Part shown: piece by piece, positions 1-64,000 of the stretch
Position numbering within the stretch: the stretch's first letter is position 1
How the letters are laid out: every line of letters begins with the position of its first letter
Origin: Bacteroidia bacterium
GTDB lineage: Bacteria > Bacteroidota > Bacteroidia > UKL13-3
DNA length: 64,000 nt
Direction of reading: 5' to 3'
Assembly: GCA_021740845.1 (NCBI GenBank)
Contig: JAIOYZ010000019.1
Span: 8,828-72,827 of the forward strand
Notes under the pieces: model-generated
The model's input: only the letters and a program-made list of their open reading frames with translations
What the model was told of the DNA's origin: nothing
The model's database searches: none
Made by a program: the position numbers and the translations under genes

Positions 1-2191
1 TACCAAAAGAATTTCCGTTTACTTTTATTTCACCCTCTGTTACCATCCCAATTTTTTCAAAAGGCATTTCGGTTTGAACCAAAAGGGCTTCGAAATTTTC
101 AATTTGATTTGCTGCTACAGAAACAACTACCCTACCTTGTGCCTCACCAAATAAGAACGCATCTACACGCAAAGCTTTTGCTTTTTCTGAGTCGATATCA
201 AATGAAAGATTATTAGGCATTGCACTTTCTAATAAACAGGTCATCAAACCACCTTCACTTATATCATGGGCGCTTTGGATCAAACCAGAACCTATTGCTT
301 TTAATACTGTTTGGTGCAACAAATGCTCTTCATCTAAATTAAAATAAGGTGCTGGAGATTGTGCTACTTTTCTAAAATGCGAAAGATAATGTGAGCAACC
401 TAAATCGTTTCTAGATTCACCCATTAGGTAAATAGCATCACCTGCATTTTTAAAATTTAATGTCATATGCTTTTGACCAGCATCCAATAAACCCACCATA
501 CCAATAGTTGGCGTAGGGAAAACTGCATTCTCATCACTGCTTTGGTTATAGAAACTTACATTACCACCTGTAACTGGAGTATCAAATTTCTTACACGCTT
601 CACCCAAACCTTTTATGGCATGTACAAATTGGTAATAAACCTCAGGGTTGTATGGATTACCAAAGTTCAAACAATTGGTTATAGCAGCAGGTTGAGCACC
701 AGAACAAACTAAATTTCTAGCCGCTTCTGAAACCGCAATTTGCCCACCCACAAAAGGGTTGGCATATACATAACGGCTATTGCAATCCACCGTCATGGCA
801 ATTGATTTATCGGTACCTTTTACCTTTACCACAGCAGCATCACTTGGTGCATTTGTAGTTTGGTTAATAGTACCTACCATGCTATCGTATTGGTTATAAA
901 CCCAACGTTTGCTAGCAATATTTGGATGACCCATTAAGTATTTGGCAATTGCTGGAGCCTCAGCCCAAGTGCAATCTTCTACTTGGTTCAAACCGAATTT
1001 TTCTATTTCTTTAAAATATTTAGGCTCAGAATATTCTCTGTGGTAAACAGGAGCACCGCCGCCCAATACCAAACTTTCGCCTGGAATATCTGCACGCAAC
1101 TCGCCGTTCATAAAATATTTAACTCGAGCAGTATCTGTAACCACACCAATTATGGCGTAGGTTAAATCCCATTTCTTGAAAATGGCTTCCACTTCTTCTT
1201 CATGGCCTTTCTTAACAATTACCAACATTCTCTCCTGACTTTCGGAAAGCAATATTTCCCAATCTTTCATTCCAGCCTGACGCATAGGAACCTTATCCAA
1301 CCACACATCCATGCCTGTTCCGCTCTTGGCACTCATTTCACTAGTTGAGCAAGTAATACCTGCTGCACCCATGTCTTGCATGCCAACAACTGCATCGGTT
1401 TGCTCTAGTAATTCAAGACTAGCTTCTAGAATTAATTTCTCCCAGAATGGATCGCCAACTTGCACTGAAGGTAAGTCTTTTGCTGAGTCTTCGGTAATGT
1501 CTTTAGAGGCAAAAGCGGCACCGTGAATTCCGTCTTTACCAGTGGCTGAACCAAAAATATAAACTGGATTACCCAAGCCTTCTGAAATAGCAGAAACAGT
1601 TTTGCCTACCTTAGCAATACCTACACTCATGGCATTTACCAAAGGGTTTATCTGATAGCAATCATCAAAATAAACTTCACCTCCTACTGTTGGAATTCCA
1701 AAAGCATTTCCATAATTGCCAATTCCTTTAACCACACCGCGCACCAACCATTTGGTACGTTCGTTTTCTATGTTTCCAAAACGAAGTGAGTTTAATTGAG
1801 CAATTGGTCGCGCACCCATAGAAAAGATATCGCGGTTAATGCCGCCAACACCGGTAGCTGCACCTTGGTAAGGTTCTATAGCACTTGGGTGGTTGTGAGA
1901 TTCAATTTTAAAACAACAAGCCAAACCATCGCCAATATCAATTAAGCCGGCATTTTCTTCACCAGCTTTGGCCAACATCTTCTCCCCTTCTTTGGGTAAA
2001 GTTTTTAGCCAAACTATAGAATTTTTATACGAACAATGCTCGCTCCACATTACAGAATACACGCTCATTTCGGTAAAAGTTGGGGTACGACCCAAAATTT
2101 CCTTTATTTTTTCAAATTCGTCTTCGCGTAATCCTAGTTGTTTCGCTTGCTCTACGGTGGCCAAAATGCCTATGGGTTGTGACTGACTCAT
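1..2191 (-). CDS. purL: Phosphoribosylformylglycinamidine synthase subunit PurL (FGAM synthase II). The 3' end runs off the left edge of the window.
   Basis: Minus-strand ATG at 2191..2189. My translation begins MSQSQPIGILATVEQAKQLGL...TEMSVYSVMWSEHCSYKNS and continues with AIR-synthase-like PurL motifs (GVGGINRD, GGEVYFDDCYQINPLVNAMSVG). The ORF is open to position 1. It is absent from the ORF track only because no stop lies inside the window. Confidence 0.85.
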   Translation of the reverse strand, partial: MSQSQPIGILATVEQAKQLGLREDEFEKIKEILGRTPTFTEMSVYSVMWSEHCSYKNSIVWLKTLPKEGEKMLAKAGEENAGLIDIGDGLACCFKIESHNHPSAIEPYQGAATGVGGINRDIFSMGARPIAQLNSLRFGNIENERTKWLVRGVVKGIGNYGNAFGIPTVGGEVYFDDCYQINPLVNAMSVGIAKVGKTVSAISEGLGNPVYIFGSATGKDGIHGAAFASKDITEDSAKDLPSVQVGDPFWEKLILEASLELLEQTDAVVGMQDMGAAGITCSTSEMSAKSGTGMDVWLDKVPMRQAGMKDWEILLSESQERMLVIVKKGHEEEVEAIFKKWDLTYAIIGVVTDTARVKYFMNGELRADIPGESLVLGGGAPVYHREYSEPKYFKEIEKFGLNQVEDCTWAEAPAIAKYLMGHPNIASKRWVYNQYDSMVGTINQTTNAPSDAAVVKVKGTDKSIAMTVDCNSRYVYANPFVGGQIAVSEAARNLVCSGAQPAAITNCLNFGNPYNPEVYYQFVHAIKGLGEACKKFDTPVTGGNVSFYNQSSDENAVFPTPTIGMVGLLDAGQKHMTLNFKNAGDAIYLMGESRNDLGCSHYLSHFRKVAQSPAPYFNLDEEHLLHQTVLKAIGSGLIQSAHDISEGGLMTCLLESAMPNNLSFDIDSEKAKALRVDAFLFGEAQGRVVVSVAANQIENFEALLVQTEMPFEKIGMVTEGEIKVNGNSFG

Positions 2192-2300
2192 GGTAATTTT
2201 TAGAAAGCGCAAATTTGCGCATTTGTTAGGGGAAAGCCAAAATTTGGGGAGAAATAAATGGAGCTGAATTCAAAATAAAATGGAAAGTTTGGCAAGCCCT

Positions 2301-3995
2301 TTAAACAAAGAGTTTCCAATATGATTTCACCTTAAGCAATAGCAAATGAACCTTTGCTTCCTGCTCGCCTTTTAGTTGATAAGCATCCAAAACTTGGACT
2401 AACTCTTTTTCAGATAATTTTTCAAAAGCACCCAAAGCATCTAGCATAACTAATAAGCGGTTCAAAAAACTGTCTGAACCCAATTTCCTTTTAGTGAATT
2501 TTTTGAATTTTATCTGAGCTGAGTTTAAAGCCAATAATCTGTTGCCATTAAAATTTTTAGCTACGTGATTACTAATTTTATCGGAGATAGGAAGCAAAGG
2601 AATAAAGGATTTTGTATTGCCTTCTGCCTGCCAATAAATATCTGCATCAGCCAGTTTTACCAAGGTTTTGGCAGGAGTTCTATAGCCTTTTTCAGTTATC
2701 ATTTTCTCCATTTCCAATTCTGCCAATTTTGCTAATTTATCATTCATAGGTCTGAACCTAAGCTTATAATAAAACCAGAAGGCACCAGATTTTATTCCAT
2801 CGGAATTCCCTTTACCAATTTGATAAGTATCAACTGTAAATTGTTGAATTTGAAAACGGGAACGGTATAATCTTATTAATTGAGCAATAACCAAATTAGA
2901 CTCACCACCACGGTATGGAGGCAAAACATTTACCCCAAAAGCTGCTTGAAATCCAAGTAACCAACAACCACCATAAGCCATTGGCAAACCGTTTTTGAAA
3001 AGCAAATAACCCACATAAGATTGAAGTGAAAATTTTTGTTCGGGAATCATGTAAAACAAGGCAATGGAAATTCCTTTGCCCATATCAAACAACTCTGTTT
3101 CGGGAATTTGTGCGTATGTAAACGTATCTGTCTCACGCATTAAGGAAGCCATAGAACCTCTGGCCAAACGAACCAAATGCGCTTGTTGCTCCAAGCTTAA
3201 TTTAATTTGCTTAGGTTTTCCTAGCTCCCAAACCTCTTCTAAAGTGCTTTTCTTTTGAATTCCTTTATCATGAATATAAACTGAACTTTGGTTCAACCTG
3301 CCCAAACTTAAACCCAATAATTTTTCATCTAAACTAAATTGTGTAAACAATTGAAAACCCGCAAATAGATTTTCGCGGTAGGATATAGAACCTGTCATTT
3401 GCATGCAAGCCTGAATATAATAATCGAGCTGTTTTTGAGAATCTTTTATTCCTGGCAAATAGCGTTTTTGCCATTTAGAAAAATATCCCGCATCGCCAGG
3501 CATGAGCTCTTGTTCCACATCACTGAGAGTATAAGTTAGCTTAGCTACCAAATCAGAATTTTCGCCATCTACACCAGAAAGTTCAATGGTTTTTAGGTCT
3601 TCTTGCAACAAATATTGGTTCAACAATAACCCAAATTGGCCACAGATAAGAGAGCCGGTAATTCCAGAATTATAGAATGCGTTTTCATCTTTAGCAACTT
3701 TATTTTTTACGGTTTGAACCAAAAGTTGCATGACTTGATTTGCCAAATCATAAACCTTATTTGATGCTGGATATGCCATTGAGAATAGCAAAGCCTCATG
3801 TAATTGGATGATTTGCTTTTCGATTTGAGGAAAATGAATCAACAGATTTGCTAAAGCCTTTTCCGTTCTTTGAATGGCATCTTTTTCAAATAACCTTTGA
3901 TTTTGAATAAAAGTAGAAAACGAATCGCTTTCTAATTGGGTGCTTAAATTGGTCATGGTAAGTTTTACATAGCCAGCAGAATTGCCTAGGGCCAA
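2301..3995 (-). CDS. Hypothetical protein (564 aa), no recognisable family.
   Basis: Long uninterrupted ORF tightly packed between purL and the E1 dehydrogenase. No signal peptide and no motif I can name. Confidence 0.5.
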   Translation of the reverse strand: MALGNSAGYVKLTMTNLSTQLESDSFSTFIQNQRLFEKDAIQRTEKALANLLIHFPQIEKQIIQLHEALLFSMAYPASNKVYDLANQVMQLLVQTVKNKVAKDENAFYNSGITGSLICGQFGLLLNQYLLQEDLKTIELSGVDGENSDLVAKLTYTLSDVEQELMPGDAGYFSKWQKRYLPGIKDSQKQLDYYIQACMQMTGSISYRENLFAGFQLFTQFSLDEKLLGLSLGRLNQSSVYIHDKGIQKKSTLEEVWELGKPKQIKLSLEQQAHLVRLARGSMASLMRETDTFTYAQIPETELFDMGKGISIALFYMIPEQKFSLQSYVGYLLFKNGLPMAYGGCWLLGFQAAFGVNVLPPYRGGESNLVIAQLIRLYRSRFQIQQFTVDTYQIGKGNSDGIKSGAFWFYYKLRFRPMNDKLAKLAELEMEKMITEKGYRTPAKTLVKLADADIYWQAEGNTKSFIPLLPISDKISNHVAKNFNGNRLLALNSAQIKFKKFTKRKLGSDSFLNRLLVMLDALGAFEKLSEKELVQVLDAYQLKGEQEAKVHLLLLKVKSYWKLFV

Positions 3996-4157
3996 AGTAA
4001 AAAATTAAGTTCAATTTATTTATGACCTTAACACCAAAGATGAAAATAATAATTTGCCTCAAATAATGAATCCAGAAAATGGAATAATTAGGGCAATTAG
4101 TTAAAGGCAGATTCCTTTGAAAAATGTTTTTGGTTCAAACCGAATTTTAAAAAAAAC

Positions 4158-6206
4158 TTAGTTATCTAAAAGCTCTTTTAGCTTAGCACTTACCTTGGAT
4201 GCATTAGGCAAAATCTCTGCTTCCAAGCCCATATTCATTGGCACAGCAGGTACATTTTTTGCACCTAAAGTAGCTACTGGACCATCCAAAGAAGTAAAGC
4301 ATTGTTGCATAATTCTTGCAGCCAAAGATTCCGCAAAAGAGTTATTTAATGCCTCTTCTGTTAAGACCAAACATTTACCATGTTTGCGCACAGCGGCCAT
4401 CACTGCCTCTTCATCTAAAGGCAATAAAGTTCTTAAATCCAATATTTCTACTCTACCCGGAAAATCTTTTGCAGCCGCTAAAGTCCAATAAACCCCCATG
4501 CCATAGGTAACCACCACACACGATTCGCCATTATCTATTGCATCCTCGCTGGCAACTAAAACAGAATTGGCTTTACCAAAAGGCAAGATATAATCTTCAT
4601 CAGGTTCAACGCAACGAGCCAATTCTGTTCCTGGATTCTTACTCCAATAAAGACCTTTGTGCTCCAGCATAATACAAGGGTTGCCATCGTAATAGGCCGC
4701 TTTCATTAAACCTTTCATATCGGCAGCATTACTTGGGTAGGCTATTTTGATTCCTTTTAAAGTTAACAAAGTGGATTCTATACTACCACTGTGATAAGGA
4801 CCACCGCCACCGTAAGCACCAATTGGAATTCTTATCACAGCACTTACTGGATATTTTCCCATTGTTAAATAAGATGATTTGGTAATTTCACAAACCAATT
4901 GGTTCATGCCTGTCCAAACGTAATCTGCAAACTGAATTTCTACAATAGGTTTTGCACCCACAGCACTCATACCAGCAGTAGAACCTACGATATATGCTTC
5001 TTGAATTGGAGTATTAAAAACTCTATCGTCGCCATATTTTACGGCAAGAGTTGCTGCTTCTCTAAATACACCACCCAACCTTGCACCTACATCTTGACCA
5101 TAGAACAAACATTCTGGATGTTTGGCCAATAATTCATCCACAGCATGTAAGGCCGCATCCACCATTACCACAGGCTCTTTGCCTGCAGGTACTCTAGTTC
5201 CAACCTCTTCAGTTGCTCCACTTGGTGCGTATACAAAATCTTCAGCAGTTGAAGGATCTGGGTCTGGAGAAGCAACAGCCAATTTAAATTGTTGGGCTAC
5301 TTTATCGGTTTCAATTTCGTCTATCTCTTTTAATTCATCTTCGCTAATTCCAATGCTCAATAAATGATCGTGCAATTTAGGAAGCGGCTCATCTTTTAAA
5401 TGTTTGGCCATGTCTTCATCTGTTCGGTACCACTCTTTACGTACCCCAGAAGTATGGTGACCTAACAAAGGAACTTTTGCATGCAATAAAATTGGAGATC
5501 TTGTTTCACGTACATAATCGATGCACTGCAAAACGGCATTCCATGATTTTAGGAAATCACTTCCATCAACACGCATGCGTTGCAACCCTTTAAAACCTGC
5601 CGCATATTCGTAGGCATCCATGGCACGCATTTCTGCACCGTTTGCGCTAATTCCCCAATCGTTATCTTGAATTAAATAAATGATGGGCAACTTTTTAAGT
5701 ACAGCCATTTGCCATGCCTCTGCAACTTCACCTTCGGTAACAGAACCATCGCCTAAGCTACAAACTACTACTGGTTTTTCTTCTGGATCAATTAAACCTT
5801 GGCTTTCTAAATAAGCCACACCATGAGCCATTCCGGTGGCAGGAATTGCCTGCATACCTGTTGCACTACTCGAATGCAACATGCGTACAAAACCCTCTCT
5901 TTTTAAGTTGGGATGACCATAATAGGTTCTACCACCAGAAAAAGGATCTTCGGCTTTTGCTAGTAATTGAAGCATTAATTCATAGGGGCTCATTCCCATA
6001 CCCAATAACATGCTCTCATCTCTGTAATAAGGAGCTGCGAAATCGGAACCAGTAAGTTGCATTCCCATAGCCAATTGAATGGCCTCATGACCCCGGCTGG
6101 TGGAATGTACATATTTGGTAATAGGGCGATTGGCGTCGTAAATATTAGCCATGGCTCTGGCAGAACACATGTGCGCGTAGGCTTCTAAAAGAATTGCTTT
6201 GTCCAT
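4158..6206 (-). CDS. Fused alpha/beta E1 component of a 2-oxoacid (branched-chain/pyruvate) dehydrogenase, TPP-dependent.
   Basis: 682 aa. The N-terminal half has the E1-alpha TPP-binding region (VVCSLGDGSVTEGEVAEAWQMA) and the C-terminal half is transketolase-like E1-beta (GQDVGARLGGVFREAATL...IVEIQFADY). Fused E1 alpha/beta proteins of this size are typical of Bacteroidota. Confidence 0.8.
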   Translation of the reverse strand: MDKAILLEAYAHMCSARAMANIYDANRPITKYVHSTSRGHEAIQLAMGMQLTGSDFAAPYYRDESMLLGMGMSPYELMLQLLAKAEDPFSGGRTYYGHPNLKREGFVRMLHSSSATGMQAIPATGMAHGVAYLESQGLIDPEEKPVVVCSLGDGSVTEGEVAEAWQMAVLKKLPIIYLIQDNDWGISANGAEMRAMDAYEYAAGFKGLQRMRVDGSDFLKSWNAVLQCIDYVRETRSPILLHAKVPLLGHHTSGVRKEWYRTDEDMAKHLKDEPLPKLHDHLLSIGISEDELKEIDEIETDKVAQQFKLAVASPDPDPSTAEDFVYAPSGATEEVGTRVPAGKEPVVMVDAALHAVDELLAKHPECLFYGQDVGARLGGVFREAATLAVKYGDDRVFNTPIQEAYIVGSTAGMSAVGAKPIVEIQFADYVWTGMNQLVCEITKSSYLTMGKYPVSAVIRIPIGAYGGGGPYHSGSIESTLLTLKGIKIAYPSNAADMKGLMKAAYYDGNPCIMLEHKGLYWSKNPGTELARCVEPDEDYILPFGKANSVLVASEDAIDNGESCVVVTYGMGVYWTLAAAKDFPGRVEILDLRTLLPLDEEAVMAAVRKHGKCLVLTEEALNNSFAESLAARIMQQCFTSLDGPVATLGAKNVPAVPMNMGLEAEILPNASKVSAKLKELLDN

Positions 6207-6366
6207 ATAAGGTGTGCAAGTTTAATTAAATTCTCTCAAAACTAATCCTGTATTTATCCTCATTGGGTTAGTTTTAAACAGTTTTTAATCTCATATCCAG
6301 TTAATTAATTACCAAAAGAAATATTTTGGTTCAAAAAAACCAATGTGATTTTAGTATTCTTGCTGC

Positions 6367-7230
6367 ATGAAACCTAGCGAAAAAATTTTCTCTAAAATTG
6401 GTATTGCAATTGCATTTTCACCAAGGTGTGAAGCCTTATTGGCTGAGGCAAAGCACTTGCAAAATTGTTTTCAATCGCAGCTCTATTTTATTCATGTTGG
6501 AAAAAACAGTTTACAAGAAACCCAATACCTCAAACTTTTAATGCATCGGTTTCATTTAGACGACCCAAGCAACAAAATTGTATGGAGGGAAGGCGATCCA
6601 GTTACTGAAATATTAGAAATTTGTTTAGAAGAAAAAATAGATTTGTTGGTAGCTGGAGCTTTAGAAAAAGAATCGATATTAAAATATATTTTAGGAGGAG
6701 TAGCAAGGCAATTAAGTAGAAAAATAAAATGCAGCATGCTTATGCTTACTGAACCAAGTCTTCATCCTATCGGATTCAAAAAATTGGTTGTTGAAGGAAC
6801 GGATCATCCAAAAACCGAAAACACAATTAGCATTGCCTTGGAAATTGCAAAGGTTTATGAATCAGAATCGGTGGCGGTAATTCAAGAAACCAACTTGCAG
6901 AAAATGGCATTAATACGCAATGAGGAATTAATGGAAAAGGAAACAGAGGGACTTAAAGAATCTTTTGAAAAGGAGGAGTTGCAAAAATTAGATTCCATTT
7001 TAAACTGCAAAGATTGCGGCAACTTAAACATTCATACAGAAAGAATAGAAGGAAAGCCTGGCTTTGTAATTAATACCTATGCAAGGGAAAATCAAGCAGA
7101 TTTATTGGTAATAAATGGGCCAGATAAACCCTTAAATTTATTGGACAGAGTATTTCCTCACGACATAGAATATCTTTTATCTGACTTGCCTTGTAATTTA
7201 TTAATTATCCATTCCAAGGATACAGAATAA
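6367..7230 (+). CDS. Universal stress protein family protein (tandem UspA domains).
   Basis: 287 aa with two Usp-like halves (LVAGALEKESILKYILGGVARQLS; LLVINGPDKP...LLSDLPCNLLIIH). It sits directly upstream of a cation/proton antiporter, a common pairing. Confidence 0.7.
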   Translation: MKPSEKIFSKIGIAIAFSPRCEALLAEAKHLQNCFQSQLYFIHVGKNSLQETQYLKLLMHRFHLDDPSNKIVWREGDPVTEILEICLEEKIDLLVAGALEKESILKYILGGVARQLSRKIKCSMLMLTEPSLHPIGFKKLVVEGTDHPKTENTISIALEIAKVYESESVAVIQETNLQKMALIRNEELMEKETEGLKESFEKEELQKLDSILNCKDCGNLNIHTERIEGKPGFVINTYARENQADLLVINGPDKPLNLLDRVFPHDIEYLLSDLPCNLLIIHSKDTE

Positions 7231-7232
7231 TA

Positions 7233-8492
7233 ATGGCAGTATTAAATAGGATTGAAACCATTTACCTGTTGCTAAGTTTGGGCACAATGCTGATTGCAGC
7301 CCGGATGTTTGGCGAATTTTTCAGGAAATTTAAAATGCCATTAGTGGTGGGAGAATTAATAGCGGGAGTGGTATTGGGTCCAACTATATTAGGATATTAT
7401 TTGCCAGAGGTAAGTGAAGTAATTTATACTCAAAATCCACACTCTACCTTAGCACTCAGTGGAATTATTAATGTATCTATTGTGATGTTACTTTTTGTGG
7501 CAGGGATGGAGTTGAACTTATCCTTAATTAGGCAACAAGGAAAAGCTGCACTTTCTACAAGTTTATTTGGATTGGTAATACCCTTTGGATTAGGATTTTT
7601 AAGCGCCTTTTTTGCCTATGAATGGTTTGGAAGTAATAGTTCAGATAAACTAGTATTTTCTTTATTTATTGGTACATCCATGGCTATTTCTGCATTGCCA
7701 GTAATTGCCAGAACGCTAATTGATTTAGATTTGTTTAGAACCAAAATTGGAAGTATCATTATAACATCAGCCATGTTTAATGATTTAATTGGATGGTTCT
7801 TATTTTCCATCATAATTGGGATGCTAAAAGGTAGTGCTAACCATAGTGTTTTGTATACTTCTTTATTTACCTTGGGCTATGCGGCGATAATGTTAACTGT
7901 GGGGCGAATTTTTATTAATAAATCATTGCCCTGGGCAGAGAAAAATTTCACCTGGCCAGGTGGATTTCTTAGTTTATCTTTAGGATTAGCATTTTTGGGA
8001 GCTGCCTTTACTGAATACATTGGATTACATGCCATATTTGGAGCCTTCATTATAGGTATTGCCATTGGCGACTCGGTTCATGTTAAAGAAAAAACCAAGG
8101 ATATGGTGAACCAATTTGTAAGCAATATTTTTGCACCCTTCTTTTTTGTTTCTATTGGTTTCAAGGTAAACTTTATTGCCCACTTCAACCTTGGAATTAC
8201 AGCACTTATTCTATTGCTTGCTATGGTTGGGAAAATTTATGGCGCTTATTTAGGCGGCAGAATTGGCGGCCTCGACAAAAAAGAATCATTGGCAGTGGGA
8301 TTTGGATTAAATGCTCGAGGAGCAATGGAAATTATTCTTGCATCATTGGCCTTACAAGCAAAATTAATTGGGGAAGAGGTATTTGTTGCTATTGTAATAA
8401 TGGCCGTATTAACAAGTGTTTTGGCTGGACCAATGCTCAATTATTTAATTAAAGGAAAGATTTTACCAGATATCTCAAATTCAAATTCTTGA
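7233..8492 (+). CDS. Cation:proton antiporter, CPA2 (Kef/NapA-type Na+/H+ exchanger).
   Basis: 419 aa polytopic membrane protein. N-terminus GEFFRKFKMPLVVGELIAGVVLGPTILG is typical of the Na_H_Exchanger family. It starts 3 nt after the usp stop. Confidence 0.8.
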   Translation: MAVLNRIETIYLLLSLGTMLIAARMFGEFFRKFKMPLVVGELIAGVVLGPTILGYYLPEVSEVIYTQNPHSTLALSGIINVSIVMLLFVAGMELNLSLIRQQGKAALSTSLFGLVIPFGLGFLSAFFAYEWFGSNSSDKLVFSLFIGTSMAISALPVIARTLIDLDLFRTKIGSIIITSAMFNDLIGWFLFSIIIGMLKGSANHSVLYTSLFTLGYAAIMLTVGRIFINKSLPWAEKNFTWPGGFLSLSLGLAFLGAAFTEYIGLHAIFGAFIIGIAIGDSVHVKEKTKDMVNQFVSNIFAPFFFVSIGFKVNFIAHFNLGITALILLLAMVGKIYGAYLGGRIGGLDKKESLAVGFGLNARGAMEIILASLALQAKLIGEEVFVAIVIMAVLTSVLAGPMLNYLIKGKILPDISNSNS

Positions 8493-8498
8493 TTATTT

Positions 8499-9182
8499 TT
8501 GCGGCTTATGGCAAAAGATAAGTTACGCAGGTTCGCAGAATTTTTAGAATTCCCCAATTGTTTTGATTATCCAAAAGAATTGAAGGGGAAATGGAATTCT
8601 GAGTATTTTAAAAATAATAATCCAATTGTGCTTGAATTGGCATGTGGCAAAGGAGAATATACTGTAAACTTAGCGGAAGCCTTTCCAGAAAAGAATTTTA
8701 TTGGCATTGATATTAAATCTAATAGAATGTGGGTAGGCGCAAGAATGGCACTTAATGCTGGAAGAAAAAATGTTGCCTTTGCCAGATTGATTATTGAAAA
8801 ATTGGAAGAACATTTTGAGAAAGGTGAAGTGAGTGAAATTTGGATTACGTTTCCAGACCCATTTCCAAAAGATAGACACGAAAAACACCGTCTAACACAT
8901 CCTAGATTCTTGAAAGTATACAAAGAGGTTATTGCAGAAAAAGGCCTAATGCATTTTAAAACCGACGACGATGGCTTATTTACCTATACCGAAGAGTTAT
9001 TTGCACAACTTGGCATTAAACCCATAGAATTGGTAAGAGATGTGCACGGCACTGAGGAGGCCGATGCTTATGTTAGAAACATCACAACTCATTACGAGAA
9101 GCTATTTAGAGGCAGAGGAAGAACTATTAAGTATATGAAATTTATTTTGCCAGATCAATTACCTGAACTCAATAAAGCTTGA
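8499..9182 (+). CDS. trmB: tRNA (guanine46-N7)-methyltransferase TrmB.
   Basis: SAM-binding LELACGKGEY plus the TrmB signature ITFPDPFPKDRHEKHR. Its 3' end overlaps the convergent S41 protease gene by 28 nt. Confidence 0.85.
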   Translation: MRLMAKDKLRRFAEFLEFPNCFDYPKELKGKWNSEYFKNNNPIVLELACGKGEYTVNLAEAFPEKNFIGIDIKSNRMWVGARMALNAGRKNVAFARLIIEKLEEHFEKGEVSEIWITFPDPFPKDRHEKHRLTHPRFLKVYKEVIAEKGLMHFKTDDDGLFTYTEELFAQLGIKPIELVRDVHGTEEADAYVRNITTHYEKLFRGRGRTIKYMKFILPDQLPELNKA

Positions 9183-10774
9183 TTTTCACCGATTTTTTTG
9201 ATGGCCAATTGCAAGGCTCTATCTTCCTTTTGAATTACTGCATAATACCCTTGGTCTCGCCAAATTTGACGTGCAACTAATGCCTTAATTTGCAGTTTTA
9301 TAAATTTAGAGGAACGTTCATTTTCTTGGTTTGTTGGCGGAGTTAAACCATTTTTTACTACAAATGATACAAACTGATTGTAGGCAGTTTCGTTTATTTG
9401 ATAAGCATCAGCATAGACTTTTAAACTAGGAATGGAAGTAATAGATTTTCTGTTTTGATCCAAATATTCGTAGGCAAATTTTCCTATTAATCCATTACTA
9501 ACCACATTAGTTAGAAAGTAAGTATTAAAGGTAGTATCGATAGGAACTTGATAATCTGGCAGGATGCCACCACCAGCATAAACAGTTCTATTTAAGCGAA
9601 GAGTATGGTAAATGGTTGAATCAAAAATAATGGCTCTTGAATCGCTTTCTAATTCTCCATTCTCATAACGATTTAAGATATCATGACTATATTTATCCTT
9701 ATCAGAATAATCTTTTTGTATACACCTACCACTTGGAGTATAATACCTAGAAACTGTTAACCTCAAAGCAGAACCATCGCTTAGTTCGTAGGGTTCTTGA
9801 ACCAGGCCTTTTCCGAAACTCCTTCTTCCAATTACCATACCTCTGTCCCAATCTTGTATAGCACCACTTACAATTTCACTAGCAGAGGCTGAACCTTCAT
9901 CAATTAAAACAATCAATTTACCCTCTTCAAAAACTCCCAACCTTTCACTTCTATATTCTGCTCTTGGTTTTGTTCTACCTTGGGTATAAACAATTAATTT
10001 ATTATCGGGAAGTAACTCATCAACCAATTGAATTGCGGTGCTTAAATAACCACCAGGATTGCCGCGTAAATCAAGAACTAAATTCTTTACATTTTCTGCT
10101 TTCAATTCATCAAATGCTTTTAAAAATTCTTCATGAGTGTTTTCAGCAAAACGACTAATTTTAATATAACCAGTTTCGCGGTTTAGCATGCGCCAAGCAT
10201 CAACACTAAAGATGGGAATTGTACCTCTTCTAATTGGAAATACAATAGGTTTTGTGGCTGATGGTCTAAATACAGTTACGTCAACTTTTGAACCACCTTT
10301 TCCTCTTAATAATTTAAAAACACGCTCGCTGGTTATTCCATTTCCTGCAACGTTAATGGTATCCACTTTTATAATTCTATCACCTGGTAAAACACCTAAT
10401 TCTTGTGCAGGACCGCCGTTAATGGCAGAAACCACCATAATGGTATCGTTGATAATATTGAACTCAACACCAATTCCTTCAAAATTACCTTCCAATTGTT
10501 CATTGGCAACCTGCAAATCGGATGCAGGAATATAAACCGAATGAGGATCTAAGTTGCTCAATAATTCGTTTATTGTTTGTTCTTCTAAGGCATCCATTTC
10601 AACTGTATCAACATAAGATTGATTGATAATGGATAATAATTCAGAAAATTTATTGTTACCACCCATGAAAGTTTGAATGGAAGTAGCTGGCCTTAAAAAA
10701 ATTCCGAGCATTAAGCCCAAACTTAAAATGAGAGCATAAATAAATGGCTGCCACTTATTGAAATTATTTGACAT
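9155..10774 (-). CDS. Carboxyl-terminal processing peptidase, S41 family (tail-specific protease), with PDZ domain.
   Basis: 539 aa. N-terminal membrane anchor, PDZ (GPAQELGVLPGDRIIKVD) and S41 catalytic region (LVLDLRGNPGGYLSTAIQLVDEL...FGKGLVQ). Confidence 0.85.
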   Translation of the reverse strand: MSNNFNKWQPFIYALILSLGLMLGIFLRPATSIQTFMGGNNKFSELLSIINQSYVDTVEMDALEEQTINELLSNLDPHSVYIPASDLQVANEQLEGNFEGIGVEFNIINDTIMVVSAINGGPAQELGVLPGDRIIKVDTINVAGNGITSERVFKLLRGKGGSKVDVTVFRPSATKPIVFPIRRGTIPIFSVDAWRMLNRETGYIKISRFAENTHEEFLKAFDELKAENVKNLVLDLRGNPGGYLSTAIQLVDELLPDNKLIVYTQGRTKPRAEYRSERLGVFEEGKLIVLIDEGSASASEIVSGAIQDWDRGMVIGRRSFGKGLVQEPYELSDGSALRLTVSRYYTPSGRCIQKDYSDKDKYSHDILNRYENGELESDSRAIIFDSTIYHTLRLNRTVYAGGGILPDYQVPIDTTFNTYFLTNVVSNGLIGKFAYEYLDQNRKSITSIPSLKVYADAYQINETAYNQFVSFVVKNGLTPPTNQENERSSKFIKLQIKALVARQIWRDQGYYAVIQKEDRALQLAIKKIGENQALLSSGN

Positions 10775-10826
10775 ATTTTTGAATTCCTATTGGGCAAATA
10801 TAAGGTCCCATGCTTTATATAAATCT

Positions 10827-11651
10827 ATGATGACAAATAAAAAGTTAATCCGAACCACCGAAGCAGATTCAAATTATCAAAACTTGGATAGCATGAGCAC
10901 GCGGCACCTGTTAGAAAACATGAATAGTGAAGACCAAAGCGTTCCTTTAGCTGTGAATAAGGCATTGCCAAAAATTGAAAAAGCTGTTGATGCTATTTAC
11001 AAAAAAATGGCAAATGGTGGCCGGCTTTTTTATATGGGAGCTGGCACAAGCGGCAGATTGGGTGTTGTAGACGCAAGCGAATGCCCTCCAACTTATGGAG
11101 TTCCTTTTGGCTTGGTGGTTGGAATAATAGCTGGAGGAGACAAAGCCATTAGAAAAGCAGTAGAATTTGCAGAAGACGATACCGAACAAGGCTGGAAGGA
11201 TTTAGAAAAACACAAAATCACAGACAAGGATTTTGTGGTAGGAATTGCTGCTAGTGGAACAACTCCCTATGTAATTTCGGCATTGGAAAAAGCAAACGAA
11301 AATGGCATTGAAACAGGCTGCATTACCTGTAATAAAAATTCGCCTTTGGCTCAAACCGCTAAATACCCAATTGAAGTTATTGTAGGACCAGAATTTGTGA
11401 CCGGCAGTACGCGTATGAAGGCAGGTACAGCGCAAAAATTGGTTTTGAATATGATTAGCACTTCTGTAATGGTAAAACTAGGAAGAGTAAAAGGAAACAA
11501 AATGGTTGATATGAGGTTAAGTAATAATAAATTGGTGAAAAGAGGGGAAGATATGTTGGTTGCAGAATTGGGGATTACCGAGAAAAAAGCAAAAGAACTT
11601 TTAAGCAAATATGGCAGTGTGAGAAAAGCAGTTAACGCTACCAAAAAATAA
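10827..11651 (+). CDS. murQ: N-acetylmuramic acid 6-phosphate etherase MurQ (SIS domain).
   Basis: GRLFYMGAGTSGRLGVVDASECPPTYG and the C-terminal LVLNMISTSVMVKLGRV are MurQ hallmarks. The ORF track starts at 10758, but homology begins at the internal MMTNKK (10827), so the start is moved there. Confidence 0.8.
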   Translation: MMTNKKLIRTTEADSNYQNLDSMSTRHLLENMNSEDQSVPLAVNKALPKIEKAVDAIYKKMANGGRLFYMGAGTSGRLGVVDASECPPTYGVPFGLVVGIIAGGDKAIRKAVEFAEDDTEQGWKDLEKHKITDKDFVVGIAASGTTPYVISALEKANENGIETGCITCNKNSPLAQTAKYPIEVIVGPEFVTGSTRMKAGTAQKLVLNMISTSVMVKLGRVKGNKMVDMRLSNNKLVKRGEDMLVAELGITEKKAKELLSKYGSVRKAVNATKK

Positions 11652-11652
11652 A

Positions 11653-12105
11653 ATGGAATACCTATTAAAAGTTCTAAGTGTTGTGGTATGGAGTGCCATT
11701 AAATACATTGTTGGTATTGGTATGGCAATTGGATTTGGGTTCAACCAAATTGAAATATTGGTTTATACTGTTGGAGGAGGAATGCTTGGTGTTGTTTTTT
11801 ACTTGTATTTGTGGGCGCTCATTTTAAACATTTATTACCGCTATTACCCCAAGAAAAACAAGCCCATTAAATTTAGTAAGTACAAAAGAAAGTTGGTGAA
11901 ATTTATTCGAAAGTATGAAGTATGGGGTATTGCTCTTATTACGCCAATAATACTTACACCGCCTGTTGGAACCATTTTAGCCGCCACTATTGAACACAAT
12001 AAATGGCGGATAAAACTGATTATGTTAGCTTCTTTTTGTTTTTGGACACTAATTATTCTAGGATTTAAACTGCTTCTCAAAATAGATTTTGAAAAATTGT
12101 TCTGA
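11653..12105 (+). CDS. Small integral membrane protein (hypothetical).
   Basis: 150 aa with 3-4 predicted TM helices. It begins 2 nt after the murQ stop. No named family. Confidence 0.45.
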   Translation: MEYLLKVLSVVVWSAIKYIVGIGMAIGFGFNQIEILVYTVGGGMLGVVFYLYLWALILNIYYRYYPKKNKPIKFSKYKRKLVKFIRKYEVWGIALITPIILTPPVGTILAATIEHNKWRIKLIMLASFCFWTLIILGFKLLLKIDFEKLF

Positions 12106-12107
12106 CC

Positions 12108-13211
12108 CTAATTCTTCGCATTCATTGCCTTTTTAGAATCTTTATCCAATTTGGTATCATCAGGTTCTTCAAAAGGTTTGTATTGGTTATAATGACGCCA
12201 TTTGTCTATTACTTGTTGGAAATCTTCAGGCAAATCACTGTTGAAGAGAATAGTTTTCTTGCTTGCAGGGTGCACAAAGCCTAGCGATTTGGCGTGTAAA
12301 CCCTGACGAGGCATGAGTGTAAAGCAGTTTTCTACAAACTGTTTGTATCGAGTAAATGAGGTTCCTTTAACTATTTGGGCGCCACCATAAGTGCTATCAG
12401 AAAATATTGGATGACCAATACTTCTTAGGTGAACGCGAATTTGGTGTGTACGACCAGTTTCTAATTTACATTCAATTAAAGACACATAACCCAAACGCTC
12501 AATTACACGGTAATGGGTAACACTCCACTTTCCTTTTTCTGGATCGTCGTAAAGTTGAAATATTTTGCGATCGCGAGCGCTACGGCCAATATAACCAGTG
12601 ATGGTTCCTTGGTCTTCTGCTAAATCGCCCCAAACCAAAGCTTGGTAAGTTCTTTCTATGCTGTGATCAAAAAACTGTTTGGCCAAATGGGTCATTGCAA
12701 TTTCATTTTTAGCAATTACCAATATGCCAGAGGTGTTTTTATCAATGCGGTGAACTAAGCCTGGGCGAATATTTTTCTCCTCCATGAATTCATTTCCTTT
12801 TAAATGCCAAGCCAAAGCATTGACTAAGGTGCCACTAACATTGTTGTAGCCAGGATGAACAACCATTCCCGGATTTTTATTAACCAACAAAACATCATCA
12901 TCTTCGTAAATGATATTTAGAGGAATATCTTCAGGAACAATTTCTGTGTCTTTAGGAGGGGTGGGTAAAACGATGGAAATAACATCCAAAGGTTTTACTT
13001 TATAACTTGATTTAACTGGTTTTTCATTGACCAAAATGGAACCAGCATCAGCAGCAGCCTGAATTTTGGTTCGGCTAGCATTTTCCATTCGGTTCATCAA
13101 GAACTTATCAATGCGCAGCATGCTTTGGCCCTTATCCACCACTAAATGAAAGTGTTCGAACAATTCTTGCTCTTCGCTGGCGTCTATTTCTTCTTCAAAA
13201 TCTTCTTGCAT
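12108..13211 (-). CDS. rluD: RluA-family 23S rRNA pseudouridine synthase (RluD-like) with N-terminal S4 domain.
   Basis: HRIDKNTSGILVIAKN catalytic motif, S4-like N-terminus, 367 aa. Confidence 0.85.
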   Translation of the reverse strand: MQEDFEEEIDASEEQELFEHFHLVVDKGQSMLRIDKFLMNRMENASRTKIQAAADAGSILVNEKPVKSSYKVKPLDVISIVLPTPPKDTEIVPEDIPLNIIYEDDDVLLVNKNPGMVVHPGYNNVSGTLVNALAWHLKGNEFMEEKNIRPGLVHRIDKNTSGILVIAKNEIAMTHLAKQFFDHSIERTYQALVWGDLAEDQGTITGYIGRSARDRKIFQLYDDPEKGKWSVTHYRVIERLGYVSLIECKLETGRTHQIRVHLRSIGHPIFSDSTYGGAQIVKGTSFTRYKQFVENCFTLMPRQGLHAKSLGFVHPASKKTILFNSDLPEDFQQVIDKWRHYNQYKPFEEPDDTKLDKDSKKAMNAKN

Positions 13212-13227
13212 AGTTTACAAAGATACT

Positions 13228-13262
13228 CACTAAAAACAAGAATAGGAGCCGAGGCTCCCATT
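13228..13262 (-). terminator. Rho-independent terminator downstream of the small PASTA-like gene.
   Basis: On the minus strand the sequence reads caagaatgggagcctcggctcctattcttg followed by TTTTT. Confidence 0.5.
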
Positions 13263-13343
13263 CTTGCGTAATCAATCAAATCTTCGCTGCTTTACCACAA
13301 ACAACGAAACTTAAAATATGGCAACAAGCAATAAATTTCTTTA

Positions 13344-13700
13344 TTAATTGTCGTTAACATTTAAGTCGAAACTTAAAAGCGAACCTTCCTCTTTTGGAGT
13401 TTCAGAAGCGGTTTCAATTGCCGTTGGCATAAATACTTCTTTGGGTTCTACTTTTTTAGCAGCGGTAGGTTTAGGTTTAATTAAATCTCCCATTCCAGCT
13501 ACTTCAATTTTGTTTTCTTTGGCGAACATTCCTAAAGCGATGGCTTGTTTTATCCCGCCAACGTTCACTTCTATTTCAAAATCATCGTTTGAAATTGCTC
13601 TTGGGCTTACTGTAAAACCAACTCGTTGATCTAGACAATAGTCTAATAAAACTTGAATATTTTTGCGTTTACTTAATAATACTGGTGTTTCTTCTGCCAT
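13344..13700 (-). CDS. Small PASTA-like domain protein (hypothetical).
   Basis: 118 aa ORF immediately upstream of rluD on the same strand. The pairing of a small PASTA-domain protein with rluD is recurrent in Bacteroidota. The domain call is from memory of composition and size only. Confidence 0.4.
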   Translation of the reverse strand: MAEETPVLLSKRKNIQVLLDYCLDQRVGFTVSPRAISNDDFEIEVNVGGIKQAIALGMFAKENKIEVAGMGDLIKPKPTAAKKVEPKEVFMPTAIETASETPKEEGSLLSFDLNVNDN

Positions 13701-13896
13701 AAAAAATTCTCCTATTTTGAGGTTGTAAAATTACAAAATCTCATCCATTTTGAAGGTTAAGAATTCACTAAAAAGAGGTAAAGTTTTCCATGGTTTTCAA
13801 CCTCAGGCAGATAAAAGTTAATAAGAGGTGAATAAGTGAGTTTCTGGGAAAAATCCCAAAATGAAATTACAATTCAAGAATCTGATAATGTGTAGA

Positions 13897-16275
13897 TTAT
13901 CTCAGCAAAGTAAAATTCCCAGATTGGGTTTTATTGGAACCATCCCAACCTGTATAGTTCAAAATGTAAAAATAAACATCCTCTTGGGAAGCTTGCCCAT
14001 TTACTTTCCCATCCCAAGGTTCATTTTTGTTATCGGTTTTAAATACAAGTTGCCCCCAACGATTGTAAATATCTATATGAAAGTCTTTTACAAACACAGG
14101 CACCCATTTAAATTCATCGTTTAAGCCATCTCCATTGGCAGTAAATGCATTTGGCGCATAAACAATTGGTGGCTGATAAAGAGAAATGGTATTGGATTGC
14201 GATTCTGCATCAAAGAAAGGAGCAATATTTTGATCAAAGGCTTGCTTGGCGATGACATAATAATAGAACAGACCTTCATTAAAATTTAGCTTGTCATCTA
14301 AATAAGTTCCAGCAGTATCTTGTTTCCCAATTTGAGTAAACGGATTACTTGGGTCGCTTCTAAAAATCTGGTATTCCTTTGTGCCCTCGCGCCATCCAGT
14401 ATAGCTTTGGTATTTAAGGTTACTCATATATTTCAAGGCCTTACCTGTTAATACTATGGAACAAGAGATATAACCAACCGGCCCAATATTATCACAGGTA
14501 TCTTTCATTACTAAATGGTAGCAATAAGAAGTGTCCATCACGTTAACTGCCCGGTCTGTATATTTAATATCGTTTACATTTTCAAAAACACCGATTTGAT
14601 CAAACTTATTTTGTCCATAAATACCTTTATACAAGAAATACTTTGCAAAATCCTTTTCCAAAGAAGCTGGCCATTCCAATTCCAAATGGTCATTATCTAC
14701 CACAGTAACATATTTAAGACATTGCTTTTGAGGAATAAATTCTAATTGTTCGAAAGTAGAAAGTGTATCAGATGTTGGACCCAAATTGCCACATTTATTT
14801 ACCCCTCTCATGAAATAAGTATAATTAATTACATCGTAATCTGGCGTATTTGGATCATGAAAAAGGCGTTGCTTTTTATCATAAATTGTATCAATTACTT
14901 CAAAATTCTGATAATTGATTCCTCTAAAAATTAAATATTTGTCAAATGAGGGGTCATTGGGGTCTGTTGAGTCTCCAAAATATACAAAGGTTTCCTCTTT
15001 ATTTAATAAGGTCATGCAAAGCAAATCAGTTGAATTCACTAAAGGCATTGGAATAAACTTTACCCAGAACTTAGAAGTAGCATTTCTTGGAAGTGGGCAA
15101 CCATTATCCGTTACAAAAACATAAAATGGAACACTTTTGCCAAGCTTTTCTAATTGGCAATCGCTTTGCCAACAAATTGTGGTTTCAACAAACTTATAAC
15201 CTACAGATAGCGTATCATAAATGGGGTGATTTTGAAAAATAGTATCAATTGAATCAGAAGTAATTCTCATATATAAGGAATCACTTGGATCAATTCCTCT
15301 AATTTTAAAACAAGCTTTCTCAGGAATTTGGATTTCAACTGTATCTACTAATAAAATTTGATCATTAATAGTTAAAACGCTAGCTATTGGGGGATTGTTA
15401 GGACAAACCGTTACGGTAAATTGTAATTCCAAACGCGCCTCTCCTATTTTAACTCCAAACCGGTATTCTTCCACACGAATACTCGCCACATAAATTCCAG
15501 GACTACTAGGGTTACAAGAGAGCAAGCCGGTAACAGGATCAATATTCATGGGCACAGTTCCATCTATTGGACCAGCGTTGCTAAAACCATTACGGTAAAC
15601 TACATTGGGATAAGGACCTGCAAATGCGGTAGGACTAAATGGGTTATTCCTATCCAATAATCCATTAATAGGGTCAATCAAGGAGTATTTCAACTCATCT
15701 CCATCATCGTCAACAAAACCTAAATTGTATTGAAACAAATTGTTTACACAAAGTAATGTATTTGGGTTATTGGTATAACGAGGTGTGCTATTTTTTACAG
15801 TTTTTAAATTAGGAACCTCGGTATAAAGCGTCATCGAAGCATCACCAGGGTTTATAATATTATTGATGATTCCATTCCTGCAACACCTTTGCCAACTTAA
15901 ATAATAACCATTATTACTATTGTAAGTATTGGAATTCAAGATAATATTCTGAGAATAGGTTCCAATATGTGTGCAACCAGTAATAATATTAGCACAATTA
16001 GTCCCTGTTAATTTTAAGGTATCATCATTAATTTTAGAGAAGGCTAAATTAAACTGTGCTTTTTTGATGTGCGTTACTTTTTCAAAAATCCCAACCGCTA
16101 TTGTCCCATCAAAATAGGCATTTGGTGATCCATTTTCACAATCACGGATAATGTGAACTGTTAAATTATAACTATCACCTCCCAACCATTTTAACTCAAT
16201 TATGCCTCCCACCAAATGGGTAGCACCTGCCCAAAATGGCAAAAATAACAGCAATATGAGTTTTAATTGTTTCAA
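13897..16275 (-). CDS. Secreted protein with T9SS type-B C-terminal sorting domain (gliding-motility-associated C-terminal domain).
   Basis: Signal peptide MKQLKLILLLFLPFWAGA. The C-terminus NAFTANGDGLNDEFKWVPVFVKDFHIDIYNRWGQLVFKTD...WDGKVNGQ matches the type-B CTD consensus (NaFTPNGDGiND...WDG). 792 aa. Confidence 0.75.
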   Translation of the reverse strand: MKQLKLILLLFLPFWAGATHLVGGIIELKWLGGDSYNLTVHIIRDCENGSPNAYFDGTIAVGIFEKVTHIKKAQFNLAFSKINDDTLKLTGTNCANIITGCTHIGTYSQNIILNSNTYNSNNGYYLSWQRCCRNGIINNIINPGDASMTLYTEVPNLKTVKNSTPRYTNNPNTLLCVNNLFQYNLGFVDDDGDELKYSLIDPINGLLDRNNPFSPTAFAGPYPNVVYRNGFSNAGPIDGTVPMNIDPVTGLLSCNPSSPGIYVASIRVEEYRFGVKIGEARLELQFTVTVCPNNPPIASVLTINDQILLVDTVEIQIPEKACFKIRGIDPSDSLYMRITSDSIDTIFQNHPIYDTLSVGYKFVETTICWQSDCQLEKLGKSVPFYVFVTDNGCPLPRNATSKFWVKFIPMPLVNSTDLLCMTLLNKEETFVYFGDSTDPNDPSFDKYLIFRGINYQNFEVIDTIYDKKQRLFHDPNTPDYDVINYTYFMRGVNKCGNLGPTSDTLSTFEQLEFIPQKQCLKYVTVVDNDHLELEWPASLEKDFAKYFLYKGIYGQNKFDQIGVFENVNDIKYTDRAVNVMDTSYCYHLVMKDTCDNIGPVGYISCSIVLTGKALKYMSNLKYQSYTGWREGTKEYQIFRSDPSNPFTQIGKQDTAGTYLDDKLNFNEGLFYYYVIAKQAFDQNIAPFFDAESQSNTISLYQPPIVYAPNAFTANGDGLNDEFKWVPVFVKDFHIDIYNRWGQLVFKTDNKNEPWDGKVNGQASQEDVYFYILNYTGWDGSNKTQSGNFTLLR

Positions 16276-16402
16276 GTATAAATCAATAATACACTTTTAG
16301 GCTTAGTAAATTCAATTACAAGTAACATATTTTACCATTGATTTACAAATACCAAAAGTAAATATTTCAAGATTAAATGTACATAAAAACTAATTTTGGG
16401 GC

Positions 16403-16822
16403 ATGATTCAATTGAACAAAAGTAAATTTGAAACCTTATTGCAAATCCGCCCCGACGATATAGACATGAACCAACATGTGCATAGCAGTAAGTACATGGA
16501 CTATGTTTTAGCTGCTCGTTTCGACCAAATGGAGCGCTGTTATAAAATGCCCATGAGTGAATTTATGGCACATGGATTTGGCTGGGTTATTAGAAATACC
16601 TTTATGGAATTTAAACGCCCTTTAATTTTAGGTGATGCCATTTTGGTTCAAACCTATATTGATGAAATGCAAAAAGACGGAGTAAAAGTGCATTTCGAAA
16701 TTATTAAAACCAAAAACAATAAGGTAGCTTGCTCGGGATATTTTAATTATACCATGATTGATATGAAATCCGGTAGAGCAGCCGAAATTCCTGAGTGGAT
16801 TGCTCTTCGGTATTCTATTTAA
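16403..16822 (+). CDS. Acyl-CoA thioesterase, hotdog fold (YbgC/4-HBT-like).
   Basis: 139 aa, thioesterase-superfamily layout (IRPDDIDMNQHVHSSKYMDYVLAARF). Confidence 0.7.
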   Translation: MIQLNKSKFETLLQIRPDDIDMNQHVHSSKYMDYVLAARFDQMERCYKMPMSEFMAHGFGWVIRNTFMEFKRPLILGDAILVQTYIDEMQKDGVKVHFEIIKTKNNKVACSGYFNYTMIDMKSGRAAEIPEWIALRYSI

Positions 16823-16849
16823 TTTTGGTTCGAACCAAACCCATAAAAA

Positions 16850-17320
16850 ATGAACAATAACGATATACTACGCCAATTACGCTATACATTTAACATTAAC
16901 GATACCAAAATGATGGACTTGTTTTTAGCAGGTGGCCTTGAGGCAACTAGAGCTGAAATTAGCGATTGGATGAAAAAAGAGGAAGACCCAGAATTTAAAT
17001 CTTTGGTAGATGTAAATATGGCAGCCTTTTTAAACGGGTTCATCATTGATAAGCGCGGTAAAAAAGATGGTCCGGCACCAGTTTTAGAAAAACGCTTAAA
17101 CAATAATACCATACTTAGAAAACTTAAAATTGCCTTGAACCTAAAGGATGACGATATGTTGGCGATTTTAAAATTAGTAGATTTTAATTTTAGCAAACAC
17201 GAACTCAGCGCATTTTTTAGAAATCCTAGTCAGGAACAATACCGTCTTTGCAAGGACCAAGTTTTAAGGAATTTTCTCCATGGCATGCAATTGAAATACC
17301 GAGGAAAGGGAGATAAATAA
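16850..17320 (+). CDS. DUF1456 (YehS-like) family protein.
   Basis: Duplicated NNDILRQLRYTFNIND / NNTILRKLKIALNLKDDDM halves are typical of DUF1456. Confidence 0.65.
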   Translation: MNNNDILRQLRYTFNINDTKMMDLFLAGGLEATRAEISDWMKKEEDPEFKSLVDVNMAAFLNGFIIDKRGKKDGPAPVLEKRLNNNTILRKLKIALNLKDDDMLAILKLVDFNFSKHELSAFFRNPSQEQYRLCKDQVLRNFLHGMQLKYRGKGDK

Positions 17321-17390
17321 GTTTATTAGTAAATAAAAAAAACATCGGTTTGAACCAAAACAAAGTTGCAGGAAAATACTTTTTGATAAA

Positions 17391-18851
17391 TTGCGTTTGA
17401 ATTACCTGTTGACAGAAACACTTACATTTGCGAGCTTGAAAAAAATATTACATTATCTATTTATCCTAATTGGATTGGCATTTATACTGCAAAGCTGCCG
17501 TAAAAACGACACGTTTACTGGAAATCCTGTTCAATTAAATTTTTCAACAGATACTATTTTCTTTGATACTATTTTTTCAAAATTGGGTAATAACCCAAAT
17601 TCTCCACGCAGTATAACTTTACAAGTAAGAGTAAGTAACCCAGATAAAAATGCTGTAAAAACCAATATTTCGTTAGCAGGAAATTTCTATGGTATCTTTA
17701 AAATGAATGTGGATGGAAAAGCTGGAACCACTTTTAAGGATGTAGAAATTAGAGGTCAAGACAGTATTTACATTTTTGTTCAAGCTTATATCGATCAAGT
17801 TGGAAGCAATACACCATTTATTGTAACAGATCAAATTTTGTTTGAAACCAATGGAAACAAACAAGATGTAGATTTGGTAGCTTGGGCACAAGATGCCAAT
17901 TATTTCCAAAATGAAGTTTTGGATTGTGGCACTGGAAATTTATTATGGACTAGCGATAAACCTTATGTTATTTACGATTCTATTTTAGTAAAAAAAGGAT
18001 GTACTCTTACTATAGAAGCGGGAACGCAAATACATAATTATAACCAAAGTTGTATTTTGGTTGAAGGCACCTTGATTGTAAATGGAACAACAGATAAACC
18101 CGTAGTTTTTCAAGGAAGCAGGCTAGATGATGAGTATAAAGAAGTGGCGGGACAATGGATTGGAATTAGGATTTTATCAGGAAGTTCAGGAAATATCATT
18201 ACAGGAGCTATTATAAAAAACGCTTATATAGGAATTGAAGTAGATTCTATGCCAACATTTGGGACTTATGGTTTGGTTTTAAAGCAGAGTATTATAAAGA
18301 ATATGAGTGCATGTGGTTTATTAAATTATACAGGTAAAATTTATGCTGAGAATAATTTAATAGCCAATACAGGCTTATATACTTTTATTGGTGAGTTAGG
18401 CGGAACCTATACTTTGATTCACAATACCTTTTCGGCACAGAGCCAAGTTTCTGGAAGAAAAGACCCAAGTTTTTATTTGAGTAATGCACCAGGTAGAGAC
18501 AATTCTGGAAATGTAGTTTATAAATTTCCATTGATTTTTGAAGTAAGAAATAATATTATTTATGGAACTTTAGATGATGAATTATTGATAAACCAAGATC
18601 CTGATGGAATTCCAATTTCTTCTCCCATTTTAACCAATTGCTTAATTAAAACGAAGGATTTAACCTTAGCTACTAATGGTAATATTTTAAATAAGGACCC
18701 CAAATTTAAAAGCGTTTCTCAAGGGGATTTTGATTTAGAAAACAATTCACCTTGCGCCAATACAGGCGTTCAAGTTAATATTCTATTGGATTTAAAAAGT
18801 AGGAACAGAAACACAAATGCGCCAAGTATTGGAGCCTATGAAGTTCAATAG
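17391..18851 (+). CDS. Lipoprotein with right-handed parallel beta-helix repeats (hypothetical).
   Basis: TTG start per ORF track. Lipobox LAFILQSC. Repeated NxxIxNxxIGIEVD-type beta-helix repeats (IKNAYIGIEVD). Confidence 0.5.
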   Translation: MRLNYLLTETLTFASLKKILHYLFILIGLAFILQSCRKNDTFTGNPVQLNFSTDTIFFDTIFSKLGNNPNSPRSITLQVRVSNPDKNAVKTNISLAGNFYGIFKMNVDGKAGTTFKDVEIRGQDSIYIFVQAYIDQVGSNTPFIVTDQILFETNGNKQDVDLVAWAQDANYFQNEVLDCGTGNLLWTSDKPYVIYDSILVKKGCTLTIEAGTQIHNYNQSCILVEGTLIVNGTTDKPVVFQGSRLDDEYKEVAGQWIGIRILSGSSGNIITGAIIKNAYIGIEVDSMPTFGTYGLVLKQSIIKNMSACGLLNYTGKIYAENNLIANTGLYTFIGELGGTYTLIHNTFSAQSQVSGRKDPSFYLSNAPGRDNSGNVVYKFPLIFEVRNNIIYGTLDDELLINQDPDGIPISSPILTNCLIKTKDLTLATNGNILNKDPKFKSVSQGDFDLENNSPCANTGVQVNILLDLKSRNRNTNAPSIGAYEVQ

Positions 18852-18919
18852 TTTAGCTATTTATTTTTAGTCAATTCAAAAAATCTTCTTGCACAATCTT
18901 CTAGTATAATTAGATTTGC

Positions 18920-19125
18920 CATGCTTTAGGTTGAAGTGTGTGAAAGAGAAATTTTTTACCATTTCATTAAAAGGGAACCAAGTGTAAATCTTGGACAGTA
19001 CCCGCTGCTGTAAGCACCGAATGGTTGTTACCATTCATTTCTTATCTCCTACAACGTCACTTTCTACTTAAATGTAGATGGGAAGACAAAGATAAGAAGG
19101 TGTAAGTCAGAAGACCTGCCAAAGT
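18920..19125 (+). ncRNA. Cobalamin (AdoCbl) riboswitch in the 5' leader of the btuB-like receptor gene.
   Basis: Conserved core AAAGGGAACCAAGTGTAAATCTTGGACAGTACCCGCTGCTGTAAGC (18957-19005) and B12 box GTAAGTCAGAAGACCTGCC (19092-19110). It is directly upstream of a TonB-dependent receptor, the canonical genomic context. Confidence 0.8.
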
Positions 19126-19172
19126 AATTAATCAACATGGCTTTCGGGAAGAAGAGCTAGGAGAACCAAGTC

Positions 19173-21197
19173 TTGCACATTGCATTATTTGCACCTCTAT
19201 TCTTTTGCCCGTGCCTCAAATTTTATGAATTGAGACAGTTAGTTTTGGGTATGTTTTTTCTTGTTTTGGGCAATAGTATATTGCTTAAAGACTCGCATGC
19301 GCAAACTAAATCAGCAATTAAAATTGGATCAAACCAAATTGACAGCAGCAAAACATTAGCGCCTTTACAAATAAATGGAATAAGGTATCCGCATTTTTTT
19401 ACGGGCTCCAAATTTTCACTGCTTGATAGCAATTCTATGGCCTTGTACCAGCAACAAAACCTATCAGATTTATTGATGAACCAAAGCATGATTTTTATTA
19501 AATCGTATGGAGGAGGAATGTTGGCGAGCCCTGGTTTTAGAGGAGGAAATGCCAACCACACTGCAGTATTGTGGAATGGTTTCAATTTACAAAGTCCTAT
19601 GAATGGCCAAGTAGATTTGGCAACTATTCCCAGTTTTCTAATTGAAGGTGTGGCTATTCAATATGGTAGTCCTGCAGCCTTATTTGGCACAGGAAATATT
19701 GGAGGAGCAGTGCATTTGTTATCGGATGAAACAAAAGAAAAAGGTTTTGTTACCAAGTTATTATTGGGCACAGGAAGCAATGCTGCGTATACAGGAGGGG
19801 CAAAAATTTTCTTGACCCAAAAGAAATTTAGGATGCAACAAAAAGTTTACTGGCAACAAGCAGAAAACAACTATGCCTACAAAGCATTTGACCAATTGCA
19901 ACCTCAGGCAGGAAATACTGTTTCGGCCAAAGATTTGCAAAAGCTTAAAATGCAAAACGCTGCGCTATCAACCGTAGCTTGGGTTCAAGGCTATCAATAT
20001 GTATTCGGTTTGAACCAAAATATTGGGTTAAATACATGGGTTCAGAAAAATGAAAGAGAATTGCCAGTACCGCTACATGGAAGCAATACGCATGCAAAAC
20101 AAAGCGATGTAACAAATAAAATTTTGATGGACTATCACTTAAAAAAATCTATTTATGAAATGCAGGCCAGATATGGTTATTTCTATGATATGGTGGAATA
20201 CCAAGATGATAATTCTGAAATTAGTAAAAGTGTTTCTCATAAACATACAGCCTATTTAGATAATTTTATTTACCAAGGAAATCATCATTTGCAAATGAGT
20301 GGAATGATGCAAGCAACACAAGCCAATTTAAATACTGTTGCCAATACCTGGAACCAGAAATTAATTGCTGTTTACGCTACCTATAAACGTTCACATTTCG
20401 AGAAATTATTTCAGCACCAAATATCTTTACGACAAGAGTGGGTGAATGGAAAACCTATTCCTTTAATGCCATCTTATGGATTCAATATCCATATTCATAA
20501 AAGCACAAGTGTTTATGGAAATGTTGCTAGAAGTTATAGGTTACCAACTTTTAATGATTTGTACTGGCCAGAAATGGGCAATCCTAATTTGGAAGCTGAA
20601 CATGGATGGAATGAAGAAATAACGCTCGCCAACTATATTTCTGTAAAAGGCGTTTTGGTTCAAACCGCCCTTACTGTTTTTAACAAAACCATACAAGATT
20701 GGATTTTATGGGTGCCAAAAGGCGGCAATTTAAGTACACCCATGAATGTTTACCAAGTTTGGAGCAGAGGTGTGGAATTGGACTGGAAAATGCAGAAAAC
20801 AAATGGCAACTTATTGCTAAAATTTGGAGGCCTACATGATTATACTTTAGCAAGTCCAGAGGCTAGCCATTTGGTGCAAGATGAATCTATTGGAAAGCAA
20901 TTAATATATACTCCAAAAATAAAGAACCAATTGCAAGTAACTGGCATTTATAAGAAAACTAGTTTGGCCTATTTCTTTCATTATATAGGAACTCGATATG
21001 TTAGCTCCGACCATAGTAATTGGCTGGATCCATATACGTTTAGCACCTTATCTGTTTCGCATGCATTTGCAGTTAAGAAAAAACAAGGTACAGTTCAATT
21101 TTTACTCAATAATTTATTTAACCAAACGTATCAAATTATGGTGAATAGACCTATGCCTTTAATTCAATATCAAATCAATTTAAACTTAACTATCTAA
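19173..21197 (+). CDS. btuB: TonB-dependent outer-membrane receptor, BtuB-like (vitamin B12 transporter), riboswitch-controlled.
   Basis: Plug domain (IFIKSYGGGMLASPGFRGGNANHTAVLWNGFNLQSPMNG...GVAIQYGSPAALFGTGNIGGAVHL) and a ~600-aa barrel, with the cobalamin riboswitch upstream. The true start is probably the internal MFFLVLGNSILLKDSHAQ signal peptide (~19251). Confidence 0.85.
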   Translation: MHIALFAPLFFCPCLKFYELRQLVLGMFFLVLGNSILLKDSHAQTKSAIKIGSNQIDSSKTLAPLQINGIRYPHFFTGSKFSLLDSNSMALYQQQNLSDLLMNQSMIFIKSYGGGMLASPGFRGGNANHTAVLWNGFNLQSPMNGQVDLATIPSFLIEGVAIQYGSPAALFGTGNIGGAVHLLSDETKEKGFVTKLLLGTGSNAAYTGGAKIFLTQKKFRMQQKVYWQQAENNYAYKAFDQLQPQAGNTVSAKDLQKLKMQNAALSTVAWVQGYQYVFGLNQNIGLNTWVQKNERELPVPLHGSNTHAKQSDVTNKILMDYHLKKSIYEMQARYGYFYDMVEYQDDNSEISKSVSHKHTAYLDNFIYQGNHHLQMSGMMQATQANLNTVANTWNQKLIAVYATYKRSHFEKLFQHQISLRQEWVNGKPIPLMPSYGFNIHIHKSTSVYGNVARSYRLPTFNDLYWPEMGNPNLEAEHGWNEEITLANYISVKGVLVQTALTVFNKTIQDWILWVPKGGNLSTPMNVYQVWSRGVELDWKMQKTNGNLLLKFGGLHDYTLASPEASHLVQDESIGKQLIYTPKIKNQLQVTGIYKKTSLAYFFHYIGTRYVSSDHSNWLDPYTFSTLSVSHAFAVKKKQGTVQFLLNNLFNQTYQIMVNRPMPLIQYQINLNLTI

Positions 21198-21198
21198 T

Positions 21199-22155
21199 AT
21201 GAAAAAAATGTTCCTAAAACTAGGTGCTGCGGCACTTTGCTTAATTGCACTTCAGGCAAAAGCACAAACAACTTCAACTTTTGAAGACTATACTTTATCA
21301 CCAAACAGCTATTATAATGGAGATGATTTTAAGGGTGGATTTAAGAGTGGAGATGCCCTTTTTACAAATATGCATGATTCTACATTTGGGCCTTATTGGG
21401 AAGGATTTTCGGTAAGCAATATGAAGGACGATTCTACATCTGGATATTTGAACCAATACAGTTCAATTACTGGAGGAGGATATCAATCTGAAAACTACGG
21501 AATCTTTTATGCGCAAGGAACGATTAAATTAGAAGGGGCGGCCCTTGGAAAAACCGTAAGTGGATTTTATATCACCAATGGAACGTATGCCTATTTTGAC
21601 ATGAAAGAAGGCAGTACATTTTCTAAGAAATTTGGAGGAAGTACTGGCAACGACCCCGATTATTTGCGAATAGTAATAAGCGCTTGGAAAGACTCTGGAA
21701 ATGCCGCAGATACTAGCATTGATGTTTATTTAGCAGATTATAGAAACAGTGATAATAGCAAAGATTTTATTTTAAAAGATTGGCAGTGGGTAGATTTAAA
21801 ATCATTTGGAGCTGTAGATAGTTTTGGTTTTTATTTTGAATCGAGTGATACAGGTGATTTTGGAATTAATACACCACGCTATTTCTGTATAGATAATTTT
21901 AACGGAACACCAACAGGATTGGTAAAAAACAAGGAAGAAATTAGGTTTACTATTTATCCAAATCCAGCTAAAGATATATTGGAAATTGCTAGTGAAAAAT
22001 CATTTGATAAAGCACGCATTTTTGATTTAAAAGGAAGTGTACTTTTAGAAACCAATACAAACAAATTGGATGTTTCCATTCTACCAAGTGGCATGTATAT
22101 TCTGCGCATAGAAAGCAACTTGGGAGTTAGCCAGAAGAAATTTATTAAAGAATAA
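21199..22155 (+). CDS. Secreted DUF4465-like protein with T9SS type-A C-terminal sorting domain, co-operonic with btuB.
   Basis: Signal peptide. The body resembles the DUF4465 family often found next to riboswitch-controlled btuB in Flavobacteriia/Sphingobacteriia (recalled from memory). C-terminus IYPNPAKDILEIASEKSFDKARIFDLKGSVLLE...LPSGMYILRIESNLG matches the T9SS CTD. Starts 2 nt after btuB. Confidence 0.6.
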   Translation: MKKMFLKLGAAALCLIALQAKAQTTSTFEDYTLSPNSYYNGDDFKGGFKSGDALFTNMHDSTFGPYWEGFSVSNMKDDSTSGYLNQYSSITGGGYQSENYGIFYAQGTIKLEGAALGKTVSGFYITNGTYAYFDMKEGSTFSKKFGGSTGNDPDYLRIVISAWKDSGNAADTSIDVYLADYRNSDNSKDFILKDWQWVDLKSFGAVDSFGFYFESSDTGDFGINTPRYFCIDNFNGTPTGLVKNKEEIRFTIYPNPAKDILEIASEKSFDKARIFDLKGSVLLETNTNKLDVSILPSGMYILRIESNLGVSQKKFIKE

Positions 22156-22160
22156 TTTGC

Positions 22161-23222
22161 ATGTTGAAAATACCTAGCATTCGCCAATTTATTAAAATTA
22201 GAAATCTTGCTTTAATAGCAGGATTTCTAATCTTTAATTCTTCCTGTGAGAAAAAGAATATTGCACCCAAAAATGAAGTGCAAATTACAGACACCACAGC
22301 CAAAGGTTTCTTTATTTGTTACGAAGGAAATTTTCAATGGGGAAATGCAGATTTGGGATTTTACGATACACAGAAAAATATTCTTCACGACAATATTTAT
22401 AAGGAAAGCAATGGCAAACAATTGGGAGATATTTTACAATCGATGGTGATTGAAAATGATATTGCTTATTTGGTAGTAAACAACTCGCAAAAAATTGAGC
22501 TGATGGATGCAAAAACTTATACAAGTTTGGGCAGCATTTCTGGTTTTAATTCTCCAAGATTTTTATTGCCTCTTGGTTCAAACAAAGCTTACGTGAGTGA
22601 TTTGTATGAAAATGCGGTATGGGTTGTAGATTTAAGCTTAAGGCAAATTACCAAGAAGATTGCTATTAAAGGATGGACAGAAGAAATGGTAGTGCATAAT
22701 AATCTTGTTTATGTTTGTGGCCTAGGCTCCAATTATGTATATGTTTTGGATGCGCAAATAGATGCTTTAGTAGACAGTATTTATATTGGTTATGGAGCCC
22801 AAAATATGGTATTGGATCAAAACGAAAATATATGGGTTTTAACCAAAGGAGAAAAACCAATACCAGCACAAATGCATTGCATAAAACCAGGAAAAGGAAT
22901 TGAAAAAACCATTAATTTTAATGCCAATGAAACCCCTACCCGATTGGTTTGTAATGGAAATAAAACCAAACTTTTTTGGATTAATAAGGATATTTATTCG
23001 ATGGGAATAAATGAAACTAGTATGCCAGTTTCTTCATTTTATGCGGCACAAGGAAAGAACTTTTATGCTATGGGATTTTTGCCAAAACAAAATCAATTAG
23101 TGGTTTCTGATGCAAAAGATTTTGTACAGAAAAGTGATGTATTTGTGATAGATAGTTTGGGAAATAAGGTATTACAAATGAAAGCTGGAATTAATGTTGG
23201 GTACTTTTTAGCAAACGATTAA
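22161..23222 (+). CDS. btuG: BtuG-like surface lipoprotein (YncE/YVTN-type beta-propeller), putative B12-binding accessory protein.
   Basis: Lipobox LIFNSSC, beta-propeller blades (YVSDLYENAVWVVDL, LVYVCGLGSNYVYVLD). It sits in the btuB operon, the BtuG arrangement described in Bacteroides. Confidence 0.6.
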   Translation: MLKIPSIRQFIKIRNLALIAGFLIFNSSCEKKNIAPKNEVQITDTTAKGFFICYEGNFQWGNADLGFYDTQKNILHDNIYKESNGKQLGDILQSMVIENDIAYLVVNNSQKIELMDAKTYTSLGSISGFNSPRFLLPLGSNKAYVSDLYENAVWVVDLSLRQITKKIAIKGWTEEMVVHNNLVYVCGLGSNYVYVLDAQIDALVDSIYIGYGAQNMVLDQNENIWVLTKGEKPIPAQMHCIKPGKGIEKTINFNANETPTRLVCNGNKTKLFWINKDIYSMGINETSMPVSSFYAAQGKNFYAMGFLPKQNQLVVSDAKDFVQKSDVFVIDSLGNKVLQMKAGINVGYFLAND

Positions 23223-23396
23223 ATGGAAAAAGAATCAAACAAAAACAGTTTTAATAACACAAAAAAGGAATTGAGTAAGGATGAACTCTATTATTATGAA
23301 AATGGCTTCTTAGTATTTAAGGAAGCATTTCATTTACAAAGAGGATATTGCTGCGGTAATGGATGCAGACATTGCCCTTACAAAAAGAAAAACTGA
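23223..23396 (+). CDS. Small Cys-rich protein (57 aa, CCGNGCRHCPY motif; DUF5522/CWC-like).
   Basis: ATG at 23223 overlaps the btuG stop (TAAATGG). The ORF is too short for the ORF track. C-terminal GYCCGNGCRHCPYKKKN is a conserved small-protein family signature. Confidence 0.45.
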   Translation: MEKESNKNSFNNTKKELSKDELYYYENGFLVFKEAFHLQRGYCCGNGCRHCPYKKKN

Positions 23397-23401
23397 TTTT
23401 A

Positions 23402-24649
23402 TTATTCTGCTATTTTTGCCAAGGTGTTTTTAGCAAATTTTTCAATGCTTAAGCCTTGAACCAAAATACTAAACACCACGCACACATAGGTAGCTAACAT
23501 TAAAATTTCTTTGGATTGGCTTGGTGGCAGCGACAATACTAAAGCAATAGACAAACCGCCGCGCAAGCCACCCCAGACAATTATTTTGGCCTCACTTTTA
23601 TTCAAGCTGGTACGTTTTGGAAAAAGTTTTTGGGGCACAAATACAATCAATAAACGGGAAAGAAAAACGATAAGAATACTAATTAAACTCAATAAGAAAT
23701 AATTGGGTGTAAATTGAATTTCAATGAGCACAAAAGCGATTATGATAAATAAGATTCCATTGAGAATAACATCCGCCAATTCCCAAAATTTGTGAACATA
23801 CTCTCGTGTGATATCACTCATGGCATTTTCTGTTTTGTAATTGCCCACCATCAAACCCATAATCACCATTGCCAATGCGCCAGAAAGATGAAAGAAGGCG
23901 CATAATTCATATCCACCCATTACAAAGGCTAAAGTCAACAAAACCTCCGCTTCGTAATTGTCTATAGACTTTAATAATCTGAATAAAATAAAGCCTAGGA
24001 TCAAACCAAAAAACACACCACCAACAGCCTCTTGGATAAATAATTCACCAAAATGTTTTAAATCTATTTCGTTGCCACCCAATTTCAAAGTATCTAAAAG
24101 AGCAATGAAAATTACAACGCCAATACCATCATTAAACAAAGACTCACCTACAATGATGGATTCAATTTTCCTAGGCACACCTGCTTTACTAAAAATACCT
24201 AAAACAGCAATTGGATCGGTAGGTGAAATTAGGGCACCAAAAATAAAGCAATAGATTAAATCCATTTGAATGTTTAGTAGAATGCTAATGCCATAAAACA
24301 TTCCACCAATTAAAAGTGTAGAAAAGATAACTCCACTAATTGCTAAGGCAGAGATGGTTTTTAGTTCTTTTTTTATGTTTCCCCAATCGGTATGTAAGGA
24401 ACCTGCAAAGAGTAAAAAACCTAGCATCATATCTAAAATTAATCCGCTGATATCTGTCTTTTCTACCAAAATGGAAATGCGAGAATAATACTGAACACCC
24501 CAAATTTTACTGATTATTACGAGGAGGGATAAAAGGCTAGAAAGAAAAAACAAGCCAATTACAAACGGCATTTTAATAAACCGGTGATTGATATAGGCAA
24601 AGGCTGCCGACATACAAATAAGAATAACTAATAAAGAATAACTACCCAT
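23402..24649 (-). CDS. Na+/H+ antiporter, CPA1 (NhaP-type).
   Basis: 415 aa polytopic membrane protein with a Na_H_Exchanger fold (GESLFNDGIGVVIF motif). Confidence 0.8.
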   Translation of the reverse strand: MGSYSLLVILICMSAAFAYINHRFIKMPFVIGLFFLSSLLSLLVIISKIWGVQYYSRISILVEKTDISGLILDMMLGFLLFAGSLHTDWGNIKKELKTISALAISGVIFSTLLIGGMFYGISILLNIQMDLIYCFIFGALISPTDPIAVLGIFSKAGVPRKIESIIVGESLFNDGIGVVIFIALLDTLKLGGNEIDLKHFGELFIQEAVGGVFFGLILGFILFRLLKSIDNYEAEVLLTLAFVMGGYELCAFFHLSGALAMVIMGLMVGNYKTENAMSDITREYVHKFWELADVILNGILFIIIAFVLIEIQFTPNYFLLSLISILIVFLSRLLIVFVPQKLFPKRTSLNKSEAKIIVWGGLRGGLSIALVLSLPPSQSKEILMLATYVCVVFSILVQGLSIEKFAKNTLAKIAE

Positions 24650-24764
24650 AAAATAAAGCTATAAACAAGGTAAATATAGGTAATTTGATTCAAGGTAATT
24701 TTTTTAGGTTTGAACCAAAAGAGGAGGAAGTAACTAGTGAAGGAACGAAAACATATTTTGGCGA

Positions 24765-25919
24765 TTAAAACGCCTCCGACATTGTGAAGTAAAGACCTTT
24801 GATTCCCTTTTCACCAAAACCTAAATCCAAGCGCATATTGATGTGCTCTTTTCTTACAGCCATTGCTCTAAAGCCAAAGCCATAATTGGGTTTAAAAGTA
24901 GAAAACAAATCTTTTGCATCTTCGCCTACATTTCCTCCACCACCAAAAAAGGCCATACCAAGCGGCCCCCAAATGGTTTTTCGCAATTCCAATTGAAAGG
25001 CAATCATATGGTGTTCGCGGTAACGACCATTATAATAACCACGCATGATCATTTCATTTCCCATGGTACCCATTTGTCGGTAAGGAACATCACCCCAGTT
25101 TAAGTTTGAATACAGTTGACCCGCCAAAACATTGTCTTTCCAAAGGGTGTGGTATTTTCTCAAATCAAAAGTAAGGTTAGTAAAATTGCTTTGACTCCAA
25201 GCTTTGGAATAGGCATAAGTAGAAATCTCTAAGTAGACCCCATTTTTTGGATAATAAATATGGGAACGATTATCAAAAGCCAAGGCCAATCCTAATCCCA
25301 AAGATTCGTAGCCATTTATTCCTTTAACCCCACTAGTTGGAGCCTCACTGGTATCACTAAATTTTAGCTCATACAATCGCTCTAGTTGCACCTGAGGACC
25401 CAAAAATAAATTAGGGAAAATCTGTTTGGTAAACCTTGCGTTGAAGCGATTTAATTTAAAATCGTACCATTCTGGTATGTTCTCTGTTTGGTTGCCAATA
25501 CCCCAATACTTCTCATTGAATTTATTGTAGATAAATTGCGCTTTGAGGTTGTATTCGTTGTTTTTGAAAAAGATATCGGCAGTGGGTCTAAAACTAAATT
25601 GTTTGTACTGGGTAAATTGGGTATTTAATCGAATTAAAGAAGGCCTAGTTATGCTATCCTTCGAAACCCTAAAAAGAGTACCTAATGACAATCCTAATTT
25701 CCAACCTGTTTCTGGCGCTAAGCCCCAGATAGGTAAAGCAAAATAATAGCGCTTTTTAGGTGCAGCAGAATCCCCTTCAATGATGCGGTAGATTCTATCC
25801 ACAAACACTTCCAATTTGCCTTTATCTTGTGCAGTTACTTTACCAGTAAAGCAGCAAAAAAAGCCAACAAATAACAGGATACGAATTGGGAGGATTTTAT
25901 TCTTTTTCAAGTTTTGCAA
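24765..25919 (-). CDS. Outer-membrane beta-barrel protein, Omp85/BamA-like surface-antigen family (hypothetical).
   Basis: Signal peptide, beta-strand-rich, C-terminal ...LDLGFGEKGIKGLYFTMSEAF ending in Phe as in Omp85-type barrels. Confidence 0.45.
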   Translation of the reverse strand: MQNLKKNKILPIRILLFVGFFCCFTGKVTAQDKGKLEVFVDRIYRIIEGDSAAPKKRYYFALPIWGLAPETGWKLGLSLGTLFRVSKDSITRPSLIRLNTQFTQYKQFSFRPTADIFFKNNEYNLKAQFIYNKFNEKYWGIGNQTENIPEWYDFKLNRFNARFTKQIFPNLFLGPQVQLERLYELKFSDTSEAPTSGVKGINGYESLGLGLALAFDNRSHIYYPKNGVYLEISTYAYSKAWSQSNFTNLTFDLRKYHTLWKDNVLAGQLYSNLNWGDVPYRQMGTMGNEMIMRGYYNGRYREHHMIAFQLELRKTIWGPLGMAFFGGGGNVGEDAKDLFSTFKPNYGFGFRAMAVRKEHINMRLDLGFGEKGIKGLYFTMSEAF

Positions 25920-25931
25920 ATCAAGAAAATA

Positions 25932-27482
25932 CTAAGGCAATAATCTACCATACATTCTAGGGAAAGGAATACTTTCTCTCACGTGTGGAAGTTTACATAA
26001 CCAGGTTACCAAACGCTCAAGACCTAAACCAAAACCAGCATGTGGCACAGTTCCATATCTTCTCAAATCAAGATACCATTCAAATGCTTCCATAGGCAAT
26101 TGGTGCTCATTGATTTTTTCGATTAACATTTTCTCATCGGTTTCACGCTCACCACCACCCACAATTTCACCATAACCTTCAGGAGCTAAAACATCCACAC
26201 CTCTAGCAAACTTAGAGTTTTCTGGATCACGTTTTAAGTAGAAAGCTTTTACTTCATGTGGCCAGTTATAAACCATAATTGGCACATCAAATAAACGGGT
26301 AATTACGGTTTCATCGCTTCCACCTAAATCGTTGCCGTATTCAAAGTTACGTGCGCTGTTTAACCATTGAGGAATATTGCGTTCTTGCTCTTCTAAATCG
26401 CCAAGTTCTTGTTTTAGCTTATCTATTTGTGCTTGGTTAAATCCAATTTCGCCTTTCTTCATACCCGGCACTTTTATTTTTTCTTCGCGCTCGGTAATTT
26501 CGGTTTGAACCGATTGAATTCTGGCTTTCACTTGGCTCAACTCATTTTCTAATGAAACAATAGAATTCTGACCATTTACATCTTGTTCGCCTTTGATAAT
26601 GCGAACAGCTTCATCATAAGATAAACGAGGGAATGGCTTTACAATTTTTTTCAATATTTCGGTATCTCTACCAATGATAGCCAATTCTTTTTCGCAGGAA
26701 TCTAAAACCGCATTAACCACAAAACGTAGGAAGTTCTCAATTAAATCCATGTTATCGAAAATATCGTAGAAAGCCATCTCTGGTTCTATCATCCAGAACT
26801 CACTCAAGTGACGTCTGGTTTTAGATTTCTCAGCTCTAAACGTTGGACCAAATGTGTAAATTTTACCCAATGACATGGCCATTGCCTCACCGTATAATTG
26901 TCCGCTCTGACTTAAATAAGCAGGGTCGCCGTAGAAATCGGTTTCAAATAAATTGCTTGTACCCTCGCAGGCATTTCCAGTAAACAAAGGAGCATCCATT
27001 TGCACGAAACCTTCTTTTTGGAAAAACTCATGGATGGAGAAAATTATTCGGTTACGAATGCGCATGATTGCCCATTGTCTTTGGCTACGTAACCACAAAT
27101 GACGCTTGTCCATTAAGAAATCAACCCCGTGTTCTTTTTTTGCAATTGGGTAATCAGCAGATGCACCAATTAGTTCGAGTCCTGTGGCTTGAATTTCAAA
27201 ACCACCCACTTGGCGTTCATCTTTCACCACTTTACCTGTAATTTTTACAGACGACTCCAAGGTAACTTTTCTAGCCTCTTCAAAAATAGCTTCACCTACA
27301 GTTTCTAAACTAATTACACATTGGCACCAACCAGTTCCATCTCTTAAGATTACAAACACCAAGCCTTTGCTTTCACGCTTGTTGCTAGCCCATCCCAATA
27401 AGGTAATTTCTTCACCTTCAAAATCACTCAAGTTTTTTATCAAATATTTTTGCACCGTACTAACTCCTATATTTTTATACAA
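25932..27482 (-). CDS. asnS: Asparagine--tRNA ligase AsnS, with a ~60-aa coiled-coil insertion.
   Basis: Class II motifs FRAEKSKTRRHLSEFWMIEPEMAF and GFGLGLERLV, with an N-terminal OB fold. 516 aa versus ~465 for canonical AsnS, because of the insert SLENELSQVKARIQSVQTEITEREEKIK...KLKQELGDLEEQER. Confidence 0.85.
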   Translation of the reverse strand: MYKNIGVSTVQKYLIKNLSDFEGEEITLLGWASNKRESKGLVFVILRDGTGWCQCVISLETVGEAIFEEARKVTLESSVKITGKVVKDERQVGGFEIQATGLELIGASADYPIAKKEHGVDFLMDKRHLWLRSQRQWAIMRIRNRIIFSIHEFFQKEGFVQMDAPLFTGNACEGTSNLFETDFYGDPAYLSQSGQLYGEAMAMSLGKIYTFGPTFRAEKSKTRRHLSEFWMIEPEMAFYDIFDNMDLIENFLRFVVNAVLDSCEKELAIIGRDTEILKKIVKPFPRLSYDEAVRIIKGEQDVNGQNSIVSLENELSQVKARIQSVQTEITEREEKIKVPGMKKGEIGFNQAQIDKLKQELGDLEEQERNIPQWLNSARNFEYGNDLGGSDETVITRLFDVPIMVYNWPHEVKAFYLKRDPENSKFARGVDVLAPEGYGEIVGGGERETDEKMLIEKINEHQLPMEAFEWYLDLRRYGTVPHAGFGLGLERLVTWLCKLPHVRESIPFPRMYGRLLP

Positions 27483-27594
27483 TAAGCTGCAAAAATAGGC
27501 ATTAGGGCTGGCAACTCAAAGAGTGCAAGGAGAAATTGTATGTTAAAAAAAGAGTAGGAATTGAAAGGTAAAAATAAAATTTATCCCCGATTAT

Positions 27595-27623
27595 CTAAAG
27601 TTCCACTTTCATATTTCGGCATT
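27595..27623. repeat. Copy 1 of a ~29-bp repeat flanking the DUF4143 ATPase gene (CTAAAGTTCCACTTTCATATTTCGGCATT).
   Basis: Direct comparison with 28837..28866 (TTAAAGTTGCACTTTCATATTTCGGGAAT) gives about 25/29 identities. A TACCTTTG box (TAnnTTTG-type) follows at 27628. Confidence 0.6.
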
Positions 27624-27640
27624 AATTATACCTTTGTTGT

Positions 27641-28822
27641 ATGATTACTAGAATATTAGAGCAAAAGGCAGAAAAACTACTAAAGCAATTTCCGGCAGTT
27701 GGAATTATTGGTCCGAGGCAATGCGGAAAAACCACAATAGCCAAGTTATTGCAGAAAAAGGTTGTTGGGAAGCAAGGTGTCTATTTTGATTTAGAGAGTC
27801 CAAAAGATTTTAGAAAATTTGAAAATCCGGAGTTGTTTTTAACTGCGCATCAAGACGATATGGTTATTATTGATGAGGTGCAACGCATGCCAGATTTATT
27901 TCCTTTGATGCGTTCACTAATTGATAAGAAAAGAAAACCCTCTCGTTTTTTATTGCTTGGTTCGGCCAGTCCAGAATTAGTAAAAGGGACTTCTGAATCT
28001 TTGGCAGGAAGAATTTACTATTTGGAAGCAACTCCACTCCTACTTGTTGAGTTGCCAGATAAAAGCAATACAGTTCAAAAACATTGGTTTAGGGGAGGAT
28101 TTCCAGATGCTTGGAAAGCCAAAAACGACGATTTATTTTTTAATTGGATGGATGGTTTTGCAAGAACATTTATAGAAAGAGATTTGAACCAATTATTCGG
28201 AATAAGTTTCTCACCTCAGTTAATGTTTAAATTATGGCGCATGTTGGCCCACCACCATGGAGGCATTTGGAACGCACAATCTTTTGCAAAAGGCTTAGAT
28301 GTTAGCTCCATAACAGTTAACCATTACCTAGATTATCTGCAAGGAGCATTTATGGTAAGGAAGCTACAACCCTATTTTCAAAACACATCCAAACGATTGG
28401 TAAAAAGTCCAAAGGTTTATATTAGAGACAGTGGTTTGTTGCACTATCTATTGGATATTCATCACGCAAAAAATCTACAGTACCATCCTCAATTGGGCTA
28501 CTCTTGGGAAGGATATGTGATAGAACAAATTATTAATTTATTACCCTCCACAGTTCAACCCTATTATTACAGAACTCATGATGGAGCTGAAGTAGATTTG
28601 ATATTGGTAAAAGGAATAAAACCTATAGCTAGTATTGAAATAAAATACTCAGAAACACCCAGCATTGGAAGAGGGTTTTCTGAAAGTATAAAAGAATTGA
28701 AGACAGAATTTAATTATGTGATAACAACAAGCCAAGAAAAGGAATGGCCTTTGAGCAAAAACATTACAGCTGTAGGCTTAAGAGATTTTTTAACAACAAT
28801 TCTAGGGAAGATAACAAAATAA
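27641..28822 (+). CDS. AAA+ ATPase, DUF4143-containing (COG1373-like ATP-binding protein).
   Basis: Walker A GPRQCGKTT and Walker B IIDEVQ, with a C-terminal DUF4143-like region. It is a paralog of the gene at 38672. Confidence 0.75.
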   Translation: MITRILEQKAEKLLKQFPAVGIIGPRQCGKTTIAKLLQKKVVGKQGVYFDLESPKDFRKFENPELFLTAHQDDMVIIDEVQRMPDLFPLMRSLIDKKRKPSRFLLLGSASPELVKGTSESLAGRIYYLEATPLLLVELPDKSNTVQKHWFRGGFPDAWKAKNDDLFFNWMDGFARTFIERDLNQLFGISFSPQLMFKLWRMLAHHHGGIWNAQSFAKGLDVSSITVNHYLDYLQGAFMVRKLQPYFQNTSKRLVKSPKVYIRDSGLLHYLLDIHHAKNLQYHPQLGYSWEGYVIEQIINLLPSTVQPYYYRTHDGAEVDLILVKGIKPIASIEIKYSETPSIGRGFSESIKELKTEFNYVITTSQEKEWPLSKNITAVGLRDFLTTILGKITK

Positions 28823-28827
28823 TTAAA

Positions 28828-28866
28828 CCCGAAATATTAAAGTTGCACTTTCATATTTCGGGAATA
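28828..28866. repeat. Copy 2 of the flanking repeat, embedded in a perfect 10-bp-stem hairpin (CCCGAAATAT...ATATTTCGGG). It is probably a bidirectional terminator between the convergent genes.
   Basis: Stem 28828-28837 pairs with 28853-28862. AT-rich runs lie on both sides. The genes 27641..28822(+) and 28869..31598(-) converge here. Confidence 0.55.
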
Positions 28867-28868
28867 AT

Positions 28869-31598
28869 TTACTGCTTAATGAAATTTATATGGGTGTATT
28901 TTGAGTCTGATTTGAGTCTAAAAATATAGGTTCCTGGAAGCAAATTACGGATAGAAATTGAAGTCTTATTTTCAGCAATTCCTTGTTGAACAATTTGTCC
29001 ATTCATTGAAACTATTTCGTAGTTGAAAGTCTTCCCTAAAGGTAAATTTAGCAAGTTAATTTCATCGCTAGCAGGATTGGGAAATAATTTTAATGCATTT
29101 ACTTCTTCTTGGTTCAAACCGGTTTTTGGATTTAAACTTTGAACATATGCTTGGAATACACCTGAGCCATAAGTTGAAACCACCATTCTTCCATCGCTTT
29201 CTCTATGATCCATCATGGTTACCACCTGGGTTCCAATAGTTGTAGCTCCTTGGCGTGTCCAGATTGTTTGCATGCCATCTATCTTTTTGGTAGCATATAA
29301 ACCGGTGCTTGTTCCCACAAAATAAACCATACTATCTAGTGTTGGTGCCAAAGTTAACCACCTGCAGCTTGGTCCATTTCCAATACCAGTTTGACTCTGC
29401 TCCAAATTACCCGAAATAGCCACCCAAGTTTGCCCTGGGTCTGAACTTTCGAAGATGCTTAATATTGTATAATTAGTAAAAACAACGTAGAGTTTACTAG
29501 TATCTTTTGGATCTTGTGTTATGCAATTAATATATCCAGAAGGGAAATTAGAACCTGTAATATTTTCTGGCTGACTAGTTAAATCTGATGCATTTCTTAA
29601 ACGGTATAAACGCCCTTTTGAAGTACCATAAAACAGTACATCATTTTGACCTTTGGAACTGTAAATACTTGTAATTTCATCTCCTGGAGTTGTTAGTTCT
29701 GTATTGTTTAGGCGAGTCCAATTGATGGCACTGGCATTGCTATCCAATTGATTTTTTAGGGGAATTCCAGTGATATCGCTGTTACGCCAAATAACATTTC
29801 CTGCTGGTGTAAACACCACTTTAAAATCATTTGCATCTGGTGTAAATGGATTTATAAACTGGTACAAATCTTTATCAACTCCTTTCGGATCCATACGAGT
29901 AAACTGTGTTGGAATTCCGTTCGCATCAAAAATCATTCTATGCATTCTTCCTTGTTGAATAGAAAGATAAGCTTCATTTCCTCCGGGCTTAATGTGGCAA
30001 AATGCACCATCGTAACTTAAGGGCATGGTCCAGTTGGATGAAGCCAATGCTATAGTAGTTAAGTAGCTTCCATTGTCTTGCAAACCTCCTAAAGTTAGAT
30101 TAGAATTGCTTCCATGGTCTAAAGCTATGGTATAAAATTGCGAGGTAGTATAACCATGGTTTAAGGATTCCCAAACTACCTCATTTGCCATTCCATCTTG
30201 TGTTAAAGAGATGCCTCCATCGTGGAAGGAAATAATTTTGGAACTATTATTTGGATAAAAAATAATACCATGATTATCTGGATGGTGGTTGGGATAGGTT
30301 TTAAAATCGGGTAAGGTAGTTGCAAGTCCGTAGCCTCCAATCTGAGTAGATTTTGTATTGGTTTTGAACCCATCCAAAGAGCGGTATAAATTAGTTCCTC
30401 CGATATATACCACATCAGCATTATCTGGTTTTACATTTACTTCAAGGCAGTAACCTCCCTGTGAAATATAATCGCCAAAAGCGCCACCAAATGAAGGAAG
30501 ATTGCTGCTTCTATCTTCCCAAGTTGCGCCTGCTCCGGTACCATCGCCACTTAAATAGGTATATTTCCAAAAGCTATTGAATTCACTTTTGCCTTCAAAG
30601 GTTTTGCTTTCTTTACCAATACCAGGAGTGTTGGCAATAAAATATACTTGGTTTTCATCGCTTGGCGAAATACCAATTGAGATGCGGTTCCAAGTGGTTT
30701 GAAAACTATCTGGGGTAATGTTTGCCCAAGTTTTTCCATTGTCTGCAGAGCGCCAAATGCCTTGCTGTTGACCACCCCCAGAAAGCGTGGCGTACACAAT
30801 GCCAGTAGTAGTTATAGCTACATCTGTAAAATAACTATAAGCATTTGCTTGCGAACTGCCACCTCTTACTTTTACCCAGGATAAACCGCCATTAATGCTT
30901 CTATATATTCCATCAAAATTGGCGGCATACACTACATCAATGGAATCAATTTTTGGGTTAAGAGCCAGGCGATGAACCACCGACCAAGCACCAGAAATGC
31001 CACCTAATCCAGAAGATACATTGCCTGCTTTTTTCCAAGTATCTCCTCCATCAATGGATTTGTAAACTCCACTTCCATTGTAAAAAGCTCCTGGAATACT
31101 TCCTCCATATAATTCGCCGGTTGAAGCGTACCATGTTTTGTTTTTACTAGCTCTTTTGTCCTGAACCAAACTAGTTATATTGGCAGTTGGAACACTGTCC
31201 ATATTGGTGGCATACCAAGTAATTCCGCCATTTGTACTACGCCAAACACCACCGGTTGCAGCACCTGCTAATAATACATTTTCATCTGTAACATCAATGG
31301 CAACAGCGCGTGTTCTGCCGCCTACATTGTACGGACCAATAGATTGCCAAGTTGCAAATTTTTGTAAGGAATTATCTGATGGAAGTGTTGCAGAAAACTC
31401 CAATTCCATGGCGCGCATGTTATTGGGTATTTTCCCTGTGCTTGGATCAGCCAGCATCTTCTGCATCATTTTTAATCGTGCAGAAAGATTTTGAGTCATG
31501 CCTTCTGCCGAACCTGTTTTTAAAATTGAAAAAGGTTGAAAACAGAAAGCAATACCCACTAAGAGGAGAGCAATGAATGCAGTAAATTTATTAAGCAT
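28869..31598 (-). CDS. Secreted BNR/sortilin-type repeat protein (GH74-like beta-propellers) with T9SS type-A C-terminal domain.
   Basis: Multiple BNR/Asp-box repeats (WRSTNGGITW, YKSIDGGDTW, YRSINGGLSW, WRSADNGKTW). C-terminus LFPNPASDEINLLNLPLGKTFNYEIVSMNGQIV...LLPGTYIFRLKSD is a T9SS CTD. Confidence 0.7.
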   Translation of the reverse strand: MLNKFTAFIALLLVGIAFCFQPFSILKTGSAEGMTQNLSARLKMMQKMLADPSTGKIPNNMRAMELEFSATLPSDNSLQKFATWQSIGPYNVGGRTRAVAIDVTDENVLLAGAATGGVWRSTNGGITWYATNMDSVPTANITSLVQDKRASKNKTWYASTGELYGGSIPGAFYNGSGVYKSIDGGDTWKKAGNVSSGLGGISGAWSVVHRLALNPKIDSIDVVYAANFDGIYRSINGGLSWVKVRGGSSQANAYSYFTDVAITTTGIVYATLSGGGQQQGIWRSADNGKTWANITPDSFQTTWNRISIGISPSDENQVYFIANTPGIGKESKTFEGKSEFNSFWKYTYLSGDGTGAGATWEDRSSNLPSFGGAFGDYISQGGYCLEVNVKPDNADVVYIGGTNLYRSLDGFKTNTKSTQIGGYGLATTLPDFKTYPNHHPDNHGIIFYPNNSSKIISFHDGGISLTQDGMANEVVWESLNHGYTTSQFYTIALDHGSNSNLTLGGLQDNGSYLTTIALASSNWTMPLSYDGAFCHIKPGGNEAYLSIQQGRMHRMIFDANGIPTQFTRMDPKGVDKDLYQFINPFTPDANDFKVVFTPAGNVIWRNSDITGIPLKNQLDSNASAINWTRLNNTELTTPGDEITSIYSSKGQNDVLFYGTSKGRLYRLRNASDLTSQPENITGSNFPSGYINCITQDPKDTSKLYVVFTNYTILSIFESSDPGQTWVAISGNLEQSQTGIGNGPSCRWLTLAPTLDSMVYFVGTSTGLYATKKIDGMQTIWTRQGATTIGTQVVTMMDHRESDGRMVVSTYGSGVFQAYVQSLNPKTGLNQEEVNALKLFPNPASDEINLLNLPLGKTFNYEIVSMNGQIVQQGIAENKTSISIRNLLPGTYIFRLKSDSKYTHINFIKQ

Positions 31599-31690
31599 AA
31601 ATGTATTCTATAAAAATCAAAAATACATTTTCTTACTTAAAGCAATAGAATTATCTCAAAGCCTTTTCGGTTTGAACCAATTTCATCAGT

Positions 31691-34366
31691 TTAATTATCA
31701 TAACCCAAGTTAGGCGACAACCATTTTTCCATGTATTCCAATGATTCTCCTTTGCGCTTGGCATAGTCTTCTACTTGGTCTTTGCTAATCTTACCAACTG
31801 CAAAATACTTGCTATCTGGATGTGCAAAATAAAATCCGCTAACGGCAGCAGTTGGATACATAGCATAATTTTCTGTAAGCGTTATGCCAGTTTCTTTCTC
31901 AGCATTTAACAAATTAAACAACTTGCGTTTCTCTGTATGGTCTGGGCAAGCAGGATAACCTGGCGCAGGACGAATACTAATATATTTCTCGCGAATAATT
32001 TCTTCGTTTGTTAACTGTTCTCCTTTTCCAAATCCCCAATATTCGGTTCTAACCAACTCATGCATTTTCTCAGCAAAGGCTTCTGCTAATCTATCTGCAA
32101 TGGCCTTAATCATGATGCTATTGTAATCATCGTGGTCTGCTTCGTATTTCTCGATGAGAGGTTCAATTCCAATACCAGCTGTTACAGCAAAGAATCCCAT
32201 ATAATCTTGTTTGCCGCTTTCTATGGGTGCAACAAAATCTGCCAAACATAAATAAGGTTGATCGGCAGCTTTTTCATTTTGCTGACGTAAGAAATGGAAG
32301 CTAATTTCTTCAGAATTATTCACCTTAATTTTCACATCATCTCCATATGAATTGGCTTCATACATTCCAAAAACACCTTTTGCTTGTAATAACTTTCCTG
32401 CAATTACTTCGTCCAACATTTTATTGGCATCTTCAAATAATTTTTTGGCTTCTACACCAATAATTTTATCCTCAAAAATGCTTGGATATTTTCCTGCCAA
32501 TTCCCAAGTTAAGAAGAAAGGAGTCCAATCAATTCTCTCCCGCAGTTGCTCCAAAGGAAAATCAATCAAAGTTTTATTTCCCAAGAAAGTTGGCGCCACA
32601 ATATCCTCGTAGGTCAAGGCCATTTTCTTCGCTCGCGCTTGGTTCAAACCGACAAAATTTTTCTCTTTTCTTCTGTTTTTATAGTCTATTCTAAACTGCT
32701 CGTATTCTGCTTTGAATTTTGCAGTAGTACCAGCCAATTGATCTTTGCTAATAAGACTTTGCGCTACAGGAACACTTTTACTTGCATCCAATACATGTAC
32801 TACGGGGCCGCTATAAACTGGATCAATCTTAACAGCAGTATGTGCTCTTGAAGTAGTTGCGCCACCTATTAACAATGGAATTTTCAAGCCTAATCTTTCC
32901 ATCTCTTTGGCCACATGAACCATTTCGTCTAAGCTAGGTGTAATCAATCCACTCAAGCCAATTACATCTACTTTTTCTCTCAGGGCAGTTTCCAAAATTT
33001 TCTCCGCAGGGACCATTACCCCAATATCAATAATTTCAAAATTATTACATGCCATTACCACACCCACAATGTTCTTTCCAATATCATGCACATCACCTTT
33101 AACAGTGGCCATTAATATCTTGCCTTGTGAGGTACTTGTATCGCCAGACAATTTCTTCTCTGCATCCATATAAGGCATGAGGTAAGCCACCGCCTTTTTC
33201 ATAACACGTGCACTTTTTACAACTTGCGGTAAAAACATTTTGCCTGAACCAAACAAATCACCAACGATGTTCATCCCGGCCATCAATGGTCCTTCAATCA
33301 CTTCTAAAGGACGAGCAAATTGTTGGCGGGCTTCTTCAGTGTCCTCGTCGATAAACTCTACAATACCTTTTACCAAAGCATGGCTCAAACGCTCTGTTAC
33401 CGGTGCATTGCGCCATTCTAAATCCAATACTTTTTCTTTGCCTTTTCCTTTAACTTTCTCGGCATATTCCAATAAACGCTCAGTGGCATCGTCTCTTCTA
33501 TCTAGCAAAACATCTTCTACATGTTCTAATAAATCTTTATCAATTTGGTCGTATACTTCTAACTGACTAGGATTAACAATACCCATGGTCATACCATTTT
33601 GAATACCATGATATAAGAAGGCTGAGTGCATAGCTTCGCGCACTTTATCGTTACCACGGAAAGAGAAAGACACATTGCTCACACCACCACTAATTTTAGC
33701 ACCAGGAAGATTTTCTGTAATCCACTTGCTACCTCTAAAGAAGTCGATGGCATTTCTGCGATGTTCTTCCATGCCGGTTGCCACAGGGAAAATATTTGGA
33801 TCAAAAATGATATCTCCAGCTGGGAAATGAACTTTCTCTGTTAAGATGCGATAAGCTCTTTCTGCAATTTCAATTCTGCGCTCGTAGTTGTCTGCTTGAC
33901 CAACTTCATCAAATAGCATAACAATTACTGCGGCACCAAAACGCTTCACAATTTTTGCTTGACGAATAAATTCTTCTTCACCACCTTTCATGGAAATGGA
34001 GTTAACGATGCACTTTCCTTGCACGCATTTTAGTCCGGCCTCAATGATTTCCCATTTGGAGGAATCTATCATAATTGGAACGCGAGAGATATCTGGCTCG
34101 GAGGCAATTAAATTTAAGAAACGAACCATGGCTTCTACGCCATCAATCATTCCTTCGTCCATATTAATATCAATAACCTGCGCTCCGCCTTCTACTTGCT
34201 GGCGTGCAACGGCTAAAGCTTCTTCAAAGTTTCCTTCTTTAATCAAACGAAGGAACATTTTTGAACCGGTAACATTTGTTCGTTCACCAACATTAACAAA
34301 ATTTGTTTCTTTGGTAATTACTAGTGGCTCAAGACCTGAGAGTCGTAATGTATAATCTTTGTTCAT
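31691..34366 (-). CDS. metH: Methionine synthase MetH, C-terminal polypeptide (pterin-binding, B12-binding and AdoMet-activation modules).
   Basis: Pterin-binding module ([12 protein letters not shown]...[12 protein letters not shown]), B12-binding DxHxxG ([11 protein letters not shown]) and reactivation domain. 891 aa. The Hcy-binding module is encoded separately at 34869..35876. Confidence 0.9.
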
Positions 34367-34376
34367 TGTTTTTTTT

Positions 34377-34428
34377 GCTTTTAGCTATTAGCCTTTAGCC
34401 TCTGGCTGCTGGCTTCTAGCAGCTAGCC
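34377..34428. repeat. GCTAGC/CTGGC-rich low-complexity repeat R1 (TTAGCTATTAGCCTTTAGCCTCTGGCTGCTGGCTTCTAGCAGCTAGCC).
   Basis: Related to R3 (35881..35928) in direct orientation and to R2 (34861..34900) in inverted orientation. It lies in the spacer between the metH start and the inserted four-helix-bundle gene. Confidence 0.6.
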
Positions 34429-34450
34429 AATTTTTAAAAGCTTTACTAAT

Positions 34451-34816
34451 TTATAATTTATTATCCTGTTTTATTTTCAAAATCAAATTGTTTATTTGCC
34501 TTTGAATTATATTAATATCAGAAATTAATGTGGCAATATTTTCCTCACTCACAAATCCCACATCCTTACATAATATTAATTGTGTTTCTAATTCAAAAGA
34601 GGAGCCAATTGCCATCTCTAAAAATCGTTTGAACTCCACATCACTAGTTCTACTCGTTCCTTCAGCAATGTTCGAAGGAATTGAAATTGCTGCTCTGCAG
34701 ATCTGAGAAACCAACCCAAATTTTTCTTCTTTAGGCAAAATAATGGAAAATTGATAAACGTGTTTAACCAATTCCATTCCTAATCTCCAAACCTCATATT
34801 TTTTAAAATCTCTCAT
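34451..34816 (-). CDS. Four-helix-bundle protein (23S rRNA intervening-sequence protein family, TIGR02436-like).
   Basis: 121 aa with the characteristic AISIPSNIAEGTSRTSDVEFKRFLEMAIGSSFELETQL motif. It is inserted between the two halves of split metH. Confidence 0.75.
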   Translation of the reverse strand: MRDFKKYEVWRLGMELVKHVYQFSIILPKEEKFGLVSQICRAAISIPSNIAEGTSRTSDVEFKRFLEMAIGSSFELETQLILCKDVGFVSEENIATLISDINIIQRQINNLILKIKQDNKL

Positions 34817-34860
34817 AATTATTCCTTATCGCAAGCCATTTTCCTATGTATATATAAATA

Positions 34861-34900
34861 GCTAGATGCTAGGCGCCAGAAGCTAGATGCAATATCCTAG
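34861..34900. repeat. Repeat R2 (GCTAGATGCTAGGCGCCAGAAGCTAGATGC...), inverted copy of the R1/R3 family.
   Basis: The reverse complement GCATCTAGCTTCTGGC matches R3 at 35913-35928. It overlaps the 3' end of the metH Hcy-domain ORF. Confidence 0.55.
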
Positions 34901-35876
34901 GTGAATAATTTGAGGCCATATCAGCAATTGCTTTGATGTGGTCTGGAGTTGTGCCGCAGCAGCCGCCGAGGATGTTTACCAATCCTTCTTTGCAAAATTC
35001 TTCTACTTGCTTGGCCATTGCAGCAGGACTTTCATCGTATTCTCCAAACTCATTGGGTAAGCCGGCATTTGGGTATGCACTCACAAAGAAATCGGATTTG
35101 CCAGACAGCACTTGTAAATAGGGTCTTAGTGCACTTGCACCCAAAGCACAGTTTAAACCAATGCTTAATAATGGCATGTGTTGCATGCTTATTAAAAATG
35201 CTTCTGTGGTTTGACCCGACAAGGTTCTTCCTGATGCATCGGTGATGGTACCAGAAATCATTACTGGGTAATGTTTGCCTAATTCTTCAAATAATTCATC
35301 AACAGCGTACAATGCAGCTTTAGCATTAAGTGTATCGAAGATGGTTTCTATTAAAAGTAAATCTGCACCACCTTCTAATAATTTACGAGCTTGTTGTTTG
35401 TATGCACTTACTAATTCATCAAAGGTAACGGCTCTGTAACCAGGGTCATTTACATCAGGACTTAATGACAAGGTTCTATTAGTTGGACCCATGGCACCAG
35501 CTACAAAACGAGGTTTGGCAGGGTTTAAGGCTGTAACTTCTACGGCTACTTCTTTAGCAATCTTAGCAGATTCAAAGTTAATTTTGTCAACCCAATCCTG
35601 ACCCAAATCGTAATCTGCTTGAGCGATAACGGTACCACTGAAGGTATTTGTTTCGATGATATCTGCACCTGCATCGAAGTATTGACGATGAATTGCTTTG
35701 ATAACATCGGGTCTGGTAAACGACAATAAATCGTTGTTGCCTTTTAAAGGTTTCGGATGATTTTGAAGACCATCGTTTCTAAAATCTTTCTCTTCTAGAC
35801 TGTAGCGTTGGATCATGGTACCCATTGCTCCATCTAAGATGAGAATTCGTTGTTTTAATATTTCGCGTATGTTCAT
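34869..35876 (-). CDS. metH: Methionine synthase N-terminal homocysteine-binding (S-methyltransferase) module, as a separate polypeptide.
   Basis: [23 protein letters not shown]... and the Zn-binding GGCCGTTP motif. The ORF track starts at 35936, but the first 20 codons translate the low-complexity repeat R3, so the start is moved to the MNIREIL codon. Confidence 0.85.
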
Positions 35877-35880
35877 GTTA

Positions 35881-35928
35881 TTAGCTTTAGGCAAAGGCTT
35901 CTGGCTTCTGGCATCTAGCTTCTGGCAT
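35881..35928. repeat. Repeat R3 (TTAGCTTTAGGCAAAGGCTTCTGGCTTCTGGCATCTAGCTTCTGGCAT).
   Basis: Direct copy related to R1. It lies in the leader between the SAM riboswitch and the metH Hcy-domain start. Confidence 0.6.
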
Positions 35929-35999
35929 AATTGCAAGAAACAAAAAGCAAGAGGCTATTTGCATTATTTCTTTCCAAAAATTCGTCTGATTTTGTGTTT

Positions 36000-36150
36000 G
36001 AAGGTTACCTAAAGGAGACCGAATCATTCACTTATCAGCATTCGGGGGAGAACCCTCGAAAAAGGTATTAGCACTATCTGCTGGTTAGCCGACTTGCCAA
36101 GACATCATTGGGCCTATTCCCTCCGTCTTTCTGGATAAGTGAGGCAAATA
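36000..36150 (-). ncRNA. SAM-I (S-box) riboswitch in the leader of the split metH operon.
   Basis: The minus strand reads CTCACTTATCCAGAAAGACGGAGGGAATAGGCCCAATGATGTCTTGGCAAGTCGGCTAACCAGC...GTGCTAATACC...GCTGATAAGTGA. This matches the SAM-I consensus (cuCUUAUCaaGAGaGGuGGAGGGAcuGGCCCgAUGAaaCCcgGCAACC...GUGCcAAuuCC...GAUGAG), including P1 closure, and is followed by a CCGAAT/ATTCGG hairpin. Confidence 0.75.
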
Positions 36151-36392
36151 TATACGTTTTATCTATTTATATAAAACTTTAAATGGAAGAGGAAAAAAAT
36201 CAATCTAAAATACTTTAAAGGCCTTTTGGTTCAAACCGAAACCTGCAAAAGCATTGTTGAATTTGGGGACAAGCGGTGGATAAGCCCCTTGAAAGACAAG
36301 GCGATTTGTTATTAAACCAACAATAATTCAGCACTTTAGCTATTAATCCAAATATTAGTTATACTTTTGCGCCTCAATTTTAATAAAGTACT

Positions 36393-38336
36393 TTGAAAAA
36401 TTTTAGTGATTTAGGCGTAGAGCAGTCCCTCTTGAATGCGATTCAAGAACTGGGTTTTGAGAACCCAACGCCTATACAGGAGCAGACAATCCCTGTATTT
36501 TTAGAAACCGGACGCGACATTTTAGGATTAGCCCAGACGGGCACCGGTAAAACAGCAGCATTTGGCCTGCCTATTTTGCAGTTGCTTGACCCTTCTGCCA
36601 AGCATATCCAATCTTTGATTATTTGTCCTACTCGCGAACTTTGCATGCAAATTTCTCGCGATCTTGCTAGTTATAGCAAACACAAGCCAGGTATTAACAC
36701 CGTAGCAGTTTATGGTGGTGCTAGTATTGAGCGCCAAATCAGTGACATTAGACGTGGAGCACATATTATTGTTGCAACTCCAGGCCGTTTAATGGATTTA
36801 ATGAAACGTAAAGCCATCAACATTAACCAAGTTAATTTTGTGGTTTTAGATGAAGCAGATGAAATGTTGAACATGGGCTTTGAAGAGGATGTAGAATACA
36901 TTCTTGGTCATACCCCAGAAACAAAACGCGTTTGTTTATTTAGTGCTACCATGCCTAAAGCCATTCGTAACATTGCCAACAGGTATATGAACGATGCAGT
37001 TGAAATTAGTGTAGGTAAATCTAACTCGGGTAATGTTAACATTACTCACCAATATTCTGTGGTACATGCCAGAGATAAATATGCAGCCTTAAAACGTTAT
37101 GTTGATTTTAACTCAGATAACTTGTATTGCATTATCTTTTGTACTACTAAAAATGAAACTCAAGATATCAGCGATAAGTTGATTAAAGACGGTTACAATG
37201 CCGATTGTTTGCACGGAGATTTAAGTCAGGCACAACGCGAAAAGGTAATGAACCGTTTTCGTCACCATGCCATTAAAATTCTTTTGGCAACAGACGTAGC
37301 AGCAAGAGGAATTGATGTGAGTGGATTAACTCATGTTATCCATTTCCATTTACCAGATGATATTGAAAATTACACACACCGTAGCGGAAGAACCGGACGT
37401 GCAGGTAAATTAGGGGTTTCCTTTACTTTACTTCATATGCGTGAAGGTGGAAGATTGAAAGATATTGAGCGTATTAGTAATATCAAATTTGAAAAAGTTT
37501 TGATACCAAGTGCGCAAGATGTTCGCGATAAAAAATTAGTTGCCTTTACCGATACCATTATCAATACTGAGATTGAAGAAAGCATTTTCGACACTCAAGT
37601 AATGGGAAGCTTAACTAGCTTAATGGAATTAGAAAAGGAAGAGTTATTGAAGAAATTCTTATCTCTTGAGTTGCGCAGATTCTCTGTAGATTTTGCCAAC
37701 GAACCAGACTTAAATTCATCTGCTGGAGCTAGCGACCGTGGAGCCAGAGATGGCGGTGGAAGAGCTGCAAGAGGAACTAGAATTTTTGTTAGCTTAGGTA
37801 AGAAAGACGGATTTGATATTCGTAGTTTCAAAGACTGGGTTGCAGAAGCATCTAATGTTTCTTGGAAAGATTTACATGTTGATGTAAGTGGTGTTTACAG
37901 TTTTGTAGATGCTAAAGACGAAAATGTGGCAAGTATTGTTGCTTCTTTAAATGGAACTACTTACAAAGATCGCCCAGTGCGCGCTGAAGTTAGTGGCGAC
38001 AAGAGAAGTGGTGGCGGTTCATTTGGCGGTGGAGAAAGAAGAAGCAGAGGCGGTTCTTTTGAAGGCGGCGGTGATAGAAGAAGAAGCGGCGGATCTTACG
38101 AAGGTGGCGGCGATAGAAGAAGTAGTGGTTCTTATGAAGGTGGTGGCGATAGAAGAAGAAGTAGCAGTTCTTCAGACGATAGACCACCACGTACATTTGG
38201 CGGCGGAGAAGGTAGAAGTAGAGACACAGCTAGAAGATCTGAAGGCAGCAGCTTTGGCGGCGACAGAAGAAGAAGCGAAAACAGAGGAGAAGGTAGTCGC
38301 GGTGGCGAAAGAAGACCAAGACGTAGAATGGATTAA
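36393..38336 (+). CDS. DEAD-box ATP-dependent RNA helicase (DeaD/CsdA-like) with DbpA-type RNA-binding domain and Arg/Gly-rich repetitive tail.
   Basis: Q-motif, Walker A AQTGTGKT, DEAD (VLDEADEM), SAT and HRSGRTGRAG motifs. The C-terminal ~120 aa consist of GGDRRRSGGSYEGGGDRR-type repeats. Confidence 0.9.
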   Translation: MKNFSDLGVEQSLLNAIQELGFENPTPIQEQTIPVFLETGRDILGLAQTGTGKTAAFGLPILQLLDPSAKHIQSLIICPTRELCMQISRDLASYSKHKPGINTVAVYGGASIERQISDIRRGAHIIVATPGRLMDLMKRKAININQVNFVVLDEADEMLNMGFEEDVEYILGHTPETKRVCLFSATMPKAIRNIANRYMNDAVEISVGKSNSGNVNITHQYSVVHARDKYAALKRYVDFNSDNLYCIIFCTTKNETQDISDKLIKDGYNADCLHGDLSQAQREKVMNRFRHHAIKILLATDVAARGIDVSGLTHVIHFHLPDDIENYTHRSGRTGRAGKLGVSFTLLHMREGGRLKDIERISNIKFEKVLIPSAQDVRDKKLVAFTDTIINTEIEESIFDTQVMGSLTSLMELEKEELLKKFLSLELRRFSVDFANEPDLNSSAGASDRGARDGGGRAARGTRIFVSLGKKDGFDIRSFKDWVAEASNVSWKDLHVDVSGVYSFVDAKDENVASIVASLNGTTYKDRPVRAEVSGDKRSGGGSFGGGERRSRGGSFEGGGDRRRSGGSYEGGGDRRSSGSYEGGGDRRRSSSSSDDRPPRTFGGGEGRSRDTARRSEGSSFGGDRRRSENRGEGSRGGERRPRRRMD

Positions 38337-38359
38337 TTTCCTTTTATAAATTTATATCA

Positions 38360-38395
38360 AACCCGGAGCTGCAAAGTTTCCGGGTTTTTTCTTGT
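38360..38395 (+). terminator. Rho-independent terminator after the helicase gene.
   Basis: AAACCCGGagctgcaaagtttCCGGGTTTTTTCTT: an 8-bp GC-containing stem followed by a T run, 24 nt after the stop codon. Confidence 0.7.
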
Positions 38396-38525
38396 CATTT
38401 CGGTTTGAACCAAGCTTATTTTTAAGTTAGAAGAAAGGAATAAAAATTAAACCCGGCCTATAAAGTTATGGGTTCATTTTTTGTTTTTTTCGGTTTGAAC
38501 CAAGCCTGTTTTTTAGTAAAAAAAA
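38396..38525. repeat. Tandem duplication of a ~45-80 bp unit that begins with the abundant TTCGGTTTGAACCAAGC motif.
   Basis: 38398-38445 (TTTCGGTTTGAACCAAGCTTATTTTTAAGTTAGAAGAAAGGAATAAAAA) and 38489-38536 (TTTCGGTTTGAACCAAGCCTGTTTTTTAGTAAAAAAAAATAGAAAAAAG) are about 75% identical. Confidence 0.55.
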
Positions 38526-38555
38526 ATAGAAAAAAGTGAATTTGGAGGTTTTGAA

Positions 38556-38636
38556 TTGACGGAAATTAGTTGAATTCCGTCAGTTGATTGACGGAAATTA
38601 GTTGAATTCCGTCAGTTGGTTGACGGAAATTGGGAT
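38556..38636. repeat. 2.5 tandem copies of a 32-bp palindrome-containing unit (TTGACGGAAATTAGTTGAATTCCGTCAGTTGA). Operator-like, immediately upstream of a TATATTTG (-7-type) box and the second DUF4143 ATPase gene.
   Basis: Units at 38556-38587, 38588-38619 (one mismatch) and a truncated third at 38620-38636. Each unit contains the inverted repeat GACGGAA...TTCCGTC. The TAnnTTTG match lies at 38643-38650 and the ATG at 38672. Confidence 0.7.
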
Positions 38637-38671
38637 TTTTTGTATATTTGTTGAAGGAAAGGACTACCAAA

Positions 38672-39802
38672 ATGAGCATCGAAAGATACCTTCTGAAGGA
38701 TTTATACAAACAACTTAAACCCAATAAAGTATTGGTTTTACTGGGTGCGAGGAGAGTTGGAAAAACTAAACTAATTGAAAATCTACTCTCGGAAATCACG
38801 GAAAAATACCTTTTTCTAAATGGAGATGATGTAGACACCCATCATTTGTTGGATATTCAGAGTACAGCAAACTACAAAAGGATTTTGGGAGACTATAAAC
38901 TTTTAGTTATAGATGAAGCCCAGGAAATACAGAATATTGGCAAAAAGTTGAAATTGATGGTGGATACCATTCCAGATTTAAAGGTATTAATTACAGGATC
39001 TTCTGCCTTCGAAATAAACAATCAAACAGGAGAGCCATTGGTGGGCAGAATGAAAACGCTTTACTTATTTCCTTTGGCCCAATTAGAATTTTCTAAACAA
39101 GAAACACCCATTCAAACCAAAGGAAATTTAGAAGAGCGTTTAATCTTTGGCTCTTACCCCGAACTGAGCAGTTTAGAAAACAGGGAAGATAAAATTAGCT
39201 ATTTAAAAGAAATGGTAAACAACCATTTATTAAGAGATATTTTGGCTTTTGAAGGAGTAAAGAAAAGAGACAAAATTATTAGTCTTTTACAAATTCTTGC
39301 TTTTAGAACAGGCAGTGAAATTTCCTTGGAAAATATTGGTCGTGAATTGCAGATAAGTAAAAACACCGTTGAGAAATACCTAGACTTATTCTCAAAAGTA
39401 TTTATCATCTATAGTGTTTCTGGATTTAGCAGAAATAGGGACAATGAAATAACCAAAATGAAGAAATGGTATTTTGTAGACAATGGAATTAGGAATGCTT
39501 TAATCAATGCATTTAATCCATTAAATATGAGAGAAGACACAGGGAAATTATGGGAGAACTATCTGAATTCGGAAAGGATTAAAAAGCTAAATTATACCCG
39601 AGTAGAGTATTTCGATTATTTTTGGAGAACCCATACCAAACAAGAGATAGACCGAATTGAGGAAGTAAATTCGGCACTTTTTGCCTTTGAATACAAATGG
39701 GGAAAACCTAATTTTAAAATCCCTTCAGAGTTTAATAAATCCTATCCAGACGCAAGTTTTGAGGTGATAAACCAAGAAAATTATCTGAGTTTCATCTGCT
39801 AA
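38672..39802 (+). CDS. AAA+ ATPase, DUF4143-containing (second paralog).
   Basis: Walker A GARRVGKTK and Walker B VIDEAQ. Same architecture as 27641..28822 but only ~25-30% identical. The ORF track start at 38630 translates repeat DNA, so MSIERYLL at 38672 is preferred. Confidence 0.75.
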   Translation: MSIERYLLKDLYKQLKPNKVLVLLGARRVGKTKLIENLLSEITEKYLFLNGDDVDTHHLLDIQSTANYKRILGDYKLLVIDEAQEIQNIGKKLKLMVDTIPDLKVLITGSSAFEINNQTGEPLVGRMKTLYLFPLAQLEFSKQETPIQTKGNLEERLIFGSYPELSSLENREDKISYLKEMVNNHLLRDILAFEGVKKRDKIISLLQILAFRTGSEISLENIGRELQISKNTVEKYLDLFSKVFIIYSVSGFSRNRDNEITKMKKWYFVDNGIRNALINAFNPLNMREDTGKLWENYLNSERIKKLNYTRVEYFDYFWRTHTKQEIDRIEEVNSALFAFEYKWGKPNFKIPSEFNKSYPDASFEVINQENYLSFIC

Positions 39803-39897
39803 AACAAAGCTGATGGTACCTTAATTAAACCTAAGATAAATCAATTTGCTGAACTCAAAAAATAATTACCTTGCGAGGGCAATAGAAAAGAACAGAC

Positions 39898-40386
39898 ATG
39901 CTAAACGAACAAACCTTATGGGAAGCCTTGGAAACCGTTATGGATCCAGAAATCCCTACTATTTCTATGGTAGATATGGGCATAATTACTGCCATTAAAT
40001 TGAGTAGCGATCAAGAAAAAGCTTTTGTAGAAATGACACCCACTTTTTCTGGTTGCCCTGCCATTAGAGAAATGGAGAAAATGGTAAAAGAGCGCATGTT
40101 GGAGTTGGGAATAAAAGAAGTAGAAGTGCGCACTACATTTAACAAACCATGGAACAGTAATTTAATAACAGAACGAGGCAGACAACATTTAAAAAAACAC
40201 GGATTAGCTCCACCACCCAAGCACGAAGGAGAGATTACTCAAGAGTTATTGGAGAATATTGAATGTCCGTTTTGTGGTAGCAAAAATGTGGATTTAAAAT
40301 CTGCCTTTGGACCAACCCTTTGCCGCAGCTTACATTACTGCAATAATTGTTTGCAAGCATTTGAACAATTTAAGCCGGTAGTTTAG
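39898..40386 (+). CDS. DUF59 (MIP18/PaaD-like Fe-S assembly) domain protein with C-terminal Cys4 zinc-ribbon.
   Basis: N-terminal LWEALETVMDPEIPTISMVDMGII (DUF59 signature). C-terminal CPFCGS...CNNC zinc ribbon, as in PaaD-like proteins. Confidence 0.6.
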   Translation: MLNEQTLWEALETVMDPEIPTISMVDMGIITAIKLSSDQEKAFVEMTPTFSGCPAIREMEKMVKERMLELGIKEVEVRTTFNKPWNSNLITERGRQHLKKHGLAPPPKHEGEITQELLENIECPFCGSKNVDLKSAFGPTLCRSLHYCNNCLQAFEQFKPVV

Positions 40387-40393
40387 GGATTTT

Positions 40394-41914
40394 CTATTTT
40401 ATAGCAGCTCTAAATTCAGGAGAATTTAGAAACCAGAAATACCATTTTACGATTGTCCCATCAGGGCGTTTACATTTAACTAGAACAGGTACTAACTTGG
40501 CTTTCTCTTCCTTAAATTTTTGTCGATTCTGATAGTTTTCATCATATCTCTCTAAGGAATGAATGCTGCTATTTTCTTTGTTCAACATATAAAATTGAGC
40601 GCCCTCATCGGTTAAAAAATGTGCTTGAAAATTTTTATTAACACCTTTCAGAAAACCAATAAAACCGTAGCCGCCAATAAAATTAAATGAAGGTGGAAAT
40701 TGGCTTTCCAGCCTATAAACTTCTATCAATTTCTTTTTATAACAAACTTTATATTGGATTTCACCTTTCCTATTTTCTCTTATACCTAACTGCTTTAGTT
40801 GTTTTTCATTTAAAAGCAATGCCTTTGATAAATCAGTTTGAAAAATAACAGAATCCATCTTCAAATTCTCTTTGCGCAATAGTTTATTTTTAATTAGCCT
40901 TTTGATTAATTCATTGTAATTTTCATCTGTGTAATTAGCATAATTTTGCCTCACCCAATTAGCCTTATTTATAGGCAATAAATCACAAAATTTTTGAGTT
41001 GGTTTGAACCAAAAAACCATGTCATAATCTGTTCTACCATACATATTAGCTTTTGCCTTAAGCTCAACGCGGACGGGAACTAGCAGCTTTTTGGCTTCGG
41101 TCACAAAATCTTGTGCCACCATTAATGGTGCCTTTAACTCTAGTATATCTGTGGTAACATCTCCTACATTTTGTGAAGTGCTTTTCTTCTCTAAAAAGGT
41201 AATTTCTTTTTCTATAAACATTGGATAAGCCAAAAGGAAAGAATCAGACAAAATTGCCATCATTGAATCGCTAGCCAAAACACTGTTGTTTAAAGTGTAA
41301 CTACCACCATATGATTGAATTTCAGTAAAGTAAAATATTCTATTCTGGCGTTTGCGCAAAACACCTTTATTGGTATACAAACTATCACTCAAATTAGTAT
41401 ACCTCAACTCGCAACCATCGGAATAAATATGCAAGGCTGCCAGCTCCTGGTAGCTTAAAATCAACTCATCAGAATTTTCTTTGGGCGTATAACTTGGGTA
41501 AATAAGAGGCCAAGGTTCTTCTGGATAACCAGGTTTTGGTTCAAACCGAATTCTATTTTGCATTTTTGGCAAAGGAATGAGTGGCTTGGGTAGGGAAGAA
41601 ACTAATGAAATGGATTCTTCAATAACAGAATCTGTTGGATTATTTATTGAAGGTTTTTGCTCTTCTTTTTGCTCAATAGTAGGGCTTTGTTCATCCTTAT
41701 CACGACTTTGAAAATAGGATAAGAAAAACAGTCCAAACAACAAAAATGAAGCTATGATAAGGTACCAATTTCTCGCTCCAAATTTCTTATTAAGTATGGG
41801 TTCGGCTTGAACCAAATCTCTAATTTCTTCTATTGAAATTGCAGGAGAATCCAATTTGGCTTCTTGAAAAAGCTCATCCAAAAAACTATCGCTTAGTTGA
41901 TTCTTATTTTCCAT
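40394..41914 (-). CDS. Putative membrane-anchored anti-sigma factor (cognate to the ECF sigma at 41917..42423), with a large extracytoplasmic domain.
   Basis: It starts 2 nt after the sigma stop. A short cytoplasmic N-terminus is followed by one TM helix (WYLIIASFLLFGLFFLSYF) and a ~430-aa extracytoplasmic part. It is homologous to the extracytoplasmic part of 43359..44831. Confidence 0.55.
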   Translation of the reverse strand: MENKNQLSDSFLDELFQEAKLDSPAISIEEIRDLVQAEPILNKKFGARNWYLIIASFLLFGLFFLSYFQSRDKDEQSPTIEQKEEQKPSINNPTDSVIEESISLVSSLPKPLIPLPKMQNRIRFEPKPGYPEEPWPLIYPSYTPKENSDELILSYQELAALHIYSDGCELRYTNLSDSLYTNKGVLRKRQNRIFYFTEIQSYGGSYTLNNSVLASDSMMAILSDSFLLAYPMFIEKEITFLEKKSTSQNVGDVTTDILELKAPLMVAQDFVTEAKKLLVPVRVELKAKANMYGRTDYDMVFWFKPTQKFCDLLPINKANWVRQNYANYTDENYNELIKRLIKNKLLRKENLKMDSVIFQTDLSKALLLNEKQLKQLGIRENRKGEIQYKVCYKKKLIEVYRLESQFPPSFNFIGGYGFIGFLKGVNKNFQAHFLTDEGAQFYMLNKENSSIHSLERYDENYQNRQKFKEEKAKLVPVLVKCKRPDGTIVKWYFWFLNSPEFRAAIK

Positions 41915-41916
41915 AA

Positions 41917-42423
41917 TTAAGCCTTTTTCATTTTAGTTAATTGATGATTTTCCTTTTCTGCAAAGGACTTCAAATACTGCCTTGTTTGATATAAACTTGC
42001 TTTTACTTTCTGCTCTGATTCACCCGTTATGGCAGCAATTTCTTTATAAGAAAATCCAGCTATTTCAAACAATACCAATCTATTTCTATCCTCTGGATTT
42101 AGTAAATTTAAGATTCTTGTTAGCTCATATTTCCAAACTTTTCCTTCTGCAGATTCATTGGAATAATTGGTATCAAACAAGGAGGCAGAAGACCGCTTGT
42201 CTTCTTTTAATTTCTTAAGAAATAGGTTACGAGCAATTCCAAAAAGGTAATAAATAAACTTCTCCGAATCAATTATTGTTTCAAACTTCTCAAAGGCAAT
42301 AAGTGTGGTTTCTGAAATAATATCGCGAGCCTCTTCCCTATTATGAACAAGAGCCTGCACATAATTGCATAAGCGTTTATGAGCAGGTTCGTATAATTTC
42401 ATAAATTTCTCCTTAGAAGGCAT
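41917..42423 (-). CDS. RNA polymerase sigma-70 factor, ECF subfamily.
   Basis: 168 aa. Region 2 (ISETTLIAFEKFE...YYLFGIARNLFL) and region 4 HTH (LVLFEIAGFSYKEIAAITGESEQKVKASLYQTRQYLK). Confidence 0.85.
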   Translation of the reverse strand: MPSKEKFMKLYEPAHKRLCNYVQALVHNREEARDIISETTLIAFEKFETIIDSEKFIYYLFGIARNLFLKKLKEDKRSSASLFDTNYSNESAEGKVWKYELTRILNLLNPEDRNRLVLFEIAGFSYKEIAAITGESEQKVKASLYQTRQYLKSFAEKENHQLTKMKKA

Positions 42424-42534
42424 TGGCTAAATTGAAGTGTTTATTGGGTAAGTACATTTTAAGGGCAAAAAGTTATTTTAATTTGTAACAAAATTATAAT
42501 GCTTTGATTGGCAGCTATATTTTTTTAAAAATAC

Positions 42535-43356
42535 TTGATCAAACCTTTCACAAGAATACGCCAATCCTTACCTTGCCAAACATTTTTTATGCTTCAAAAA
42601 ACAATCATTGGTGGTTTACTTGGGTTGGCAATACTCCTATTTCTTTTATGGAAATTTGATATTGCTTTCAGCGCTCAAACACCCCAAAGTTTCTTAACGC
42701 ATTTTACCTTTTTTCTTACTCAATCGGCAGGACCAATTGGTACTTTATTAGGAATTTTATTAGCTTGCTTTTTGTATACAGTTAACGAAATTGGGATCAA
42801 AAATAAATTGCTTGTTTTTGGTAAGGCAATGCTTGGCTTGATAGTAATCATAAGTGTTTTTGCAGCCATAAATGAAAAATTAACCAAGCCTATTTTTAAA
42901 TTCCAACGCCCTAGTCATGTTTATATGTTGCAGCAAATAAACGCCATAGGCAGCCTTGACTCTTTGTATAATTTGAGCAAGGAAGAACGCATTGCCTTTT
43001 TTGAAAATGAAGTAAAAAACCAAGCAGTTTTATTTTCATCTATTGATTCAGATGTATTGCATCATTGGATTGCAGAAGGAGGTTATTCTTTTCCAAGCGG
43101 ACATACTTTTAACGCTTTTCTTTTGGCCATGATTTTTTCGTTTGGGATAGGCAATAATTCGTATGCGCCCAAACTTCAAAAACTTTTTTTTCTACCATTT
43201 TTATGGGCCATGGGAATTGGCCTTTCACGTGTAGCATTGGGAGTTCATAGTTGGATAGATGTAAGCGCTGGAGCAGCCATGGGAATAGTGGTTGGCAGCA
43301 CTTTGTTGTATATGGATTACACAAGGAATTTGATTACCCACAAAAAGCAAAACTAA
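42535..43356 (+). CDS. PAP2-family membrane phosphatase (phosphatidic acid phosphatase type 2 / haloperoxidase fold).
   Basis: PAP2 motifs KxxxxxxRP (KFQRPSHV), PSGH (FPSGHTFNAF) and SRxxxxxHxxxD (SRVALGVHSWIDV). Multi-TM. The start could be the internal MLQKTIIGG. Confidence 0.75.
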   Translation: MIKPFTRIRQSLPCQTFFMLQKTIIGGLLGLAILLFLLWKFDIAFSAQTPQSFLTHFTFFLTQSAGPIGTLLGILLACFLYTVNEIGIKNKLLVFGKAMLGLIVIISVFAAINEKLTKPIFKFQRPSHVYMLQQINAIGSLDSLYNLSKEERIAFFENEVKNQAVLFSSIDSDVLHHWIAEGGYSFPSGHTFNAFLLAMIFSFGIGNNSYAPKLQKLFFLPFLWAMGIGLSRVALGVHSWIDVSAGAAMGIVVGSTLLYMDYTRNLITHKKQN

Positions 43357-43358
43357 AT

Positions 43359-44831
43359 TTAGCGGCGTACAATGCGTTTTGAAATTACATCACCTTTATC
43401 CGATTCAATTACTAGAACATAAACGCCCGGCAATAAATCGCCAATATTGGTTTCAAACTTATGCTTACCTGTCTCGAAGGGTTTTGAAGGCAGTGCTTTT
43501 CTAAGTAAGGTGCCGTTAATTGAATAAATATTAGCCTCAAGGATACGTGCATCGGATAAGTTAAACTCAACAGTAAGTTCGGCATCGGTGGGGTTTGGAA
43601 AGGCGGAAAAATAATTGATGGCACCAGGAGCATTTTGACAAGCTTCAAAATAGGTACATGTTTTTGCATCGCTTTTCTTGGTAACAAAAACCGATTGGTA
43701 TTCTTTGCGCAAATCAGATGAAATTCTTTTGGGTAGAGCATTAAATAATTCTTCGCTTGGTTCAAACCAAATGATAATATCTGCTCGATAACTTTGTGTA
43801 TCTCCCGGAATATTTACATCACCAGATCGAACTAGAATTGGAATGAAAGACGGGATTTTTTCTGCCAGTTTTCTTTCATCTTCCTTTCTTTCATTTTCAG
43901 GTTTTAATGGACTTAAATTATTGTCGATTCGGTATTGTAATTCCTCTTTAGAATATTCATTATCCAGCTCAAACAATCTCCACTTTTGCCCGAGATCATC
44001 TGTAACAAGTCGGTATTTTGGAATTTTCATTACAATACTAGAATTAGCATTGGAATCTGAAGTGTTAGTTGCTTTTAATTTAGGAGGATTCAATGTGTTT
44101 CCTCTTATAAAAACTGAGGAATTAGAATTCAATTTATTAGATGAATTACCAAAACTACTTTTCAGATTTTTACTTCCAAAATTATTAAATCCAGTAGGCC
44201 TAAAATTCATATTAAATTCAGCGGTACTACCCGCTTTATCAAAATAAATAAAGGATGCTTTTGTATCACATATTGGCAATTTTATTTGTAGGTCTTTTAT
44301 AATAATTCCAAAAGCCAGCAATTCTTCATCCGATAATTCTATAATTTTTATGCAATTAAGATTAATTAATCGTCTCTGGGTTATTGAATCTATTTGTTCT
44401 AAAGATGGAGCTTTTTCAATTGAATTTGAAGAATCAAATATTGTCACTAATTTAGGTTCAAAGGAAAAAATTGGAGCTGCACTTTTCCTGTTTACTTTTG
44501 TTTTTCTAATCTCTCCTTTTGGTTCTATTGAAGTTTCCTTTTCTGCTTGAACTTCACTTTCGGTGTTTTGGGGAACAATTCTCTGTTCTGATTTGGTTAA
44601 TAAATCGGAATTCAATTCTGAAACAGGTTTGTTAAAATACAGAACAAGTAGTGTTGAAAATACAGCGATTATACTCATGGCTATTATTATTTTAGTGTTA
44701 AAATAAATCTTAAATTTAGGTGTACGATTTCCAATCAATTCAATTTTTTGTTCCAATAATTCTAAGTCCATTTCGGGCCTTGCATTTCTTGCGGCATCAA
44801 ATAATTTGTTCACCTTTTCATCTGCATTCAT
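43359..44831 (-). CDS. Putative anti-sigma factor paralog carrying a T9SS type-A C-terminal sorting domain.
   Basis: It overlaps the upstream ECF sigma gene by 4 nt (ATGA). N-terminal cytoplasmic segment plus TM helix (IIIAMSIIAVFSTLLVLYF). The middle region is homologous to 40394..41914 (IIIWFEPSEELFNALP vs MVFWFKPTQKFCDLLP). C-terminus FPNPTDAELTVEFNLSDARILEANIYSINGTLL...LLPGVYVLVIESDKG is a T9SS CTD. Confidence 0.55.
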   Translation of the reverse strand: MNADEKVNKLFDAARNARPEMDLELLEQKIELIGNRTPKFKIYFNTKIIIAMSIIAVFSTLLVLYFNKPVSELNSDLLTKSEQRIVPQNTESEVQAEKETSIEPKGEIRKTKVNRKSAAPIFSFEPKLVTIFDSSNSIEKAPSLEQIDSITQRRLINLNCIKIIELSDEELLAFGIIIKDLQIKLPICDTKASFIYFDKAGSTAEFNMNFRPTGFNNFGSKNLKSSFGNSSNKLNSNSSVFIRGNTLNPPKLKATNTSDSNANSSIVMKIPKYRLVTDDLGQKWRLFELDNEYSKEELQYRIDNNLSPLKPENERKEDERKLAEKIPSFIPILVRSGDVNIPGDTQSYRADIIIWFEPSEELFNALPKRISSDLRKEYQSVFVTKKSDAKTCTYFEACQNAPGAINYFSAFPNPTDAELTVEFNLSDARILEANIYSINGTLLRKALPSKPFETGKHKFETNIGDLLPGVYVLVIESDKGDVISKRIVRR

Positions 44832-45379
44832 TTCAAACCTCCCTCATTAATTGTTTGGTTCAAACCGAATTTTTTAAGCCTTGCATTTTCTAATTCCACT
44901 AAATCTTTTAACCTCTGCCTTGCTTGATAAATATCTGTTTTCACCTTACTTAAACTTACCTTTTGTATTTGGGCAATTTCCTCATATTTAAATCCAGCCA
45001 CCTCAAACAAGGTAATTGCTTCTTGTTGCTGAGGCTTTAATTTTCCTAACAAATTAGCTAACTCTCTTCTCTGTAAACTGTCTTCGGAAGTTTCACCTCC
45101 ATCCAAATCTTCCATTTTCTCCCTATTCCAAGGCGCATGAAATTTTTGCCTTCTTACTTTTTTCAGATACAGATTTCTAGCAATGGCAAATAAGAAATAG
45201 GCAAATTGCTCAGGTTGCCTTAGCGTTTCAAATCTCTCAAATGCCTCTAATGTAACTTCACTCACCAGGTCTTTTGCATCCTCCGATTGCCAAATCAACG
45301 ACTGCACATACCTGCTCAACCGCGCATGCAATGGTCGGTATAAGGTCATAAAGCGTATGTTTTTTTCGGTTTGATCCAA
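44828..45379 (-). CDS. RNA polymerase sigma-70 factor, ECF subfamily (second copy).
   Basis: 183 aa. Region 2 and region 4 HTH (ITLFEVAGFKYEEIAQIQKVSLSKVKTDIYQARQRLK). It is a paralog of 41917..42423. Confidence 0.85.
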   Translation of the reverse strand: MDQTEKNIRFMTLYRPLHARLSRYVQSLIWQSEDAKDLVSEVTLEAFERFETLRQPEQFAYFLFAIARNLYLKKVRRQKFHAPWNREKMEDLDGGETSEDSLQRRELANLLGKLKPQQQEAITLFEVAGFKYEEIAQIQKVSLSKVKTDIYQARQRLKDLVELENARLKKFGLNQTINEGGLK

Positions 45380-45533
45380 CAGAATTAAATTAGAATTCGT
45401 ACAACAGTAAGTTCCATGAGTTGATTCAAAAGTTAGGAAACAATTTTAAATTTTACCTAAGCAACTCATTTTCTGTGGAATTAAATCAATTCAACTTCAT
45501 ACAAATCAAATTTGTCTTTCATTTTAACCTAAA

Positions 45534-46598
45534 TTGCAAGCCATGAAAATACTATACGGAGTGCCGGGAGAAGGCATGGGGCATGCAACAAGAAGCAAGG
45601 TTGTTATTACTCATTTGTTAGATAGTGGGCATGATGTACATGTGGTGGCGAGCGACCGTGCTTATACCTTTTTGAAGCAAAGTTTTCCGGATAGAGTTAG
45701 TGAAATTAAGGGCTTTCATTTTGCTTACAAAAATGCTGAAGTAAGCAAGGCTGGAACATTTTGGTTGAACCTAAAGGCTGCTCCAAAAAATTTGATACTT
45801 AATATTGCCAAGCAATTGCAAATTGAAAAAAACTTTACGCCAGAATTAGTCATTAGCGATTTTGAAAGCTTTACTTATTTCTTTGCCAAGTTGCACAAAT
45901 TGCCATTAATAAGCATTGATAACATGCAAGTAATGAATCGTTGTGTTTTGGATATACCAATTGCTAAAGAAGAAAAAAACAATTACCAATTGGCCAAACA
46001 AATTGTAAAAGCAAAGGTTCCGGGCTGCGACCATTATTTAATAAGCAGCTTTTTTGACGCTAAAATTTCTAAGAAAAATACGCAATTGGTTCAGCCCATA
46101 ATACGCCAAGCTATTTTGGATACACAGGTTAGTGAGAAAGACCATATATTGGTTTATCAAACATCTAGTAGCTTAAAAAACCTGCAAGAAACCTTGAGTA
46201 AATTACCCAATGAAAAGTTCTTGGTATATGGCATGAACAAAGACCAAGAAGAAGGAAATGTTTGCTTTAAAACCTTTAGTGAAGATGGTTTTATAAAAGA
46301 TTTTTCGGAAGCAAAAGCAGTTATTGCCAATGGTGGATTTTCGTTTATCAGCGAAGCCGTTTACCTGAAAAAGCCTATTTATTCCTTTCCAATTGCCAAT
46401 CAATTTGAGCAATACATGAACGCCGCCTATATAGAAAAATTGGGCTATGGCAGGCATTTCGATAAACTCAATTCAGATTCTATCAAAGCATTTCTGTATG
46501 AACTTCCTTTGTTTAAGAAACAGTTAAGCAACTATCACCAAAAGGGAAACGAGGTTCTTTTTCTAGAATTAGACACCCTACTCCAACTCCATAAATAA
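45534..46598 (+). CDS. Glycosyltransferase, MJ1255/VC2487 (GT28/MurG-like) family.
   Basis: N-terminal GEGMGHATRS Gly-rich loop and a C-terminal GGFSFISEA UDP-sugar-binding region. 354 aa. Confidence 0.6.
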   Translation: MQAMKILYGVPGEGMGHATRSKVVITHLLDSGHDVHVVASDRAYTFLKQSFPDRVSEIKGFHFAYKNAEVSKAGTFWLNLKAAPKNLILNIAKQLQIEKNFTPELVISDFESFTYFFAKLHKLPLISIDNMQVMNRCVLDIPIAKEEKNNYQLAKQIVKAKVPGCDHYLISSFFDAKISKKNTQLVQPIIRQAILDTQVSEKDHILVYQTSSSLKNLQETLSKLPNEKFLVYGMNKDQEEGNVCFKTFSEDGFIKDFSEAKAVIANGGFSFISEAVYLKKPIYSFPIANQFEQYMNAAYIEKLGYGRHFDKLNSDSIKAFLYELPLFKKQLSNYHQKGNEVLFLELDTLLQLHK

Positions 46599-46710
46599 GT
46601 AGGGAGTAAAAAGTAAAACGTTCGTCCTTAAAAAACTGAAGTTCGTCATGGTTAATTTAATAAAGCATAGGTTCTAACCCACCTTTGTGCTGTAATTAAA
46701 AACAAACACC

Positions 46711-47103
46711 ATGAAAAAAATTATCTCCGCTCTCTTGTTAATTGGATTCTTAACACAAGCCAATGCAGCAGAAAAAAACCAAAGCGATCATAAAGGTGAG
46801 CAAAAGAAAGCAGCTGTTTACCATATTGAGCAAGCAAGCATGCAAAGCACTCTTAAATACGATGGCGACGCTATATTGCTATTTGGCATTTGCTCTTACA
46901 ATACCTTACCCGTTAAGGTTCAATTAATTTCTGGGAACACCTCCTTAATGACGGCCAATTACAATACACAAAGTATTAATGATGGCTTTAACTTACGTCA
47001 AATTCCTGCAGGCACTTATACTTTAAGAATTACACATGGAAGTGAAATAATAGAAAAGCAATTTGTAAAAACAACAGAATCTGCTCCTATATTTGAATAC
47101 TAG
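46711..47103 (+). CDS. Small secreted hypothetical protein.
   Basis: 130 aa with signal peptide MKKIISALLLIGFLTQANA. No recognisable family. Lies directly upstream of the LytS-type kinase. Confidence 0.4.
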   Translation: MKKIISALLLIGFLTQANAAEKNQSDHKGEQKKAAVYHIEQASMQSTLKYDGDAILLFGICSYNTLPVKVQLISGNTSLMTANYNTQSINDGFNLRQIPAGTYTLRITHGSEIIEKQFVKTTESAPIFEY

Positions 47104-48153
47104 ATGAAAGAACTATTGAGAGAAAAAACTAAAACACAACCTGGGTTTTTGCTATATGTAATATCCTTGTTTTTTTATGTGTTGCTCTCAGAACTGGTTT
47201 ATAGCTTATTGGGTTTTCAATTTTTATTAGAAAATTTTTTAAGCAACTTATATGAATCTGCCCTATTTCTAGGCATTGCCTTTTGGGTAAATGCGTTTAT
47301 GGAAAATACGTTCAATCAAAAATTCCCTTGGAATAACAATCCAATTTACCGGTTTTCGGTTCAATCATTGGTTCTGAGTTTTTTGGTAAACATACTTATT
47401 ACCATTTCGTTCGTCGGGTTTAAATACATCCATTTTGCTTATTATAATGCTGGCATTTTTGTTTCTTTTCAATTGGTTTTTATTCAGTTTTGTTTGTATG
47501 CAATTGTAATAGAACTCAATGTGGTGGCCAATTTTGCCGAGTATTTATTGAACCAATGGCACCAAAGCAAATTGCAGCAAGAAACTTTTGATAAAGAAAA
47601 AGCCCAATTCAATTTGGAGCTATTGCGCAATCAAATCAATCCTCATTTTTTGTTCAATAACCTCAATACACTTTCTTCACTCATTCACGAAAACCAAGAC
47701 CAAGCTTCTGATTTTCTTCGCATGTTATCGCGGGTTTACCGAAACATTTTGGAATATAGAAACAAAGAAACCGTGAGTTTGAAAGAAGAGTTAGATTTCT
47801 TTGAAAATTACTACCAATTGCTAAGTATACGTTTTAAAGAAATGCTTTTGGTTCAAAAAGAAATTAACCCCAACTTGATGCAGAAGAAAATGATTCCTTT
47901 AACACTGCAAATGCTTATTGAAAATGCAATAAAACACAATGTAGTTTCTAGGAGCCAGCCCTTGGTTATTACCATTAAAACGGAAGGCAATTTCTTGTTG
48001 GTTAGCAATCCCATCCAGAAAAAAGAATCGCTGGAATACTCGAGTGGATTGGGATTAAAAATAATAAATAGCAGGTATTCATTTTTGGGCGATACTTCAA
48101 TTGAAATTATTTCAAACCCTCAACAGTTTACCGTAAAAATACCTCTACTATGA
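47104..48153 (+). CDS. Sensor histidine kinase, LytS/YehU-type (His_kinase PF06580 family), membrane-bound.
   Basis: Five or six N-terminal TM helices, then the NPHFLFNNLNTLSSLI signature and an ATP-binding GLGLKIINSRY G-box. Confidence 0.8.
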   Translation: MKELLREKTKTQPGFLLYVISLFFYVLLSELVYSLLGFQFLLENFLSNLYESALFLGIAFWVNAFMENTFNQKFPWNNNPIYRFSVQSLVLSFLVNILITISFVGFKYIHFAYYNAGIFVSFQLVFIQFCLYAIVIELNVVANFAEYLLNQWHQSKLQQETFDKEKAQFNLELLRNQINPHFLFNNLNTLSSLIHENQDQASDFLRMLSRVYRNILEYRNKETVSLKEELDFFENYYQLLSIRFKEMLLVQKEINPNLMQKKMIPLTLQMLIENAIKHNVVSRSQPLVITIKTEGNFLLVSNPIQKKESLEYSSGLGLKIINSRYSFLGDTSIEIISNPQQFTVKIPLL

Positions 48154-48914
48154 AATTTGTAATTATAGAAGACGAGCCACATGCAAGGAATGAGATAAAA
48201 CGCATTCTAACTAAAATAGAACCCCAACATCAAATAGTGGCAGAACTAGAGTCTGTTTCAGAGGCTATAGAATATCTCGGTTTGAACCAAGATTTTGATT
48301 TGCTGTTCTTGGATATTCAATTGTCTGATGGCTTAAGCTTTGATATTTTTAACGAAATAAAAGTGAATAAGCCTGTGATATTTACAACAGCTTATAACGA
48401 TTATGCCATTAAAGCATTTGAGCTTAACAGCATTGATTATTTATTGAAACCAATAGAGCCCAATCAACTTCAAAAAGCATTAGAAAAATTTAAAGAACTG
48501 AATACTCAAAATAAGCAGAAAACTCCCTTTAATGGCGACGACCTTAGGGCTTTGTTGGGTATAGAGAAAAAGGGCTACAAATCGCGTTTCTTAATTAAAA
48601 TTGGGGATCAGTTTAAATATATTCCCGCTCAAGAAATTGCTTATTTTTATGCCGATAGAAACACAATTTACTTGGTAGATTTGGAACAAAAAAAGTATAT
48701 TGTAGATTATAGGTTGGATCAATTGGAGGAACAATTAAATCCAACAGATTTTTTTAGAGTTACCAGAAGTTATATTGTGCATATTCAATCTATAGTGAAA
48801 GTTCATAAGTATTTCAATAGTCGTTTGTCCTTGGAATTAAAACCCGAAGTTGGCGAACAATTGTTGGTGAGTAGAATAAAAGTAGAATCGTTTTTAGCTT
48901 GGTTAGATAAATAA
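48150..48914 (+). CDS. LytTR-family two-component response regulator.
   Basis: Receiver domain (IIEDEPHAR...LLFLDIQLSDG...AYNDYAIKAFELNSIDYLLKP) plus a C-terminal LytTR DNA-binding domain. Overlaps the kinase gene by 4 nt. Confidence 0.85.
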   Translation: MKFVIIEDEPHARNEIKRILTKIEPQHQIVAELESVSEAIEYLGLNQDFDLLFLDIQLSDGLSFDIFNEIKVNKPVIFTTAYNDYAIKAFELNSIDYLLKPIEPNQLQKALEKFKELNTQNKQKTPFNGDDLRALLGIEKKGYKSRFLIKIGDQFKYIPAQEIAYFYADRNTIYLVDLEQKKYIVDYRLDQLEEQLNPTDFFRVTRSYIVHIQSIVKVHKYFNSRLSLELKPEVGEQLLVSRIKVESFLAWLDK

Positions 48915-48920
48915 AAAAGG

Positions 48921-50663
48921 ATGCGTTGGTTTATATTTTTAGTTGGAATATTATTGAATATAGCTTGCAACCAAGTGCAGGTTGAAATAAGGAATGTGCC
49001 TGAAAACACCCCTACTGGCGCTCAAGTTTATATCACCGGAAATTTCAATAATTGGAATCCTGGCGACCCAAACTATTTGATGAAATACGATGAAGTAAAC
49101 AAACGCTTTTATGCCAAATTGCCTGTTGGTTTTGGAGAGATAGCTTATAAATTTACAAGAGGCGATTGGACCACCGTTGAAGCAGATAGTTGTGGAGGTG
49201 ATATTGAAAACAGAAGTTTTACTTATGGCAGCTCCGATTCTTCTATAAACTATATCAGTGGTTGGAGCGATTTAGCACCTGTATATTGCGGAAGACTTAC
49301 CATCGTTTTAGACAAAATACCTGAGAAAACTCCAAAAGGTAGTCCTATCTTTTTATCTGGTAATGTAAACTATTGGATATTGGGTCAGGCCGACTACCGA
49401 TTTAAAAAGGGCAATGATGGCAAATATTTCCTTACTGTGCCAAGGCGTGAAGACAAGTTGATTTTTAAGATAAACAGAGGCACTTGGGAAAGCATTGAAG
49501 TAGATGCCAATAACCAAGGGGAAGAATCGCGAGTAATAAAATTTGGGGAGGAAGACACCATACATTTGGTGATGCGCAATTGGATTGATTTACCCAATGA
49601 AAATCCAATTACCAAAACCATTTGCATTAAAAATCTTCCAAAAGAAACTCCTGCAAATTGTAAAATTTATCTTTCTGGTTCTTTCAATAATTGGAATCCA
49701 ATGGATGAAAGTTATTTGTTTAAGAAAAATGCAAAAGGAGAATATTATATCAATTATTTGTTTTCGGAAAACGACATTGAAGAATATAAAATTACTCGTG
49801 GGGGCTGGGAAAGAAGAGAGTTGAAGTTGAACAAAGAGGAAATGAAAAATCGGGTATTGACAAAAGATGGAAAGGATACTCAAATTCTTGTTATAAGCAG
49901 ATGGGCCGACCAACAATTAAATGGAAGACCTAATTCCACGCAAAGCAATCCACCACCGCCAGAAATTCCAAAAGAATTGATTCCTGTGGAAGTTGAAAAT
50001 CCGTATGCGGGTAACATAGAAAGCGCACGTAAAATTATATTTATTTTAGATAAAGTGCCTGAACCAAAAAGCAAGAACGAACGCATTTATTTAACAGGAG
50101 ATTTTAATGATTGGGTTACGGATATGCCTGGCTTTGATTTTAAGTTATTGCCAAATGGAAAACGCTATTTAGTACTGCGCTTAAACGACAAACGTACGCA
50201 TGAGTTTAAGATTACACGCGGCGATTGGAGCAATGAGGCAAGTGATTTGAACCGAAACAAATGGGACAATAAAACCATTCCAGCTTCTTATGGTGATGAT
50301 ACAATTCATTTAAAAATTGAAAGTTGGGTAGATAGAATCCCTTCGCAAAGATTGGTTATAGTTATTGAAGATGTGCCTCAAAACACACCGCCACAAAGCA
50401 CGCTATATTTAAGTGGCAACTTCAATGGATGGCTTGCAAATGTGCAGGGTTATCAATTTAAGAAACTAAATGGCAAGTATTATTTAACCCTACCCGAGTT
50501 TAACGAAAACTACCAAGAATATAAAATTACTCGTGGCGATTGGAATAATGAATTTGCAAATAGTAAAGGCAGGGTATTGTCGAACCAAAAGTTCAAAAAA
50601 CACTATGAAAATGATACACTCAGCATACGCATAGCAGGCTGGGTAGATTTGCCAGCGAGGTAG
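48921..50663 (+). CDS. Lipoprotein with five tandem CBM48/AMPK-beta-type (glycogen/starch-binding-like) modules.
   Basis: Lipobox LLNIAC. Five ~100-aa repeats each contain a PExTPxgxxIYLSGnFNnWnP...YKITRGDW(t/s)(v/n)E pattern (e.g. VYITGNFNNWNP...YKFTRGDWTTVE, IYLSGSFNNWNP...YKITRGGWERRE, LYLSGNFNGWLA...YKITRGDWNNEF). This resembles the GSFNNW...YKFxVDGxW core of CBM48/AMPK glycogen-binding domains. Confidence 0.55.
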   Translation: MRWFIFLVGILLNIACNQVQVEIRNVPENTPTGAQVYITGNFNNWNPGDPNYLMKYDEVNKRFYAKLPVGFGEIAYKFTRGDWTTVEADSCGGDIENRSFTYGSSDSSINYISGWSDLAPVYCGRLTIVLDKIPEKTPKGSPIFLSGNVNYWILGQADYRFKKGNDGKYFLTVPRREDKLIFKINRGTWESIEVDANNQGEESRVIKFGEEDTIHLVMRNWIDLPNENPITKTICIKNLPKETPANCKIYLSGSFNNWNPMDESYLFKKNAKGEYYINYLFSENDIEEYKITRGGWERRELKLNKEEMKNRVLTKDGKDTQILVISRWADQQLNGRPNSTQSNPPPPEIPKELIPVEVENPYAGNIESARKIIFILDKVPEPKSKNERIYLTGDFNDWVTDMPGFDFKLLPNGKRYLVLRLNDKRTHEFKITRGDWSNEASDLNRNKWDNKTIPASYGDDTIHLKIESWVDRIPSQRLVIVIEDVPQNTPPQSTLYLSGNFNGWLANVQGYQFKKLNGKYYLTLPEFNENYQEYKITRGDWNNEFANSKGRVLSNQKFKKHYENDTLSIRIAGWVDLPAR

Positions 50664-50820
50664 AGAAACCAATTACGACAAACTAGAGGGAAAATTAGTT
50701 GTAATTAAAGATTTCAGGAAAAATTTATATTGCTTAAAATATGACAATCATTCTTTAATGGTTTTTAAATTAAAAAATGCTACCCTTTAGAATTATTGAA
50801 AATTACCCAAAATAATTGCG

Positions 50821-51654
50821 ATGAAAAAAGAAATAGGTACCAAATTATTTGAACAAAAAAAAGTAAGGAGCCATTACGATACTGAAAAAGAAACTTGGTA
50901 TTTCAGTATTATAGATGTGATAGAAATTTTAACAGATAGCAGGTTACCAAAAAGGTACTGGAGTGACTTGAAAAATAAATTAGTTAAAGAAGGTAGTGAA
51001 GCGTACGAAAAAATCGTACGGTTGAAAATGGTTGCATCAGATGGTAAAATGAGAGAAACTGACGCAGCTGATACAGAAAACCTGTTACGACTAATTCAGT
51101 CAATTCCTTCTCCTAAAGCAGAGCCTTTTAAGCAATGGCTTGCAAAAGTAGGTTATGAAAGGATGAAGGAAATTTCCGACCCAGGACAAAGTATTGACCG
51201 AGCCAGAGAAAATTGGAAAAAATTGGGAAGGAGTGAAAAATGGATTCAGCAAAGAATGACTGGCCAAGAAACTCGGAATAAACTCACCGATTATTGGAAA
51301 GAAAGTGGTGTTGAAAAACAAGATGAATTTGCTTTTCTAACCAATATTATACATCAAGAATGGACTGGTATAAGTGTAAAAAAGCATAAGGAAATAAAAG
51401 GATTGAAATCTCAAAACCTAAGAGACCACATGAGTGAAGCCGAACTAATCTTCACGGCATTAGCAGAGCTTTCCACCAGGCAAATAGCAGAAGCTGAAAT
51501 GGCAAATGGACTTATAGAAAATGCTAAAGCAGGCAAAAAGGGCGGAAAAATAGCAAAAGACGCAAGGATAAAACTCGAAGCACAAACAGGAAAAAAAGTT
51601 ATAACCGATGAAAATTTCCTTCCTCCAAAAAAGAATATCAAAAAATTAAAATAG
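50821..51654 (+). CDS. Bro-N domain protein, DinD-like (DNA-damage-inducible protein D family).
   Basis: N-terminal Bro-N-like segment (KVRSHYDTEKETWYFSIIDVIEILTDS) and a Lys/Glu-rich C-terminal half. 277 aa. It is a stand-alone gene with ~150-nt AT-rich spacers on both sides. Confidence 0.55.
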   Translation: MKKEIGTKLFEQKKVRSHYDTEKETWYFSIIDVIEILTDSRLPKRYWSDLKNKLVKEGSEAYEKIVRLKMVASDGKMRETDAADTENLLRLIQSIPSPKAEPFKQWLAKVGYERMKEISDPGQSIDRARENWKKLGRSEKWIQQRMTGQETRNKLTDYWKESGVEKQDEFAFLTNIIHQEWTGISVKKHKEIKGLKSQNLRDHMSEAELIFTALAELSTRQIAEAEMANGLIENAKAGKKGGKIAKDARIKLEAQTGKKVITDENFLPPKKNIKKLK

Positions 51655-51818
51655 GTAAATGTAAGATTGACAAGACTGATAACTTCAGAAATAATTCACC
51701 TTTTAATCTCGTCATTCAAAATTGGTCAAAGTTAAATTCATGTGCTTTTAGGTAGTTTTCATTTAGAATTAAGTAATTGAAATTCCTTTGGTTTTCGTTT
51801 ATTTGCGCCAAAGGCTAA

Positions 51819-53210
51819 ATGGAAAAAGGCAAATCATTTTTTGGGAGATCGCTCGCTATAATTCGGCAATCCTTATCTGGGGACGAACAAGACTATACAC
51901 AAGGAAGTATTTCTCGTGCGGTATTTCTATTGGCTATTCCTATGATTTTGGAATTAAGCCTAGAAAGTGTTTTTGCCGTGGTAGATATGTTTTTTGTGGG
52001 AAAATTGGGTCAGAACGCAATTGCTACTGTTGGCTTAACCGAATCTGTGGTGACCATAGTATATTCATTGGCCATAGGTTTAAGCACAGGTGCAACCGCA
52101 ATTGTTGCACGAAGAATTGGAGAAAAAGACCCAAGGTCTGCAGCACATGCTGGAGCCCAATCCATTGTTTTGGCATTAATAGCAACGGTATTTTTTAGCG
52201 CCATAGGCATTTATTATGCCGCAGAAATTTTAAGTCTGATGGGCGCAAGCGAAGAAGTGGTAAGAGATGGAGCCATTTTTACACGCATTATGTTAGGCGG
52301 CAGTTTGGCCATTATTTTATTGTTCTTAATAAACGGAATATTTAGAGGCGCAGGAGATGCAGCTATGGCCATGAAAAGCCTATGGATTGCTAGTATCATT
52401 AATATAGTTTTATGCCCAATTTTTATACATTTCTTTGGGTTAAAAGGAGCTGCCATTGCAACTGTAATAGGAAGAAGTTCGGGTGTTTTATACCAATGTT
52501 ACCATCTGTTTTTAGGCAAAGGAGTAATCAAAATAAGGCGCAGCGATTTTAATTGGGATGTCAGTGGAATGAAATCCATTATTACCATTGCCTGGCCAGC
52601 AACCATGCAATTTATTATTGCCAGTGGTAGCTGGTTAATTTTGGCCAAATTGGTTGCAGAAACAGGAGGCACCACTGCTTCGGCAGGATACCAAATAGCT
52701 ATTAGAAATGTGGTTTTCTTTATTTTACCCGCTTGGGGCTTGAGCAATGCTGCGGCAACTTTGGTAGGACAAAATTTAGGCGCCAATCAAATAGAGAGAG
52801 CGCAGAAAAGTGTTTATCTTACGGCTAAATACAATGCCATATTTATGAGTTTTGTGATGGTATTATTCTTGTTTTTCGCTGATTCAATTATTGCTATTTT
52901 TACACAAGACCCTTCAGTAGCGGCTTATGCGGTTCAAGCCTTACAAATTATTGGTTCAGGCTATATTTTTTATGGTATTGGAATGGTAATGGTGCAAGCC
53001 TTAAATGGGGCTGGAGATACCAAAACCCCTACCCTCATAAATTTCTTTTGCTTTTGGGTATTTCAAATTCCCTTTGCTTATTTTTTAGCAAACGGTTTGA
53101 ACCTAAAATCAACCGGTGCCTTTATTGCTATTCCTGTTGCAGAATCAGCAATTGCTTTGATTGCTTGGTATTATTTCATCAAAGGAAAATGGAAAACTCT
53201 TAAAGTATAA
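51819..53210 (+). CDS. MATE-family multidrug/sodium efflux transporter (NorM-like).
   Basis: 463 aa with 12 TM helices. N-terminal LLAIPMILELSLESVFAVVDMFFVGKLG is typical of MATE transporters. Confidence 0.85.
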   Translation: MEKGKSFFGRSLAIIRQSLSGDEQDYTQGSISRAVFLLAIPMILELSLESVFAVVDMFFVGKLGQNAIATVGLTESVVTIVYSLAIGLSTGATAIVARRIGEKDPRSAAHAGAQSIVLALIATVFFSAIGIYYAAEILSLMGASEEVVRDGAIFTRIMLGGSLAIILLFLINGIFRGAGDAAMAMKSLWIASIINIVLCPIFIHFFGLKGAAIATVIGRSSGVLYQCYHLFLGKGVIKIRRSDFNWDVSGMKSIITIAWPATMQFIIASGSWLILAKLVAETGGTTASAGYQIAIRNVVFFILPAWGLSNAAATLVGQNLGANQIERAQKSVYLTAKYNAIFMSFVMVLFLFFADSIIAIFTQDPSVAAYAVQALQIIGSGYIFYGIGMVMVQALNGAGDTKTPTLINFFCFWVFQIPFAYFLANGLNLKSTGAFIAIPVAESAIALIAWYYFIKGKWKTLKV

Positions 53211-53220
53211 TCGGGAGATA

Positions 53221-53634
53221 ATGGCTTCAAGAAAGTTTTATAAAGTAGAAGATTATTTCGACCATTTAGCACCTTGGATGCAAGAAAGAGCCTATGTGGT
53301 GCGCGAACTTATTTTAGGTTCAAACCGAAATATTGTAGAAAGCATGAAGTACAATGTACCTTTCTATACTTACGAAGGTTACTTGTTTTACTTGGGAATT
53401 TATAAAAAAACACAATTGGTTTTGGCCTTTTGCAATGGCGTGCATGTACCAGATGCGCATGGACTTTTAAGAGCAGATGCCAAGCAAACTCAATTGAGGC
53501 ATTGGCCATTGTTACAAGACCAAGAACCAGATTATGAACTGTTGGCTCAATACATAGAATTAGCCATTGATGTCAACAAGAATTTAAGAACAAGTAGCTT
53601 TGGTATAAAAACAAAAACTATTACTAACAAATAA
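53221..53634 (+). CDS. DUF1801 (YdhG-like) domain protein.
   Basis: 137 aa. The ORF-track start at 53161 overlaps the MATE gene, so the internal MASRKFYKVEDYF start is preferred. Fold assignment is from memory and weak. Confidence 0.5.
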   Translation: MASRKFYKVEDYFDHLAPWMQERAYVVRELILGSNRNIVESMKYNVPFYTYEGYLFYLGIYKKTQLVLAFCNGVHVPDAHGLLRADAKQTQLRHWPLLQDQEPDYELLAQYIELAIDVNKNLRTSSFGIKTKTITNK

Positions 53635-54159
53635 GTGATGAACGATGCATTTAAACTAGTTAGCTGCCAGCAAAAACATGCGGCCTTATTGGCACAATTG
53701 GGAGGCTCTACTTTTTACGAAACCTTTGCTCCGCATAATGATGCTGCCGATATGGATGCTTATATTTCTAAGACCTATTCTGTAAAAGCCATACAAGAAA
53801 ATTTAAGTAAAGAGGATGTTTTGTATTATGCCGCTTATAACCAAGAAACAGATATTGGCTATCTAAAATTGATAAAGAATGTTAGCATTCTTTCACTCCA
53901 AGGAAGCATTTTAGAGATTGAGAAAATCTATGTAAGGCAAGAAGCACAAGGCTCTGGAGTGGCAGCTAAATTGATGGAGCAGGCCATTAAAACTGCCAAA
54001 GAGCTTAAGTTTCAAGAACTGTTTTTAGGCGTTTGGCAAGAGAACGAAAGAGCCATTGCTTTCTATAAAAAATTCGGCTTCCAAGTTTTTGATACACGGC
54101 AATTTCAATTAGGCCAACGCCTGTGTGAGGATTACCTTTTGCATTTAACGATTAACTAA
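53635..54159 (+). CDS. GNAT-family N-acetyltransferase.
   Basis: Acetyl-CoA-binding motif Q/RxxGxG/A (RQEAQGSGVAAKLMEQAI) and a C-terminal FYKKFGFQ. 174 aa. Confidence 0.8.
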   Translation: MMNDAFKLVSCQQKHAALLAQLGGSTFYETFAPHNDAADMDAYISKTYSVKAIQENLSKEDVLYYAAYNQETDIGYLKLIKNVSILSLQGSILEIEKIYVRQEAQGSGVAAKLMEQAIKTAKELKFQELFLGVWQENERAIAFYKKFGFQVFDTRQFQLGQRLCEDYLLHLTIN

Positions 54160-54266
54160 ATTATTCCTAGATAAGATTTTTGGGGAAATGCCAATGCAAA
54201 AGTTTGACACCAGCACAATAACCAAGTCCTAAAAATTCTTATATTTGAATACTATACTCTTGTTTC

Positions 54267-55487
54267 ATGATTAAAAAAATACTCTTTCTCGCTTGCTTTA
54301 GTTTTGCATTTAATTTTGCCTTTGCGCAACGTTATTTAAGTCAGGTTTTTGATTCTGTATATGTTGCTGCCGATATTTTATATGGCTTTAACTATAATTA
54401 CAAAGGCGATAGCACCAACTTATATTTAGATATTTACCAACCCAAAGGCGATACGGCTAAAAATAGACCTGTAGTAATTTTAGCGCATGGAGGTTCTTTT
54501 GTGCAAGGCAGCAGAAAGGCCCAAGATATCACCGAAGTTTGCACCCGTTTGGCAAAAATGGGCTATGTAACTGTATCTTTTCAATACCGTTTGGGAGTAG
54601 ATATTTTAAGCGGCAAAACCTTAGAACAAGAATTTAGTCAGGCCGTTTGGCGCGGCACTCAAGATGGCAGAGCAGCAGTACGTTTTATTAGAAAGCAAAT
54701 TGAAAACGGAAATCCTTATAACTTAAATACCAACCAAGTTTATTCTGGTGGCATTTCTGCCGGCGGTGTTTTGGGCCTGCATTTGGCCTTTCTAGACGTG
54801 CCCAGCGAATTATCTCAATTGGCAATTGATACCAATGAAATTGGCGGCATTGAAGGCGAAAGTGGCAATGCGGGTTATAGTTGGAAGGTGAATGGCGTAG
54901 TGAGTTTATGCGGTGCTTTGGCAAATGTAAGTTGGCTCAACAATAATAAAGACATTAGCATTTGCAATATGCACGGAACCATCGATGCAACCGTTCCTTA
55001 TAAAACTGCTTACTTTAAATTCTTTGGTGCAGATGTAGCCATTTTGCAAGGCAGCTTTAGCGTTGATTCGGCAGCCATGCAACAAGGCATAGACACCCGT
55101 TTGCATACTTTTGAAGGTGCCGACCATGTTCCATTTTCTGGCACTACTTCCACACAAATGCAATACATGGATACTACCATTGAGTATGTTGCCCGCTATT
55201 TATACAAACACGTTACAGGTATAGTTCCTAGCGGTTTGAACCAAACGCTTGCTGAAATAAGTTTTCAGGTATTTCCAAATCCTGCACAAGATAAAATCAC
55301 AGTTCAATTTCAAGATTCTAAAACACGCAGCATTGGTATATTTAACATGAGTGGACAAGAAGTAATTTTGGTTCAAACCGAAAAAGAAAAAGAACTAATT
55401 ACCATAGACAGCTTGCCGAAAGGAATGTATTTTATGGAAGTACGCGAAGCAGAAACTGTTTCTAGAAAACTAATTTTAGTAGATTAA
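54267..55487 (+). CDS. Secreted alpha/beta-hydrolase (esterase/lipase) with T9SS type-A C-terminal sorting domain.
   Basis: Signal peptide. HGG oxyanion motif (ILAHGGSFVQGS) and nucleophile elbow GGISAGG. C-terminus VFPNPAQDKITVQFQDSKTRSIGIFNMSGQEVI...LPKGMYFMEV is a T9SS CTD. Confidence 0.75.
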   Translation: MIKKILFLACFSFAFNFAFAQRYLSQVFDSVYVAADILYGFNYNYKGDSTNLYLDIYQPKGDTAKNRPVVILAHGGSFVQGSRKAQDITEVCTRLAKMGYVTVSFQYRLGVDILSGKTLEQEFSQAVWRGTQDGRAAVRFIRKQIENGNPYNLNTNQVYSGGISAGGVLGLHLAFLDVPSELSQLAIDTNEIGGIEGESGNAGYSWKVNGVVSLCGALANVSWLNNNKDISICNMHGTIDATVPYKTAYFKFFGADVAILQGSFSVDSAAMQQGIDTRLHTFEGADHVPFSGTTSTQMQYMDTTIEYVARYLYKHVTGIVPSGLNQTLAEISFQVFPNPAQDKITVQFQDSKTRSIGIFNMSGQEVILVQTEKEKELITIDSLPKGMYFMEVREAETVSRKLILVD

Positions 55488-55834
55488 TGGCCATTCGTTT
55501 TTTTAAGGTTTACGATTTTCAAGAACATGGAAACGAGCCTCAAGCTTTGCACTCGGTGCGCACTATAGAAATAGACAACAAACTAATTTGCCTTGCTCGT
55601 TTGCCACAAGGTTATTTTGCAGTTGATGATAAATGTCCGCATGCAGGAGCACGCTTAGGCTTAGGAAAATGTAGCGAAGAAGGCATGGTAATTTGCCCAG
55701 TACACCGTTACCAATATGATGTAAAAACGGGCAGAGGCTTACCCAAACAAGGCGATTACGTAAATACCTATCCCGTTGAAACACGCAAGGATGGCGTTTA
55801 TATTGGCTTAGAAAAAAAGTGGTGGCAGTTTTAA
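55487..55834 (+). CDS. Rieske [2Fe-2S] domain protein (NirD-like small subunit).
   Basis: CPHAGARL...17 aa...CPVHRYQY carries both Rieske CxH/CxxH boxes. 115 aa. Confidence 0.8.
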   Translation: MAIRFFKVYDFQEHGNEPQALHSVRTIEIDNKLICLARLPQGYFAVDDKCPHAGARLGLGKCSEEGMVICPVHRYQYDVKTGRGLPKQGDYVNTYPVETRKDGVYIGLEKKWWQF

Positions 55835-55839
55835 ACTGC

Positions 55840-56997
55840 TTAGTCTTTCACAAATTTTAAATGTGTTCTCACGTAATTGGCTTTTTCAATTACCTCATCA
55901 ATGGTATTGGCTAAGATACTTACGTGACCCATTTTGCGCATGGGTTTACTTTCGGCTTTGGCATATAAATGCACATAAACGCCTTCCATTTTGCTTACTG
56001 CATCCAAATTTTCTAATTGGTAAGAACCACTAAAATCTGGCGCTCCCAAAAGGTTTACCATACCAGCTGCTTTCACCAATTCTGTGCTGCCCAAAGGCAA
56101 GCCCAAAAGTATTCTTGCAAGCTGTTCGTATTGCGAAGTATAACAAGCTTCAATGGTGTGGTGACCACTATTATGTGGCCTTGGCGCTACTTCGTTTACA
56201 AAAATAGTTCCGGCTTGATCCAAAAATAATTCCACTGCAAACAATCCTGGACCATCTAATGCTTGAACCAAATTGCGTGCAATCTCTTCTGCTTTTTCTT
56301 CGATGATGCTGCCAACTCTTGCAGGTGAAATTAATAAAGTAACCAAATTAGCAATTGGGTCAAACTCCATTTCTATAGAAGGAAAAGAAGCTATATTTCC
56401 ATCTTGGTCGCGAGCAACTATTACGGCCAGTTCTTTCTGGCAAGCAATAAATTCTTCTAAAACGCACGGACCCTCAAAAGGAATTTTATCTGGGTTATTG
56501 ATAATTTCTTGGGAATTAAGAATAGCAACTCCTTTTCCATCGTAGCCGCCTTTACGGGTTTTGGCCACAAATTTTTCTGAACCCAAAAGTGGAATCAACC
56601 TACTCCATTCTGCTTTATTTTCTACTAAGAAAAATTTACCCGATGGAATATTATTCTTCAAGTAAAATTCTTTCTGCAATCCTTTGTCTTGAATCATTTG
56701 TAAAATTCGTGGCGAAGGAATTATGGTATGACCTTCCTTCTCCAATTTAAGCAAGGCCTCTGTATTTACATGTTCAATTTCGTAGGTAAGCACATCGCTA
56801 ATGGCAGCCAAATCTCTAATTTTTGCTTCGTCTAATAAACTACCTTGGATAAATTGATTGGCTAGCAAGGCACAAGGACAATTTGCCTCGGCTTCAAGAA
56901 TATTAAAATGTAAATTTAGACGCGAACTTTCTTGGATTAGCATGCGACCTAATTGACCACCACCCAAAACTCCAATTCTCTTTTTTAAAGGATTCAT
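55840..56997 (-). CDS. purK: N5-carboxyaminoimidazole ribonucleotide synthase PurK.
   Basis: ATP-grasp enzyme. GVLGGGQLGRMLIQES N-terminus and KTRKGGYDGKGV are PurK hallmarks. 385 aa. Confidence 0.85.
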   Translation of the reverse strand: MNPLKKRIGVLGGGQLGRMLIQESSRLNLHFNILEAEANCPCALLANQFIQGSLLDEAKIRDLAAISDVLTYEIEHVNTEALLKLEKEGHTIIPSPRILQMIQDKGLQKEFYLKNNIPSGKFFLVENKAEWSRLIPLLGSEKFVAKTRKGGYDGKGVAILNSQEIINNPDKIPFEGPCVLEEFIACQKELAVIVARDQDGNIASFPSIEMEFDPIANLVTLLISPARVGSIIEEKAEEIARNLVQALDGPGLFAVELFLDQAGTIFVNEVAPRPHNSGHHTIEACYTSQYEQLARILLGLPLGSTELVKAAGMVNLLGAPDFSGSYQLENLDAVSKMEGVYVHLYAKAESKPMRKMGHVSILANTIDEVIEKANYVRTHLKFVKD

Positions 56998-57072
56998 TAA
57001 CGCAAAAATGATGTTTTACAATTGATAAAAAAAACTACCTTTGGTTTTCATCCTATAAACAATTTAAACAAT

Positions 57073-57276
57073 ATGTCAGGTGGACAAAAAAAAATCATTA
57101 TGGACAAGGCTCCATCAGGTGAACAATTAACCCTTAAAGTCGACTTAGGTTACGACAACAACAGTTTTCAAATTTTAGCAGATGCATTAAATGCTGAATT
57201 TGGCACTTCTATTACTGTAGCACAATTGGATGCATGCAACACGGTTGCAGATGCAATTGCCTTAGCCGGAGGGTAA
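57073..57276 (+). CDS. Small hypothetical protein (67 aa), possibly carrier-protein-like.
   Basis: ORF with a TACCTTTG (-7-type) box ~35 nt upstream. It ends 5 nt before a strong terminator. The segment DLGYDNNSFQILADALNAEFG loosely resembles an ACP/PCP helix II region. Weak call. Confidence 0.3.
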   Translation: MSGGQKKIIMDKAPSGEQLTLKVDLGYDNNSFQILADALNAEFGTSITVAQLDACNTVADAIALAGG

Positions 57277-57279
57277 TTA

Positions 57280-57318
57280 AAAAAAATCCCATCAGCAGTG
57301 CTGATGGGATTTTTTTTA
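57280..57318. terminator. Bidirectional rho-independent terminator shared by the convergent small ORF and bshA.
   Basis: AAAAAAAA-TCCCATCAGCagtGCTGATGGGA-TTTTTTTTATTTTTTT: an 11-bp perfect stem flanked by an A-run and a T-run. The bshA stop codon overlaps the T-run. Confidence 0.8.
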
Positions 57319-58449
57319 TTTTTTTGAAGCACTCATTACTTCATTGTAAAACCGCTCGTAATGCGGTACAATTTCATTGATATCAAATTCTTTTGCACGA
57401 GCTAATGCTGCTTGTTTAAATTGCTTTAATCGAGCTGGATCTTCCAAAATATAAATAGCTTTTTCCGACATGGTAGCCACATCGCCAACATTACACAAAT
57501 AACCAGTTACACCTTCTACATTTAACTCTGGAATACCACCGGCATTACTAGAAATAACAGGCAATTCGCAAGCCATGGCTTCCAAGGCAGCCAAACCAAA
57601 ACTCTCGGTTTCGCTAGGCATTAAAAACAAATCGCAAACCGATAATATTTCCTCCACTTGATTTTGCTTACCCATAAAAGTAATAGAATCACATAGATTG
57701 AGTTCCCTGCACAATTTTTCAATATTTATACGCTCCGGACCATCGCCCATAAGCAATAATTTAGCGGGCATTTTTTTCCTAATTTCTGCAAACACTTTTA
57801 CAGCATCGTCTATGCGTTTTACTTTTCTAAAATTAGACGTATGCACAATTAGCTTTTCTCCATTTGGAGCAATTGCTGTTTTAAAATGTTCTCTATTTTG
57901 CTTGCTGAACCTACTCAAATCAATAAAGTTAGGAATCACTTCAATTTGACGAGTAATATCAAATAGGTCGTAAGTGTCTTTTTTAAGCGATTCTGAGACG
58001 GTTGTAACTCCATCCGACATATTGATGCTATATCTCACAACGGGTTCAAAACTGGCATCTTTACCAACCAAGGTAATATCTGTTCCGTGCAAGGTGGTAA
58101 TAACTGGAATATGAATTCCATCCATAGCTAAAATCTGCTTCGCCATCACAGCAGCAGAAGCATGAGGAATGGCATAATGCACATGTAATAAATCTAATTT
58201 CTCAAATTTTACTACATCTACCAAATGAGAAGTAAGAGCTGTTTCGTATGGAGGAAAATCGAACAAGGGATAACTGCTTACATAAACCTCATGGTAGAAA
58301 GTATTCTCAGTAAAAAAATCTAATCTTGCTGGCTGCTTGTAGGTAATAAAATGCACTTTGTGTCCGCGCAATGCCAAGGCTTTTCCCAATTCTGTTGCTA
58401 CAACTCCACTACCACCATAGGTTGGGTAACATACTATTCCAATATTCAT
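57316..58449 (-). CDS. bshA: N-acetyl-alpha-D-glucosaminyl L-malate synthase BshA (bacillithiol biosynthesis glycosyltransferase, GT4).
   Basis: [37 protein letters not shown] is near-identical to the BshA N-terminal signature. GT4 C-terminal [13 protein letters not shown] motif. 377 aa. Confidence 0.85.
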
Positions 58450-58528
58450 TTAGTCTTTTCTATTAAAGTATAAAAGCATTCGGTTTGTTTTGAACCAAAC
58501 GCCTTTTTCAGAAAAAAAATCACCGAAT

Positions 58529-59797
58529 TTATTGTAAATCCGTATTCAGTTTGTAGCGGCAAATTCTGTTGTTTCCTTTATCGCATACAAAAACGGTTCT
58601 ATTATAATAGCATACTCCGCTTGGATCTACCAGATTAAAAGGACCGCTGCTACTACCATCTGCACCATTGCCACCAAAAGAAACCACAATTTGTTTTTTT
58701 ACTTTGCTATTAGCTGGCGGATTAACACCTTCAAAACCTGCATTGCTAAAAATATAAAGAGAATCTGATTCGCTATCAGTTACAAAAATATACCCACTAG
58801 CATCTGGGGCTACATAAATATCTTCTGGCTTTTTGAACCTATAACTCTCATACATAAAGCGGTCTGCTTTGGTAACATCAAAGTTTAGGAAAGCTGTGTT
58901 TTCTCCAAAAATTGTTCCTTGGTCTGGGTCTTCAGTAGAAACAATGCTCAATGTGCGGTATTCTAAATTGGTATTTTGATCTGATAAAGTAATAAAGAAA
59001 TTTCTTGAGGTGCTTATACCTGAAAGTCGTTGAGGCGGACCCGCATAAGTTGCCAAGCCACTAATACCCACAGAAGATTTTATACTCGATTGATTTGGAT
59101 TTAAGTTGGTTGTAAACCCAATGTTTACGCCCTCTGCATTGAAAACCAAAACGCCGTTATCTGGTCTTGCAATACCAGTTTGGTCGTTTCTTGGTCCGCT
59201 TCTGGCAACGTATAAAGTATTATCCCATAAAGTAGCTAAACCTGTAAACTTCACTGCCACATCATCTGCACCACGGAATGAAGTATTGTTTCTACTTTCG
59301 TCGCAACCAAAATGTTTAAGTGTATCTAAGAAAACTGGCAACCCAGATTCTAAACCTTTGATATGAAAAATTGCAGCCAAATTGGTGGTTTTAGCTTCAT
59401 CTGCATAATACCTTCCTGCTACGTAAGAATGTAAGCGTCGGTCTTGAGTAAAGTCTGTAGCACCCGGAATATTTAGGCGGAAAACTAAACTAATTTTTTG
59501 ATCAAAAATTAAAAGTTCGTTATCATCTATATTGTTTTCATCGTTGTCTACCACTACATAAATCAAATCATCGTAACCCACAAACACATCTAGAGGATTG
59601 CGCACATTGGCGATAAATGGATATAAAGGCACATAACTAACATTATTAGGAACAAGGTTTGGATCAATACTACCTTGCTTAAAAACATCGTCTACAGTGT
59701 CGTTCTTCTTGCCGCCAAAAAGAGTGCAGGCCTGAACCAAAAGCAACATGGAAGCAAAGGCAAGAAGAATGGTAAGTCTATTTTTTATCTGACGCAT
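58529..59797 (-). CDS. Lipoprotein, hypothetical (possible NHL/beta-propeller repeats).
   Basis: Lipobox LLLVQAC. Repeated ...GVCYYNRTVFVCDKGNNRICRY-type NHL-like blades. 422 aa. Confidence 0.45.
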   Translation of the reverse strand: MRQIKNRLTILLAFASMLLLVQACTLFGGKKNDTVDDVFKQGSIDPNLVPNNVSYVPLYPFIANVRNPLDVFVGYDDLIYVVVDNDENNIDDNELLIFDQKISLVFRLNIPGATDFTQDRRLHSYVAGRYYADEAKTTNLAAIFHIKGLESGLPVFLDTLKHFGCDESRNNTSFRGADDVAVKFTGLATLWDNTLYVARSGPRNDQTGIARPDNGVLVFNAEGVNIGFTTNLNPNQSSIKSSVGISGLATYAGPPQRLSGISTSRNFFITLSDQNTNLEYRTLSIVSTEDPDQGTIFGENTAFLNFDVTKADRFMYESYRFKKPEDIYVAPDASGYIFVTDSESDSLYIFSNAGFEGVNPPANSKVKKQIVVSFGGNGADGSSSGPFNLVDPSGVCYYNRTVFVCDKGNNRICRYKLNTDLQ

Positions 59798-60834
59798 ATC
59801 GACAAAGTTAAACGGTGAATATTGCCCAAGCGAGATTTATTGCTAAAGCCATAATCGAAGCGGAAAGCACCAAATCTTCTTTGCAAACGCATTCCAAAGC
59901 CAGCAGTTGGGAAACGATAATTTTCGTCGGAGCCAAACTCATAGCCTGTTCTGGCAAATAAGATATTTTTATACCCATATTCGGCACCAGTTGCAAAGCT
60001 TTCGTTGTTATCGGTTGGGTGGTTTAATTGAGCACTCAAGGTAAGTACATTTAGTTTGGTATGAATGGGATCCAATGCACCGCCAATTCTAAACACACTT
60101 GGAACAGAAACTTCAGAGAAATTAGTTACTTGTTGTTCGCCATTTAGTTTTAGAATACTCACAGTTCCATCAGGAGCTACGTTTAAACCAAAATTGCTAA
60201 ACACCACACCAAACTTGCTATTCATTAAGCCAATATTATAAGTAAGTCCTAAATCAAACAACACATTGTTAACCCGCACATCGGCAATTCCCTCGTGGGC
60301 CCATTTTCCGTTGACACCAAAGCTAAAGTTATCTGTTAATACCTGGGCATAGGAAAGTCCAACTAAAACATTGCTGGTATTTACATTTCTGCCAGTTCCG
60401 TAAGGTTGCCATTCTGTGGTTTCTTCCATCTCGCCATAATTGAGCGATTGAACGGTTAACCCCACATAACTATGCTGACGAACTTTTGCCACGGCACCAA
60501 AAAAGTTGGCTGAAGAATTGGCGTAATAACGAGTATGGGATAATTGAAAATTAACTTTTCCGGTATCTACTTTGGTTATGCCAGCAGGATTCCAAAACAA
60601 GGCCGAAACATCGTTGGTAATTCCAACAACGGCACCCGCCATAGAAGTGGAGCGCGCATCGTGAGGGATTTTAAGAAACTGCATACCGCTACCACCCGTG
60701 CGCGAATTACCAAAAGTTGGTAGGATTTGCGCCTGCAATTGCGTTGAGAAACAGAGTACTAGAATAATTATCCGTGTTTGCCACATAGGCTGGCAAGTTA
60801 CTAGTTTCTGTTTGAAAAAAAAGTCCATCCCCAT
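59785..60834 (-). CDS. PorQ/PorV-family (FadL-like) outer-membrane beta-barrel, probably the T9SS component PorQ.
   Basis: LKIPHDARSTSMAGAVVGITNDVSALFWNPAG matches the PorV/PorQ N-terminal PDARSxxMGxAG...NPA signature. Size (~333 aa from the MWQTRIIILVLC signal peptide) fits PorQ better than PorV. C-terminal beta-barrel. Confidence 0.5.
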   Translation of the reverse strand: MGMDFFFKQKLVTCQPMWQTRIIILVLCFSTQLQAQILPTFGNSRTGGSGMQFLKIPHDARSTSMAGAVVGITNDVSALFWNPAGITKVDTGKVNFQLSHTRYYANSSANFFGAVAKVRQHSYVGLTVQSLNYGEMEETTEWQPYGTGRNVNTSNVLVGLSYAQVLTDNFSFGVNGKWAHEGIADVRVNNVLFDLGLTYNIGLMNSKFGVVFSNFGLNVAPDGTVSILKLNGEQQVTNFSEVSVPSVFRIGGALDPIHTKLNVLTLSAQLNHPTDNNESFATGAEYGYKNILFARTGYEFGSDENYRFPTAGFGMRLQRRFGAFRFDYGFSNKSRLGNIHRLTLSICVR

Positions 60835-60848
60835 AATTTAACCTTTGC

Positions 60849-61883
60849 TTAAAAAGCCTTCCAACCTTGGGCTTGCAAAGGGTGTTTGTTTCCACCTTTG
60901 CTCATCATGTGCATGCCTTCATTTTTTTCATTCATAAACCCAATAATGCTAAAATCTGGGTGGTGTTCTAATTTCTGAAAATCCTCTTGCTTTATTGTAA
61001 ACAACAATTCGTAATCTTCTCCCCCACTTAAAGCACACATGGTTGGGTCTAAATCCAATTCTCTTGCAAAATTATAAGTACTTGGGTCGATAGGAATTTT
61101 TTCTTCGTAAAGAGTAACACCCAAATCAGAAGCTTTGGCTAAGTGGAAACACTCACTAGCCAAACCATCGCTCACGTCTATCATGCTAGTTGGGTGAATA
61201 TCGAGGGTGTTTAAAATATCAATAATATCTTTTCTAGCTTCTGGTTTCAGTTGTCTTTCAATAATATAATCGTAACCACCTAAATCGGGTTGTGCTTGGG
61301 GGTTGTCTAAGAAAACACGTTTTTCGCGTTCTAATAATTGGTAACCGCAATAGGCACCACCCAAATCGCCACTAACCACAAGCAATTCATTTGCCTTAGC
61401 ACCACTTCTGTAGGCGATATCTTTTTCTAAAACTTCGCCAATGGCAGTTACAGAAATCATCAAACCTTGCTTAGAGGTACTGGTATCGCCACCAATTAAA
61501 TCTACTTGGTATCGCTCGCAAGCCAAAGAAATTCCTTGGTATAATTCTTCAATTGCCTCCAAAGAAAATCTACTTGATAAAGCTAAGGAAACTGTAATTT
61601 GTTTGGGCTTGGCGTTCATGGCAAAAATATCGCTTAGGTTAACCACTACGGCTTTGTAACCCAAATGCTTCATTGGAAAATAGCTCAAATCAAAATGAAC
61701 GCCTTCTACTAATAAATCGGTAGAAACCACAGTTTTGGTACCTTCGGTTGGAGTAATAACAGCAGCATCATCGCCCACCCCTTTATCTGTATTATTTTTA
61801 AGACTAAAGTTTTTAGTAAGATGATCAATTAAACCAAACTCTCCCAAACTGCTTATTTCCGTTCTTTGTGCATTTTCAAACAT
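60849..61883 (-). CDS. thiL: Thiamine-monophosphate kinase ThiL.
   Basis: PurM-like fold. N-terminal GEFGLIDHL...GDDAAV and DLLVEGVHF motifs. 344 aa. Confidence 0.85.
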   Translation of the reverse strand: MFENAQRTEISSLGEFGLIDHLTKNFSLKNNTDKGVGDDAAVITPTEGTKTVVSTDLLVEGVHFDLSYFPMKHLGYKAVVVNLSDIFAMNAKPKQITVSLALSSRFSLEAIEELYQGISLACERYQVDLIGGDTSTSKQGLMISVTAIGEVLEKDIAYRSGAKANELLVVSGDLGGAYCGYQLLEREKRVFLDNPQAQPDLGGYDYIIERQLKPEARKDIIDILNTLDIHPTSMIDVSDGLASECFHLAKASDLGVTLYEEKIPIDPSTYNFARELDLDPTMCALSGGEDYELLFTIKQEDFQKLEHHPDFSIIGFMNEKNEGMHMMSKGGNKHPLQAQGWKAF

Positions 61884-62582
61884 TCGGCAAAATTAACCCA
61901 AATAACAAAGAAGACAAGTTTCTTTAATTGGGTAGATTTTTCTTAGTTCGGGCATTTTGGGTCCAAGGAAGGATTTCCTTGAGTGATATTTCCTACTTGA
62001 AATGGAAACCTTGAAACTCATTGGAATATTTTCTATTAAACACAAAGCTCACAAAGATTTTCACAAAGTGCACTAAGATATAAATTTTAATACCTTCCTT
62101 TTGTGTACTTTGTGATTTCTTTGTGACCTTAGTGTTAAAAAATGCTAAACCATTCGAAGCAAAAAATTCAATTTATAAAAAGTCTAACCACTACAAATTG
62201 ATATGGCGACAAATCCTAATTATTATGAAAAGCGGATCCACACTCAACCACCTCCCCAACCTGGCATCATAAATTCTAGCGCCAAAATCTAAATCATTTC
62301 CAGCACCATTTATTTCATCCAATTTTCTCTTTCCTATTAAACCCGAAGATGTAGGTGATTGTATCGGATTTTAGAGGTAGTTTTTTGCCCTTAGTGCATT
62401 TATTTGATAATGCACCAAAATAGCTGTAAGACTTGTTATGTATGCAAGTGCGAATGTTTTGCATTAATAAAACAATTGAATTATTACCTATTCGTATTGA
62501 TAAAGCAAAATAGGTAATAAAATCATCAAAGTAGGAAGATTTTAACCTTTAGCAAATATTTATAACATGTACATCAGATCTT

Positions 62583-62835
62583 TTTTGGTTCAAACCGAAA
62601 TTTGGTTTGGATGATTGTGGAATGGCTTATTTAAATTAAAACCTAGCTTTTAATCTTTATCCTGGAGCTTAAGCTCCAAAAATAGTCGGACGTAGACAAA
62701 GTCTACGCCCAGCGGGGATATTAATTTTGTGCTCATAAGGAGTGATTTTTGGTTCAAACCGAAATTTAATTGGATGAGTTTGGAAAGGCTTATTTAAATT
62801 AAAACCTGGTTTGCAATTTTTACCCAGGGGGTTAG
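62583..62835. repeat. Two ~90-bp imperfect direct repeats (62583-62670 and 62745-62835), each starting with TTTTGGTTCAAACCGAAATTT, separated by a segment containing a GTAGACaaaGTCTAC hairpin.
   Basis: The units ttggttcaaaccgaaatttggtttggatgattgtggaatggcttatttaaattaaaacctagc and ttggttcaaaccgaaatttaattggatgagtttggaaaggcttatttaaattaaaacctggt align at about 80%. The track ORF 62669..62887(-) across them is composition-driven. Confidence 0.6.
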
Positions 62836-62980
62836 ATCCTTTTTTGGCTGGATGTAATAATAAACTACACCAGCGAAAAACATACATGACTAAATTTTTT
62901 GAAACAGGATTTGCATTCCCATAGTAAAATATAGTTTTAAAGATAAATCATCCCCATCACCTAACTAGATTTTGAACCTT

Positions 62981-64000
62981 TTATTCCCTGCAAACTTTTA
63001 AGGTGCTAAGTTGGTTTTGGGCATTTCTAATGTGGAGGATATAAATACCTGTGCTTAGTGATTGAGTATTTAGCTCACTGCTGCCACTTAGTGCTTCTCC
63101 TTTCATTTGTAATTGGCCGAAGGTATTGTAGAGCTCATAGCTAAAATAATTATTGCTATTGGAGCTTAAAGTAAAGCCTGAACCAAATGGAATAGGGTAT
63201 GCTGTATAAGTTATCTGCTCTTCGCCAAGTTGGGGCTGGTGCAATTGGATTTGAATAGTGGTGGAATAACTAAAGGAGCCATCCTTGTCAACCTGACGAA
63301 GACGATAATACACAAAATCTGTGATGGGTTTTTCTATTCCACTATGGTTGTCCGTAAAGGAATACCTGCTTATACTATTAGAATTTCCAGCGGCTTTTAC
63401 CTTACCTGCATGTTCCCATTCTGCACCTTCATAGGAGCGTTCAACTTCAAACCAAGCAGAGTTTATTTCGGAGGCCGTTTGCCAGTCAAGTTTAATTTGA
63501 TTGCCTTGCTTTTCACCTTCAAAATTTAACCAGGTTACTGGAAGTGTAGCAGTACTAGTATTATAGGCGCCGGTTGTTAAAAAACGGGTAGCATTTGCCC
63601 AACCATTTACTTCCATAATTTTTATCTGGTAAGTAGTAAACGGACTTAGTCCGCTAATGGTTATAACATTTGTATCACCCACATAAACTATTTTGGATCC
63701 ATCTGCCAAGGCTGGAGAAGTGCTGAAATTTTGGGTTGCAGCATAATAAGTATAATTCACAGGATTGCTGGTAATAGCCGCTGTGCCCTGCTTGAGTAAA
63801 ATTATTCTTCCGGTTCCATTGCCGGGTGTTTGAATAGTTAGCCGAAACGAATTGGCATACAAATGCGAAACTGTGGCTGAGGAAGTTTGAACCGAAGGGG
63901 CTTGTATGTTATAAGTATTGCGGGAAACTAGCAAACGCGCCGACATAATGGTGGAAATTGGTGTGTGCTTAACTCCAACTAAGTCTGGTCTTCCATCCTT
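62981..64000 (-). CDS. Secreted protein with FN3-like region and T9SS type-A C-terminal sorting domain. The 5' end probably lies beyond the window.
   Basis: C-terminus ITYTAYPIPFGSGFTLSSNSNNYFSYELYNTFGQLQMKGE...GIYILHIRNAQNQLSTLKV is a T9SS CTD. The frame stays open upstream of the track ATG (63946) to the window edge (...KDGRPDLVGVKHTPISTI-M...). Confidence 0.6.
   Translation of the reverse strand, partial: KDGRPDLVGVKHTPISTIMSARLLVSRNTYNIQAPSVQTSSATVSHLYANSFRLTIQTPGNGTGRIILLKQGTAAITSNPVNYTYYAATQNFSTSPALADGSKIVYVGDTNVITISGLSPFTTYQIKIMEVNGWANATRFLTTGAYNTSTATLPVTWLNFEGEKQGNQIKLDWQTASEINSAWFEVERSYEGAEWEHAGKVKAAGNSNSISRYSFTDNHSGIEKPITDFVYYRLRQVDKDGSFSYSTTIQIQLHQPQLGEEQITYTAYPIPFGSGFTLSSNSNNYFSYELYNTFGQLQMKGEALSGSSELNTQSLSTGIYILHIRNAQNQLSTLKVCRE

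Follow-up and report, generated by a model that had tools for sequence, protein, structure and literature searches.

The DNA uptake sequences (DUS) of Neisseriaceae, which are read by the minor pilin ComP, are asymmetric words of 10-15 nt occurring about 0.4-1 times per kb in both orientations, in genes and in spacers with an enrichment in the spacers, and each is specific to one clade, with one- or two-base dialects in related lineages and minor variants beside the main one. The Hin-type and Apl-type USS of Pasteurellaceae have a conserved core with AT-rich flanks, lie mostly in coding sequence where few frames are tolerated and certain peptides are over-represented, and are split as two types between sister clades. 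The cyanobacterial HIP1 (GCGATCGC) is found in coding as well as non-coding DNA at 300-2700 copies per Mb, and derivative words occasionally replace it in single lineages (PMC4390886). REP/REPIN elements and MITEs are also dispersed, imperfectly palindromic and abundant, but they measure at least 20-40 nt, are confined to spacers and owe their spread to transposase-like enzymes.

In our study, a stretch of 64 kb (hereafter the window) from an uncultured Bacteroidia MAG was found to carry a 15-base word, TTGGTTCAAACCGAA, about once per 2.4 kb in both orientations, coding sequence included, which shares the features listed above for DUS and USS and is similar to HIP1 in density and spread. The sequence is unrelated to DUS and USS and occurs in another phylum than DUS. 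Its core is quasi-palindromic and its host uncultured, in distinction from USS. A type IV pilin receptor, as in Neisseriaceae, is neither known nor expected here, the machinery of Riemerella being different, and the uptake bias of the window word is one that we infer.

Abundance, form and position of the word

The exact 10-nt core GGTTCAAACC or its complement GGTTTGAACC occurs 27 times in the window (0.42 per kb), 14 times on the plus and 13 times on the minus strand with the orientations interleaved. Dinucleotide shuffles gave a mean of 0.15 and a maximum of 2, and a 5th-order Markov model gave 1.4, a value inflated by the motif because the model was trained on the window itself; for the 15-mer, 13 copies were seen against 0.02 expected from the Markov model. 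The preliminary description had claimed hyper-abundance without strand bias and had proposed the Markov comparison; the excess is real and stronger than it reported, and holds within the window. All 24 positions given there for its "at least 24" copies are correct, whereas the copies at 3711 (minus), 16645 (plus) and 53094 (minus) had been overlooked. Near-variants, of which it had listed at least 8, are in excess too, with 45 matches to TGGTTCAAACCG at two or fewer mismatches against 4.9 expected. The extended consensus TTTTGGTTCAAACCGAAA is asymmetric, with T at -2 in all 27 copies, T at -1 in 24 of 27 and G at +10 in 23 of 27; beyond about 5 nt on each side the flanks have background composition, and only ~15-18 nt are conserved. 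The spacing, read by hand from the window positions, looks random rather than even, with one 12.5-kb gap, a point that speaks against an uptake sequence. The sites are as follows.

71..80, minus: exact core (TTTTGGTTCAAACCGAAA); purL ORF (2-2269, minus), sense, LVQT
985..994, plus: exact core; purL ORF, antisense, GLNQ
2749..2758, minus: single GGTTCAGACC, a third variant that relatives have more often, as TTGGTTCAGACCGAA
3711..3720, minus: exact core; hypothetical gene 2301-3995 (minus), sense, LVQT
4132..4141, plus: exact core; spacer, 17 nt downstream of the stop of the E1 dehydrogenase gene 4158-6206 (minus)
16645..16654, plus: exact core; thioesterase gene 16403-16822 (plus), sense, LVQT
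16827..16836, no strand: the window's only palindromic GGTTCGAACC (sister-lineage dialect); spacer, 5 nt past the 16403-16822 stop
17347..17356, minus: exact core; spacer, 27 nt past the DUF1456 gene stop
20007..20016, minus: exact core; TonB-dependent receptor 19173-21197 (plus), antisense, GLNQ
20657..20666, plus: exact core; same receptor gene, sense, LVQT; motif absent at the orthologous place in L210, the sole relative aligned
24707..24716, minus: exact core; spacer between 23402-24649 (minus) and 24765-25919 (minus)
26502..26511, minus: exact core; class II aaRS (asnS-type) gene, sense, SVQT; orthologue GGTTCGAACC in L206 and L208, with Arg (CGA) there and Gln (CAA) here
29111..29120, plus: exact core; BNR/sortilin-like T9SS gene 28869-31598 (minus), antisense, GLNQ; relatives without the motif here
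31669..31678, minus: exact core; spacer, 13 nt past the metH stop; in strain L084 (97% identical) the place is taken by a 223-aa gene and the motif is absent
32045..32054, minus: decayed ancestral site; metH TTG GTT AGA ACC GAA (LVRTE), TTG GTT CGA ACC GAA in L206, L208, L214 and L216
32641..32650, plus: exact core; antisense in metH, GLNQ; the tetrapeptide is hypervariable and flanked by conserved KNFV and AR; gained in the window lineage, strain L084 included
36228..36237, plus: exact core; divergent spacer upstream of the DEAD-box helicase; orthologue TTGGTTCGAACCGAAA in L208 and TTTTGGTTCAAACCGAAA in L131
38402..38411, minus: exact core; spacer after the DEAD-box helicase, in a 64-nt local duplication
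38492..38501, minus: exact core; second copy of that 64-nt duplication
41001..41010, minus: exact core; hypothetical 506-aa gene 40394-41914 (minus), sense, WFKP
41538..41547, plus: exact core; same hypothetical gene, antisense, RFEP
41804..41813, minus: one-mismatch copy TTTGGTTCAAGCCGAA; same hypothetical gene
43759..43768, plus: exact core; T9SS-tail gene 43359-44831 (minus), antisense, WFEP
44857..44866, plus: exact core; ECF sigma factor gene 44828-45379 (minus), antisense, GLNQ
45368..45377, minus: one-mismatch copy TTGGATCAAACCGAAA; 5' end of the same sigma factor gene
48279..48288, minus: exact core; LytTR response regulator gene, antisense, GLNQ
53094..53103, minus: exact core; MatE gene 51819-53210 (plus), antisense, GLNL
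53317..53326, plus: exact core; DUF1801 gene, sense, GSNR
55233..55242, minus: exact core; esterase gene 54267-55487 (plus), antisense, GLNQ; kept in strain L089
55370..55379, plus: exact core; same esterase gene, sense, LVQT; kept in strain L089
58487..58496, minus: indel-disrupted copy TTTGGTTCAAAACAAACCGAA; the orthologue in L208 is an intact GGTTCGAACC
62587..62596, plus: exact core; in a 1.1-kb gene-free stretch, begins an 89-nt locally duplicated unit
62751..62760, plus: exact core; begins the second copy of the 89-nt unit

Unrelated genes hold 18 of the 27 copies, the purL ORF at 2-2269 (minus) included, and spacers hold the other nine (earlier estimates of about 14 and about 10 were close). 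Spacers make up ~8% of the window, which corresponds to a ~5-fold enrichment; in 41 carrier contigs, 40 of 106 copies lie in the ~10% of sequence that is spacer. The coding copies are read as GLNQ (seven), LVQT (five), W/RF[KE]P (three), SVQT, GLNL and GSNR. LVQT (5 tetrapeptides against 0.24 expected) and GLNQ (7 against 0.32) occur together at ~20 times the expected frequency in the window, every one encoded by the word, and these are the two cheap frames used by coding copies. The coding copies in the 41 contigs show no transcription bias (31 sense, 35 antisense).

Spacer copies stand singly, without inverted pairs, unlike the inverted terminator pairs formed by many Neisseria DUS, which is also a point against the uptake reading. 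An intrinsic terminator was rejected, as had been done earlier, on the folding energies of -2.9 and -1.1 kcal/mol and on the orientation of the spacer copies relative to the upstream gene (6 antisense, 2 sense).

Two pairs of copies, 62587/62751 and 38402/38492, are not independent because they are held in local duplications of 89 nt (62583-62671/62746-62834) and 64 nt (38387-38450/38477-38540), and this is what could be said for a miniature mobile element or REP-type repeat. No longer repeat unit encloses the copies elsewhere in the window; conservation ends at ~18 nt, and unrelated genes contain two thirds of the copies, which use three frames and both strands. A REP or MITE was accordingly rejected, there being no longer conserved unit and no confinement to intergenic DNA, and the possibility that the copies are parts of a longer repeat family was not borne out. 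The same spread over frames and coding strands opposes a conserved peptide, since LVQT and GLNQ are found only at the word, and a codon-usage effect, since orthologues sharing the same peptide encode it by other codons. All these origins are scarcely credible, and the preliminary description was right in setting aside a MITE and a protein motif.

The orientations alternate along the 64 kb (14 to 13) without a switch point, the GC skew tracks gene direction and likewise has no switch point, transcription-relative bias is absent, and the word, at ~15 nt, is to our knowledge twice as long as any Chi known. For want of orientation skew, a polar signal of the Chi or KOPS type, serving recombination or segregation, was hence rejected, in agreement with the earlier view, and is highly improbable, even though Chi-type signals are known to be short, over-represented, lineage-variable and tolerated in genes (PMC4390886, introduction by Elhai).

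Dialects and clade limits

The 7.7 kb beyond the window edge add two CA copies and one CG copy, and 444 kb of low-GC metagenome contigs contain 64 additional core copies, the one 18-mer match by which each contig was fetched being excluded; 188 kb of high-GC contigs with chance 18-mer matches contain none. Carriers were found in at least 5 metagenome projects. Over the window, its 7.7-kb flank and these contigs, the word is genome-wide in the window MAG and the related metagenome contigs. Relatives at 86% MetH identity or below are essentially without the word, those at 77-78% having no copies, and 80 more distant Bacteroidota loci (1.5 Mb in all) gave 3 single copies, one per locus, which is chance level. 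Among IMG/VR viral contigs, taken without regard to host, nothing was above chance (66 single 15-mer matches).

Sister lineages at 88-91% MetH identity carry TTGGTTCGAACCGAA in place of TTGGTTCAAACCGAA, one letter apart. Their core GGTTCGAACC has the same asymmetric flanks as the window word and is seen 4 times in L208 against 0.01 expected and at 5 sites in L283 against 0.05, and a rarer CAGACC form accompanies CGAACC. At two orthologous sites CG has been converted to CA in the window lineage, with an Arg-to-Gln replacement at one; another site, with a conserved Arg, was lost there through a synonymous CGA-to-AGA change. Three CA copies face unrelated sequence at the same place in aligned relatives and are new gains. 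This comparison of orthologous positions, proposed earlier, indicates that point substitutions in the DNA both create and maintain the copies, in opposition to a weak constraint on the protein. The dialects are the main new result, and with the concerted conversion of orthologous sites and the new gains they strengthen the analogy to DUS, USS and HIP1 drawn in the preliminary description.

The sister core is perfectly palindromic around its central CpG and includes TTCGAA and TCGA; such a core would be expected of a methyltransferase or restriction site and not of a known uptake sequence. In a HIP1-like scheme, a DNA methyltransferase or another modification system would act on the word, its copies being gained through modification-directed or very-short-patch-type biased repair or through the survival of methylated incoming DNA, and a change of the modification enzyme would have led to the CG-to-CA shift. 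We consider this rather unlikely. A change of G to A at CpG is the outcome of deamination of methylated cytosine on the other strand, and the window, unlike relatives, has fewer TCGA than expected (65 against 107, ratio 0.61). On the other hand, TTCGAA outside the word is neither depleted nor enriched, and random deamination predicts both orientations, whereas (T,G) flanks outnumber (C,A) flanks around the central CA by 20 to 0 among the window copies and by 29 to 2 among independent copies from metagenomes. With CA so tied to the flank orientation, one directed shift is indicated and not random decay on either strand. Moreover, both dialects have asymmetric flanks, with T at -1 and G at +10, and the window word is non-palindromic yet densest and still gaining copies. 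Reported HIP extensions all keep the palindrome (PMC4390886); a HIP-type perfect palindrome with symmetry-keeping extensions was not found here, the sister dialect being palindromic only in its 10-nt core, and phylum and sequence differ as well. No methyltransferase was seen among the window genes, and a screen of ~0.5 Mb of carrier DNA, which was crude and too shallow to speak either way, gave no DNA methyltransferase, DprA or ComEA. A signalling role in uptake or transformation was recently proposed for HIP1 itself, and therefore this explanation may merge with the main one.

A binding-site array for an abundant chromosomal protein (nucleoid-organising, segregation or silencing), with specificities one base apart in the sister lineages, is quite unlikely. 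The quasi-palindromic 16-18-mer would fit a dimeric DNA-binding protein, and the sites are genome-wide and orientation-independent. The known arrays of parS, matS, SlmA and Noc sites, however, are 10-100 times sparser and persist across far wider evolutionary distances, whereas this word is essentially lacking from the 86% MetH limit given above downwards. With a housekeeping protein, more than 1000 sites would further need to be retuned simultaneously, and insertions that change amino acids in enzymes would be a high price for binding sites.

The uptake-sequence reading and its setting in Bacteroidota

Over-representation, lack of polarity together with spacer enrichment, clade-specific dialects and origin by point substitution, the marks of DUS and USS, were all found here. 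We therefore favour, with a probability of roughly 0.45, that TTGGTTCAAACCGAA is a DNA-uptake-sequence-like word of self-recognition, spread by molecular drive. A DNA-binding component of the lineage's natural-transformation machinery would prefer double-stranded DNA with the word, and word-bearing DNA from relatives would be taken up and recombined more often; word-creating mutations would therefore spread and word-destroying ones would be lost, until the word stood at intervals of about 2.4 kb, in all places that protein function allows. If receptor preference then shifted by one base, the whole genome would be retuned, and this would account for TTGGTTCGAACCGAA against TTGGTTCAAACCGAA. Competence, a sequence-specific receptor and an uptake bias are the parts that we infer. 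The reading draws on the observed hyper-abundance, spread, lack of orientation bias, spacer enrichment, protein imprint, clade restriction, dialects, concerted conversion and gains. All of these observations would equally follow from any other sequence-specific drive.

The literature search gave no paper naming this sequence, as the preliminary description had supposed for Bacteroidota, and none reporting any uptake sequence in the phylum. Riemerella columbina, a member of Bacteroidota, prefers its own DNA in transformation, yet an uptake sequence has not been found (PMC7965970). Transformation in Riemerella uses ComEC, DprA and ComF together with phylum-specific surface and outer-membrane proteins (PMC8459023).

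Hyper-abundant words in both orientations are familiar chiefly as the DNA uptake sequences of a few proteobacteria. It is possible, though somewhat less probable than an uptake-like role as such, that the present word belongs to the first DNA uptake sequence system of Bacteroidota and is read by a surface or outer-membrane receptor of a Riemerella-like, pilus-independent and TonB-linked machinery. The clade may then preserve a switch of receptor specificity from CGAACC to CAAACC, in which CAGACC would be a side branch and from which the mixed genomes L283 and L214 would remain.

Abundance of the word and its imprint on proteins

The 10-mer core GGTTCAAACC, counted together with its complement, has 27 copies in the window of 64 kb, of which 14 lie on the + strand and 13 on the other; 100 dinucleotide-preserving shuffles gave a mean of 0.15 and a maximum of 2. 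The preliminary description had counted at least 24 copies by eye; all of its 24 coordinates are correct and the figure holds as a lower bound, three copies (3711, 16645 and 53094) having been overlooked. It had also proposed a comparison with a 5th-order Markov expectation, and such a model, trained on the window itself, places the word far above expectation, with 27 copies seen against 1.4 for the 10-mer and 13 against 0.02 for the 15-mer TTGGTTCAAACCGAA (named beside the comparison DNA TTGGTTCGAACCGAA). The aligned copies give the consensus TTTTGGTTCAAACCGAAA, with T at -2 in 27/27, T at -1 in 24/27, G at +10 in 23/27 and A at +11 in 22/27, and outside these conserved flanks they have background composition. 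Degenerate copies are also in excess, as TGGTTCAAACCG at two or fewer mismatches gave 45 matches against 4.9 expected. A repeat search of the window revealed no longer unit enclosing the copies, of which they might have been internal parts, apart from two local duplications, each of which makes one copy pair non-independent:
38387-38450 and 38477-38540, local duplication
62583-62671 and 62746-62834, local duplication

The genes of the window are ordinary chromosomal ones, from a member of the Bacteroidota that has type IX secretion, and include purL, an E1 dehydrogenase, a class II aminoacyl-tRNA synthetase, metH, a DEAD-box helicase and ECF sigma factors. Eighteen copies are located in 15 unrelated genes (8 sense, 10 antisense), and the other nine in spacers (about 8% of the window); the spacer copies lie mostly 13-70 nt downstream of a stop codon and point either way relative to the upstream transcript. 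The main coding readings are TTG GTT CAA ACC, giving LVQT, and GGT TTG AAC CAA on the other strand, giving GLNQ. The amino-acid frequencies predict 0.24 LVQT and 0.32 GLNQ in the window, where 5 and 7, respectively, are observed. Since every one of these instances is encoded by the word, and the two peptides are rare in distant Bacteroidota (about 0.12 per equivalent proteome), it is the word that shapes the proteins and not the proteins the word. A conserved protein motif, already set aside in the preliminary description, is contradicted by the readings in different frames and on both strands and by the presence of the peptides only at the word; a polar signal and a mobile element are likewise contradicted by the data. 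A terminator or hairpin is ruled out by the folding energy of the single-stranded 20-mer (-2.9 kcal/mol for the forward strand and -1.1 for the reverse) together with the orientation of the copies. Rfam and tRNA scans of the window found no RNA family at the word; they returned two riboswitches and nothing else. These and other features of the window are as follows:
18911-19137, + strand, cobalamin riboswitch upstream of a TonB-dependent receptor / DUF4465 / DUF5074 operon
36029-36141, - strand, SAM riboswitch upstream of the homocysteine methyltransferase / metH operon
27571-27627 and 28813-28869, 57-nt direct repeats, 75% identical, flanking an AAA_14/DUF4143 ATPase gene (27641-28822); they may mark a small cassette or a shared regulatory region
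38040-38150, a 36-nt coding unit, rich in Arg/Gly/Ser, present in three tandem copies in the helicase (DEAD-box) C-terminal tail
38555-38618, perfect tandem duplication of the 32-nt unit ATTGACGGAAATTAGTTGAATTCCGTCAGTTG, with an inverted repeat per unit, directly upstream of the other AAA_14/DUF4143 ATPase gene (38630-39802)
40394-45379, densest region of the word (within 5 kb, 5 copies are exact and 2 have one mismatch), where an ECF sigma factor gene and the gene downstream of it form a pair that occurs twice in succession; both pairs are missing at that place in the related locus L208
61884-62980, 1.1-kb stretch without a long ORF, holding two 89-nt units about 163 nt apart, 74% identical, each starting with the motif

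Carriers, dialects and turnover of copies

The sequence read in our study comprises the window and fragments of its relatives of up to about 23 kb. Proteins identical to the MetH of the window are present in two NCBI MAGs of Bacteroidia bacterium (GCA_021739685.1 and GCA_021740965.1), in a Logan assembly and in a JGI metagenome, and thus the word is seen in independent assemblies. The 7.7 kb to the left of the window edge hold two further copies of this form, with CA at the centre, and one with CG. An 18-mer scan of metagenome contigs gave 120 stretches; 87 of low GC (444 kb) contained 64 core copies beyond the retrieving one, with the same asymmetric flanks, and 33 of high GC (188 kb) contained no further core copy. 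Carriers come from five sequencing projects or more. Two or more copies are present in each of 41 contigs, in which long ORFs cover 90% of the sequence; there, 66 copies fall within long ORFs (31 sense, 35 antisense) and 40 outside, and the leading readings are as in the window (LVQT 19, GLNQ 18, RFEP 10). In viral contigs the 15-mer was present only as single matches at chance level.

The nearest GTDB species representatives among the matches listed (MetH identity 77-78%) have no copy, and 80 more distant loci (1.5 Mb) have three single copies of GGTTCAAACC, one per locus, as by chance; the TGGTTC(GA/AA/AG)ACC family is not among the commonest central variants in this 1.5 Mb. Closer relatives were reached as a graded series of MetH proteins through the protein database, and their contigs were fetched. 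In a neighbour-joining tree the clade of the window is sister to lineages at 88-91% MetH identity. A CG form of the core, GGTTCGAACC, is found in these relatives, in numbers which are small for each locus yet far above chance; the MAG GCA_040403785.1 belongs to this CG dialect.

Copies of the two core forms in the fetched loci of relatives
L206, 16 kb: GGTTCGAACC 4, GGTTCAAACC 0
L208, 22.7 kb: GGTTCGAACC 4 (0.01 expected), GGTTCAAACC 0
L282, 15 kb: GGTTCGAACC 2, GGTTCAAACC 0
L283, 11 kb: GGTTCGAACC 3, GGTTCAAACC 2
L214, 13 kb: GGTTCGAACC 1, GGTTCAAACC 1
L215, 17 kb: GGTTCGAACC 1, GGTTCAAACC 0
L216, 15 kb: GGTTCGAACC 1, GGTTCAAACC 0
L210 (86% lineage), 22.7 kb: GGTTCGAACC 0, GGTTCAAACC 1
L212 (84% lineage), 22.7 kb: GGTTCGAACC 0, GGTTCAAACC 0

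A third form, TTGGTTCAGACCGAA, has 1-2 copies each in L206, L282, L283, L214 and L215. The flanks are identical across all forms, so the family can be written as TTGGTTC(GA/AA/AG)ACCGAA. The lineage of the window has nearly all copies in the CAA form (27 CA, 1 CG and 1 CAG), and among the loci sampled only L283, with 5 sites in 11 kb, equals the window in density of the word.

Two GTDB MAGs titled Janthinobacterium lividum (loci L025 and L027), whose taxon label looks wrong in view of their 40-42% GC and Bacteroidota-like MetH, carry another dispersed word, ATGCTTCTTTTAYCGGCAAAAAAT, which occurs in both orientations, 13 times per 22 kb. The two species share its positions, most of which immediately precede a gene start; the word has the look of a promoter or leader element and is a different phenomenon. 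The over-represented k-mers of the distant loci L041, L050, L028, L072, L010 and L009 were found to be tandem or local repeats.

Random decay of CG, for example by deamination on either strand, would leave CA or TG at the centre randomly relative to the flanks. When each copy is oriented so that its centre reads CA, 20 copies of the window have (T,G) as their flank pair and no copy has (C,A); among independent metagenome copies the ratio is 29 to 2. The change from CG to CA is directed and is not random decay. The comparison of orthologous sites, which the preliminary description had suggested as a check for gain by substitution, revealed both conversions and new copies. The spacer site 36228 and the site 26502 in the aminoacyl-tRNA synthetase gene changed from CG to CA, the latter turning CGA (Arg) into CAA (Gln); the CA form is also present at the 36228 site in L131, a locus of another species with about 76-84% DNA identity. 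At position 32045 in metH, four relatives have TTG GTT CGA ACC GAA (LVRTE) and the window has TTG GTT AGA ACC GAA, a synonymous change which destroyed the old word. The Arg of this site is conserved across the phylum; judging from the alignment, a new word would have cost a conserved residue, and it was the old word that was lost. At the copies 20657, 29111 and 32641 the aligned relatives have unrelated sequence (only L210 being aligned at 20657), and 32641 corresponds to a hypervariable MetH tetrapeptide flanked by the conserved KNFV and AR. Copies are retained in the near-identical strains L084 and L089. The word is still being made in the lineage of the window.

Between metH and the BNR gene, the window (31599-31690, compared with 2726-3518 of L084) is without a 223-aa type IX secretion-tail gene, which is present in strain L084 (95-97% DNA identity) and in relatives with the CG dialect. 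The 92-nt junction in the window holds the motif copy 31669.

A candidate self-recognition word and its alternatives

The observed behaviour of the sequence matches that of known DNA uptake sequences, and for this reason a self-recognition word of a natural-transformation system is our preferred, though tentative, reading (probability roughly 0.45). Like the DNA uptake sequences, the word is short and asymmetric, occurs at about 0.4-1 per kb without polarity, is enriched in spacers and is placed in coding sequence in the cheapest frames with a peptide imprint; it is also restricted to a clade, with dialects 1-2 bases apart in related lineages and minor variants besides. From this likeness we infer competence, a receptor and an uptake bias. 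The word would accumulate by biased uptake and homologous recombination, and a shifted preference of the receptor could lead to the concerted turnover from CG to CA.

To our knowledge, Neisseriaceae and Pasteurellaceae are the only groups in which DNA uptake is firmly known to be sequence-specific; transformation exists in Bacteroidota, and we know of no recognition sequence there. Riemerella columbina prefers its own DNA in transformation, and k-mer counting gave no candidate word (PMC7965970). Transformation in Riemerella requires ComEC, DprA, ComF and RecA and four proteins without homologues in the classical machineries, among them a predicted surface protein and a CarboxypepD_reg outer-membrane protein (PMC8459023). 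These findings make the uptake-sequence reading plausible in this phylum. A crude screen for competence and methyltransferase genes (regular expressions and Pfam, about 0.5 Mb of carrier DNA), too shallow to weigh for or against any reading, returned only unrelated proteins.

A word of the HIP1 kind, linked to methylation or repair, is an unlikely explanation. It would agree with the palindromic, CpG-centred core of the sister dialect, with the transition type of the change and with a mild deficit of TCGA in the window (observed/expected 0.61); however, neither dialect has symmetric flanks, the form of greatest density is not a palindrome and is still gaining copies, TTCGAA itself is not avoided, and HIP extensions are reported to keep palindromic symmetry (PMC4390886). 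A role as a signal for uptake or transformation has recently been proposed for HIP1 itself, and the two readings may therefore coincide. A TTCGAA restriction system as the driver of the dialect change was rejected, as TTCGAA is not avoided and TCGA alone is mildly depleted. The window has 65 TCGA against 107 expected under a maximal-order Markov model, and the loci of the relatives are not depleted; a TCGA-specific restriction system may have left this trace in the lineage of the window. The CG-form core presumably recalls the tRNA T-arm or B-box, GGTTCGAAYCC, and also joins GTTC and GAAC, which we take to be the Dnd phosphorothioation consensus. It is improbable that the copies are an array of sites bound by a chromosomal protein, since such an array would fit poorly with how dense the word is, how narrow its phylogenetic range is and what it costs in amino acids.

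Significance of the word for the clade

In the literature searched, no published mention of the word or of any uptake sequence in Bacteroidota was found; among the papers listed for the 10-mer, the matches were primers or otherwise unrelated, and one meganuclease target overlaps it by chance. Recognition words that are dispersed and hyper-abundant are known elsewhere; here the phylum and the sequence are new, and the dialects are well resolved. The clade is the source of a clear candidate recognition word in Bacteroidota, and its sister lineages, one base apart and with some mixed genomes, provide a natural experiment. The search for a receptor can be directed to a clade-specific DNA-binding protein which changes along with the dialect. 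The word can also serve as a practical marker for binning and for the detection of gene flow in the group. Should the function be another one, for example in repair linked to methylation or in the binding of a chromosomal protein, the finding still matters, as a 15-nt word has rewritten peptides in the housekeeping enzymes MetH, aminoacyl-tRNA synthetase and PurL; as far as the sequences indicate, this shows a strong drive at the DNA level in an environmental lineage known only from metagenomes.

Follow-up and report, generated by a model that had tools for sequence, protein, structure and literature searches.

Why a protein that appears to be anchored in the inner membrane, and is encoded directly beside an ECF sigma factor, should end in a T9SS C-terminal sorting domain (CTD) is the question raised by this locus. 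The locus lies in the 64,000-nucleotide stretch of DNA analysed here (the window) and holds five ORFs, all of which were verified at the coordinates below, as in a preliminary description:

40394..41914, (-) strand: partner 1, 506 aa; N-segment aa 1-49, TM helix aa 50-68, two module copies, without Cx5C and without CTD
41917..42423, (-) strand: ECF sigma factor 1, 168 aa, paralog of sigma-2; Sigma70_r2 and Sigma70_r4_2
42535..43356, (+) strand: PAP2-family phosphatase, PgpB-like; PF01569 2e-19, 70.1 bits (cut-off 27.2)
43359..44831, (-) strand: partner 2, CTD-bearing
44828..45379, (-) strand: ECF sigma factor 2, 183 aa, putative cognate of partner 2; Sigma70_r2 3.7e-9, Sigma70_r4_2 8.5e-14, TIGR02937 above cut-off

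As first described, these form two tightly coupled operons of an ECF sigma gene and a membrane-partner gene, with the PAP2 gene between them on the opposite strand. The stop and start codons of sigma-2 and partner 2 overlap by 4 nt as ATGA, and 2 nt separate the sigma-1 stop codon from the partner 1 start codon. The operons had been called back to back; they are in fact in tandem on the same (-) strand.

Both sigma proteins matched PF04542 and PF08281 above the Pfam cut-offs and TIGR02937 at 55 and 64 bits (cut-off 42.9). The top NCBIfam model for both was NF058625 (PG0214/GFO_1088), at 68-74 bits and below its cut-off of 130. They share 45% identity (E = 4e-46) and consist of regions sigma-2 and sigma-4 only, in about 170-200 aa, which defines the ECF (group 4) class. 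Judged by sequence, they are bona fide, paralogous ECF (group 4) sigma-70 factors, and partners 1 and 2 are best read as the cognate single-pass anti-sigma factors of the ECF sigma factors that they adjoin.

Partner 2 can be divided as follows:

44697..44831, (-) strand: aa 1-45, putative cytoplasmic N-segment, proposed to bind sigma; family motif LFxxARxxxPxxxxxE
44634..44696, (-) strand: aa 46-66, single transmembrane helix; KD hydropathy peak 2.62, AF2 helix 46-66
44373..44633, (-) strand: aa 67-153, predicted disordered linker; AF2 pLDDT below 50 for aa 68-153
43620..44372, (-) strand: aa 154-404, uncharacterised extracytoplasmic alpha/beta module; AF2 with a 34-sequence alignment, pLDDT 82.6, pTM 0.80
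43638-43658, (-) strand: aa 392-398, Cx5C motif within the alpha/beta module
43359..43619, (-) strand: aa 405-490 plus stop codon, T9SS type-A C-terminal sorting domain; PF18962, TIGR04183

Two helices (3-15 and 23-33) were predicted by AF2 in the N-segment. A strongly hydrophobic 19-aa segment occurs just once in each partner (aa 48-66 in partner 2, aa 50-68 in partner 1), bearing out the single N-proximal TM helix originally assigned to each. The alpha/beta module had no Pfam or NCBIfam model and no PDB neighbour by Foldseek (top E 0.21), and we regard it as previously undescribed; residues C392, Y394, F395, E396 and C398 around its Cx5C are invariant. The CTD, confirmed here for partner 2 only, exceeded both curated cut-offs: Por_Secre_tail at aa 411-488 (PF18962, 38.7 bits, cut-off 27, 1.3e-9) and TIGR04183 (32.7 bits, cut-off 23, 5.2e-8), the latter search having been proposed at the outset. 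AF2 folded it as a beta-sandwich (pLDDT 82-92), among whose Foldseek matches are the mirolase CTD (8qb1) and the RemA CTD (8gl6_D), the latter bound in the SprA translocon. By HMM and predicted fold it is canonical.

The preliminary description had left the conservation of this architecture across Bacteroidota to be checked, and it proved recurrent. A profile built without the CTD retrieved 497 cluster representatives at E ≤ 1e-3 (220 at E ≤ 1e-10), confined to Bacteroidota and all from uncultured MAGs or metagenomes. Nearly all have a two-helix N-segment of ~45 aa, a 19-aa TM helix, a linker of ~100 aa, 1-5 modules, Cx5C and the CTD. The linker, from the TM end to the first module, has a median length of 104 aa and is rich in S/K/N/E/T/P, and Cx5C stands just ahead of the CTD in 116/133 proteins. 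The CTD is present in 153/162 collected family proteins, its key residues are invariant across the family, and sequence comparison supports it as a conserved, selected feature. In 22/22 loci with an intact 5' side, the gene directly upstream of the partner encodes an ECF sigma factor of the same subfamily, and the two genes either overlap by 4 or 11 nt or lie 1-12 nt apart. The genes surrounding the sigma-partner pairs vary between loci and are otherwise unrelated.

The sigma genes in the window are also preceded by promoter-like motifs:

45407..45435, (-) strand: ECF-type promoter-like motif TAACTTTT-N12-GGAACTTAC, upstream of sigma-2
42448..42474, (-) strand: variant promoter-like motif AACTTTT-N12-GTACTTAC, upstream of sigma-1

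The exact TAACTTTT-N12-GGAACTTAC pattern has a single match in the whole window (0.01 expected by chance). In most related loci the motif stands ahead of the sigma genes, and it has no other occurrence there; a motif search of the window and related loci returned no regulon members beyond the sigma operon itself.

Our preferred reading, to which we assign a probability of roughly 0.55, is that these proteins form an anti-sigma family with an outer part destined for the T9SS, and that their cleavage then frees the sigma factor. The first ~45 residues, as two short helices, would lie in the cytoplasm and hold sigma at the inner membrane. Beyond the TM helix, a disordered tether of ~100 residues would lead to one or more alpha/beta modules, with Cx5C and the type-A CTD ending the chain in partner 2 and almost the whole family. 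A sorting domain in this terminal position would therefore direct the extracytoplasmic portion of the anti-sigma factor to the outer-membrane T9SS translocon. Cleavage in the tether may then be triggered in one of two ways: the T9SS engages or exports the C-terminal part, or the exported modules sense a signal at the surface. The remaining stub would be cut by intramembrane proteolysis, and the freed sigma would transcribe its own operon from TAACTTTT-N12-GGAACTTAC, plus a further regulon. If true, this would be a one-polypeptide trans-envelope signalling device, Dma-like, that reaches the outer membrane via the T9SS instead of a beta-barrel. Several points count against it: export of an inner-membrane-anchored polypeptide through SprA is topologically awkward, the N-segment contains no recognised anti-sigma domain, no regulon member beyond the operon turned up, and the CTD-less partner 1 shows that at least one version of the system can do without a CTD.

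The first of these points would disappear if the CTD stayed in the periplasm, and this is the alternative that survives best, though we consider it unlikely. The anti-sigma factor would then dock on a T9SS component (PorV, the periplasmic face of SprA, or PorM/N) or compete with cargo CTDs, and would report T9SS occupancy or cargo load with no crossing of the outer membrane. The CTD of PorA does bind PorY in the periplasm and signals even when PorA is inner-membrane-tethered and not surface-exposed (PMC12152298), and FecR-type anti-sigma factors likewise contact an outer-membrane protein from the periplasm (PMC10927553). Sequence cannot tell docking from export. Up to five modules and a tether of ~100 aa exceed the needs of docking. 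Type-A CTDs are normally cleaved after export and replaced by A-LPS.

A cleavable Sec signal peptide in place of the TM anchor had been named as the finding that would make the partner ordinary T9SS cargo. The partner would then be the main target of the upstream sigma, its long N-terminus an extended signal peptide removed after Sec export, and its CTD without regulatory meaning. The canonical CTD fits such a role, as do the 1-5 module repeats, which are typical of surface proteins, and a 2023 review places a cleavable signal peptide on all T9SS effectors (PMC10202324). Nor was any known anti-sigma domain detected: FecR, RskA and DUF4179, which had been suggested as candidates, together with zf-HC2/ZAS and RseA_N, gave no Pfam or NCBIfam match at E ≤ 1 in either partner, and a PDB profile search with the N-segment returned nothing relevant. 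However, when judged by heuristics rather than a dedicated predictor, the membrane segment has the properties of an anchor and not those of a signal peptide. In partner 2 it comes after the conserved 45-aa segment and before NKP, and an AxA site is absent. Family-wide, the apolar run (median 19 aa) begins near aa 48, and at aa 35-70 in 152/162 collected proteins; the charge bias is positive-inside (+3.1 before, 0 after), and a Pro follows within 3 aa in 60%. The three ordinary CTD proteins in the same window differ, with classical signal peptides at aa 5-20 and AxA sites. One family member with a signal-peptide-like start proved to have a miscalled start codon, the N-segment being encoded in frame just upstream.

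Against the cargo interpretation also stand the retention of the 45-aa N-segment at the protein level over about 500 clusters and between paralog families, and the CTD-less paralog, which keeps both N-segment and TM helix. The start/stop overlap with sigma in most loci, in 22/22 contexts, is the signature of a sigma/anti-sigma pair. Partner 2 shares with canonical T9SS type-A cargo the C-terminal TIGR04183/PF18962 domain and its typical fold, whereas by the same heuristics the family has no cleavable N-terminal signal peptide and adds a putative cytoplasmic segment, an anchor and an obligatory upstream sigma gene. It looks like a type-II membrane-anchored anti-sigma factor, and we regard the cargo interpretation as improbable. 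Least probable is that the CTD-like domain is a mere Ig-like beta-sandwich serving as a structural or sensor part of a conventional periplasmic anti-sigma factor, with the T9SS uninvolved: Por_Secre_tail is a small beta-sandwich, the scores are moderate (33-47 bits) and a paralog works without it, yet both curated cut-offs were passed in every member tested, the domain stands at the very C-terminus without exception and retains the signature residues of a CTD (PNP, G, G-Y, basic C-terminus), the family is Bacteroidota-only, and the window itself encodes other T9SS cargo.

That no such module had been described was overstated, as Bacteroidota Dma anti-sigma factors span both membranes (PMC10927553). 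Together with PorA-CTD signalling, these appear to be the closest precedents for the T9SS-addressed anti-sigma factor proposed here. The N-terminal 40 aa of Dma1 suffice for ECF sigma binding, and both membranes are spanned via a disordered region (PMC10927553). Compared by description, Dma and the partner family are alike in gene position directly beside an ECF sigma gene, in a very short cytoplasmic N-terminal segment (about 40 aa; sigma binding shown for Dma1, proposed here), in one inner-membrane helix with a long disordered tether beyond it in the periplasm, in a C-terminal part bound for the outer membrane (predicted for the partner family), in restriction to Bacteroidota and in a proposed model of proteolytic release. 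The C-terminus of Dma, however, is an eight-stranded OMP_b-brl_2 barrel that inserts into the outer membrane, whereas the partner family has a novel alpha/beta module in 1-5 copies, Cx5C and a T9SS type-A CTD, and would take another outer-membrane pathway, being exported rather than inserted. Pfam gave no OMP_b-brl_2 match for the window protein or for any of 10 remote members, and AF2 shows the alpha/beta module and CTD sandwich.

The PorA-PorXY-SigP system of the P. gingivalis T9SS likewise signals through a T9SS CTD and has an ECF sigma factor under the ultimate control of that signal (PMC7712824, PMC12152298), and an inner-membrane-tethered CTD protein is still signalling-competent there (PMC12152298). 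Unlike the partner family, PorA carries a normal signal peptide; it is a small, soluble cargo protein and acts via the two-component PorY/PorX, and SigP, unlike sigma-1 and sigma-2, has no adjoining anti-sigma factor (PMC7712824, PMC12152298). In the partner family the CTD and a putative sigma-sequestering segment are on one polypeptide, and the sequence relationship to PorA is limited to the CTD. FecA-FecR-FecI also resembles the proposed arrangement, in that the periplasmic C-terminus of a single-pass anti-sigma factor talks to an outer-membrane machine and regulated proteolysis frees an ECF sigma; the partners, in contrast, have no FecR or DUF4974 domain and no TonB-dependent transducer beside their genes, and their outer-membrane partner would be the T9SS. 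The same logic underlies the FlgM/sigma-28 checkpoint, where a secretion machine, by removing the anti-sigma factor, signals that it is working. FlgM is soluble and cytoplasmic and is exported whole through the flagellar T3SS, whereas only the extracytoplasmic part of the partners could be exported and release would need proteolysis.

Given its lack of a CTD, partner 1 was compared with the rest of the family. Its N-segment is homologous to that of partner 2 (hhalign probability 92.9%, E = 3.6e-7), pointing to duplication of the segment along with the sigma gene. The homologous extracytoplasmic region previously claimed for the two partners was marginal when aligned pairwise (25% over 51 aa, E = 0.002) and held at the profile level: a module HMM trained without the partner 1 family matched partner 1 at aa 278-332 (E = 1.8e-10) and weakly at aa 473-504, and aa 151-505 aligned colinearly with aa 151-500 of the CTD-bearing 845-aa protein P0020 (E = 2e-44). 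Partner 1 is a derived form in which the last module and the CTD have been lost, and it presumably senses in the periplasm. It has only 6 close homologs, 0/6 with a CTD.

Finally, the PAP2 gene had been noted as flanked by the two operons. Its product has a PAP2 domain with multiple TM helices, as expected of the family, and matched NF007975 PgpB at 66.9 bits (1.8e-18), well short of the 261 bits required for that equivalog. No sigma-type promoter is directed towards the gene, and a PAP2 gene adjoins the sigma-partner pair only in the window and three related loci (L001, L005, L006); it is a neighbour and no core part of the conserved module. In the window it is convergent with the CTD gene, the two stop codons lying 2 bp apart.

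All five open reading frames of the preliminary description were recovered, at the following positions:

44828-45379, minus strand: sigma-2, ECF sigma factor (Sigma70_r2, Sigma70_r4_2, TIGR02937)
43359-44831, minus strand: partner 2, membrane protein of 490 aa with a type-A T9SS C-terminal sorting domain (CTD; PF18962, TIGR04183)
42535-43356, plus strand: PAP2 phosphatase (PAP2 match, 2e-19)
41917-42423, minus strand: sigma-1, ECF sigma factor (Sigma70_r2, Sigma70_r4_2, TIGR02937)
40394-41914, minus strand: partner 1, CTD-less paralog of 506 aa, an ORF with module and N-segment homology

The assignments to ECF sigma factors and to PAP2 held, with both sigma proteins exceeding the Pfam cut-offs, and sigma-1 and sigma-2 shared 45% identity (E 4e-46). 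The operons had been described as back to back; both are on the minus strand and therefore lie in tandem. The suggested translational coupling was also seen, as an ATGA overlap of the sigma-2 stop and partner-2 start codons and a distance of 2 nt from the sigma-1 stop to the partner-1 start. The CTD of partner 2 was identified at aa 411-488 by both PF18962 (38.7 bits, cut-off 27) and TIGR04183 (32.7 bits, cut-off 23). No known domain was found in partner 1 (40394-41914, minus strand).

The evidence best supports reading this locus as an ECF sigma factor paired with its anti-sigma factor, a type-II inner-membrane protein with its extracytoplasmic part addressed to the T9SS; sigma binding, proteolysis and T9SS dependence of partner 2 are inferred. 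A same-subfamily ECF sigma gene was found directly upstream of the partner gene in 22/22 related loci with an intact 5' side, a set that extends to the remotest members in the sample, at a profile E of about 1e-14. At these junctions the two genes overlapped by 4 or 11 nt or were separated by 1-12 nt, and the genes flanking the pairs were otherwise unrelated between loci.

A cleavable Sec signal peptide in place of the anchor would make partner 2 ordinary T9SS cargo, as the preliminary description had allowed. Hydropathy revealed the one strong apolar segment it had proposed (aa 48-66). Across 152 proteins of the partner-2-like family (hereafter the family), the apolar run had a median length of 19 aa (10-90%, 17-21) and was followed by a proline within three residues in 60%. 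Net charge was +3.1 in the 12 residues ahead of the run and ~0 behind it; under the positive-inside rule, such a bias indicates a cytoplasmic N-terminus. Three ordinary CTD proteins in the window, which show that the organism uses a T9SS, served as controls:

54267-55487, plus strand: ordinary CTD protein with classical signal peptide
28869-31598, minus strand: ordinary CTD protein with classical signal peptide
21199-22155, plus strand: ordinary CTD protein with classical signal peptide

Their hydrophobic cores lay at aa 5-20 and were followed by AFA↓Q or AKA↓Q. The comparison of these classical peptides with the anchor-like 19-aa run, a call made by heuristics rather than a dedicated signal-peptide predictor, argues against a cleavable peptide in partner 2. 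The 45 residues preceding the anchor (the N-segment, the proposed sigma-binding part) were conserved as protein, with the motif LFxxARxxxPxxxxxE; an N-segment profile run against PDB sequences gave no meaningful match. One family protein, P0135, appeared to begin with a signal peptide; this start was miscalled, as an in-frame N-segment, MKPLHEYFSAARSREPLMNEERVDALL, was found just upstream, directly behind the sigma stop codon. An internal start at Met52, which would turn the TM segment into a signal peptide, was rejected on the basis of the conservation of the upstream 45 aa as protein and the overlap of the start codon with the sigma stop in most loci.

An AlphaFold2 model of partner 2, built from a 13-sequence family alignment, predicted two short N-terminal helices (aa 3-15 and 23-33), a transmembrane helix (aa 46-66), a low-confidence and presumably disordered stretch (aa 68-153), folded segments at aa 154-208 and 268-400, and a confident beta-sandwich corresponding to the CTD (aa 405-490). 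Among the Foldseek neighbours of this sandwich were the mirolase CTD (8qb1) and the RemA CTD as bound by the SprA translocon (8gl6_D). The full-length model otherwise returned mostly generic Ig-like matches, hence aa 154-404 were modelled separately (34-sequence alignment), giving a single compact alpha/beta domain (pLDDT 82.6, pTM 0.80). Foldseek gave no significant PDB neighbour for this module (best E 0.21), and neither Pfam nor NCBIfam has a model for it. Between the last module and the CTD lies an invariant C-x-Y-F-E-x-C (partner 2 aa 392-398; window 43638-43658), the most conserved element across the whole family; a Cx5C motif was found immediately ahead of the CTD in 116/133 proteins. 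The motif may act in disulfide formation, redox chemistry or processing, and at this junction might add a redox or processing switch.

Conservation across the Bacteroidota, which the preliminary description had put forward as a check, showed the architecture to be a family trait. A word-indexed search with CTD-less partner 2 returned 13 close relatives, all carrying PF18962. With a profile made from the CTD-less alignment, a full HMMER search recovered the representatives of 497 clusters (50% identity) at E <= 1e-3 and of 220 clusters at E <= 1e-10. The CTD HMM matched 153/162 collected proteins; the remaining nine comprised six members of the CTD-less paralog group and three others that may be fragments. 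Proteins ranged from 400 to 1185 aa with one to five module copies, and the stretch from anchor to first module had a median of 104 aa (10-90%, 73-205), with S, K, N, E, T and P over-represented. No domains other than the CTD were detected in ten remote members searched against Pfam or eight against NCBIfam. All family members came from MAGs or metagenomes of uncultured organisms, and the 15 genome loci were all Bacteroidota MAGs (Bacteroidia, a Chitinophaga, Bacteroidales, Salinivirgaceae). In public databases the family members were named no more specifically than 'T9SS type A sorting domain-containing protein' or 'hypothetical'.

Some features were particular to single loci. P0003, the ortholog in a syntenic contig (L001 6001-7434), had an aberrant CTD end (…VLELPICRTH…IPRNYY versus …VLVIESDKGDVISKRIVRR) and overlapped the next called gene by about 125 nt; a frameshift, faulty assembly or decay of the CTD may account for this. 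Other CTD cargo genes flanked several family loci and a hybrid histidine kinase/response regulator flanked one (L004 7622-9427; L021 2382-4232 and 10425-12779; L024 1-3223); these neighbours were not conserved across loci.

The extracytoplasmic regions of the two partners had been described as homologous. Pairwise BLASTP gave only marginal similarity, and the claim stood at the level of profiles. A module HMM trained without partner 1 matched its aa 278-332 (E 1.8e-10) and, weakly, aa 473-504, and aa 151-505 of partner 1 aligned colinearly (E 2e-44) to a CTD-bearing relative of 845 aa, over its residues 151-500. As aa 517-845 of the same relative correspond to aa 148-490 of partner 2, the 845-aa form comprises three modules, the first two of them paralog-like, along with the Cx5C motif and the CTD. 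By these alignments, partners 1 and 2 look like two different reductions of the long form, one of which has lost the CTD. The N-segments of the partner-1 family (six proteins) and the CTD family were homologous (hhalign 92.9%, E 3.6e-7). Sigma and N-segment were duplicated together, the pattern expected of a cognate pair.

ECF promoters have an AAC core and a second element about 16 nt later. A conserved motif, (T)AACTTTT-N12-GGAACTTAC, also written as TAACTTTT-N12-GGAACTTAC, was found 40-60 nt upstream of the sigma genes and, within the loci, only there. The strict pattern occurred once in the window, ahead of sigma-2 (45407-45434, minus strand), against 0.01 matches expected by chance, and a variant precedes sigma-1 (42448-42474, minus strand). 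This candidate promoter fits positive autoregulation of the sigma/anti-sigma operon. The strict motif gave no further sites in the window, and two more at 3 mismatches were within chance expectation. A metagenome scan with the 19-base consensus returned only 4 unrelated contigs (phage-like or NuoE-like). No regulon beyond the operon itself was found in the window, the loci or the metagenome scan. A scan for sigma-70 and terminator consensus sequences was uninformative.

Two known systems resemble the family, the first of them most closely. In the dual-membrane anti-sigma factors (Dma) of Bacteroidota, the N-terminal 40 aa bind sigma; a single inner-membrane helix and a long disordered stretch then lead to a C-terminal barrel in the outer membrane (PMC10927553). 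The family has this layout, with a proposed sigma-binding N-segment, except for the defining barrel, in whose place stand novel modules and a T9SS CTD; the family is therefore not a Dma member, although a similar mode of action is plausible. The T9SS is nowhere mentioned in the Dma paper (PMC10927553). The second precedent is PorA of P. gingivalis, where a T9SS CTD acts as a signalling element: it binds PorY in the periplasm and activates PorXY-SigP, and signalling persists with PorA artificially tethered to the inner membrane (PMC7712824, PMC12152298).

Three mechanisms were considered. Proteolysis could be triggered by export, as in a FlgM-like checkpoint; the protein could be a static receptor that spans the envelope; or its CTD could dock on the T9SS in the periplasm. 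The first two are favoured, since the type-A CTD and module numbers of up to five point to surface display. Under export-triggered proteolysis, the anti-sigma factor would be a substrate of the T9SS yet remain anchored in the inner membrane. The T9SS would capture the CTD-bearing modules and pull them through SprA, opening the tether (the disordered linker) to site-1 and site-2 proteolysis. Each export event would free one sigma molecule, so that transcription would directly read out T9SS flux. Alternatively, the exported modules would form a surface receptor physically wired to the cytoplasm. By our own rough estimate, a tether of ~100 aa would have to be largely extended to span the periplasm. 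The reading of the family as a T9SS-coupled secretion checkpoint or trans-envelope sensor is tentative; we put its probability at roughly one in three (0.35).

In agreement with the preliminary description, full-text literature searches gave no anti-sigma factor with a T9SS CTD. We rate the finding as not categorically new, trans-envelope ECF anti-sigma factors being a known kind. The T9SS field takes every substrate to reach the periplasm by way of a cleavable signal peptide, and a 2023 review ascribes such a peptide to all T9SS effectors (PMC10202324). If the checkpoint or sensor reading is true, partner 2 would be the first T9SS substrate without one, the first anti-sigma factor under control of a Bacteroidota secretion system, and a representative of the second envelope-spanning anti-sigma class after Dma. 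Sensing of T9SS activity is so far known only in P. gingivalis (PorA/PorXY/SigP), and the family would provide a second and far more direct means by which the T9SS or the cell surface could act on transcription, as well as a natural tethered substrate for probing SprA/PorV cargo handling. The family also yields a candidate ECF promoter and an extracytoplasmic domain not characterised before, which make the hypothesis directly testable.

PAP2 genes were found next to the sigma/partner operon in four loci:

window, 42535-43356
L001, 8665-9477
L005, 5522-6283
L006, 6538-7311

PAP2 as a core component or regulon member was rejected, as it was adjacent only in these four and had no sigma-type motif on its strand. 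The PAP2 proteins were well conserved between them (E 1e-91 to 1e-104) and the partner proteins there were only 36-43% identical. The PAP2 (plus) and partner-2 (minus) genes are convergent, with stop codons 2 bp apart (window 43356-43359) or 3 bp apart (L005 5518-5522). This leaves no space for a terminator, so sigma-operon transcripts would run antisense into PAP2, and the operon could regulate it in this way. LpxE, the lipid A 1-phosphatase of P. gingivalis, requires a functional T9SS for activity (PMC12704123); echoing this, PAP2 might tie the system to envelope lipid remodelling, which we offer as a lead only.

Elsewhere in the window, a DEAD-box RNA helicase (36393-38336, plus strand) ends in a tail of ~130 aa of degenerate GGDRR / SYEGGGDRR repeats (RGG-like, low-complexity). 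The reading frame of a small secreted protein of 130 aa with a signal peptide ending in ANA (46711-47103, plus strand) directly abuts that of a multi-pass LytS/YehU-type histidine kinase-like protein (47104-48153, plus strand), and the two proteins may form an accessory sensor pair.
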